DNA of 34,663 nt from a virus. Lineage: Duplodnaviria; Caudoviricetes. Within the stretch, counting starts at the first letter, position 1. The number at the start of each line of letters is the position of its first letter. The notes under the pieces were generated by a model, which was not told the DNA's origin, did not search any database, and saw only the letters and a program-made list of their open reading frames with translations. Shown here one piece after another: positions 1 through 34,663 of this stretch. The stretch is taken from positions 1 to 34,663 of IMG/VR virus record IMGVR_UViG_3300004213_000018; one strand, 5' to 3'. The translations under genes were made by a program, and so were the position numbers.

Positions 1-1
1 G

Positions 2-364
2 CTCCGCGCCTCCCGCCGCGAGGCTGTGCCGGAAGCCCTGCGCGACCAGATCGACAGCTTTATCGTGTCCGCCGAGGGCTTCGAGGCGACGCGCGGCCTC
101 GCTCTGGCGATCTACCACGCCGGTGCCGCCGTCGGCCCTGAGCTGATGGCGATTGGCGCGGGCATGTTCGAGTGGATGTGGCACTACGGGTTCGGCGACA
201 TCGGCAAACCGCGCGGGGACACGAGCGCCGTCGCCTTCCGCATGGCGCAGGCACTGAAGCGCGACGCCGGCATGCCCGCACCGGCAAGTGGGTGGCCCGC
301 GATCGAGCAAGATCCTCAACGCGGTGAGGTCGAGCCCGCACCGCTCGTCATGCCTTCAACATAA
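2..364 (+). CDS. hypothetical protein, probably 5'-truncated (end of a plus-strand, likely late, operon)
   Basis: Frame is open from the window edge (LRASRREAVPEALRDQID...) to TAA at 362-364 and is followed directly by a terminator hairpin. Confidence 0.6.
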   Translation, partial: LRASRREAVPEALRDQIDSFIVSAEGFEATRGLALAIYHAGAAVGPELMAIGAGMFEWMWHYGFGDIGKPRGDTSAVAFRMAQALKRDAGMPAPASGWPAIEQDPQRGEVEPAPLVMPST

Positions 365-390
365 AGGGCGCCCCACGGGGCGCCCTTCTT
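364..390. terminator. likely bidirectional intrinsic terminator
   Basis: AAGGGCGCCCC-AC-GGGGCGCCCTT inverted repeat followed by CTT, lying between convergent genes. Confidence 0.8.
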
Positions 391-393
391 GTA

Positions 394-987
394 TCAGCCG
401 AGCTTCGTTTCGGGAGTCCATCGCCGGACCATTTCGCCGGCCCGCCCGGAATGCGGCCGATTGTCGTCGAGGTTGCCAGTCTCGCGCGCGTCCAGCACGA
501 TTGCCGCACAGGCCATAGCGTGGCCGAGGTGATGCACGCCGCTCGTCGGATCGATGTCCTCGCCATCAAGATATTGCAGCAGGTGCCGCATCGCCGCCGC
601 AACGTACACGCGCCCCAGCACGGCGTTGTCGCGCCAGTTGAATGGGCCGTACTTGTGCGCGCCGTCCATCATCGCCGAGGCAAGGTGCAGCATCGCCGAG
701 GGCGGCACGACCGACATATCCGGCTTGGCGAGGCCGAGCGCATCCTTGGGATTGATGCCGCGGCCGGTTGTCAGCGGCACGGCGATCGTGTCAGCCGGTG
801 CGGTATAGTCGTGGAGGAAGCCGCCCTCCTTGAAACCACGCGCGGTCAGCCCGCCGAGCCAGCGCCGGAGGCGTGGGAAAATTCCCAGCTTCTCCTGCAT
901 GCCGACGATTTCAATCGGCTGCGGCACAGGGATGCCTCGCGCTGTCAACGACAGCTCGGCCTCTTTGCCAAGAAAGTGATGAGTCAT
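394..987 (-). CDS. dATP/dGTP diphosphohydrolase-domain protein (DUF5664-like)
   Basis: [18 protein letters not shown]...[11 protein letters not shown]...YVAAAMRHL...[19 protein letters not shown] matches the family pattern. ATGA overlap with the thyA stop. Confidence 0.8.
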
Positions 988-1943
988 ACGGAAACCTCTG
1001 CCTTGATCGTGTCGTGGGGAACGTAGCCGAGGAACGACACATCCTCAGTACGCAAGTCGAAGATGCCCTTGTCGGCGATCTGGACCGTGGGGAACGGCGT
1101 CGGCGTGCGCGACAGCTGCGTCTTCGCCTGCTCGACGTGGTTGGCGTAGAGGTGCAGGTCACCGAACGTGTGAACGAACTCGCCCACGCCCAGCCCGACC
1201 TCGCGCGCGATCAGGTGCGTCAGCAGCGCATAGCTCGCGATGTTGAACGGCACACCGAGAAAGATGTCAGCCGACCGCTGGTACAGCTGACACGACAGCA
1301 GCCCGTCCTCGACATAGAACTGGAACAGGCAGTGGCAGGGGCGCAGCGCCATGTCGTGGATCTCGGCCGGGTTCCAAGCTGTCACGATGTGACCGCGGTC
1401 GTTCGGCTTCTCGCGCAGCGTGGCGATGACCTCGCTGATCTGATCGATCTGCGCGATCGTCGACGGGTCTTTCGACAGGTGGCGACGCCACTGCGCGCCG
1501 TAGACCGGCCCCAGCGCGCCATCCGGCCCGGCCCATTCGTCCCAGATGCGCACGCCCTGCGCGCGCAGCGTCTCGACGTTGGTGTCGCCGGCCAGCATCC
1601 ACAGCAGCTCGGCAACCATCGACTTGGTATGGATCTTCTTCGTCGTCAGCAGCGGGAAGCCCTTGCCGAGGTCGAACCGAATCTGCCGTCCGAACACGCT
1701 GAACGTACCGGTGCCGGTGCGATCCTCGCGTGGCATCGGGTCGTTCTCGTGCTTGGCGATCAGCTCGGCCAGCAGCGACAGATACTGCAGCTCACCGTGA
1801 TAGGGCGTGCCGGGGTTGCGCAGCATAGTGACGTGGACGGGCAGCTCGCTGCTGCCGCCGATCACCTGCACGCTCCCGCCCTGCGGGTCGATGATCGTCG
1901 TGCCGTGGCCGACGATCAGCTCGTACTTCTGGGTCATGTCCAT
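984..1943 (-). CDS. thyA: thymidylate synthase
   Basis: [57 protein letters not shown]. Start placed at ATG 1943 (TGATG overlap with the upstream gene). Confidence 0.95.
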
Positions 1944-2365
1944 CAGAAAGCCTCCGGCTTGAAATAGTTGGCGCGGGCCGGCACCGGCCGGCGCAGCGGG
2001 ATGAGGTAGAGAATCAGCCACTGACCGTCGCGGCCGGTCGCCATCGTGTGCGTGCCGGCCTCGTAGGCGGCGCGCGCTTCGGCGACCGCGGGGGCGTCGT
2101 TATCCCAGCCGCGCTCGCTCGCACGCCGGGTGGCGATGGCGTAACGCTCCAGCTCCGGGCGACCGCGGCCCTCAAAGCGTTCCTCGAACTGGTCGTCCTT
2201 GTGCTTGTCGATGATCGCCCACGCATCCGCGGGCGCGATCCCTACCGCCTTCGCCGCCTTGAATGGCGAGCGCGTGCGACGGTACTGGACCATCAGTTCT
2301 TTCTCAATCTCGGGGGTGATAACGGTCACGTCTTGCAACTCCAAAAGGTGCGTCCTGAAAAGCAC
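1943..2365 (-). CDS. hypothetical protein, possible N-terminal HTH
   Basis: 140-aa ORF coupled to thy[21 protein letters not shown] is HTH-like. Confidence 0.65.
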
Positions 2366-2394
2366 ACCCGTGTGATTTCAGGGTAATGGGAAGA

Positions 2395-2417
2395 GAGAAG
2401 TTACCCGGCAACTTCTC
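2395..2417. repeat. short palindromic site (GAGAAGTTACC-C-GGCAACTTCTC) overlapping the sbcC stop codon
   Basis: 11-bp arms with one mismatch. The 16 bp AGAAGTTACCCGGCAA is identical to 16557-16572. Confidence 0.8.
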
Positions 2418-4374
2418 CTAGTTCCTGTGGATTATCAAGGTCGATCACCAAGTCCGCCACGTCGACCGCGCGGTGGGTGATGAGGATGATCTGGGACAGC
2501 CGGGCCTTGAGCCGCTGGAGCGCCAGCTTCGTCGCCGATCGGCGCTGCTCGTCGGCGTCGCTGTCGATCTCATCGCCGAGGAACACGGGGAAAGCATCGG
2601 CGACCAGAGCCTGGCCGAGCGCGATGCGCAGCGCCAGATTGGCGACCGTCTCGCCCGCGCCCGACAGCGTCTCGATCCGCTGCCCATCGACGGTGATCTC
2701 CATGTCGTCGTCCACGACCACACTCGACAGCTCGCCCGCGCTCATGTCGTAGATCAGCGACGAGGCGATGCGCGACAGCATCGGCGCGAGGTGCGCCTTG
2801 AAGGTGGCACGGGCCTCGCCCAGCCGCGTGCTGCCCTCACGATACGCCTCGGCGCGCCGCTGGTTCTCCGCGATCGCTGCGGTGTCGGCGGCATGCTTCA
2901 CGACGTCGGCGTCGTACCGCTCGATCGCCGCCTCGTAGATCTTGGCGTGCGTCAGCCGCTCCTGCAACTCGTCGAGCTGGTCATCGGCCATTGGCTTGCC
3001 GTTGACCCCGATCCACGCCTCCAGCTTCTCGCGCGCGGCGCGGGCGCGCTCGACAGCGGCATCAAAGGCCTCGCTCTGCGCGTCGAACCGCGACCACGCC
3101 GCGTGCGCGGTGCGCAGCCCGTCGAGGTCATGGACCTGCACAGGGTTGCCCAGCAGCTTGATCTCGGCCTCGGCATCGACCGCAGCGTTGTAGGCGGCGA
3201 GGCGCTGGCGCGCGTGGCGTGCGCCGCCGGGGGCGAGCGAGCCGGCTGCGTCATCCGGGGCGGGCGGCAACGGCGTGGCCCAGTTCTCGATCGCGCGATG
3301 CTCAGCCATCAGTGCCGCCCGGCTGACCGCCGGCTCGGTCGGTACGTCGCCACCGACGCGGAACTTGGTGCCGCACGAAGGGCATTCGGCCTGCTCGTCG
3401 CTCATGCGCTGGCGCAGGTCGATCTCCTCCCATACGCCGCGGACCGCCTCGATCTCTTCGCGGGTCATGGTCGGCTGCGGCCCGCGCGCGTCGCGTAGCT
3501 GCTCCCACTCGTACCGCGCTTCGGCCATCGCGATCAGGCCTTCGCTGTCCACGGCGTCCTTCGGTGCGGCGTCGATGATCTTCTGGAGCCGGGCGCGCTC
3601 GCGCGCGGTAGCGTCGGCGTTCGCCTGCACCGTGACCGCCTCATCGACCTGCGCGCGGCTCACACGCGCGCCCTCCGGCCGCCGCGGCGCGGTAACCTGC
3701 TGGACGGTGTCGTTCTCCCTCCGGTCATGCTCGACACGCAGCTGGCGCGCGCGCGTGAGCGTCGTGGCGATGTCGGTCGACAGGGCGTAGCCCTCGGGCT
3801 TTACCGGCTCGACCGGCGCGCGCAGCGCGGAGGTCAGCCCCTCGGCCACTCCCTTGAATTTCTTCGCTTCGTCGCGGCACGCCTTCTCGATCGTCTCGTA
3901 GGTGGCGAGGCCGACGACCTTGTCGATCAGCTGCTTGCGCTCGCTGGCGCGCAGCTGGCCCAGCTTGTCGGTTTGCTTCTGGACAGCGGCATTGGCGAGG
4001 TCGAACACGTCGAGGCCATAGCCCAGCAGCTCGATCACCTTGGCCGTCACCGCGTCCGCGCCGACCGCCTCGACGACGCCAGTGGTGAGGTCGGTCAGCT
4101 GCTCGCGTCGTGGCGTGCGCTTGATGTGAACCCGCTTGCCGCCGAGCCGGAAGGTGCCCTCGGCATGGAAGTCGCTGTAGTCGGCGGCCATGCCGCGCAG
4201 GGCCTTCTTGCCAAACAGCAGGTAGCGCGGCGTCTCGACCGCCAGCAGGCTTTTGCCGCTGCCGTTCCGCCCGATGACGGCGGTGATGCCTGGTGGAGGC
4301 GAAAGCTCGCCCGAGAAGGACCAGCTCTTGATAGGGGTGACGAACGTGGCCGTCGCTTTGATGTGCTCGATCAT
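2401..4374 (-). CDS. sbcC: SbcC/Rad50-like SMC ATPase (recombination exonuclease subunit)
   Basis: Walker A GRNGSGKS, coiled coils, central CPSC zinc hook, signature LSGAGE, Walker B FLGDEID, H-loop ILITH. Confidence 0.92.
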   Translation of the reverse strand: MIEHIKATATFVTPIKSWSFSGELSPPPGITAVIGRNGSGKSLLAVETPRYLLFGKKALRGMAADYSDFHAEGTFRLGGKRVHIKRTPRREQLTDLTTGVVEAVGADAVTAKVIELLGYGLDVFDLANAAVQKQTDKLGQLRASERKQLIDKVVGLATYETIEKACRDEAKKFKGVAEGLTSALRAPVEPVKPEGYALSTDIATTLTRARQLRVEHDRRENDTVQQVTAPRRPEGARVSRAQVDEAVTVQANADATARERARLQKIIDAAPKDAVDSEGLIAMAEARYEWEQLRDARGPQPTMTREEIEAVRGVWEEIDLRQRMSDEQAECPSCGTKFRVGGDVPTEPAVSRAALMAEHRAIENWATPLPPAPDDAAGSLAPGGARHARQRLAAYNAAVDAEAEIKLLGNPVQVHDLDGLRTAHAAWSRFDAQSEAFDAAVERARAAREKLEAWIGVNGKPMADDQLDELQERLTHAKIYEAAIERYDADVVKHAADTAAIAENQRRAEAYREGSTRLGEARATFKAHLAPMLSRIASSLIYDMSAGELSSVVVDDDMEITVDGQRIETLSGAGETVANLALRIALGQALVADAFPVFLGDEIDSDADEQRRSATKLALQRLKARLSQIILITHRAVDVADLVIDLDNPQELGEVAG

Positions 4375-4392
4375 GGGGATGTCGTACTCCTA

Positions 4393-4455
4393 TTCTTCTT
4401 TATAGGTGTGCGTTTTTATCAAGTTACCGGGTAACTTGATAAAAATACATGTAGT
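4393..4455. repeat. long AT-rich palindromic element, copy 1
   Basis: Perfect 16-bp arms TTTTTATCAAGTTACC-G-GGTAACTTGATAAAAA (4413-4445). The whole ~62 bp aligns with 16881-16943. Lies between the divergent sbcC and endolysin genes. Confidence 0.9.
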
Positions 4456-4465
4456 AGGATCTGAT

Positions 4466-5056
4466 ATGTGGACGCCTGAGCAGTTCATCGCCAACTTCAA
4501 GCAGCGGTGGGAAGGCGGCATGAGCCGCGACCCCAACGACGCCGGCAACTGGTCGGGCGCGAAAAAGGGTGTCGGCACCCTCGTCGGGTCCAACCACGGC
4601 ATCACCGGCGCAGTGCTGGCTAAGTCGCGCGGCAAGCCCGTGACCATGAAGGACATGGAGGCGCTGACACCGGCTGAGGCTGGCCGCATCGCCCTCCAGA
4701 TGTTCTACAAGGACGTCGGCCTCGACAAGCTGCCGTGGAACCGCGTCACCGCCTCTGTCATGGACTTTGGCTACAACGCCGGCCCGCTCCGCAGCATCAA
4801 GCTGTTGCAGGACATCCTCGACGTCAGCATGGACGGTCAGATCGGACTGGGCACGACCGGCGCGTACAAGGCGCGCCTCGCGCGCGTCGGCGAGCAGGTC
4901 ATGGCTGGCGCGTTCTGGGCGATGCGCGAGGAATATTACGAGGATCTGGTCGCCGCGCGCCCGAGCGACGGCATCTACCTCAAGGGCTGGGACAACCGCT
5001 CGGACTATTACTTGCCCGGTCACCCGGAGGGCTGGTGGAACAAGTTCGGCGCGTGA
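4466..5056 (+). CDS. endolysin, glycoside hydrolase family 108 with C-terminal peptidoglycan-binding region
   Basis: WEGGMSRDPNDAGN...SNHGIT, DFGYNAG, LQDIL...DGQIG..T, YLKGWDNR. ATG 4466 follows AGGA. Confidence 0.9.
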   Translation: MWTPEQFIANFKQRWEGGMSRDPNDAGNWSGAKKGVGTLVGSNHGITGAVLAKSRGKPVTMKDMEALTPAEAGRIALQMFYKDVGLDKLPWNRVTASVMDFGYNAGPLRSIKLLQDILDVSMDGQIGLGTTGAYKARLARVGEQVMAGAFWAMREEYYEDLVAARPSDGIYLKGWDNRSDYYLPGHPEGWWNKFGA

Positions 5057-5238
5057 CCGACCAACAGCTCCTCGTCACCCTGAACATCATCCGCTCGGTG
5101 ATCCTGATCGCCGCGATTGTCGGCGCGGTGTCGTACCGTCACATTGACCGTCGAATCGTCATCTGTGTTGCTGCGCTTGTGCTTGTGCTCAACCTGTGCG
5201 GGCTGGCGATCGCCACCTTTTTGGTGAACCATGCCTGA
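5053..5238 (+). CDS. small two-TM membrane protein (holin/antiholin candidate)
   Basis: GTG overlaps the endolysin stop (GTGA). 61 aa MTDQQLLVTLNIIRSVILIAAIVGAV...IVICVAALVLVLNLCGLAIATFLV with two hydrophobic segments. Confidence 0.7.
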   Translation: MTDQQLLVTLNIIRSVILIAAIVGAVSYRHIDRRIVICVAALVLVLNLCGLAIATFLVNHA

Positions 5239-5641
5239 CAACTTCCTGACCAACGCCAGCCACGGGCGCTACCGCTGGACCATCATCGCCTTCGCGCTCG
5301 CCGGGCTGCTCATCAGCGCCCTCGTGGTGTGGCAGCTGTACGAGATGACCCCGGCGCGCTGGTGCGTGCTGGCCAAGCAGGGATCGCCCGAGTTGGCGAC
5401 CGGCTGCTTCAACGTCCTGCTCAAGCTGCTGGACATCAAGGACCATGCCCTGATGATGCTCATCGGCGTGCTGGCCCTGACCATCATCGCCGTCGTCGCG
5501 GTGGCCCTTGGTGTGCGCATTTCCGGTGCTGCACCCGGTGGTTTCAGCGTTGATGTCGGCGCGGACAAGACCACGGTCGCGGCCGACGGCGGACAGGCCA
5601 CGATCGACACCCCTCCTACTGCCCGAGAGGCTGAACAATGA
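5231..5641 (+). CDS. two-TM membrane protein of the lysis cassette (holin candidate)
   Basis: Two hydrophobic helices flanking a loop with two Cys. Located between endolysin and spanins. Confidence 0.7.
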   Translation: MPDNFLTNASHGRYRWTIIAFALAGLLISALVVWQLYEMTPARWCVLAKQGSPELATGCFNVLLKLLDIKDHALMMLIGVLALTIIAVVAVALGVRISGAAPGGFSVDVGADKTTVAADGGQATIDTPPTAREAEQ

Positions 5642-6075
5642 CCCTGTCGAACCCCCTGACCGCACCACTCTGGAAGATCGGCACCTTCGCCGCCGGTCTG
5701 ATCTGTTTGGTCCTCTCCGGCTTTCTGATCGCCAGCACTCTCGAAAATCGTGGCCTCGTCGTTCAGCGTAGCGCGCTGTCTGCGCAGATCAACGACCCGA
5801 AGGTCGGCTTTGTGGCACGGCTGGCGCAGGCGAACACCAATGTCGAGACGCTGAAGGTCGCGCTTAACACCCAGCGCCAGAGCTTTGAGACGAAGGCGGC
5901 GCAGCGTGAAGCCGTACTCGCCGAGACGTCGCGCAAGTTGAAACTTGCCCAAGTCTCGACGCGGACTATGCAGTTGAAGCTGGACCGTTTTCTGGCCACC
6001 AAGCCGCAGGGGGCTACCCTTGAAGATCGGGTGCGTGATATTGACCAGCGCGCGCTTTCGGAGCTTGTTCAGTGA
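5638..6075 (+). CDS. inner-membrane spanin (Rz-like)
   Basis: N-terminal TM followed by a long coiled coil, immediately upstream of a lipoprotein gene. Confidence 0.8.
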   Translation: MTLSNPLTAPLWKIGTFAAGLICLVLSGFLIASTLENRGLVVQRSALSAQINDPKVGFVARLAQANTNVETLKVALNTQRQSFETKAAQREAVLAETSRKLKLAQVSTRTMQLKLDRFLATKPQGATLEDRVRDIDQRALSELVQ

Positions 6076-6374
6076 AGAACCTCGTACCTATCCTTGGTCT
6101 GGCTCTGCTCGGCGCTTGCGCGACAAAGCCGGCCCCGCGTCCCGAACCGATCGTCGTGCCGCAGCCTGTTGCGGTAGCGGTTGACGCACCGTGCGTGCCT
6201 GACACGCTGGGCAAGGCTCCTGCCTATGTCGACACCAAGGACAAGCTGGTCGGCGCAGCGGACGCAGCGGAGCGCCTGCAGCTGCTCTACGCCGGCCGCG
6301 CGCAGCGCGAGGCGCGGCTGAACGAGATCGAGCCGATCATTGACGGGTGCCCTCGCGGTTCCGTGAAGAAGTAA
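6072..6374 (+). CDS. outer-membrane spanin (Rz1-like lipoprotein)
   Basis: Signal peptide with lipobox LLGAC, Pro-rich linker, GTGA overlap with the i-spanin gene. Confidence 0.85.
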   Translation: MKNLVPILGLALLGACATKPAPRPEPIVVPQPVAVAVDAPCVPDTLGKAPAYVDTKDKLVGAADAAERLQLLYAGRAQREARLNEIEPIIDGCPRGSVKK

Positions 6375-6378
6375 CACC

Positions 6379-6780
6379 ATGAGCATGATCGATCAGGAGG
6401 CGCGTGATAAGGCGAGCCAGGCCCTGCATGATCTCAACAATCATAAGGCCGTGACGGAGATCGAGCTTCGCACGCTGAAGGCGCTCGTCGTCGAGCTGAA
6501 ATCGCAGCTGAAGTGGGCTGGCGGTCTGATCGTGATGCTGTTCATCAGCACCCTGACGTGGTCGCTTGCCCAGCAGTACAGCGCCAATGAGGCGCAGAAG
6601 AAGGACATGGCCCAGCAAATCGAGCTGCTGAAGGAGCAGGAGCGGGCGCGCAATGCGTCCCGCTCCGAAATCCTGAGCCGCCTACCGGCCGGTACTACCG
6701 AGGCCACCGACACCACGGGCAGTCTCGCTCAAGCTGGCAACCTCAGCCGTAGCCGCACGAGTAACGGGGCAGAGAACTAG
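6379..6780 (+). CDS. single-TM coiled-coil protein at the end of the lysis cassette
   Basis: Coiled coil, then WAGGLIVMLFISTLTWSLA, then coiled coil. The 3' end overlaps dut convergently. Confidence 0.7.
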   Translation: MSMIDQEARDKASQALHDLNNHKAVTEIELRTLKALVVELKSQLKWAGGLIVMLFISTLTWSLAQQYSANEAQKKDMAQQIELLKEQERARNASRSEILSRLPAGTTEATDTTGSLAQAGNLSRSRTSNGAEN

Positions 6781-7122
6781 CTGGGCGATCCGATCGCCGC
6801 GCTTGATCTCGTGCGCATTGCGACCGAGGTGCGACAGGATCACCATCAGCTCACCGCGATAATCCTCGTCAATCGTTCCGATCCCATTCGTCACGAACAC
6901 GCCGTGCTTCGCTGCTAGTCCACTTCGGCTGCGCACCTGCAGTTCGTGACCGGCCGGCACCTCCACGGCGAACCCGGTGGTGAAGATCTTGGTGTTGCCG
7001 TGGAACAGCTTGAAGTCCTCGGCGGAACAGATGTCCATGCCCGCTGCGCCGGGCGTGGTGTACGTCGGCAAAGGCAAGTTCTCCCCGTGGGGCAGGCGCA
7101 GGAACTTGAGCGTTAGGTCCAT
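6682..7122 (-). CDS. dut: trimeric dUTPase
   Basis: GAAGMDI, RSRSGLA, GTIDEDYRGE, GDRIAQLV, RGVGGLGSTG. ATG 7122 has a GGAG RBS. Confidence 0.95.
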   Translation of the reverse strand: MDLTLKFLRLPHGENLPLPTYTTPGAAGMDICSAEDFKLFHGNTKIFTTGFAVEVPAGHELQVRSRSGLAAKHGVFVTNGIGTIDEDYRGELMVILSHLGRNAHEIKRGDRIAQLVLCPVTRAATAEVASLSETARGVGGLGSTGR

Positions 7123-7381
7123 ATCGGATCTCCAGATGTGTGATGCCAAGATCAACCGCTGTCTCCAATCGCTTGGCGTCGATGCAGAGAGCGAACTCGC
7201 GATCGCGTGGTGGCTTGTGCGAGCTGATCCGAATGACGGACTCGCATGGTGTGCCGGGGAAGAGGATAACGTAACGACTGTCGGAGTGGGCAATGGTGCT
7301 GCACTCCATCTTGCAAGGCAGACCCAGCGACCGAGCCTTGTCAATCAGCTTGATCGCCACCTCGCCGCTGTTCCTCACCAT
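6869..7381 (-). CDS. hypothetical protein (N-terminal ~88 aa plausible; tail overlaps dut)
   Basis: MVRNSGEVAIKLIDKARSLG...SRYVILF...IRISSHKP fills the sbcD-dut gap. The frame runs on into dut before stopping. Confidence 0.45.
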   Translation of the reverse strand: MVRNSGEVAIKLIDKARSLGLPCKMECSTIAHSDSRYVILFPGTPCESVIRISSHKPPRDREFALCIDAKRLETAVDLGITHLEIRYGPNAQVPAPAPRGELAFADVHHARRSGHGHLFRRGLQAVPRQHQDLHHRVRRGGAGRSRTAGAQPKWTSSEARRVRDEWDRND

Positions 7382-8333
7382 TGGGAAGTCTCTCCTGAAT
7401 GAAGGCGCGAACCTCCGGGTCAAGAGGGTCCAGCGCCGCGCGGACAATACCGGGCCAGTCAAATTTGTCCAAGGATAGGGAGCCTCCACCGTTGTCCGAT
7501 TGCACGCGCTGCGCAGGGACGGCGGTGACGGCGAAAGCGTCAAGGGTCGGCTTCTCCTCGCCGGGGGCGAGTGTGATGCGAACGCACTTGTCGCGTAGGC
7601 TGTCAGGGGGTGCCGCCAGCGCCTCGGCCAACGTCATGGTGACGTAGATCAACCCTTCTGGGTCTTCGCCATGTCCGTAGGGTTCAAGCGATCCGGTCCC
7701 GTGGATCGTGACACCATCGACGACATAATCTCGGGGGGCGTGGTAGTGGCCCGAATATAGCGGGACCGTGCCGAAGGCGTCGCGAAGAGCAACGACAGGG
7801 GCAAGATGGAGGTCTTCACCCCCGAACGACGAGAGATCCCAGTGTCCGACGGCGGCGACGGGTCCGGCGCTTCCTCGGGCGGTGCGTGCGAGGCTGGTGA
7901 CTTGGTCGACGGCATTACGATCCCACTCCCACGGGAAAAACGCTACCTCGCCGATCAACGCCGGCTTGGTCAAGATGAAGAGGTTGGGGTAACGCCGGTG
8001 GCACGCCACCTTGAACACGTTGAAGGCGGCCGTGGCGGTCACCTTGCGCGGCATGTCGTGATTGCCGGCCATCATGATGAAGAGGGTGCTGGGACGGTTA
8101 ATAGCCGCCGCCAACACCGCGTCGATCGCCTGCTTGACGATCGTGTGCGACACGTAGGGGTTGTCGAACAGATCGCCGACCATCACCACCATGTCGCCGG
8201 GCGCGGCCAGCTGCTCGATGAATTTCCGAAGCTGACGAGCTTCACGCTCACCGCGTCGGTGGGCCGGAACCCCGACCTCGAACTTGCGCCCGAGGTGGGG
8301 ATCACCAATCAGCCAGCCGCGCTCGAACTGCAC
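7341..8333 (-). CDS. sbcD: SbcD/Mre11-like metallophosphoesterase nuclease
   Basis: GDPHLG, VGDLFD, AGNHD, VGHWD, SGHYH, GTGSL motifs. Confidence 0.9.
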   Translation of the reverse strand: MQFERGWLIGDPHLGRKFEVGVPAHRRGEREARQLRKFIEQLAAPGDMVVMVGDLFDNPYVSHTIVKQAIDAVLAAAINRPSTLFIMMAGNHDMPRKVTATAAFNVFKVACHRRYPNLFILTKPALIGEVAFFPWEWDRNAVDQVTSLARTARGSAGPVAAVGHWDLSSFGGEDLHLAPVVALRDAFGTVPLYSGHYHAPRDYVVDGVTIHGTGSLEPYGHGEDPEGLIYVTMTLAEALAAPPDSLRDKCVRITLAPGEEKPTLDAFAVTAVPAQRVQSDNGGGSLSLDKFDWPGIVRAALDPLDPEVRAFIQERLPNGEEQRRGGDQAD

Positions 8334-8336
8334 GGC

Positions 8337-8525
8337 TTACGCCAGGATGCCGCCGGGGCGGGTCTTCATCGACTTGGTCTTGTCGCCGTCGGTGACGTCC
8401 ACCACGACGAACTGGCCGTCATGTCCGGTCACGGTGCCGGAGCGAATGACCTGCGTCGGGCCGGCCTTGAACGAAACGGTCGAGCCAACGGCGAAGTCGG
8501 TGGGAAGGGGTGTGGTCTTGGGCAT
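8337..8525 (-). CDS. small beta-rich (SH3-like) hypothetical protein
   Basis: 62 aa MPKTTPLPTDFAVGSTVSFKAG... with a GGAG RBS. Confidence 0.7.
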   Translation of the reverse strand: MPKTTPLPTDFAVGSTVSFKAGPTQVIRSGTVTGHDGQFVVVDVTDGDKTKSMKTRPGGILA

Positions 8526-8532
8526 TGGGGTT

Positions 8533-8556
8533 CTCCAGCGCGGACATGCGCTGGAG
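8533..8556 (-). promoter_or_regulatory. RNA hairpin covering the RBS of the 62-aa gene
   Basis: Minus strand CTCCAGCGC-ATGTCC-GCGCTGGAG. The 3' arm contains the GGAG Shine-Dalgarno. Confidence 0.5.
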
Positions 8557-8583
8557 GGACTTCTAAGACCCTGATTTTCTAGG

Positions 8584-8964
8584 TCAAGGACGATTTGCGA
8601 AGCTCGACGATACGACCGCTTTCTGGGCTTGCTTCCGGCGTATCTTCTCAATCACCTCCGGCTGCTCGCAGCGGTAGAACTCAGTACGATAGGCGTCGTC
8701 GGCATCCAGCCCGGTGACGACGCATAGCGACGCCAGCGTCACCAAGGTTCCGCCCAAGTCCTGCCGCGGCTCGCCAGCCGGCTTGTCGTAGACCTGCTTG
8801 ACGAGGGCCTGCGCCTGCTCGCGCGTGACGCCGAGGCTCTGGATCAGCTCCAGCGCCTCTTCACCGAAGCGCAGGCCGCGCTCCTCGACATCCTTGAGAC
8901 TGGCCTTGCCGAACACCTTGGTCAGCCAGCTGCGGACACGGGTCTTTTCCCAGACAATCTTCAT
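8584..8964 (-). CDS. MazG-like all-alpha NTP pyrophosphohydrolase candidate
   Basis: ERGLRFGEEALEL...VYDKPAGEPRQDLGGTLVTL, an EExxE pattern typical of phage MazG-like proteins. Confidence 0.6.
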   Translation of the reverse strand: MKIVWEKTRVRSWLTKVFGKASLKDVEERGLRFGEEALELIQSLGVTREQAQALVKQVYDKPAGEPRQDLGGTLVTLASLCVVTGLDADDAYRTEFYRCEQPEVIEKIRRKQAQKAVVSSSFANRP

Positions 8965-9329
8965 GGGTGGCTCCAGATTGCAAGGGTGATCGCCGCAGCT
9001 GCCGCGGAGGCGGCCGACAGGATCGCGGCGACCATCGCCCACTCGATTGCTGCGACCGACAGCACGGTTGGCGACAGCCACCACAGCAACACCGCGGCCA
9101 AAGCCACGACGACAGCAACGAGGGCGACGTTGGTCATCAGCGTGACCGGCTCGTGTAGCTCGGCACGGCGCTTACGCACCAGTTCGGCCGAGCGCCGCGC
9201 GGCGGCGTCCATCGACATGAACGGCCAGCCCTCGGGCTTCTCGCCCTCGCGGGCGGTGCCTGGCCATGCGACGCCCTCGCCGCGAAAGGCGTCACGGAAA
9301 TCGCTGATGTTCAGGGTATCGGTCATCAT
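8961..9329 (-). CDS. membrane protein (two C-terminal TM segments)
   Basis: Hydrophobic C-terminal half; translationally coupled at both ends. Confidence 0.7.
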   Translation of the reverse strand: MMTDTLNISDFRDAFRGEGVAWPGTAREGEKPEGWPFMSMDAAARRSAELVRKRRAELHEPVTLMTNVALVAVVVALAAVLLWWLSPTVLSVAAIEWAMVAAILSAASAAAAAITLAIWSHP

Positions 9330-9895
9330 GAAACACTCGCATGAATGTGCTGCCGCTGCGCTTCCATCAGCATGTCGATCTGGAAGGCCGCATCGTGCAG
9401 ACCGTTGTGCTTGTCCCCGTTGAACGGCACCTGCTTCTCCATGTCAGGATGGGCAGGGTCGTCGCGCAGGGCGGCGATGTAGGTGTTGAGGTCGCGCGCC
9501 AGCCGGTAGTGGAACGGCATGGTCATGCCGAGCTGGAGGAAATGGCTGGCGATCACCGTCCAGTCGAACGTGATGGGCTTGCCCCAGAAACGGAAGCCGC
9601 CGTCCGGCGCACCGTCGAGGCAGAAGGCATGGAAGGCCTGCCACACCGGCAGCGCCGGCTCGCTGCGGGCGATGATGCGGTTGTAGACCTCGCGGTTGCG
9701 GCCGAGCCAGAAATCCCGCGTGTCGCCGGTCCAGTGCCGGCGCGGCAGCAACTCGGGCACGCGATCGAACATGGGTCCGATCTCGCCGGTTTTGGCGTTG
9801 AACTTGATCGCAGCGACATGGAAGCAGCCGAAGACGGACGGGTCATCGTTGCCCGTCGTCTCGACGTCGACCATCATGTCGGTAAAGGCGCTCAT
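9326..9895 (-). CDS. DEDD-family 3'-5' exonuclease
   Basis: MMVDVETTG, WGKPITFDW, RDLNT, HNGLHDA. Start at ATG 9895. Confidence 0.85.
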   Translation of the reverse strand: MSAFTDMMVDVETTGNDDPSVFGCFHVAAIKFNAKTGEIGPMFDRVPELLPRRHWTGDTRDFWLGRNREVYNRIIARSEPALPVWQAFHAFCLDGAPDGGFRFWGKPITFDWTVIASHFLQLGMTMPFHYRLARDLNTYIAALRDDPAHPDMEKQVPFNGDKHNGLHDAAFQIDMLMEAQRQHIHASVS

Positions 9896-10119
9896 GCGAC
9901 GAACGCCGGCGCGCCCGCGCGCGGCTTCCACGAGATGCACAGCCAGTTCGGCGTCGGGCGATGCGTGGTGCCCTCGTCATCGACGATGCGATGACTGCCA
10001 TTGGCGAGCACATAAAGCAGCGCTGGGTTGCTGATGCGCAGCACGCCGCCGTTCGCATAGCGATACTCGCGGTACTGCTCGGTTGAAATGTCGGTGGGCA
10101 GGATGCCGCCGACGCTCAC
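9892..10119 (-). CDS. small conserved-looking phage protein
   Basis: GTG 10119 (GTGA overlap). DISTEQYREYRY...GSHRIVD...WLCISWKP. Confidence 0.65.
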   Translation of the reverse strand: MSVGGILPTDISTEQYREYRYANGGVLRISNPALLYVLANGSHRIVDDEGTTHRPTPNWLCISWKPRAGAPAFVA

Positions 10120-10541
10120 AGAGTTGGTTGCCAAGGGGTCAGCTCCTCGAATTTCAGGGACGCCCGGCCCTCGGCGAGGGTCGCTGCGTACTGCTTGCAG
10201 GGCATGACATACCACTGCGCATGGTGGAAGGAATAGATGTAGAAATTGTAGGGTCCGTGGACCCGCGCCTGCCGCAGTGCCGCGCTCGATTGGCCGGGCT
10301 GGATGCCGTGGAAGGAGAAGCTGGTCTTGTGGACCGTCGACTTCACCTCGGCATATTGCAGCAGCCCATTCAGCGTCACGAGATAATCGGACGGCTTGGG
10401 ATAGTCGCCGACGGCACGGCCGCCGTTGCGGCCCCGGAGATCAGCCTGATCCCAGAACCGCTCGACGACCGCGCCGAGGCGGGCCATGATCGAGAGGAAG
10501 CCCGCCTCGGCGGACTTACCGTCGTTGCGCGCCGGCATCAT
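10116..10541 (-). CDS. Holliday junction resolvase / PD-(D/E)XK nuclease
   Basis: GKSAE, PSDYLV...YAEVKST; adjacent to the polymerase gene. Confidence 0.75.
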   Translation of the reverse strand: MMPARNDGKSAEAGFLSIMARLGAVVERFWDQADLRGRNGGRAVGDYPKPSDYLVTLNGLLQYAEVKSTVHKTSFSFHGIQPGQSSAALRQARVHGPYNFYIYSFHHAQWYVMPCKQYAATLAEGRASLKFEELTPWQPTL

Positions 10542-10749
10542 CGACCACCGTCACGTTGGTGCGCAGCCAGTAGGTCAGCGCCAGCATGAAGACGAAGCCT
10601 AGATAGACGCCGCGGAAGGGCAACGACCAGTCGCCGGGGTTGGCCTGCCATGTGATCCACGCGGTCGCGCCCCACGAGAGCGCGCCGATGATGACGGTGA
10701 GCAACAGGAAGCCGAGCAGGCGGCCGAGTTGGGTGCGGGTGATTGTCAT
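10516..10749 (-). CDS. small two-TM membrane protein
   Basis: 77 aa with two hydrophobic helices; ATGA overlap with the polymerase stop. Confidence 0.7.
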   Translation of the reverse strand: MTITRTQLGRLLGFLLLTVIIGALSWGATAWITWQANPGDWSLPFRGVYLGFVFMLALTYWLRTNVTVVDDAGAQRR

Positions 10750-13352
10750 GCGAACATCCAGTCCAAAAGTTCAGCGACCTTCTGCTCCGAAAGAACGGTG
10801 CCTTCAAGGTCTTTGTCGACGACGCCGGGGATGACCTGTGCCTCGTCCAGCTCGATCTGGCTGAACGGGGTGCCATCGAACGGGCGGAAGGTCCGGCCGA
10901 TTGCCACCGTGCAGTGCAACGGCAGCGTTGACACGATCGTCGGGTGCTCGGTCATAGCGGCGCGCAGCAGCGGGATGAACGCCATCACGAAGCGACGGGG
11001 CACGGAGAAGACCAGCTCGTCGTGAATCGGCATCATCAGACGCGGCCCACCAAGGCCCATTGGCATGCCGGCGTCGGCGCAGAGGGTGCGCAAACGGATC
11101 AGCGACCGCTTGGCCATCGTGGCGCAGGTGCCCTGGATCATGGCGTTGACGGCTTGGTTCTTTGCGCGAGCCGACAGGCGGCGCGCGGCCGTCTCGGCAT
11201 AGCGCACCATGCCCGGCGCAGCCGTGATGTCGACGAACTTCTGGATCAGCGCCTTCTGCCACTCGTAGGTGGCCTCGAAGCGGTTGCGCCGGTGCCCGTC
11301 AGGCAGCACGACGTAGCCGTTCATCGCGGCTTCCTCCTGCACACCCACGCGCCACGCCTCCGCGATCGGGAAGCGCGCCCGGTAGTTGTCCACCAGCTCC
11401 CAGTGCTCGTCGTCCGACAGGCTCAGGTTGTTGGCGACGGTCGAGAGCGCGCCCGAATACCAGTAGGAGAAGTTCACGCCCTTGCCGACCGCGGTGCCAC
11501 GGGCGAACTTGTGGTAGTCCTTCGGCGTCAGAATGGTGCCGCTGAAGTTCCGCAACACACGGTCATTCGGATTGCGTCCGAACTTGAACTCGCGGAACTC
11601 GTCCTCGGTGAGGCCAGGAAGAGTTTTGACGCACAGCGCATCGACCGCGGCACCGGAGTGCATGTCACCGTAAGGGATCTGTCCGTAGACCTTGGCGAAG
11701 CCGGGATCGCCGGATCGATCGCCGATGAGGACCAGCTCGATGGCGGACCAGTCAGCGGAGACGACCACGCAATCATCGTCATCACCAAGATAGAAAGAAC
11801 GGATGTACGCGCTACTGCCCGACTTGGCGAGCTGCATCGGGTTGGGGAAGGACGTCGCGAGCCGGCGCGTGGCCAGCTGGGACGAGAGGGAGGGGTAAAC
11901 ACGGCTCGTCTCCGGGTCCATGAGCTGGGTGTAGGGCGTCAGGTACAGCTTCATTCGCTGCTCGATGTCAGCCATATCCTGCAGCAGTTCCATGACGCCG
12001 AAGGCCTCGGTGTTACCGGCCTTCTCGAACGCCTCACGGATCTTGCCGCGCGCCTCGGCATCCGACGCCACGCTGCCGTCGCTGTAGCGCATCTTCGCGC
12101 CCAGCAGATCGTAAATGATCGTGCGCATCGTCTGGTAGTAGACGAGGTTCAGCTTGCCGGCCTTGACCTTCATGCCCTGCTCGGCGGCCCATGCGTTGCC
12201 GATCGGGTTCGACACCTGGAAGCACTGCGTGAAGTCGTCGTCGCTGTCCGGCGACACGGCCCACAGTGCGATGTCGCTGCGCTTCTTCTGCCAGTTCTTC
12301 TCGTACCAGCTCTCGTACTCGGTCAGCTTGGCGTGCGGCTCGTCCTTGAACGGCAGCAGTGAACGAACGGCGGCCTTGAGCGTGCGCAGCTTGGCGGCCA
12401 TCGCGATGCGCTCCAGCCGCTGTCGCTCGAACACCTGCTCCAGATCGAGCCGGATGCCCTGCATCCACGCCTCGGCATACTGGAGAACCATCGGGTTCTC
12501 TTGGCTGAAGAACGCCTGCAGAGCGTGCGGGTTGAACCGCAGCATCTCGTCGAACATCCACAGGTAGTGCTGGACGGCCCAATAGGCGTCGTCGGCACCG
12601 TAGGAGCAGACCTGCTCACCGGTCAGCTCGCCCATGTGCGTCGCGCCGGCCTGCGCCAGCGTGTCCTTGAACGTCGCCTGCTCGTAGCCGAACCGGCTCT
12701 TGGTCAGCGCCTTGAGGCTGTAGCCCTTGGCGATCGACTTCACGAAGCCGTTGTAGCTGTGCTCGGCCTTGGACTCCTTGGCCGTGAACTTGCCCAGCAG
12801 CTCGGTCGCTTCGTCGGTGTTGCCGCCCTCGGCCCACGCGCGAACGATGTCGGGCACCAGCTTGTGGAAGGCGCGCGGGATCGGCGTCGCATAGAAGGTC
12901 GAGAGGTCGTACTCGTCGGGGCCGTGGTGCGACACCGCCATCTGCAGCGTGCAGACGAGGTTGCGCAGGTCGATGCCGGCGAACGTCATCGTGTTGGCGA
13001 TCTCGAACGGCGCGTTGTGCGCCACGCAGATCGTGTCGTCGCTGGCCGCGGCCAGCACCTGATGCAGCACATCGACCGGCAGGCGGTTCTCGACGTCGGC
13101 GTGGTTGAGGTTCACGTACCAGCTGTAGGGCGATCCCTTGCAGTGGATCGAGAAGCCGGTGATGACCGTGCGCCGCACGTCGAAGACGTGCCGGACGGCG
13201 GTATTGTAGAGGTTGAGGCCGGGGTGCCGGTTCTCGTCCTGCGTCTCGATGTCGTAGCCGTACAGCTCGGTCGTGCGCAGCTCTTCAAGGAGACGGGGCA
13301 GGGTGTGCTCGACGTTACGGGCATCGATCAGGATCGGGGTCGTATGCGACAT
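10746..13352 (-). CDS. polA: family A DNA polymerase with 3'-5' exonuclease domain
   Basis: Exo motifs YDIET, HNAPFE, YGADDA; TRRLATSFPNPMQL; motif A SADWSAIELV; motif B KGVNFSYWY; AVNAMIQGTCA; motif C PIHDELVF. Confidence 0.95.
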   Translation of the reverse strand: MSHTTPILIDARNVEHTLPRLLEELRTTELYGYDIETQDENRHPGLNLYNTAVRHVFDVRRTVITGFSIHCKGSPYSWYVNLNHADVENRLPVDVLHQVLAAASDDTICVAHNAPFEIANTMTFAGIDLRNLVCTLQMAVSHHGPDEYDLSTFYATPIPRAFHKLVPDIVRAWAEGGNTDEATELLGKFTAKESKAEHSYNGFVKSIAKGYSLKALTKSRFGYEQATFKDTLAQAGATHMGELTGEQVCSYGADDAYWAVQHYLWMFDEMLRFNPHALQAFFSQENPMVLQYAEAWMQGIRLDLEQVFERQRLERIAMAAKLRTLKAAVRSLLPFKDEPHAKLTEYESWYEKNWQKKRSDIALWAVSPDSDDDFTQCFQVSNPIGNAWAAEQGMKVKAGKLNLVYYQTMRTIIYDLLGAKMRYSDGSVASDAEARGKIREAFEKAGNTEAFGVMELLQDMADIEQRMKLYLTPYTQLMDPETSRVYPSLSSQLATRRLATSFPNPMQLAKSGSSAYIRSFYLGDDDDCVVVSADWSAIELVLIGDRSGDPGFAKVYGQIPYGDMHSGAAVDALCVKTLPGLTEDEFREFKFGRNPNDRVLRNFSGTILTPKDYHKFARGTAVGKGVNFSYWYSGALSTVANNLSLSDDEHWELVDNYRARFPIAEAWRVGVQEEAAMNGYVVLPDGHRRNRFEATYEWQKALIQKFVDITAAPGMVRYAETAARRLSARAKNQAVNAMIQGTCATMAKRSLIRLRTLCADAGMPMGLGGPRLMMPIHDELVFSVPRRFVMAFIPLLRAAMTEHPTIVSTLPLHCTVAIGRTFRPFDGTPFSQIELDEAQVIPGVVDKDLEGTVLSEQKVAELLDWMFA

Positions 13353-13364
13353 CTTGGATACTCC

Positions 13365-13586
13365 CTATGTCAGCTGGTGGATCTTGTAGTGCGCTACGGC
13401 CTCGGTCAGCTCGTTGCAAGCAATATCGAGGAGTTCATCAACCGATGCGCCGCTGGCCGCCGCGGTGCCGACCAGCACGCGGGCCAGCATGTTGAGCAGC
13501 GGTGCGGTGATATTGGTGGCCGGCTCGCGGTCGGCGATCGCCTCCTTGACGGCACTCTCGATCTTCTCGGTCAGGACGTGGGGCAT
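13365..13586 (-). CDS. hypothetical protein
   Basis: 73-aa helical ORF with TGATG coupling. Confidence 0.65.
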   Translation of the reverse strand: MPHVLTEKIESAVKEAIADREPATNITAPLLNMLARVLVGTAAASGASVDELLDIACNELTEAVAHYKIHQLT

Positions 13587-13804
13587 CAGCCATACGTCTC
13601 CCGTAGATCACGCTCGATCTGAACGGCAATGCTGCGGCCTTCGTAGCGCGCCTTCTCCTTGAGCTTGGCGTACATCTCCGGCGGCAGGCGCACGGTGAAC
13701 GCGGGATAGTCGCGGCGGATACAAACCTGATCGTCAGGGATCGGCTTGCGCCCGCGCCCGCGGCGGTTGGTCTGCGCTTGTTCGGACTTCAGTTCACGCG
13801 ACAT
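13586..13804 (-). CDS. Arc/Mnt-like ribbon-helix-helix DNA-binding protein
   Basis: DYPAFTVRLPPEMYAKLKEKARYEGRSIAVQIERDL, preceded by a basic RRGRGRKP arm. Confidence 0.85.
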   Translation of the reverse strand: MSRELKSEQAQTNRRGRGRKPIPDDQVCIRRDYPAFTVRLPPEMYAKLKEKARYEGRSIAVQIERDLRETYG

Positions 13805-14006
13805 CAGGTCGCTCCTTCTCTTCGACAGCGGCGATCGCGGCGTCGCGCGCCTGCCGGTAGGCCTGCGGGTCGCTGCGCAGGTTGCGGTAGGTGTCGAACA
13901 CGGCGTGGTTCAGGGCGCGCGGCACACGCCGCCAGTGCGGCCAGCACATCAGCTGGCCGTCCTTGGCCGGCTTCTCGCAGCCGGAGATTGCGCAGGCGTG
14001 GCTCAT
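13794..14006 (-). CDS. small Cys/His (zinc-binding) protein
   Basis: MSHACAISGC...LMCWPHWRRVP. Start at ATG 14006. Confidence 0.7.
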   Translation of the reverse strand: MSHACAISGCEKPAKDGQLMCWPHWRRVPRALNHAVFDTYRNLRSDPQAYRQARDAAIAAVEEKERPDVA

Positions 14007-14530
14007 ATCGTCTCTCCGTTCGCGTTGACGCGGCGCAGCTGGTTGACCAGCGATGGGTTCAGCCACCAGCGATCGTTCACCTCATCGCCGAGCGGCATGG
14101 CCTGCTGCATCCGCCAGAACCGCTCCAGCACCGTCTGCGGCACGCGGTGGTTCTCCGGCCGGCTGGCATTGCGGTCGATCACCTCGCCCCACGTCAGGTC
14201 GAAATAGACCACGTTGACGGCCATGCCATATTTGCGGGCGGTCTTGTGAAAGTTCTCGACGGCCTTCCAAGCCAACCCGGTATCGGAGAGGATCACGTCG
14301 TCGTAGATGCCGTGGCGCAGCGCGGTCACCATCGCCTTGTGCATCGTCGGGCCGATCAGCAGGGCAAGGTCGGGCTTAGCGGCCAGCTCGCCGTGGTAGC
14401 GGTAGCGATCGCCGAACAGGCACTCGCGCATCCGGTCGCGCTCCAGCCGCAGGGCGTGGCGGAAATGAGTGTCAGCGTAGGTCGACTTGCCGCTGCCGGG
14501 CAAGCCAACCGTAATCGTGAGCGTCTTCAT
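14003..14530 (-). CDS. polynucleotide kinase-like P-loop kinase (no phosphatase domain)
   Basis: ITVGLPGSGKST, ERDRMR, VILSDT, RNASR...VP. Confidence 0.85.
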   Translation of the reverse strand: MKTLTITVGLPGSGKSTYADTHFRHALRLERDRMRECLFGDRYRYHGELAAKPDLALLIGPTMHKAMVTALRHGIYDDVILSDTGLAWKAVENFHKTARKYGMAVNVVYFDLTWGEVIDRNASRPENHRVPQTVLERFWRMQQAMPLGDEVNDRWWLNPSLVNQLRRVNANGETI

Positions 14531-15306
14531 AGGAAGAACTTCTCCAGCAGGGCGAGCGCCGCGGCGCGGTCGGGAGTGCCGAACCGCGTGCCGCCGTCCA
14601 GCTCGTCGTCAGGCACGTTCTGGAAGTGAGTGACCAGCAGCATGTTCTGCAGCAGGTCGACGTTGGCTTGGTCGGTCAACCACGCCTTGATCGCGGGGGT
14701 GAAAGGGATCGGCTCGAACGCCGCCGGGTCGCCGGCCACGATCGCGGCCTGGATGGCGTCCCAGTGCGGTTCCAGCTTTTCCCAGCGGCCGTGGCCGAAG
14801 CCCTTGATGCCATCGATGTTGTCGCTGCTGTCGCCACACATCGCCTTGTAGAGCGCGATGCGCTTGGCATCGATACCCTTCATGTTCACGCCATTCAGCG
14901 TGCAGAGGTGGGCGATCTGGCCGTAGTCCATGTCGTTCGAATGGACGCGGCAGTGGACGCCCTTGGCGGCGAAGCGGCGCACCAGCGTGGCGATGACGTC
15001 ATCCGCCTCCCAGCCGTGAACCTCGAACTGGATGGCCGGCGAGTGCGCAGCGACGTCGCGCCACAGGCGGATCTGAGCGTAGATGTCCTCGGGCGTTGGC
15101 GACCGGTTCATCTTGTACTGCGGGTAGATTTCACGGCGGCGCGCATTGTGGTCGCGGCCATCCCAGCACCATATCTGGGTGCCGGCAGGCTGCGCCATCG
15201 CATGCTCATAGCGCATGCGCAGCGACATCGGACGCTGGCCCGGCAGCTGTGCCTTCTGCTCGAAGGCACGGCGCATGACGTTGTTGCCGTCATAAAGGTC
15301 GATCAC
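14527..15306 (-). CDS. 5'-3' exonuclease / flap endonuclease
   Basis: YDGNN, CWDG, RREIYPQYKMNR, WEADDVIA, SNDMDY, GDSSDNIDGIKGFG. GTG start at 15306. Confidence 0.92.
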   Translation of the reverse strand: MIDLYDGNNVMRRAFEQKAQLPGQRPMSLRMRYEHAMAQPAGTQIWCWDGRDHNARRREIYPQYKMNRSPTPEDIYAQIRLWRDVAAHSPAIQFEVHGWEADDVIATLVRRFAAKGVHCRVHSNDMDYGQIAHLCTLNGVNMKGIDAKRIALYKAMCGDSSDNIDGIKGFGHGRWEKLEPHWDAIQAAIVAGDPAAFEPIPFTPAIKAWLTDQANVDLLQNMLLVTHFQNVPDDELDGGTRFGTPDRAAALALLEKFFL

Positions 15307-15458
15307 GGCCACAGGACGACCCCTGCGGTGCCCTGCAGGACGGTCGCAGCGATCAGGAGCCAGCCAATGCGCGGCTGATCGATCGTCCAGTCGAACGCGC
15401 CAGCTGCGGCCCATGCACACGATGCGGCGCAGAGGAACAGGAGGATGGAGAGGATCAT
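15303..15458 (-). CDS. small membrane protein (51 aa)
   Basis: Translated by hand: MILSILLFLCAASCAWAAAGAFDWTIDQPRIGWLLIAATVLQGTAGVVLWP. Coupled by 4-bp overlaps at both ends. Confidence 0.65.
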   Translation of the reverse strand: MILSILLFLCAASCAWAAAGAFDWTIDQPRIGWLLIAATVLQGTAGVVLWP

Positions 15459-15784
15459 ATTTCTTGCTCCAGCATACCGACGACGGCGTAGAACTCTTCG
15501 TCGGTGCGGATGAGGGCTTGGCTCTTGCGCCAGCCGTAGAGGATCGAGGTGTGGTCCTTGCCCAGCAGCGCGCCTACGCGCGGCAGCGACCAGCCAACCC
15601 GATCAATGAGAACGTGGGCGATCGCCCAGCGCGCCCGGCTGATGTTGCCGTGACGGCGCTGCGATCGAAGCTCGTCCGGCGTGACGCCGAAATGAGCGCA
15701 GGCACACGCGACAAGGCGGCCCGACACCGTAGTGCCGGGCCGCCCCGTTGGCCGATCGGAGGTGAAGCCGACCGTCGCCAGCAT
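15455..15784 (-). CDS. stand-alone DnaA C-terminal (domain IV-like) HTH protein
   Basis: AHFGVTPDELRSQRR...ISRARWAIAHVL...SLPRVGALLGKDHTSILYGWRK matches the DnaA domain IV signature. Confidence 0.85.
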   Translation of the reverse strand: MLATVGFTSDRPTGRPGTTVSGRLVACACAHFGVTPDELRSQRRHGNISRARWAIAHVLIDRVGWSLPRVGALLGKDHTSILYGWRKSQALIRTDEEFYAVVGMLEQEI

Positions 15785-16464
15785 CAGTCGCGGATCTTCT
15801 CGATCAGCTCGAACTGGGCGACGCCCCACTTGTTGTTGTTGCGGTTGGTCCGCATCAGGTGGGTGACCTTCACCTTGACCACCGCATCCTGCAGGCCCTG
15901 CTTGGTGAGGGTCCGCACGAACGACTGGAACTCCTTGAAGCCCGTCACGGAGGGGGTGATGCCGATCCGCGTTTCCGCGGGGACCGTCACGCCGTCGCCC
16001 GACTTGACGTCGTCCAGCAGGGTGACGGGGATCTCGGCCGTCTGGTACACGCCCGAGCACTTGGTGGTCGCTTCCAGATGGGCGAGCGCCTGCTGGAAGT
16101 TCTGCCCGTTCGGCGTGACCACGCCGTCATAGGACTTGATGAACTTGGTGTTGCCACCAACCTCACCGCGCGCCGAGTAGATCGGCACGACCTCGTTCAT
16201 GTCGAGTTCGGCTTCGAACGACTCGAAATACTTCTTCATGTCCGTGCCGATCTGGAAACCGGCCTGGTCCATGCGAAGGTAGTCGTCGACGCTGATGCCG
16301 CCGGCTTCGGCGAAGGACGCCATGCTGGGCTTGGCGAGAGCGCCTGCGCCGCCGGCCGGGGCCAGCTGCTGACCGGCGCCCTGGTCGAGGGCCGGAGGCG
16401 AGAAGGAAGCAGCCGCGCCAGCGGCCTGATCCATGACACGATCGAGAGCGGAGTTCTGAGCCAT
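15784..16464 (-). CDS. conserved-looking replication protein, possible ssDNA-binding protein
   Basis: 226 aa, strongly biased codons, own promoter, beta-rich, located between helicase and exonuclease. Function inferred from context only. Confidence 0.6.
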   Translation of the reverse strand: MAQNSALDRVMDQAAGAAASFSPPALDQGAGQQLAPAGGAGALAKPSMASFAEAGGISVDDYLRMDQAGFQIGTDMKKYFESFEAELDMNEVVPIYSARGEVGGNTKFIKSYDGVVTPNGQNFQQALAHLEATTKCSGVYQTAEIPVTLLDDVKSGDGVTVPAETRIGITPSVTGFKEFQSFVRTLTKQGLQDAVVKVKVTHLMRTNRNNNKWGVAQFELIEKIRD

Positions 16465-16518
16465 TTTGTGTTCCTGTTTCAGATGTTGTTCGCCGACGCG
16501 GTTGCGACCGGTGAGGCG

Positions 16519-16547
16519 CTTTTAGCGTGCGCCACGCGCAATGCCAA
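16519..16547 (-). promoter_or_regulatory. sigma70-like promoter
   Basis: Minus strand TTGGCA-N17-TAAAAG (GCTAAAAG) upstream of the 226-aa gene. Confidence 0.5.
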
Positions 16548-16555
16548 GGTAATCT

Positions 16556-16578
16556 TAGAAGTTACCCGGCAATCTCTA
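16556..16578. repeat. short palindromic site (TAGAAGTTACC-C-GGCAATCTCTA)
   Basis: Shares the 16 bp AGAAGTTACCCGGCAA with 2396-2411. Abuts the stop codon of the DUF1653 gene. Confidence 0.8.
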
Positions 16579-16875
16579 TCGCAGCTCCGTGAACCGGTCT
16601 GCAGTGAACTCGTCGACGGGCCGGACGAACTCGATGTCGGCCTCGCGGAATTTGTCAAAATCGGGACCGGCGATACGGCGGTAGCGGACGCGCACCTTGC
16701 CGGTGTCGCTGTCGATGGCGTGGCCGGTGACCCGGTAGACGCCGCCCTTCTTGTGTTTGTAGGTCGTGCCCAGCTGAACACGCTCGCGAGCCTGCCGCAG
16801 CTCGTCGTTGAGGATCGCGGTGCGAGTGGCGGCCTCGGAAGAGGCATTCCAAGGTTCTTGCTGTGGATCGGTCAT
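16576..16875 (-). CDS. DUF1653-domain protein
   Basis: YKHKKGGVYRVTGHAIDSDTG..VRY...FVRPVDEF..RF. AAGGAG RBS. Confidence 0.8.
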   Translation of the reverse strand: MTDPQQEPWNASSEAATRTAILNDELRQARERVQLGTTYKHKKGGVYRVTGHAIDSDTGKVRVRYRRIAGPDFDKFREADIEFVRPVDEFTADRFTELR

Positions 16876-16880
16876 TAGGT

Positions 16881-16943
16881 TTCTCCTTTATAGGAATGCG
16901 TTTTTATCTAGTTACCGGGTAATTAGATAAAAAATATGTATTA
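16881..16943. repeat. long AT-rich palindromic element, copy 2
   Basis: TTTTTATCTAGTTACC-G-GGTAATTAGATAAAAA (16901-16933, one mismatch). Flanks also match copy 1. Confidence 0.9.
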
Positions 16944-16948
16944 TAGAA

Positions 16949-17209
16949 CTAAGACACCGAACCCGCGGCGCGTCGAAAGAGAGTGGCCAAAAGCGCCACA
17001 CTCTTGTAGCCCTGCGCGGCAATCACGTTCGGCGCACGGGCCATCTGCTTTTCGATGCGCTCGCTGTGCATCCGCTTCACCTCGATGAACACGTCAAAGG
17101 CCGGCAGGTAGAAGTCGAGACACTCAGGCTGTCGCTCATGCTCGAACTCGACGCCGGCCGCGTCCAGCGCGTCGGCGATCTGCCGCTCCATCGGGTCAGT
17201 AATCTGCAT
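16949..17209 (-). CDS. small PD-(D/E)XK nuclease-like protein
   Basis: ERQIADAL...FEHE...LDFYLPAFDVFIEVK. Confidence 0.7.
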   Translation of the reverse strand: MQITDPMERQIADALDAAGVEFEHERQPECLDFYLPAFDVFIEVKRMHSERIEKQMARAPNVIAAQGYKSVALLATLFRRAAGSVS

Positions 17210-17429
17210 CGACCCACGCCTTCTTCGCGTCGTCCCACTGCTCGACCATGACGAAGCCGAGGACGTGGGGCTGGAGCACGCGCTTGAGGACCGCCGCCTC
17301 GGCGGCCTCGTGAGCGTAGAAGGTCGGCATCAGGTCGTTGATGACGCACCGCACGGCGAACCGCGGGTGCCTGCGCAGGCCGAGCGGCAGGTCGGGGTGG
17401 TCGGCGGGGCCGAATGCGGTGTCGGTCAT
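17196..17429 (-). CDS. hypothetical protein
   Basis: 77-aa ORF with ATGA overlap on the helicase stop. Confidence 0.6.
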   Translation of the reverse strand: MTDTAFGPADHPDLPLGLRRHPRFAVRCVINDLMPTFYAHEAAEAAVLKRVLQPHVLGFVMVEQWDDAKKAWVDADY

Positions 17430-19183
17430 GCTGCCTCCGTGAAGTGAAGAACCGGCCGCGTGTCGTCGACACGATTGGCCAGCTGGCTCTTGGCCGTGTT
17501 GATCTGGAAGATGCGCGTCTCGATGTCGGTGGTGTACCGCAAGAACGTCACGCGCAGCGTCTTCGTCCTGGACCCGCGGCTCGCGCGCCGGTAGGCCTGC
17601 AAGATGTTGGTGTCGAGATAGTCGAGCGAAACGAAGATCACATGATCGAACATTTCCCAGTTATAGCCGACCGCTACCGTCGGACCCGACCCCACAATGA
17701 CGTCCAGCTCGCCTCGCTGCGCCATCTCGTCGATGCGTGCGCGCTGCGGGCCGCTCGTGTCGCTGTTGATGAGTTCTGCACGCAGTCCCAGATCACGGGC
17801 GAGGCGAAGGAGACGTTCCTGCTCGGGCTTGAGGCTCGCGAACATCAGGCACTTGACGCCCTCCGACAGGTGGACCCGGAGACGTTCATCTTTTGCCGTC
17901 TCCTCACCCTTGGCGAGGCCCAGCGTCTCGGGGTGGCCCATGATCTGCCGGCACCGGATCAGGTTGACGCCCGGTAGGGTGCCATCCAGCGTCCGGCCAT
18001 CCTCCAGTTCGAGCATGGCTTGCTCTTCGAACTTGTCGTACTCGGCCTGCAGCTGCTCGTTGAGGTCGACATACTCGGTGAAGAACACGACGTCCTCCTC
18101 GCCGTAGACTTCCTCGAACGTGCGGCGGATCGAGTGGCGCTCGATGATCGCCTTCAGCTTGGCCTCGTTCTTCCAGACGATGACGCGATCGTAGTCGTCG
18201 GTGATCGCGGCGTGTTCGTAATAGAAGCCCTGCAGCGACCCATAATACCGCGGCTCGATCACGCTGATCGCGGCGTAGGCGCTGTCGAGGCGGCCGTTGA
18301 TGAGCGTGCCGGTCATGCCGACGAACCGCTCGACCTTGCGCATCACCCAGTAGAAGCTCTCGGTCGCCTTGCTGGTTGGCGTCGAGTAGCCGCCGGGCAT
18401 GTGCAGCTCGTCGACCAGCAGCAGCTTGGCGTCGGGGAACGCCGCGAGCAGCCGGTCATAGTGCTCCGACATGAAGGCGAAGGTGAAGATCACGACCTTG
18501 ACGCCCTGCTGAGCGTAATAGCCGATCAGGTCACGCGCCGTTTCTTCCTCGATCACGTCGTCGCGCATCGGCGTGACGCCATCCGGCATGAACTTGGGCA
18601 CGACTTCGAGGCCCGGAGGGCACTCCATGCTGCGCACAGGCTTGCCGCGCCCGTCGAGTGGTGCCCACTCGAACGAGGTGAGGTTGTCGGCCGTCTGGAA
18701 CGGCCGGCTGTACCAGAACTTGATCGCCTTGGCCTGCGCGGCGGCGCTCTTGCTGGTCTGCTTCGCTGCGGCGCGCTCACGCAGGGCGTGGGTGGTCGTC
18801 TGCTCGCCTGTTTGGACCACGCGAACCGGCCACGACTTGATCGTTTTCTGCCGCTGGATCGTTGGACCGGTCCAGCTGTTGGTCATCGCGAGGTGGTCGG
18901 TCTTGAGGATCGCAACGTCGTCGCCCGGCGTGTACCGCTTGGGGTTCTTGACGTTGAAGTCGGAGAAGCGACAAATCTCCTTGAGGTTCTTGTTCAGCAG
19001 CGACTTGGGCATTGACCAGAAGGTTCGGCCTTGCTGTCGTGCCCACACCCAATAGGCGTAGACGCAACAAGGAGGGGTCTTACCCGTTCCCGGATCGCTA
19101 AGATCGAGACATCTTGGGTTGGCGATATAGAAAGCAAGCTGTCCGACTTGTTTTTCGCGCAGCTGCGGGATCTCTTTTTCCAT
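17426..19183 (-). CDS. superfamily 2 (SNF2-like) helicase
   Basis: LREKQ, SDPGTGKT, LLVDELH, MTGTL, GYN, QAYRRASRG. AGGAGG RBS. Confidence 0.9.
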   Translation of the reverse strand: MEKEIPQLREKQVGQLAFYIANPRCLDLSDPGTGKTPPCCVYAYWVWARQQGRTFWSMPKSLLNKNLKEICRFSDFNVKNPKRYTPGDDVAILKTDHLAMTNSWTGPTIQRQKTIKSWPVRVVQTGEQTTTHALRERAAAKQTSKSAAAQAKAIKFWYSRPFQTADNLTSFEWAPLDGRGKPVRSMECPPGLEVVPKFMPDGVTPMRDDVIEEETARDLIGYYAQQGVKVVIFTFAFMSEHYDRLLAAFPDAKLLLVDELHMPGGYSTPTSKATESFYWVMRKVERFVGMTGTLINGRLDSAYAAISVIEPRYYGSLQGFYYEHAAITDDYDRVIVWKNEAKLKAIIERHSIRRTFEEVYGEEDVVFFTEYVDLNEQLQAEYDKFEEQAMLELEDGRTLDGTLPGVNLIRCRQIMGHPETLGLAKGEETAKDERLRVHLSEGVKCLMFASLKPEQERLLRLARDLGLRAELINSDTSGPQRARIDEMAQRGELDVIVGSGPTVAVGYNWEMFDHVIFVSLDYLDTNILQAYRRASRGSRTKTLRVTFLRYTTDIETRIFQINTAKSQLANRVDDTRPVLHFTEAA

Positions 19184-19216
19184 TGCGGACCTCCTGAAAC
19201 CTGTTAAACGTAAGCC

Positions 19217-19693
19217 ATGACAGCTTTACTATCCAGAGACGATGCCCAAAGCAAGAGCCTGCCCCGGTTCTTCACTGGGGTGCCCTGCCGTAACGGCCAC
19301 GTCGCCGAGCGATACACCAGCACCGGCCAGTGTTTTGCCTGCCTCTCGGCTTCCAACGAGAGGCGGTATCGAAGCAACCCGTCTGAGTTCAAAAAGAGAA
19401 GCCAAGAGTGGCGCAAGAAGAACCCAGAAAAGTATGCTCGCTCTAATAAGTCCAGTCGCTACAAAAAGGTATATGGGGTTACCATCGACCAAGTGGAAGC
19501 GATGGCCGAGGCTCAAGGGAACGCTTGCCCTGCTTGCGACTGTTCTTTTGAGGAGCGAGTTCCTCATATCGATCATTGTCATGCTACTGGAAAGGTGCGG
19601 GGTCTTCTGTGCGGACCCTGTAATCAAGCTCTCGGTCTGACCAAAGACAACCCCGAGACGCTGCGCCGCTTGGCGGCCTACCTAGAGCAGTGA
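19217..19693 (+). CDS. endonuclease VII-type (His-Me finger) free-standing nuclease, copy A
   Basis: YGVT...QGNACPAC...HIDHCHATGKVRGLLCGPCNQALG..KDNPETLRRLAAYL. N-terminal FTGVPCRNGHVAER..C..C. Antisense to its neighbours and visibly lower in GC. Confidence 0.9.
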   Translation: MTALLSRDDAQSKSLPRFFTGVPCRNGHVAERYTSTGQCFACLSASNERRYRSNPSEFKKRSQEWRKKNPEKYARSNKSSRYKKVYGVTIDQVEAMAEAQGNACPACDCSFEERVPHIDHCHATGKVRGLLCGPCNQALGLTKDNPETLRRLAAYLEQ

Positions 19694-19918
19694 CGGCCGC
19701 GGCAGGCGGCCCTTCTTGTCAGGCAGCAGGCACTTGTGCTGCACGTTACTGCCGGGTTCAATCAGGATCCAGCCGCCGCCCTTCTCATTGCCCCAGCGCA
19801 GGTTGCGCCGACCGCAGATTGAGCAGGTGACCGGGCGAGGCGCCGGCCGTCGCGGTGGGCGCCCCCAATTGCAGTCGCCGATCCAGCGATCGACGAGGGC
19901 GTCGGCATATTCGCCCAC
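19682..19918 (-). CDS. small zinc-ribbon protein
   Basis: MGEYAD...TCSICGRRNLRW...HKC. AGAGGA RBS. Confidence 0.7.
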   Translation of the reverse strand: MGEYADALVDRWIGDCNWGRPPRRPAPRPVTCSICGRRNLRWGNEKGGGWILIEPGSNVQHKCLLPDKKGRLPRPSLL

Positions 19919-20065
19919 GTCAGCTTCCTCTCTTGAGCATGTCCTCGATCCACGACCGACCCAAGGACGGCGTGGATACCATGATTACGGTCTTGGCCAT
20001 CTGCTCGGCCATACGCCGGCTGGCGACGCCGAGGCTATCCAGCTGACGGTTCAGTGGTCGGATTG

Positions 20066-20088
20066 CCTCACCCGCAGGGCGGATGAGG
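20066..20088 (-). other. RNA hairpin just after the nucleotidyltransferase stop
   Basis: CCTCATCCGC-CCT-GCGGGTGAGG with no U-tract. Confidence 0.4.
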
Positions 20089-20089
20089 T

Positions 20090-20845
20090 CTACGGGAAAG
20101 GGTGGCCGGCACTCCAGACTTGGCCGCCGTCAGCATAGAACTGCGGGTGGAAGTTGCCGAGGTTGAAGGACCAGTCCTTGTACTTCTCGGCCTTCAACCT
20201 GGCGAACCGCTCGACCGACTGCTGGAACGCTTCGCGACTGCGTTGCGTGCAGAGCCGAAACTGCCGATTGCGATAGTCCATGATGAACTGCCGGCCACGC
20301 CAGATTTCCTTGCCGTTGGTGGCGATCTGGCAGATGCCGAAGTCGAAACAGGAGAAGAGATCGTCGATCGTCTTGCCCCACTGCCCGACCACGATCTGGA
20401 AGGGCGGCGCGCCGGGGATCTCGAAGTCGACGACGCCGATGATGCGGTTGTCCGACCGCGGGTACATCTTGTCGCCAACGATTGTGCCCTCGACGCCGAC
20501 GCTCGCCAGCATGTCGACGACCTTACGCAGGTCCGTCTCGCGGTCCTCGTCGACCGGCACGAAAATGTCGATGTCCTTCACCGGCACGCCGACCGTGCGA
20601 TCGCGCAGGCAACCGCCGGCCATCACCGCGGTCGGGATCAGTTGGCGCACCAGCGCCAATCCGTCCAGCCACCGCTTGGGAATGTTGGTGACGTCGTTCA
20701 GTCCCGTCATGGGCATGTTCTCCAATATCATCCAGCGCCGGCCGAGCACTGGCTCGATGCCGTCGCTGTGTGGCCCGAGCTGCTTGATGTTGCGGCTCGG
20801 GCGCACGGTGGTGTACCTTACGCGGTCTGGGGGAGTGGACGCCAT
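20090..20845 (-). CDS. nucleotidyltransferase of the CCA-adding/poly(A) polymerase head type
   Basis: AVMAGGCLRD...VKDIDIF and FDFGICQI. Start uncertain: ATG 20845 or 20710, both with GGAG. Confidence 0.8.
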   Translation of the reverse strand: MASTPPDRVRYTTVRPSRNIKQLGPHSDGIEPVLGRRWMILENMPMTGLNDVTNIPKRWLDGLALVRQLIPTAVMAGGCLRDRTVGVPVKDIDIFVPVDEDRETDLRKVVDMLASVGVEGTIVGDKMYPRSDNRIIGVVDFEIPGAPPFQIVVGQWGKTIDDLFSCFDFGICQIATNGKEIWRGRQFIMDYRNRQFRLCTQRSREAFQQSVERFARLKAEKYKDWSFNLGNFHPQFYADGGQVWSAGHPFP

Positions 20846-21570
20846 TCCGGGTTCTCCCGAGGATAGCCGCGCGGGTTGGTGATGATCGGCACACCGTGGC
20901 GCACCACATTCACCGCGGCGTGGGTGTGGCCGTGGTGCCAGCGCAGGATGCGCTCGGCGTTGAAGGCCATGACCTGCTCCATCATCGGGTTCCAGTAATA
21001 TTGGTTCCCATCCGACCCGAGATACTTCGGATCGAGGCTGGCCTCGCACGGTGCTGTGTGGGTCACGACGATCGCCTTGCTGCCCTCGTCCATCTTGGAC
21101 AGCTGCTCGGCGACGTACTCGGCATGGCGCTTGGCGGCGTCGTTGACCTCGCTCGCGCAGCCGACCAGCTCGCCGTCCGACATGTAGTTCTTCCAGTGGC
21201 CGGCGTCGGCCACCTGATACCAGCCGTTGACGATGATGAGGTACAGGCCGTCGCGAATGCGCAGTGCGCGCGGCTGCGTCGGCTTCTGCATGGTCGCCGC
21301 GGCGGCCATCATCTCATAGAACCGGTCCTCCGTCTCGCGGATCGACCGGCCGGCGCGCTTGTTGGCGTAGTGCTCGTGGTTGCCGTCGCAGGCCAGCACC
21401 TGATGGCCCTTGCGGGCCAGCTTCTCGACGAACTTGAAGTTGCCGAGGCCGTTGCCGAGGTTACCGGCGATCAGGATGCGCCGCTCCCAGTCCATCACCG
21501 AAAGGCGATGGGCGTGGGCGTGGTCCATGTGCAGATCGGACGACAGGCTGTAGTCGAAGCGTTCCATCAT
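20818..21570 (-). CDS. calcineurin-like metallophosphoesterase
   Basis: SDLH, AGNL (usually GD), GNHEHY, THTAP, HGHTH, NPRGY. Confidence 0.88.
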   Translation of the reverse strand: MMERFDYSLSSDLHMDHAHAHRLSVMDWERRILIAGNLGNGLGNFKFVEKLARKGHQVLACDGNHEHYANKRAGRSIRETEDRFYEMMAAAATMQKPTQPRALRIRDGLYLIIVNGWYQVADAGHWKNYMSDGELVGCASEVNDAAKRHAEYVAEQLSKMDEGSKAIVVTHTAPCEASLDPKYLGSDGNQYYWNPMMEQVMAFNAERILRWHHGHTHAAVNVVRHGVPIITNPRGYPRENPEWRPLPQTA

Positions 21571-21695
21571 TCTTCCAGCAGTTTCTTGAGCAGGCGCTTG
21601 CTCTTGCGCAGCGCCTCCTTCTGGGGTGGATCCATCTGCTCGGTGATCGAGCGGGGCAGGTCGGGAGGCGGAAGCCTAGAACTGGACTCTTTCAT
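21567..21695 (-). CDS. possible 42-aa basic peptide
   Basis: Hand translation MKESSSRLPPPDLPRSITEQMDPPQKEALRKSKRLLKKLLEE fills the gap and overlaps the next start. Confidence 0.4.
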   Translation of the reverse strand: MKESSSRLPPPDLPRSITEQMDPPQKEALRKSKRLLKKLLEE

Positions 21696-22059
21696 AGCTG
21701 ATCTCGTTCACTTGCTCGGTGGTGAGAGTGAACGCGATCGTTGCCTTGGCCTTGCCGCCCTGCGCCCGCGGCGAACACCGCGGGTCAGGGTGAGCGAAAA
21801 TCGAAACCTCGATCGCGTTCGTCTTGGCGTGTGCGCTGACGAACAGACGCTTGAATTTCAGCACAAGGCCCTTGACCAAGGTGACCCGGTCTAGATGTTG
21901 GGTGGCCTGCTTGTAGTCCCACGGCTTGTCGGGATGCGTGATGGTCCAGATCGAGTGGAGATCGGGCACCTTCCAGCCGTACGGCGCGTCGGTGGTCATG
22001 ATGGTCACGTCGTCAGTGACGCGGATCAGGTCGCCGACCTTGGGGATGAACATCTTCAT
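21676..22059 (-). CDS. hypothetical protein
   Basis: 127 aa, coupled, phage-like codon use. Confidence 0.7.
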   Translation of the reverse strand: MKMFIPKVGDLIRVTDDVTIMTTDAPYGWKVPDLHSIWTITHPDKPWDYKQATQHLDRVTLVKGLVLKFKRLFVSAHAKTNAIEVSIFAHPDPRCSPRAQGGKAKATIAFTLTTEQVNEISYERVQF

Positions 22060-22376
22060 CGCACGCGCTCCACGCGATTGGGTGAGGTGATCTGCACGTT
22101 CTTCCCGCCGACCTCACGAACGGCGATCTGGTTGTGCTCGAAAAAGTGCAGCAGCTCGTAGTGGACGCCGTCGGCGTCGTTCTTGAACCGCACGACGTCG
22201 CCCTTAGCGACCGGCTGCTCGACGATCGTGAAGGCCGTCTCGCGCTGCAGTAGCCAGCCGATCTCACTGCCGTTGGGCAGGAGCTTGGCCATGATCTGCT
22301 GGCCGCCATCATACGGCGCAACCGAAGTGACGACGGCCTTGAGCTGGACGACGTCGCCCTTACGCAGCGCGGCCAC
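22056..22376 (-). CDS. hypothetical protein with two KGDVV (SH3/KOW-like) units
   Basis: LRKGDVVQL and VAKGDVVRF. Confidence 0.7.
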   Translation of the reverse strand: MAALRKGDVVQLKAVVTSVAPYDGGQQIMAKLLPNGSEIGWLLQRETAFTIVEQPVAKGDVVRFKNDADGVHYELLHFFEHNQIAVREVGGKNVQITSPNRVERVR

Positions 22377-22959
22377 GCGCAGCCTCCATGCGGTCGTAGC
22401 CGCACAGGTCGTTGAACCGCATCAGCCAGTTGCGCTTTGCCATGCGTGGCGTCCAGCTGGTCAGGTCGACCAACGGCAGCAGATGCTCGAACTCGACGCC
22501 TTGCAGCACCTCGTGCGCCCCGCGGTCGCCCTTGATGTGAACCATTTCGAGGCCCAGCATCTGCCGGTCAGCGAGGTGGACGGCCGGCGACATCTCGACC
22601 GGCACGCCGAACGTCGGCGCGGTGACACGCTCGATGTTGCGCTCGATCGTCTTGAAGCCAGGGTTGGCCACCTTGAGCGGCGTCGTGATGTCGTTGGTGA
22701 AGCCCTCACTGCGGTCATGCAGCAGCGCCTCGTACTGGAGGTCTTCGTCGCCATCGACGATCAGGCTCGTGTTCACGAGGTGCTGGCAGATCGAGTAGAA
22801 GTACGGCAGGTGGCCGGCGAAGCGACAATTGTTCGACAGCGGTGTGACCATGTCGTCAAGCGACACGTCGGCGCGGGGGTTCAGGTAATCGAACAGCTGG
22901 CCGGACAGCAGGGTGATGCCATCGGTCAGCGGGATGACGTCGCTCGGGATAGGGCGCAT
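22360..22959 (-). CDS. HD-domain phosphohydrolase (YfbR-like 5'-deoxynucleotidase family)
   Basis: CRFAGH...YSICQH...ALLHDRSEGFTNDITTPLK...VHLADRQML. Confidence 0.85.
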   Translation of the reverse strand: MRPIPSDVIPLTDGITLLSGQLFDYLNPRADVSLDDMVTPLSNNCRFAGHLPYFYSICQHLVNTSLIVDGDEDLQYEALLHDRSEGFTNDITTPLKVANPGFKTIERNIERVTAPTFGVPVEMSPAVHLADRQMLGLEMVHIKGDRGAHEVLQGVEFEHLLPLVDLTSWTPRMAKRNWLMRFNDLCGYDRMEAARGRAA

Positions 22960-22972
22960 GATTGTCTCCTTG

Positions 22973-23010
22973 CCAAAGAAAAGGCCCGACCACCTTGCGG
23001 TGGCCGGGCC
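22973..23010 (-). terminator. intrinsic terminator
   Basis: Minus strand GGCCCGGCCACC-GCAA-GGTGGTCGGGCC-TTTTTCTTT. Confidence 0.88.
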
Positions 23011-23034
23011 GAAGAAGTCAAGATGTCGCTGCGA

Positions 23035-23268
23035 TTATTTCCGCAGCGCGTTCGAGATGGTGCGGAAGAAAGCAACGAGCACGCCGCCGGCAGCGACGAT
23101 GCCGCCGACCGCCTCGGGCGTCGCCACAGCGGCGGGCAGGTGCCCGGTCGCTGTCAGCAGGCCGAAGAACGTCAGCAGGATCGCGGTGATGTTCGTCTTG
23201 GACGTCCACTTGGACTTGACCTCGACAGTCGCGAGCGCGCCGACAACGGGGGTGGTGGTTTCGGTCAT
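23035..23268 (-). CDS. small two-TM membrane protein (holin-like)
   Basis: KSKWTSKT followed by two TM segments and a basic C-terminus. GGAG RBS before ATG 23268. Confidence 0.7.
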   Translation of the reverse strand: MTETTTPVVGALATVEVKSKWTSKTNITAILLTFFGLLTATGHLPAAVATPEAVGGIVAAGGVLVAFFRTISNALRK

Positions 23269-23279
23269 GGGGTTCTCCA

Positions 23280-25652
23280 TTATGCGGCGCTCTTGAAGTC
23301 GATCGGGCACGCGCCACTCGCGCAATCGACATGCTCACGGCCGATGTCCTCTTCCATCTGCTCCGCGATGGCGCGGGCGACGGCTTCGAACTGGGCCTTG
23401 GTGACTGGTTCCTCGGGGAGATATTCGTAGGCCGACGAGCCCGCGTCGGTCTGCGGCATCACCGAGCAGGCACGAACGACGGCCTGATTGGTGGTCAGCG
23501 TGTCGAGGAACTGGTCATACGACGTGTCCTCGAACTTGTACTTCAGCGTGTAGCTGATCTGACCGCCGTGGCGTTCCTCGCCGGGCCGAGCTTCCTGACC
23601 GGCAACGTACTCGCTGACCGAGCCGCCTTCGATCCAGAAGAACTCGCCCAGCTTGAGCCAGTCGTATTGCTCCTGCGGCGTCGCATCGCCGGCCAACACG
23701 AGCTTGTCGCCCATGCCGAGCGTGGCGATCGTCGGCTCCGTCGGGAAGCCCACGATGGTCGTGCCCTGATAGGTCTGCAGTTCGCGGGTCGGATAGCCCT
23801 TGGCCCGGTATTCGGCAACCTGCGGGGCGTCGTTGCGGAACTGCACCCAGCGCAGGTAGTAGGCCATCGCCGGCAGATGCCAGCCCTCCGACAGACCGAA
23901 CAGCTTGCTGGTCGTGCCGGCCGGCTTGATCGTGGTGACCGTGTGCGGCCGGCTGACGCCCAGCTTGTCGGCGTAGTCGAAGGCGGCGCGCATCGTGTTG
24001 CGGCCGTAATGACCTTGGAACTCCCAGAAGGCCGCGGCGCGCACGCCCTCGTCCTCGACCTGCATCAGGTCGCGGATCAGCTGCATCGGGTCGACAAAGG
24101 GCAGATAGGTGGCGGCGAGGTTCATGTACCGATCGAACGCCGGGCGCACCAGCGCGCGGAAGCCGACGCGGAAGAACTTCCACGCGAACTCATGGACACC
24201 GGTCTGGCCGACGCCGATGCGGTTGGTCCGCTGCGTCTCCTTGCCGTACAGGTTGTCCATCAGGTTCACGCGGATCAGCGCGCGCGCCGAGTGGCCGCCG
24301 GCATCCAGCACCTCGTCCAGTGTCTCGGCGTGGAAGGGGACGTTGTCCGCGATCACGCAATAGCCGCCGTAATTGGCGAGCGGGATCTCGCCGCAGGGGT
24401 TGACGATCGTGTAATACTTCTTGCCAGCGGCGCGCTTGGCGATCGCGGCGAGCAGGATGCGGCTCTCGTCCATCACCTGATACCGCTTCGAGCCGACGAA
24501 GCTGCCGTCGAGCAGCGACTGCTGGCCGCGCTCCTTCTGCGTCAGCTGGTCGAGGTTGAGATACCCCGGCTCGCCGGTGCCGTCAGCGTAGGCGCACTCG
24601 CTGGCGAGGCGGTGGACCTCACGAGCGTGGCGCGTCATCTCGCTGTTGTAGCCCTGATCGCCGGGCGTCAGGGCGAGGCGACGCCAGAAGTCCGCGTCGA
24701 CGCCAATCGAATTGTTCGACGACCACAGGAACGGGAAGGGCAGGTTGCCCTCGGCCTTGCGGGCGATGATGCCGTCGAGGTCGAGGCCGGCCAGCTCCAG
24801 CGGGCGCTTGACGGTAATGAACTGCAGCACGCTCTTGTCGCGCCACGTCTTCACCGCCATCCGGGCCGCGCGGCGCGCGCCGCCGACCAGCACCGGCTCG
24901 GCGAGATAGTGGTCGACGTACATCGCCTGCTTCCAGCGCGGCATGCCCGCGCCCTTGAGCGTAGCGATCTTGTGCAGCGCGTCCATCATCGGCTTCGGAC
25001 CCGACGACGGGCGACCCTGCATGCCCATAATGGGCGAACCCTTCGGGCGGACGCCCGAGAAATTCAGAACTAGCAGGTGGTCACGGAACGCCTTCTGGAA
25101 CGCCATCGTCTCGATGCGCTCGATCGCCATGCCCCAGCCCTCCCGGCTGTCCGGCACGTCGAACCAGTGGACGTTCTCGCCCTGCCCGTATTTGTGCTGG
25201 GCGTCGCGCAGGCTCTCGTCCGCGCCCCAGACGTAATCGGCGTGCGTCTCGTCGAGCACGCAGCGGACGGTGGGCATGTCGTCCCAGTTCACGACCATCA
25301 TGTCGTCGTCATAGGAACGACCGACGCCCGACCCGTTCAGGAGAAGGTAGAAGAGGAGGAACGACGCCGCGCTGGTCGAGCAGTTCGAGAAGACTTCGAG
25401 ATTGCGACCGGGCTGGTCGGCGTCGCCGTGCTGGAGGTGGCGACCGCTCATCAGGATCGTGGCGGTGCGAAGGTGGTTGCGGAAGCCGGCGAGGTCAGCC
25501 TGGCCGGTCGGGTGCATCAGGGTGTTGCCAAGGGAAACGCGGTCGGCGACGTCGCCCCAGTCTTCGCCGGGGCGAAGGATCGTTCGGTCTGCAACCGCCT
25601 TACCCATGCCGGGGTGGAAGGAACGGGCGGGTGCAAGCATGTCGGTTGGCAT
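23280..25652 (-). CDS. nrdJ: class II (adenosylcobalamin-dependent) ribonucleotide reductase
   Basis: SGRHL, FSNCS, LNGSGVG, GGARRAA, GEPG, NPCGEI, TTIKPAGTTS and C-terminal CASGACP. No beta-subunit gene nearby. Start ATG 25652 with GGAG. Confidence 0.9.
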   Translation of the reverse strand: MPTDMLAPARSFHPGMGKAVADRTILRPGEDWGDVADRVSLGNTLMHPTGQADLAGFRNHLRTATILMSGRHLQHGDADQPGRNLEVFSNCSTSAASFLLFYLLLNGSGVGRSYDDDMMVVNWDDMPTVRCVLDETHADYVWGADESLRDAQHKYGQGENVHWFDVPDSREGWGMAIERIETMAFQKAFRDHLLVLNFSGVRPKGSPIMGMQGRPSSGPKPMMDALHKIATLKGAGMPRWKQAMYVDHYLAEPVLVGGARRAARMAVKTWRDKSVLQFITVKRPLELAGLDLDGIIARKAEGNLPFPFLWSSNNSIGVDADFWRRLALTPGDQGYNSEMTRHAREVHRLASECAYADGTGEPGYLNLDQLTQKERGQQSLLDGSFVGSKRYQVMDESRILLAAIAKRAAGKKYYTIVNPCGEIPLANYGGYCVIADNVPFHAETLDEVLDAGGHSARALIRVNLMDNLYGKETQRTNRIGVGQTGVHEFAWKFFRVGFRALVRPAFDRYMNLAATYLPFVDPMQLIRDLMQVEDEGVRAAAFWEFQGHYGRNTMRAAFDYADKLGVSRPHTVTTIKPAGTTSKLFGLSEGWHLPAMAYYLRWVQFRNDAPQVAEYRAKGYPTRELQTYQGTTIVGFPTEPTIATLGMGDKLVLAGDATPQEQYDWLKLGEFFWIEGGSVSEYVAGQEARPGEERHGGQISYTLKYKFEDTSYDQFLDTLTTNQAVVRACSVMPQTDAGSSAYEYLPEEPVTKAQFEAVARAIAEQMEEDIGREHVDCASGACPIDFKSAA

Positions 25653-25683
25653 CAGGTTCTCCGTGACAAAAGGAGGACCGGTG

Positions 25684-25708
25684 TAGCGAGCCGCTGGCCG
25701 GCTCGCCA
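25684..25708 (-). other. hairpin in the nrdJ upstream region
   Basis: Minus strand TGGCGAGCCG-GCCAG-CGGCTCGCTA. Confidence 0.45.
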
Positions 25709-25720
25709 CGCCAATCGACG

Positions 25721-25735
25721 GAGTTACCCGGCAAT
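25721..25735. repeat. short site GAGTTACCCGGCAAT upstream of nrdJ
   Basis: AGTTACCCGGCAA is identical to the copies at 2399 and 16560. Intergenic, a few bases past a stop codon. Confidence 0.75.
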
Positions 25736-25738
25736 GCG

Positions 25739-25933
25739 TTATGCGGTGGACTTCGGTTGCGGCCCGTGCCGGGCGATGAAGGATGCGATGCGTCGGTTCA
25801 CCGCCTCGCTGCTGGTCGGCAACATGTCGCGGAGCTTCTCAACGGTGTGCAGCACCATGCCAGGCAGGTGCTTGTTGGCGTTGAACTTGAGCATTTCGTG
25901 CCAGTAAGCGGCACCCTGTTCGTAGAGGATCAT
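25739..25933 (-). CDS. hypothetical protein
   Basis: 64-aa ORF with ATGA coupling. Confidence 0.6.
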   Translation of the reverse strand: MILYEQGAAYWHEMLKFNANKHLPGMVLHTVEKLRDMLPTSSEAVNRRIASFIARHGPQPKSTA

Positions 25934-26391
25934 AAGTCTAGCAGCTCCTTCATAAGCGTCTTGAAGTCTTTACCGGTGAGACTTGCAAGTCGCTCCAACT
26001 CACTCAACTTCCAGTCGTAAGCGTTATACACATTCCCCTTTGCATCTTTCGAACTGGCTTTGGTTTGAGCTTTCTGCGTAACCCCAGTGTGGAAGGCGAT
26101 TTCTACCGGATGAAGTCGTTTTCGATCGGTAAGACGAACGAGGATAGTTCCCAGCTTCATTCGGAGCGCGGCGGTCGCACGGGTCAGGCCGAATGGCATC
26201 TCCGGGGTGGAGCCTTCGCCAGCGTTCAGCCCGTGCTCGGCGGCGAGCCGGCGGCGTTCGCGCTTCGCATAGTCCTCTTCCACACCGATGCGGGCTGCGA
26301 TCGCCTTGACGGAAAGCCCGTCTCGGATCGCCTCAAGCAGGAGATCGTCGCGTGCCTTGATCGCAGCTGCCCGCTCGTCGGCTGTGTGCAT
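25930..26391 (-). CDS. helix-turn-helix protein (possibly two HTH units)
   Basis: DGLSVKAIAARIGVEEDYAKR and LHPVEIAFHTGVTQKAQ. The 3' half is visibly lower in GC. Confidence 0.7.
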   Translation of the reverse strand: MHTADERAAAIKARDDLLLEAIRDGLSVKAIAARIGVEEDYAKRERRRLAAEHGLNAGEGSTPEMPFGLTRATAALRMKLGTILVRLTDRKRLHPVEIAFHTGVTQKAQTKASSKDAKGNVYNAYDWKLSELERLASLTGKDFKTLMKELLDL

Positions 26392-26392
26392 G

Positions 26393-27127
26393 TCATCCCT
26401 CTACATAGCGCCGGCCGGTGCCGTGTGCCTGGATCTGAATGGAGACGCGCGCCTTGGCGCTGGTGCCCATGCAGGCCTTGCAGTCGATGCACTCGGTCTT
26501 CTGACCAGCTTCGTGCGACGCCGGGCAGACAATCTCGACGCCCTTGATAGCAACTTCTCCGATCGGCGTCACGCGGAAGGTGCGATAGCCGAGCGCATGA
26601 GCGTCAGCCATGTCGGTCAGGCTGTCAGCCGAGGCCATGACCAGCGGGTGCCACGTCGCGGCGTCGATCGTGCGCCACTGGTGCGTATAGCCGGTCCAGC
26701 CTTTCGCGGTGGCGACCAGTGCCTTCCACATGTCGGCCGGGGCGGCGGCAGGATCGCCGTAGGTGCCGAGCCGAACCATGCGGTCGGCGACAGCAGCGCG
26801 CGGGTCAAGATCGTCGGCGCTGGCATAGCTGCCGCGCTTGTACGCCGCCCACACGCCGCGCGGGCCGTGCATCAGCGTGACATAGCAGCTGCGCTCCTTG
26901 CCGGTGCCGTCGCCGCGGTGGACGCAGCCGCCACACACGCTGGCGTCGTCGCCGCTGCGCACCGCGTCAATCGGCGGCAGATCGCTGCGCAGGATATAGG
27001 TCTGGATCATCGCGCCGGTCTTGACGTTCGTCGAGCCGGTGCGGATGCCGGTCGCGATGACCACGATAGGCGCGCCGTCGAGCATCGACGGACCCTCATA
27101 CAGGATTACTCCGTTCGCCTGTGCCAT
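26393..27127 (-). CDS. Cys-rich uncharacterised phage protein, possible Fe-S/radical-SAM-related enzyme
   Basis: NVKTG, CGGC...CY, VRLGTYGDP, GYTHQW, MASADS, CPA...CIDCKAC, AHG. Start ATG 27127 with AGGAG. Confidence 0.7.
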   Translation of the reverse strand: MAQANGVILYEGPSMLDGAPIVVIATGIRTGSTNVKTGAMIQTYILRSDLPPIDAVRSGDDASVCGGCVHRGDGTGKERSCYVTLMHGPRGVWAAYKRGSYASADDLDPRAAVADRMVRLGTYGDPAAAPADMWKALVATAKGWTGYTHQWRTIDAATWHPLVMASADSLTDMADAHALGYRTFRVTPIGEVAIKGVEIVCPASHEAGQKTECIDCKACMGTSAKARVSIQIQAHGTGRRYVEG

Positions 27128-27137
27128 GTTAGTTCTC

Positions 27138-27419
27138 CTAGAAAAGTTCGATTGAGCGAAGCCGCCCGCAATCAAAGGTGAGCGTCATCCGACGACGCTC
27201 GTTATAGACGTCGGCGCTGCCACTGAACGTCGTGGATCGGAAGCGCACACCTTCGCCCATGAAATCGGTATCCTGTACGACCAGCCGACCGTCACTGGTG
27301 ACGCGATAGTAGTCGAGGTTGCAGTCCATCGACTTCGACTGGTATTCGTCCAGCGGGTCGGTGCGGTGAAGGTCCGGCAGCTCGATGTTGTCGAGCCGCA
27401 TGGTGTCGAACATGCCCAT
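27138..27419 (-). CDS. conserved-looking phage protein (MGMFD...YQSK)
   Basis: 93 aa with an AAGGA RBS. Confidence 0.7.
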   Translation of the reverse strand: MGMFDTMRLDNIELPDLHRTDPLDEYQSKSMDCNLDYYRVTSDGRLVVQDTDFMGEGVRFRSTTFSGSADVYNERRRMTLTFDCGRLRSIELF

Positions 27420-27431
27420 GCTATGTCCTTG

Positions 27432-27461
27432 AAATGAAAGAGGCCGCCCGAAGGCGGCCTC
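27432..27461 (-). terminator. intrinsic terminator
   Basis: Minus strand GAGGCCGCC-TTCG-GGCGGCCTC-TTTCATTT. Confidence 0.88.
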
Positions 27462-27484
27462 AAGTTTTGATCGGGTTTTGATCG

Positions 27485-27730
27485 TCAGGCGTGGACGCGG
27501 ACGATCTCGGTCGCCTCGTGCGGCACACCGTTGTCGTCCAGCTCGGCCTTGTCGAGCGCGACGGTCGCGCCCTTCTTGACCTCGACGCCGTCCTTGACGG
27601 GGACGGTGTACATGCGGCCCTCGGACAGCTCGATCACGGCTGCGCCAATGTCAGGCTTCAGGTCCACGACCTTGAACTTGTTCTCGGGCTTGGGGTTGGG
27701 GTTGGGGGTCGGTGCGGGGGTGTCGGCCAT
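27485..27730 (-). CDS. small OB-fold-like hypothetical protein
   Basis: 81 aa from ATG 27730 (AAGGAG RBS), strongly biased codons, Pro-Asn linker. Confidence 0.7.
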   Translation of the reverse strand: MADTPAPTPNPNPKPENKFKVVDLKPDIGAAVIELSEGRMYTVPVKDGVEVKKGATVALDKAELDDNGVPHEATEIVRVHA

Positions 27731-27956
27731 CGTCTGCTCCTTCGTTGCGCGGGTGGAAAACGAGCTGGCCCCGGATAACGCGCCGGCCACCAACCAGGTG
27801 GCGCTCCTTGCGGAGCTTCATGCAGCGCGCCCGCAGCCAGTCGTCACGCCAGCGCAGCGATACCGAGAACATGCCGTCGCGTCTAGCGATGAACATGATC
27901 TTCTCCGGTGTCATCTGCGCCTTGCGCTTCTCCTCGAACACCCGATTGTAGCTCAC
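27651..27956 (-). CDS. hypothetical basic protein
   Basis: GTG 27956 (GTGA overlap). The tail overlaps the next gene. Confidence 0.5.
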   Translation of the reverse strand: MSYNRVFEEKRKAQMTPEKIMFIARRDGMFSVSLRWRDDWLRARCMKLRKERHLVGGRRVIRGQLVFHPRNEGADDGRHPRTDPQPQPQAREQVQGRGPEA

Positions 27957-28054
27957 TTGGTGAGCAGCCATGCGAGGAAGACGACGAGGCCCATTATGAC
28001 GAGATAGCACCACCACGGCATAGCCGGTTCGTCGCAGGGGCGGCGCTCAGTCAT
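27953..28054 (-). CDS. 33-aa single-TM peptide
   Basis: Hand translation MTERRPCDEPAMPWWCYLVIMGLVVFLAWLLTK with a GGAGG RBS. Confidence 0.55.
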   Translation of the reverse strand: MTERRPCDEPAMPWWCYLVIMGLVVFLAWLLTK

Positions 28055-29186
28055 TGCGTCCCTCCAGCTGGATGTCGACGACCACGGGGAACCGCGGCAC
28101 GCCGTCCGGCGAACGCATGAAGTAGCGGACGGTGGCCGTGGACTTGTCGGTCACGACTGCACCCATCAGCGCCTTGCCGGCGGCGTAGCTGCCGCGGATG
28201 CCCGCGCCGAACTCGCCGCACTCGCCCCCGTCATTCTGCAGGATCGCGCGCTTGATCGCGCCGGCCCAATTGCCCTTGCCCTCTTCGAGGCGCAGGAGCT
28301 TGAACTCCTTGGTGATGAAGTCCTTCATCTTGAGCAGGCCCTTCGAGCGTCGACCCAGCTCGTATTCGTAGCCGTCAGGGGCGAAGATGCCGCCCTCGTA
28401 ACCGTTGCCGATCGCCTCGCCGTAGGCCTGCCGCAGCTCCAGCTCGCTGGTGATGCGCTCGCCCATGACGACGTGGACCCAGCCCAGCGGCACGTCGGTG
28501 TCACGCAGGATGTCCCACGCCTGCCGCTTGCGCTCGCCGCGGTTGCCTGTGCCGGTCACGAGGTCGTAGATGTGGTACTGCATGATCTTCTCGGCCGCCG
28601 CGAATTGGTCGGCGGTCGGATTCTTCTTGCGGACGATCGAGCTGATCGCGCCGAAGTCCTCGCGCAGGTCATGGTTGTACAGCTCGCCGTCGAAGATGGC
28701 GTCGGGGTAGCGTTCAAACGCCGGAGTCAGCACGGCGTGTAGGTGGGGGACGGCGACGATCGGTTGACCCTGCCGCGTCCACAACCCGTTGATGTCGGCG
28801 ATGCAGCGGATGCCGTCGAATTTGGGATCGAACGTGCCCGCGCCGGGGAACTTGTCGTAGGTCTTGGCGAGCATCGGCTCGATCATCTTGGCCGTGCCGA
28901 CCGTGTCGGGGCTGTCGTGATACTCGCGATCGAGCTGGTGCTTCACGGCCGCGCGCACCTCGAACTCGCCCTGATCGGCGCTGGTCGCCTGCGATTTGGG
29001 CAAAGGCATGGTCCAGCCGCTGGTCGCCTGTTTGCCGTCGGCGAGGCCCGCGAGGGTGCGGTAGCCGCCAGTCTCGTATTCGAGCTGCATGCACCACGTC
29101 CGCAGCTTGCCGAGGCTATCGAGCTTGTAGAGGGTGGGCGTCTGTCCAACGCCGGGGATACCGCTGTCGATAAAATCGAAGCTCAT
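28047..29186 (-). CDS. lig: ATP-dependent DNA ligase
   Basis: PMLA, KFDGIR, FDGELY, YHIYD, GYEG, RSKGLLKMK, GVPRFP. Confidence 0.93.
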   Translation of the reverse strand: MSFDFIDSGIPGVGQTPTLYKLDSLGKLRTWCMQLEYETGGYRTLAGLADGKQATSGWTMPLPKSQATSADQGEFEVRAAVKHQLDREYHDSPDTVGTAKMIEPMLAKTYDKFPGAGTFDPKFDGIRCIADINGLWTRQGQPIVAVPHLHAVLTPAFERYPDAIFDGELYNHDLREDFGAISSIVRKKNPTADQFAAAEKIMQYHIYDLVTGTGNRGERKRQAWDILRDTDVPLGWVHVVMGERITSELELRQAYGEAIGNGYEGGIFAPDGYEYELGRRSKGLLKMKDFITKEFKLLRLEEGKGNWAGAIKRAILQNDGGECGEFGAGIRGSYAAGKALMGAVVTDKSTATVRYFMRSPDGVPRFPVVVDIQLEGRND

Positions 29187-29220
29187 TGACTTGCCTTTCG
29201 CTAGAGAATACTACGCTCGA

Positions 29221-29706
29221 ATGGAGATTATATCACGACCCGATGCGGCAGTTCAAGGACTGCCGCGGTTCTTCACCGGACAGCCGTGTCGCTCCGGTCA
29301 CACCGTCGAGCGATCGACGAAGACCGGGGTGTGCATCGCCTGCACCAAGGTGCGGAACGAGGCACGGATCTCCGCCGACCCCGAGGCGCACGCGCGGCGC
29401 GCCCGAGAGTGGCAGCAGGCGAACCCGGAGCGGAACCGGGCGCAGAAACTGCGCTGGCACCGCCGCCGGAAATACGGCGTTGAAGCCACTGACGTGGAGC
29501 GGCTGGAACGGGAGCAGAAGGGCGTCTGCCCCGGCTGCACCAAGCCGCTCGACCACGCTGGCACACCGCATCTGGACCACGATCATGCGACCGGCGCGGT
29601 GCGCGGGTTGCTGTGTGGTCCGTGTAACCTCACCCTCGGCTATGCCTTCGACGATGCTGCTACGATGCGGCGACTGGCTTCCTACCTAGATCGCTCGTCT
29701 CCATGA
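29221..29706 (+). CDS. endonuclease VII-type free-standing nuclease, copy B (paralog of copy A)
   Basis: SRPDA...LPRFFTGQPCRSGHTVER..C..C; YGV...QKGVCPGC...HLDHDHATGAVRGLLCGPCNLTLG. Antisense to its neighbours. Confidence 0.9.
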   Translation: MEIISRPDAAVQGLPRFFTGQPCRSGHTVERSTKTGVCIACTKVRNEARISADPEAHARRAREWQQANPERNRAQKLRWHRRRKYGVEATDVERLEREQKGVCPGCTKPLDHAGTPHLDHDHATGAVRGLLCGPCNLTLGYAFDDAATMRRLASYLDRSSP

Positions 29707-29850
29707 CCGACGGCGAAGATCGCCGTCGGTGAAGTTGTGGGTCATGTGACCCCGGTTGATGTACCAGTTGATCCACGGCCCGATCGCCTTCGGCACGCGG
29801 TGCTTGAACACCATGCCGCCGGCATAGACCTTGCCGAACTGGCCGCTCAC
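29686..29850 (-). CDS. small hypothetical protein (54 aa)
   Basis: Hand translation MSGQFGKVYAGGMVFKHRVPKAIGPWINWYINRGHMTHNFTDGDLRRRSWRRAI with GTGA coupling. Confidence 0.5.
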   Translation of the reverse strand: MSGQFGKVYAGGMVFKHRVPKAIGPWINWYINRGHMTHNFTDGDLRRRSWRRAI

Positions 29851-30347
29851 GCGCCGGCCGCTGCGGCGGTGATCGCTGCCATGCGGGCGGCGACCTTCTC
29901 GTTGATGATCTTGGCGGTCTGGACGTTGACGGCGTAGTCGACCTGCCGTTCGATGCGCTCGGCCATGTCGGCCAGCTTCTCTTCGACGCGGGTGTTGACG
30001 GTCGTGGCCATCGCCGCCGACAGCTGGCGCTCGACCTCCTTGTCGACCATGTCCTGAAATTCAGGGGTCAACTTGAAGGTGTAGGCGTAGCCCGGCGGCT
30101 TCATCGCGATGCGGGAGTTGAGCAGCTTGGTGACGCGGTTCTCGAACTCGGTCGCCTCGGCCATCGCGTCAAGTGCCGCCTTCATCAGCTCGGGGTTGGC
30201 GGCCGTGATGATCTTGGCCACGTCCTTGTCGATGAACTTGCGCAGCACCTCGCTGATGACGTTGCGCTGCAGCTCGTACTTGAAATCGGGGTCGCTCTCG
30301 ATCAGCGCGGCGACGGCCGGGCGGTCGAGACGGATGGTGATGCTCAT
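29847..30347 (-). CDS. helical/coiled-coil hypothetical protein
   Basis: 166 aa, strongly biased codons, AAGGA RBS. Confidence 0.75.
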   Translation of the reverse strand: MSITIRLDRPAVAALIESDPDFKYELQRNVISEVLRKFIDKDVAKIITAANPELMKAALDAMAEATEFENRVTKLLNSRIAMKPPGYAYTFKLTPEFQDMVDKEVERQLSAAMATTVNTRVEEKLADMAERIERQVDYAVNVQTAKIINEKVAARMAAITAAAAGA

Positions 30348-30413
30348 AAACTTTCATCCTTTTGATTTTTCGGGAAAATCCCCAATTTTAATTTTCAGGG
30401 TTTTTGGAAAGTT
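30348..30413. promoter_or_regulatory. AT-rich intergenic region with palindrome GATTTTT-CGG-GAAAATC
   Basis: Marked local GC drop with A/T tracts; imperfect inverted repeat at 30364-30380. Confidence 0.5.
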
Positions 30414-30674
30414 CTAAGAACTCACCTGCTTGCTGTTCATGATGAGCAGCAGGCCCCTGTCGTCCTCCACGACATACCGTCGCTCGCCGCTCAGCTTCTC
30501 GACCTCGGCGATGATCTGCCCGTCGAACTGGTAATCGCCGCCGCGCTTCTTGACCGCACGGCCCAATGGGACCGTCGGGAGCGCGGCCATTAGCATTTCG
30601 CGGTCGTCGGCGTGGAGATAGTCGGAGCTGCGATTGTCCAGCAGCTCCTTCACGGCATCGTAGAGGCTACGCAT
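30414..30674 (-). CDS. small protein with C-terminal SH3-like (DfrB/R67-like) domain
   Basis: LGRAVKKRGGDYQFDGQII...RYVVEDDRGLLLIM. Start ATG 30674. Confidence 0.65.
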   Translation of the reverse strand: MRSLYDAVKELLDNRSSDYLHADDREMLMAALPTVPLGRAVKKRGGDYQFDGQIIAEVEKLSGERRYVVEDDRGLLLIMNSKQVSS

Positions 30675-31005
30675 TGGGTTTCTTCCGATATTGTTGCTGG
30701 GCGTCGATCGACCGGGCGCTGTGGAAGCCGGCCAGCTCGGCACCCATACGGTCCTTGGCCTGGCTGATGCAGGGCGCACCGGGCAGGGCTTGGCAGGTGG
30801 GGCAAGGCACCTCTCGGGTCTTGCGATCGGTGAACTCGCGAGGCATCGCACCGCCCGTCTCACGGTCGTTCTGCCAAGCAGGCTGCATCTTGTGGATGCC
30901 GTAACCGCGCGATCGAAAGTCGTCGCCATTCGGGATCACGTCGCGCAGCTCGCGCGGCTTGGGGTTGTCCGCCGCGATCTGACGGTAATAGTCATCCATC
31001 GGCAT
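30667..31005 (-). CDS. zinc-finger protein
   Basis: VPCPTCQALPGAPC...FHSAR. Confidence 0.7.
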   Translation of the reverse strand: MPMDDYYRQIAADNPKPRELRDVIPNGDDFRSRGYGIHKMQPAWQNDRETGGAMPREFTDRKTREVPCPTCQALPGAPCISQAKDRMGAELAGFHSARSIDAQQQYRKKPNA

Positions 31006-31261
31006 CGCCGAGTCCTATCGTCGGGTATTGATGTTCAATTTGAACAACGAGGTTGTCATCGGCATCGACCCACCATTTGCCAAGGTCTAGCGTCGTGCCT
31101 CGGCCGTCACACGCAGTGACTTGGCCGTCGCGGTGCGCCGTGATGCTCCAAGAAGGCATCCCCGGAAGATAGTCGCCGAACACTGACCAAGTCGCGTTGA
31201 TGGCCCAGTCGGATGCCCGCTGCTCAGGTGTCGGTGTTGGAATTGAGAAATGCTTCTTCAT
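30992..31261 (-). CDS. hypothetical protein
   Basis: ATGA overlap with the methyltransferase stop; GGAG RBS. Confidence 0.55.
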   Translation of the reverse strand: MKKHFSIPTPTPEQRASDWAINATWSVFGDYLPGMPSWSITAHRDGQVTACDGRGTTLDLGKWWVDADDNLVVQIEHQYPTIGLGDADG

Positions 31262-31944
31262 CCCCATGTCTCCGCCATTGCTTTTGCGATGCCAGGAAAG
31301 GTGCGGCTGCGCTCCTTCCAGCGGTTCGGGCCGGGCGATTGATTGTGGATCACCGACCACCGCTTGTGCTCCGGCGTGCCGGGCTTGGGTGGGATCAGCG
31401 CGGTGTCAGGTTTCTTGAGTGGCGACAGACCTTTGAGCGTGAAGCCGGTGGCCTTGAACGCCTCATCGCCGAACCACCAAGGCTGAACAAAGTGGGTGCT
31501 CATGCCATTCATCGCGCCGTGCAGGATGTGCTCGATCGCGGCGCGGCCGTGCTTGTGCATGACCGGGTTCTCGACGGCGACCTTGGGGATCGGCGCGAGC
31601 AGCAGCTTGGCGAAGAAGTTGGCGCCGGCTTCCATGTCGCGCCAGCGCGGTTCGTTACGCTCGACCCGCACGTCATCGTATTGCGTGCTTTCGTGCGAGG
31701 CGTAGCACGGCACCTCGCGATACAACCACCGCGCGCCGCTGTTGGCGAGATAGGTGCAGGGCGGGTGGGCGATCATCAGATCCCACGGCCCGAAGCGGGT
31801 GATGATGTTGAACACGTCGCCGACCATGTGGTGCGGGCTATCGTCCTCGCTGGGCAGCAGATCGCAGCTCAGGACGTCGTGACCGCGGCGGCGGAAAGCC
31901 TCGCGGGTGCGCCCGCTGTATTCGCAGGCAATCAGCACTCTCAT
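31258..31944 (-). CDS. phage C5-cytosine DNA methyltransferase-like protein (compact type)
   Basis: MRVLIACEYSG, SCDL, DLMIAHPPCTYL (catalytic PC), VENP, QPWWFG, RSRTFPGIAKAMA. Confidence 0.85.
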   Translation of the reverse strand: MRVLIACEYSGRTREAFRRRGHDVLSCDLLPSEDDSPHHMVGDVFNIITRFGPWDLMIAHPPCTYLANSGARWLYREVPCYASHESTQYDDVRVERNEPRWRDMEAGANFFAKLLLAPIPKVAVENPVMHKHGRAAIEHILHGAMNGMSTHFVQPWWFGDEAFKATGFTLKGLSPLKKPDTALIPPKPGTPEHKRWSVIHNQSPGPNRWKERSRTFPGIAKAMAETWG

Positions 31945-32099
31945 ATTCCGATCCTCTTGCACTTGGGCCAGGTCCACAGCTGCCGGAGCGACACCCCGGA
32001 GCTGCGGAGGGCGAGTTTCACGGCCTCCTTGCCGGTGCCGGCCCTGACGTTGCCGGGCGGCAGGCCAGAGCCGGGCAGTTCGACCCGGTAGAGCGGCAT
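31941..32099 (-). CDS. small hypothetical protein (52 aa)
   Basis: Hand translation MPLYRVELPGSGLPPGNVRAGTGKEAVKLALRSSGVSLRQLWTWPKCKRIGI. Coupled at both ends. Confidence 0.55.
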   Translation of the reverse strand: MPLYRVELPGSGLPPGNVRAGTGKEAVKLALRSSGVSLRQLWTWPKCKRIGI

Positions 32100-32335
32100 C
32101 AGCCCGGCCGGCGCAGGTCGGCAAGGGCGCGGGTCAGGTCCATGCTGGCGCGCTTCACCGCGCCGCTGTCCTTGGGGAAGTCCTGATAGTATTTCCGCTC
32201 GTGCGGAGCGTGGACCTTGGCGTTGGCCTCGTCCACGTTGCGACGGTCGAGCGTCTTGACGCGCTTCAGTCGCTTGGCCTTGTCGAGGAAGCGTTCGGCT
32301 TCCTCGATCGCGGTGGTCAGGGTGTCCATGTTCAT
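32099..32335 (-). CDS. hypothetical protein
   Basis: 78-aa helical ORF, coupled. Confidence 0.7.
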   Translation of the reverse strand: MNMDTLTTAIEEAERFLDKAKRLKRVKTLDRRNVDEANAKVHAPHERKYYQDFPKDSGAVKRASMDLTRALADLRRPG

Positions 32336-32628
32336 CGGATCAGCTCCACATCTTTGGGCTGGAGGTTGACGACCTCAACGTCGTCATCGGAATAGAGCGT
32401 GAGGCTGTCATTCATCCGCTCATAGTGGAGCGAACCGGTCAGCCACAGGTAGCGGACACGCTTGCCGTCAAGGTCCGAGGCGGTCGCATCGCGCTCGCCG
32501 GTGCCCTCGCAATCCTCGCAGTCGACATCCTCGCGGTCAGGGTCGTTGCCGTGGGTGTGCCCGGCGCGCACCGAGCGGTCGGATATGACTTGGCCGTGGC
32601 CGTCGCAGGTTTCACACGGGACGCGCAT
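32332..32628 (-). CDS. DnaJ-type zinc-finger (CxxCxGxG x2) protein
   Basis: CETCDGHG and CEDCEGTG. GAGG RBS before ATG 32628. Confidence 0.7.
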   Translation of the reverse strand: MRVPCETCDGHGQVISDRSVRAGHTHGNDPDREDVDCEDCEGTGERDATASDLDGKRVRYLWLTGSLHYERMNDSLTLYSDDDVEVVNLQPKDVELIR

Positions 32629-32854
32629 CGCACACCTCACTATCAAGTTCGAGCCAGAGCCGGGCACCGCACGGCAGGGGCTTGTTGGGGGAGTAGACGA
32701 AGCGACCGACCACGGTGCCGTCCTTCGTCACGAGTTCGATCTCACTGTGGCGCTCCGCGCCGCGGTGATCGCGAAGGATGATCGCCGGGCGCTGCCCGCC
32801 GTCCTTCACGTTGGCCCGGATCGCGTCCTGAGCGACGTGAATTATCCGTCTCAT
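32612..32854 (-). CDS. conserved-looking phage protein
   Basis: IIHVAQDAIRAN...VYSPNKPLPCGARLWLE. GGAGAGG RBS. Confidence 0.75.
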   Translation of the reverse strand: MRRIIHVAQDAIRANVKDGGQRPAIILRDHRGAERHSEIELVTKDGTVVGRFVYSPNKPLPCGARLWLELDSEVCDARPV

Positions 32855-33300
32855 GTTGACCTCTCCAGATAATCCGCTGCTGCTCGAAGCAGCGCGGGGG
32901 AGTCGCGAAATTTGCCGAGACCGAGATTGCAGCTGCCGCAAAGCAACCCTCGTACCTTTCCTGTGGAGTGGCAATGGTCGACGGCCAGTCGTTTGAGTTG
33001 TCCCGAAGCATGCTTCGCACTCTCAAGCTCTCGGCAAATGTAGCATCGACCCTCTTGAGCGTCGTACATTTGACGATATTGCTCTTTCGTCATACCGTAC
33101 TTAGGCAGGGTAGTTTGACGATACTTGCTACGCTCGTCTTCTGCGTAGCATGACTTACACTTCTCTCGCAAACCGAACGGTCGACGCCCCGGAACCGCGG
33201 TGAACGACGACCACGGTTTCTCGGTTTGGCATCGGCCGCACCATGCGACCTGTTCCTGACGCCGCCGTTCGGTCTGACGATGTTGCTCTTGGGTAGGCAT
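32851..33300 (-). CDS. endonuclease VII-type free-standing nuclease, copy C
   Basis: CGRC...CKSC N-terminus; KYGMT...QEGRCYIC...LAVDHCHSTGKVRGLLCGSCNLGLGKFRD. Lower GC. Confidence 0.9.
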   Translation of the reverse strand: MPTQEQHRQTERRRQEQVAWCGRCQTEKPWSSFTAVPGRRPFGLREKCKSCYAEDERSKYRQTTLPKYGMTKEQYRQMYDAQEGRCYICRELESAKHASGQLKRLAVDHCHSTGKVRGLLCGSCNLGLGKFRDSPALLRAAADYLERST

Positions 33301-33308
33301 GTTCGCTC

Positions 33309-33355
33309 CTGCGCTACAGACCAAGTTGCCTTAGCCTGTAGCGCAGTTGCGTCAA
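33309..33355 (-). promoter_or_regulatory. promoter embedded in a 17-bp RNA hairpin that reaches the RBS of nuclease C
   Basis: TTGACG-N16-TAAGGC. Stem CUGCGCUACAGGCUAAG-GCAA-CUUGGUCUGUAGCGCAG (33309-33346) ends in the AG of AGGAG. Confidence 0.7.
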
Positions 33356-33357
33356 GG

Positions 33358-34662
33358 TCAGGCCTTGCGGACGAGGTCCGCCGGGCTGCTGCGATCGCGG
33401 TAGTAGCCGCCGTCGATCGAGTAATCCGCGCCGTTGTCACCCTTGATCGGGTAGGTGCGGCTCGGATCGATCTCGACGATCTTCACCGTCTGGCCGTTCG
33501 CGGTGACGACGGTGTCGCCGACCGAGAGGTTCAGCTTGCCGTAGCCCTGCGGCTTGGGCGTCCAGCCGGCGCGGAACACCAGATCAACCGGCGTGGTGCG
33601 AGCGATCTCGCGCTTCCACTGACGACCATTGTCGGCCCACACGACCTGACCGTTCGACAACGACACCATGCCGCCGTTGATGCTGGTGATCGTGGTCTTC
33701 ATGCCGGAGCGATCGAACCACGTCTGACCGACCTCGAAATCGTCAGCGGTCAGATCGAACTCGATCTCCTTGACGACGTCCCGCGCCTCGGTGCGGTTGG
33801 TCGACGCCGGATACTGGCGACCGTCCTTGTAGATGTTGATGACCGCGCCGTCCGTGCGGATCAGCGTGGCGTACTCGCTGCCGACCGCGGTGCAGATGGC
33901 GTTGCCGCCATTGCGCGCCCGGTAGACGTGACCGACCTGCAAGGTGCCCTCGAAGAAGCGCGCCAGCGACACGGGAGCCGCCGCCGCACGATCGAAGCCG
34001 GTGAACACCGGGCGGCCCTGCGGGTAATATTCGGCGACCTTGTCGTAAGGCACCTCGCCGACGATGTCGTAGCCGCACGCCCGGCCCTTGCGCAGGTGAT
34101 AGTCGCTCGGGAACGACACGATGTCGCGCGGGTGGATCTTCACGACCACGATGCGGCTACCGCCCGACGCATAGTTCGAGAGGTAGGACGCGGCGCAGAA
34201 GTGCAGGCCCTGCGAGCAGGTGCGATCGGGGTTGGCATCGCACTCGTCGCGCGGCTGCTCGACACGGTTGCCGACGCGGTGGTCGAAGCGCGTGTCGCTC
34301 GGCGAGTGGATTGAGCGGTAGTCGTCGCGCACCGCCTTCCAGGCCAGCACATAACCGTCGCCGGTGATCGGCAGCTTGGCCGACTGCAGCCAGTCGAACA
34401 GGTCGGCCTGCACACGCGGGTCGGGGTTCTCGCTGACGTTCTGCAGGAAGATCTTGAGCGGTTCCGCGAGGGCGTCGTCGCCCGCCCGGATGAACTCCAT
34501 GATCTTCGCGCCGAGCGAGGTGCGCACCTCGGCACCACCGCGACCATCGCCGTGATCGAGATAGAGCTTGCCATTCTTGACGTACACCGCGCCGCTGGTG
34601 AACGTCTTGATCGTCTCGGGAATGTCGAGCAGCGGCTTGAGATCATCCTCGGTGGTGTGGGG
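33358..34662 (-). CDS. rIIB: rIIB-like protein with three C-terminal repeats; 5' end outside the window
   Basis: FLQNVSENP, LFDWL, LPITGDGYVLAWKAV, CDANPDRTCSQGLH, VVKIHPRDIVSFPSDY, KGRACGY. The frame is open to the window edge. Confidence 0.88.
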   Translation of the reverse strand, partial: PHTTEDDLKPLLDIPETIKTFTSGAVYVKNGKLYLDHGDGRGGAEVRTSLGAKIMEFIRAGDDALAEPLKIFLQNVSENPDPRVQADLFDWLQSAKLPITGDGYVLAWKAVRDDYRSIHSPSDTRFDHRVGNRVEQPRDECDANPDRTCSQGLHFCAASYLSNYASGGSRIVVVKIHPRDIVSFPSDYHLRKGRACGYDIVGEVPYDKVAEYYPQGRPVFTGFDRAAAAPVSLARFFEGTLQVGHVYRARNGGNAICTAVGSEYATLIRTDGAVINIYKDGRQYPASTNRTEARDVVKEIEFDLTADDFEVGQTWFDRSGMKTTITSINGGMVSLSNGQVVWADNGRQWKREIARTTPVDLVFRAGWTPKPQGYGKLNLSVGDTVVTANGQTVKIVEIDPSRTYPIKGDNGADYSIDGGYYRDRSSPADLVRKA

Positions 34663-34663
34663 G

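What the first reader, a model, noticed from the sequence alone, without database searches (positions are those of the whole stretch)
2395..16943. Two unrelated genes are each bracketed by a long and a short palindromic site
Seen: sbcC has the long element upstream (4393-4455) and a short site on its stop codon (2395-2417). The DUF1653 gene has the same layout: long element upstream (16881-16943), short site at its stop (16556-16578). The two short sites share 16 identical bp (AGAAGTTACCCGGCAA), and each has an extra GGTAAT half-site just outside (2382, 16548). The asymmetric centre reads CCG in short sites and CGG in long sites on the top strand, so each pair is an inverted repeat around its gene; for sbcC, 2398-2414 matches the reverse complement of 4421-4437 at 16 of 17 positions. 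Inference: this could be (a) paired operators that loop DNA around single genes, (b) ends of a gene-cassette capture or inversion system, which might also explain why sbcC is displaced from sbcD, or (c) promoter/terminator punctuation. No recombinase gene is visible in the window.
Basis: partly seen in the sequence, partly recalled or inferred. Interest (0 to 1): 0.85.

Follow-up and report, generated by a model that had tools for sequence, protein, structure and literature searches.

The report
Phage promoter boxes, not gene brackets
The palindromes are real, but they do not bracket single genes: in this phage and its relatives they recur in front of operons at fixed distances from promoter-like sequences, and are likely docking sites for a phage-made protein that switches on DNA-replication and other genes, a familiar type of control.

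Summary
The four sites exist as described and exceed chance, but a fifth, unpaired site at 25723 was missed, and the bracket layout is a coincidence of tight gene packing. The window is part of a roughly 83-kb Seuss-like phage. In relatives the same TAC-N3-GTA box occurs 8-13 times per near-complete genome, nearly always ahead of a gene start (41 of 46 leave-one-genome-out hits). The short boxes stay with the gene downstream, not with the stop codon upstream (9 to 8385 nt from the DUF1653 stop). They sit 14 nt before a TTG and 36 nt before a TA, which would centre them near -55. The long boxes add T/A arms and a TA 24-28 nt downstream. sbcC and DUF1653 never invert among relatives, partner centres do not match, and no recombinase was found in 5 of 5 near-complete relatives. 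Best reading: binding sites of a phage-encoded dimeric regulator, likely an activator working like P2 Ogr. The binder is unproven. One oddity: long copies are more alike within a genome (0.75) than at the same gene across genomes (0.53). The scan held no look-alike stretch; it noted similar kinds in other phages.

The parts
2400..2412 (-). Short box; its right half holds the sbcC stop codon; lies ahead of the 128-aa HTH gene and thyA
   Evidence: orthologous box in relatives. The window copy lacks a clear -35/-10 at the usual spacing
2375..2387 (-).
   Evidence: 12.7 bits; not at a fixed place in relatives
1943..2329 (-). 128-aa protein with a predicted N-terminal three-helix HTH; first gene behind the 2400 box
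984..1943 (-). Thymidylate synthase, same predicted operon
2401..4374 (-). SbcC-like SMC ATPase; start codon 55 nt from the centre of the long box
4393..4455 (-). Long promoter cassette: box GTTACCCGGTAAC centred at 4429, TTT/AAA arms 13-15 nt from the centre
4399..4404 (-). TATAAA 25 nt from the box centre, predicted -10 of the long cassette
   Evidence: inferred
4466..6780 (+). Lysis cassette (GH108 endolysin; holin-like and spanin-like genes named by position and sequence only), divergent from sbcC; first start codon 37 nt from the box centre
   Evidence: same layout in relatives
15784..16464 (-). Conserved 226-aa gene of unknown function (labelled ssb226 in my scripts, a guess), heading the predicted exonuclease-DNA polymerase operon
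   Evidence: no informative family or structure match
16519..16524 (-). TAAAAG, predicted -10, 36 nt after the short box
16542..16547 (-). TTGGCA, predicted -35, 13 nt after the short box; overlapped by a weak second box at 16541-16553
16561..16573 (-). Short box of the 226-aa gene promoter
16576..16875 (-). DUF1653 gene; start codon 42 nt from the centre of the long box
16881..16943 (-). Long promoter cassette, box centred at 16917, TATAAA at 16887-16892
25723..25735 (-). Fifth site (short type), unpaired, with TGGCGA at 25703-25708 and TACACC at 25680-25685; ahead of the reductase gene
   Evidence: orthologous box in G002, G003, G004
23280..25652 (-). B12-dependent-type ribonucleotide reductase
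25930..26391 (-). 153-aa protein with two predicted HTH domains (C-terminal one XRE-like), predicted homodimer; one of two candidate binders

Best explanation
The five sites are copies of one clade-wide palindrome, TAC-N3-GTA, that sits in front of operons and is likely the binding site of a phage-encoded dimeric transcription factor that probably activates host RNA polymerase. Shown: the box recurs at orthologous gene starts across relatives, stays with the downstream gene, and keeps fixed distances to TTG and TA elements. Inferred: short boxes are centred near -55 of sigma70-type promoters (TTGNNN, 16-17 nt, TANNNN), where an activator would contact the polymerase alpha subunit, as P2 Ogr does. 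Long boxes carry TTT/AAA arms one helical turn out and a TA 24-28 nt downstream, which would put them at about -36 to -40, in place of a -35. In the window the predicted targets are sbcC, DUF1653, the HTH-thyA operon, the polymerase operon and the reductase; relatives add terminase and head genes. The bracket arises because a one-gene unit with a long box lies directly upstream of the next operon's short box. The binder is not shown; candidates are the 153-aa two-HTH protein (25930-26391) and a 168-aa early HTH protein seen in six relatives.
For: Matrix hits of 11 bits or more: 13, 12, 13, 8 and 12 in five near-complete relatives against 0-4 in simulated sequence. Leave-one-genome-out: 41 of 46 hits lie in promoter-like positions that make up about 5% of the sequence, and a matrix from relatives alone ranks four window sites first. 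Short boxes: TTG exactly 14 nt after the box in 13 of 19, TA at 36 nt in 15 of 19; reductase boxes have TA at 37 nt in 4 of 4. The box centre lies 55-58 nt from the sbcC start in 14 of 14 boxes found, four of them in loci not used for the matrix. The box follows the downstream gene: 9, 280, 295, 352, 534 and 8385 nt from the DUF1653 stop, and 7, 98 and 740 nt past the sbcC stop in L067, L070/L071 and L078. The core is invariant, not covarying: C-G in 58 of 58, A-T in 55 of 58. Long boxes: TA at +24 to +28 in 23 of 25 against 3-10 of 25 in six control windows. TTGNNN/TANNNN is the alphaproteobacterial consensus (PMC7566282, passages). The 153-aa protein is in 5 of 5 near-complete relatives and was not detected in Seuss, Lumi, JWF or KB12-38. 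Its dimer model scores 0.81 against best control 0.00, with 100% contact agreement and pLDDT 86 or more; that mark was reached by 20 of 30 solved pairs and 1 of 23 single chains, and a pass may reflect likeness to solved XRE dimers.
Against: There are no start-site, expression or binding data. The 19 short sites come from only three orthologous promoter sets, so they are not independent, and the +24 to +28 window was chosen after looking at the data. The window's own 2400 box lacks both the -35 and the -10 at the usual spacing. The fifth site is not among the top eight for the relatives-only matrix; that matrix finds 0 sites in G008 and only 1 promoter-like hit of 3 in G007. Eight further related loci (L072, L073, L076, L081, L082, L084, L085, L086) show no box 55-58 nt before sbcC, and the G001 and L052 boxes were picked by eye. 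For sbcC both spacings fit, so the start site is ambiguous. Activation versus repression is argued from position only.
Confidence: 0.7

Rival explanations
1. The boxes are dispersed operators of a phage repressor that holds replication, lysis and head promoters down, as in temperate phages.
For: Long boxes would overlap the -35 region, and they lie 21-37 nt before the lysis gene start. Weak second boxes overlap the -35 at 16541 and in G009. The 153-aa candidate has an XRE-like domain. The wider family has members called temperate (JWF, PMC9959647 passage; an integrase is annotated in KB12-38).
Against: Short boxes end 14 nt upstream of the -35 at a fixed spacing, outside the usual repressing position (my knowledge). 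No integrase in 5 of 5 near-complete box-bearing relatives.
Confidence: 0.14
2. The sites act as RNA hairpins (weak terminators or processing sites) at gene ends.
For: Many boxes contain the upstream stop codon. The three short window sites have a G-U-compatible mismatch on the coding strand; 5 nt from the centre there are 12 G-U against 2 A-C; 7 nt out there is an excess of pairs (33 vs 23.7, p=0.002, uncorrected and ignoring kinship). Two window sites fold at about -17 kcal/mol (all).
Against: The core shows almost no compensatory change, many sites do not fold on the dyad, and long copies in G002, G005, G008 and G009 mostly fold at only -2 to -6 kcal/mol. The T-tract precedes the long palindrome, the reverse of a terminator. 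None of the sites is called a terminator, and Rfam has no hit. The box leaves the stop codon when genes intervene.
Confidence: 0.06
3. A host protein binds the box, for example a MatP-like or LexA-like factor.
For: GTTACNNNGTAAC is a Photorhabdus matS site (bioRxiv 2021.06.29.450292, passages), and TTAC-N3-GTAA is the Bdellovibrio LexA motif (PMC8565304, passage). The 4423 box matches both exactly.
Against: The outer bases needed for either motif vary: exact TTAC-N3-GTAA occurs 1, 6, 0, 1 and 7 times in the five near-complete relatives, while TAC-N3-GTA occurs 11-14 times. The promoters look alphaproteobacterial, a group with a different LexA motif. No phage MatP was found. The host is unknown, so a host factor was not tested directly.
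Confidence: 0.05
4. The paired sites are recombination sites that invert, excise or capture the gene between them, or operators that loop DNA around it.
For: The window's sbcC pair matches at 16 of 17 when inverted. Gene content between the helicase and the 226-aa gene varies among relatives. In run X3, a strain about 88-90% alike, contigs begin or trail off at 2416, 4416 and 4438.
Against: Orientation is fixed in 9 of 9 records; inverted identity is only 9-14 of 17 in seven relatives; no recombinase in 5 of 5. In run X1, which may be the source, single contigs at depth 40-43 span all five sites, and none of the 10 joints touches a site. The X3 breaks are also what repeated copies of a cassette would cause.
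Confidence: 0.05

Closest known systems
P2 Ogr activator sites (PMC3152322, passages)
   Same: An inverted repeat centred near -55 of host-polymerase promoters, repeated at several phage operons.
   Different: Different sequence; no Ogr-like protein found; targets here include replication and nucleotide genes as well as head genes; a second spacing class exists.
Mu Mor/C activators and restriction-modification C proteins (mechanisms recalled; fold leads)
   Same: Small dimeric HTH proteins that bind a short dyad next to the -35. The 153-aa protein resembles C.BclI and C.EcoT38I only weakly (E 0.13-0.4); the 168-aa protein has Mor-family neighbours at score 0.75-0.76, below the tool's 0.9 bar.
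   Different: Neither candidate reaches a family threshold, and the dyad differs.
PeSL regulatory cassettes of T4-like phages (PMC2839356 passages; PMC4122927 abstract)
   Same: Short, repeated, near-identical promoter cassettes; one long cassette borders a slot of variable gene content.
   Different: Only 2-3 long copies per genome, mostly before core genes; no terminator stem-loop; no consensus -35; no circles or exchanges shown.
matS of MatP and the Bdellovibrio LexA box
   Same: Same half-site letters and 3-bp spacer; the 4423 box is an exact match.
   Different: Outer bases are not conserved in relatives; the sites sit at fixed promoter distances.

Membership tests
Ogr-type phage activator site | Inverted repeat at a fixed position near -55 of a host sigma70 promoter | tested here: met
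   position inferred from TTG/TA spacing, not from mapped start sites
Ogr-type phage activator site | Ogr-family zinc-binding protein in the phage | tested here: inconclusive
   No such family among 58 window proteins or 80 of 105 G003 proteins; about 48 kb of this phage was not available
Ogr-type phage activator site | Protein binds the site and activates transcription | not testable with these tools
   needs band shift and reporter assays
Site-specific inversion or cassette system | Recombinase encoded | tested here: not met
   PF00589, PF00239 and PF07508 absent in 5 of 5 near-complete relatives, controls positive; none in the window; a host enzyme is not excluded
Site-specific inversion or cassette system | Partner sites share the central overlap sequence | tested here: not met
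   inverted match in 2 of 8 genomes, direct in 1 of 8, none in 5 of 8
Site-specific inversion or cassette system | Bracketed gene found in both orientations or as rearranged molecules | tested here: not met
   contigs drop rare forms, so rare events are not excluded
PeSL cassette | Strong sigma70 promoter joined to a terminator stem-loop | tested here: not met
   no consensus promoter or terminator called at the sites; weak folding
PeSL cassette | Recombination between copies shuffles genes | tested here: inconclusive
   copies are homogenised within genomes and one neighbouring slot varies; no exchange was observed
matS / MatP | Conserved GT(G/T)AC-N3-GT(C/A)AC consensus with MatP present | tested here: not met
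   outer bases vary; no MatP in 5 relatives; host not known
Intrinsic terminator | GC-rich stem followed by a U run | tested here: not met
   (one search covered 1-19500, so not the fifth site)

The most novel reading that the evidence does not exclude
The long cassette is a self-homogenising, movable promoter module. Its 2-3 copies are re-copied onto each other, and onto new genes, so that a core regulon changes sequence in step with its regulator. In G008 copies 53-56 of 59 identical sit before sbcC, the terminase and the operon holding the 153-aa regulator candidate. One ancestral TTAC half-site would have been kept across Seuss-like phages while the spacer changed: 3 nt here, 5 in Seuss, 7 in Lumi.
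Probability: 0.25. Interest if true: 0.55.

Novelty: new member of a known kind. Interest (0 to 1): 0.32.

Why it matters
It gives a first, testable transcription map for an uncultured clade of Seuss-like phages: a box, two promoter spacings, target operons and two candidate proteins. If activation is confirmed, it would be a compact regulator-promoter pair that is likely to work in alphaproteobacteria. It also removes a false lead, since there is no sign of a new inversion or cassette system. The homogenised long copies are the one feature a phage-evolution specialist may find surprising.

Tried and rejected
An exact search for the long site in viral contigs found 0. The strict pattern TTRCCNGGYAA found only 4 of 11 records because the core drifts. 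The rest of this phage's 83,046-bp contig (L049) could not be read beyond the stretch already in the window. No RNA holder was listed. The 128-aa HTH protein is ranked low as binder: it also occurs in Seuss and JWF, which lack the N3 box, and its fold matches are generic three-helix hits (Z up to 6.8; none under E 0.001). The Arc-like and DnaA-C proteins were rejected on distribution. The 168-aa protein gave 16 hits, none from a contig of 83,046 bp, so its presence in this phage is open. A plain sigma70 scan found nothing at the sites; it requires a T at -7, which these promoters lack. Rfam gave 0. JWF and KB12-38 show no enriched TTAC-Nk-GTAA. One search showed only 15 of 29 joints; one, in X3, ends at 4419 with a 20-nt side and is not interpretable. 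Paper searches found no description of this box in these phages. The Seuss paper (whole text) and the Lumi passages do not mention such palindromes. The JWF paper was not retrieved, no supplements were opened, and most subscription journals are not covered.
Full report
What the window is. The window is a whole virus record of 34,663 bases, estimated 42% complete; part of it is identical to a stretch of an 83,046-bp contig (L049). Its SbcC protein is 30-36% identical to those of Caulobacter phage Seuss, Xylophilus phage Lumi, Achromobacter phage JWF and kin. Eight closer records were found with the DNA polymerase (63-68% identity) and one with SbcC; all nine were read whole (G001-G009). G006 gives the same alignment values as G007 and looks like a partial copy. 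The host is unknown.

The observation. A fifth short site at 25723-25735 was missed and has no long partner. All five lie ahead of a gene on the minus strand: the 128-aa HTH gene with thyA, sbcC, the 226-aa gene heading the predicted polymerase operon, DUF1653, and the reductase.

The box in relatives. A matrix from 26 orthologous sites finds 13, 12, 13, 8 and 12 hits in the five near-complete relatives against 0-4 in simulated sequence, 6 and 9 in two partial ones, 0 in G001, and 3 each in Seuss and Lumi. With each genome left out of its own matrix, 41 of 46 hits fall in promoter-like positions that cover about 5% of the sequence; G008 gave none and G007 one of three. Sites recur before sbcC, the HTH gene, the 226-aa gene, the gene after the helicase, the reductase, the terminase region and the head operon. 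The core is TAC-N3-GTA. It is held as sequence, not as pairing: C-G in 58 of 58 sites, A-T in 55 of 58, T-A in 49 of 58.

The bracket is a coincidence. The short box follows the gene downstream. It lies 9 nt from the DUF1653 stop here, but 280, 295, 352, 534 and 8385 nt away in five relatives, each time ahead of the 226-aa gene; G004 and G008 keep it although no DUF1653 was detected. The box at the sbcC stop lies 7, 98 and 740 nt past the stop in L067, L070/L071 and L078, still ahead of the HTH gene. sbcC has one orientation in 9 of 9 records, and DUF1653 in 4 of 4 plus L051 and L052. The two boxes around sbcC share their centre as inverted partners in only 2 of 8 genomes. No recombinase of three families was found in 5 of 5 near-complete relatives. 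The lysis cassette sits divergent from sbcC also in L076, L081, L082, L084 and L085, which show no box there, so the sites do not explain why sbcC is parted from sbcD. In run X1 single contigs span all five sites at depth 40-43. X1 may be the source and contigs drop rare forms, so this is weak support. In X3 contigs break near the sites, which fits repeated copies as well as rearrangement.

Promoter geometry. After the 13-bp short box come 14 nt, then TTG in 13 of 19 sites (16 of 19 within one base), and TA 36 nt after the box in 15 of 19. These sites are three orthologous sets, so they are not independent; a fourth set, the reductase, has TA at 37 nt in 4 of 4. TTGNNN and TANNNN are the housekeeping promoter consensus of Zymomonas, and Caulobacter likewise lacks the T at -7 (PMC7566282, passages). 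If these are the -35 and -10, the box centre is at about -55 (inference), where P2 Ogr binds its inverted repeats (PMC3152322, passages). The window's 16561 and 25723 boxes fit; the 2400 box does not. The long boxes add TTT and AAA 13-15 nt from the centre (paired in 19, 21 and 22 of 22) and a TA 24-28 nt downstream in 23 of 25, against 3-10 of 25 in control windows (window chosen after looking); in the window this is TATAAA in both copies. That would put long boxes over the -35 position. The sbcC start is 55-58 nt from the centre in 14 of 14 boxes found; eight other loci have no such box, and three of those carry a plain TTGACA promoter just before the start.

The binder. The Arc-like and DnaA-C proteins are in 1 and 0 of 9 related records. 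The 128-aa HTH protein also occurs in phages without the box. Two candidates remain. The 153-aa protein at 25930-26391 is in 5 of 5 near-complete relatives and was not detected in the four cultured phages tested. It has two predicted HTH domains with only weak XRE matches. It models as a homodimer: score 0.81, best control 0.00, contact agreement 100%, pLDDT 86 or more; the mark was reached by 20 of 30 solved pairs and 1 of 23 single chains, and likeness to solved dimers may explain the pass. A dimer with four HTH units would suit a palindrome with inner and outer parts (inference). A 168-aa early protein with a C-terminal HTH occurs in six relatives, directly before a tandem pair of boxes in G002, G003, G004 and G008; its Mor-like neighbours are leads only, and it was not shown for this phage.

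What is unusual. Over 59 nt, long copies are 0.75 identical within a genome (20 pairs) but 0.53 at the same gene across genomes (48 pairs), and the nearest copy is in the same genome for 18 of 22. Their targets also differ between genomes. Shared selection by a lineage-specific protein could give part of this; 53-56 of 59 identity in G008 suggests recent copying. This recalls PeSL cassettes (PMC2839356, passages; PMC4122927, abstract), but the terminator is missing and no exchange was seen.

Verdict. The feature is real. It works like a phage transcription-factor site at host promoters, likely activating, and it is not a member of any recombination or cassette family tested. I found no description of it in print in the searches listed under Tried and rejected. 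It is a new member of a known kind; interest 0.32.

Noticed in passing
Lumi OQ067477.1 (L002, L047, L048) and Seuss KT001914.1 (L001, L045, L046): Lumi has 22 copies of TTAC-N7-GTAA (0.18 expected) and Seuss 7 of TTAC-N5-GTAA (0.09 expected), terminal-repeat duplicates included; many lie 10-25 nt before start codons, some over the ribosome-binding site. Not mentioned in the Seuss text or the Lumi passages read.
   Followed up: partly
G002 43552/43630; G003 21026/21102; G004 13669/13744; G008 26432-26816: A pair of boxes flanks a 60-100 bp AT-rich stretch right after the 168-aa early HTH gene; G008 has five further copies nearby. It could be a replication origin or the main early promoter.
   Followed up: partly
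window:16465-17425 and the same slot in relatives: The stretch between the helicase and the 226-aa gene varies from 93 to 8835 nt and holds DUF1653, other small genes or a tRNA, depending on the genome.
   Followed up: partly
window:4466-6780: The lysis cassette sits away from the structural genes, on the opposite strand between dUTPase/sbcD and sbcC; in Seuss, Lumi, JWF and KB12-38 sbcD lies next to sbcC or one short gene away. The endolysin itself differs between relatives.
   Followed up: partly
window:19217-19693, 29186-29689, 32851-33324: Three similar genes that look like mobile endonucleases; two score as endonuclease VII in Pfam and the third did not at E 0.001. In the related strain X3 other sequence replaces the first.
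   Followed up: no
G002-G005 and G009, head-operon leaders (for example G009 12717): A conserved GTGGTT...AACC hairpin lies about 35-55 nt downstream of the long box, seen by eye.
   Followed up: no
L082, L085, L086 upstream of sbcC: A TTGACA promoter ends about 6 nt before the start codon, which suggests a leaderless sbcC message in relatives without the box.
   Followed up: no
G002 5711, G004 54918, G005 7705, G009 42278: A box inside the 3' end of sbcD, 119-140 nt before its stop, conserved in four relatives; likely a promoter for the dUTPase gene. No such hit in the window.
   Followed up: no
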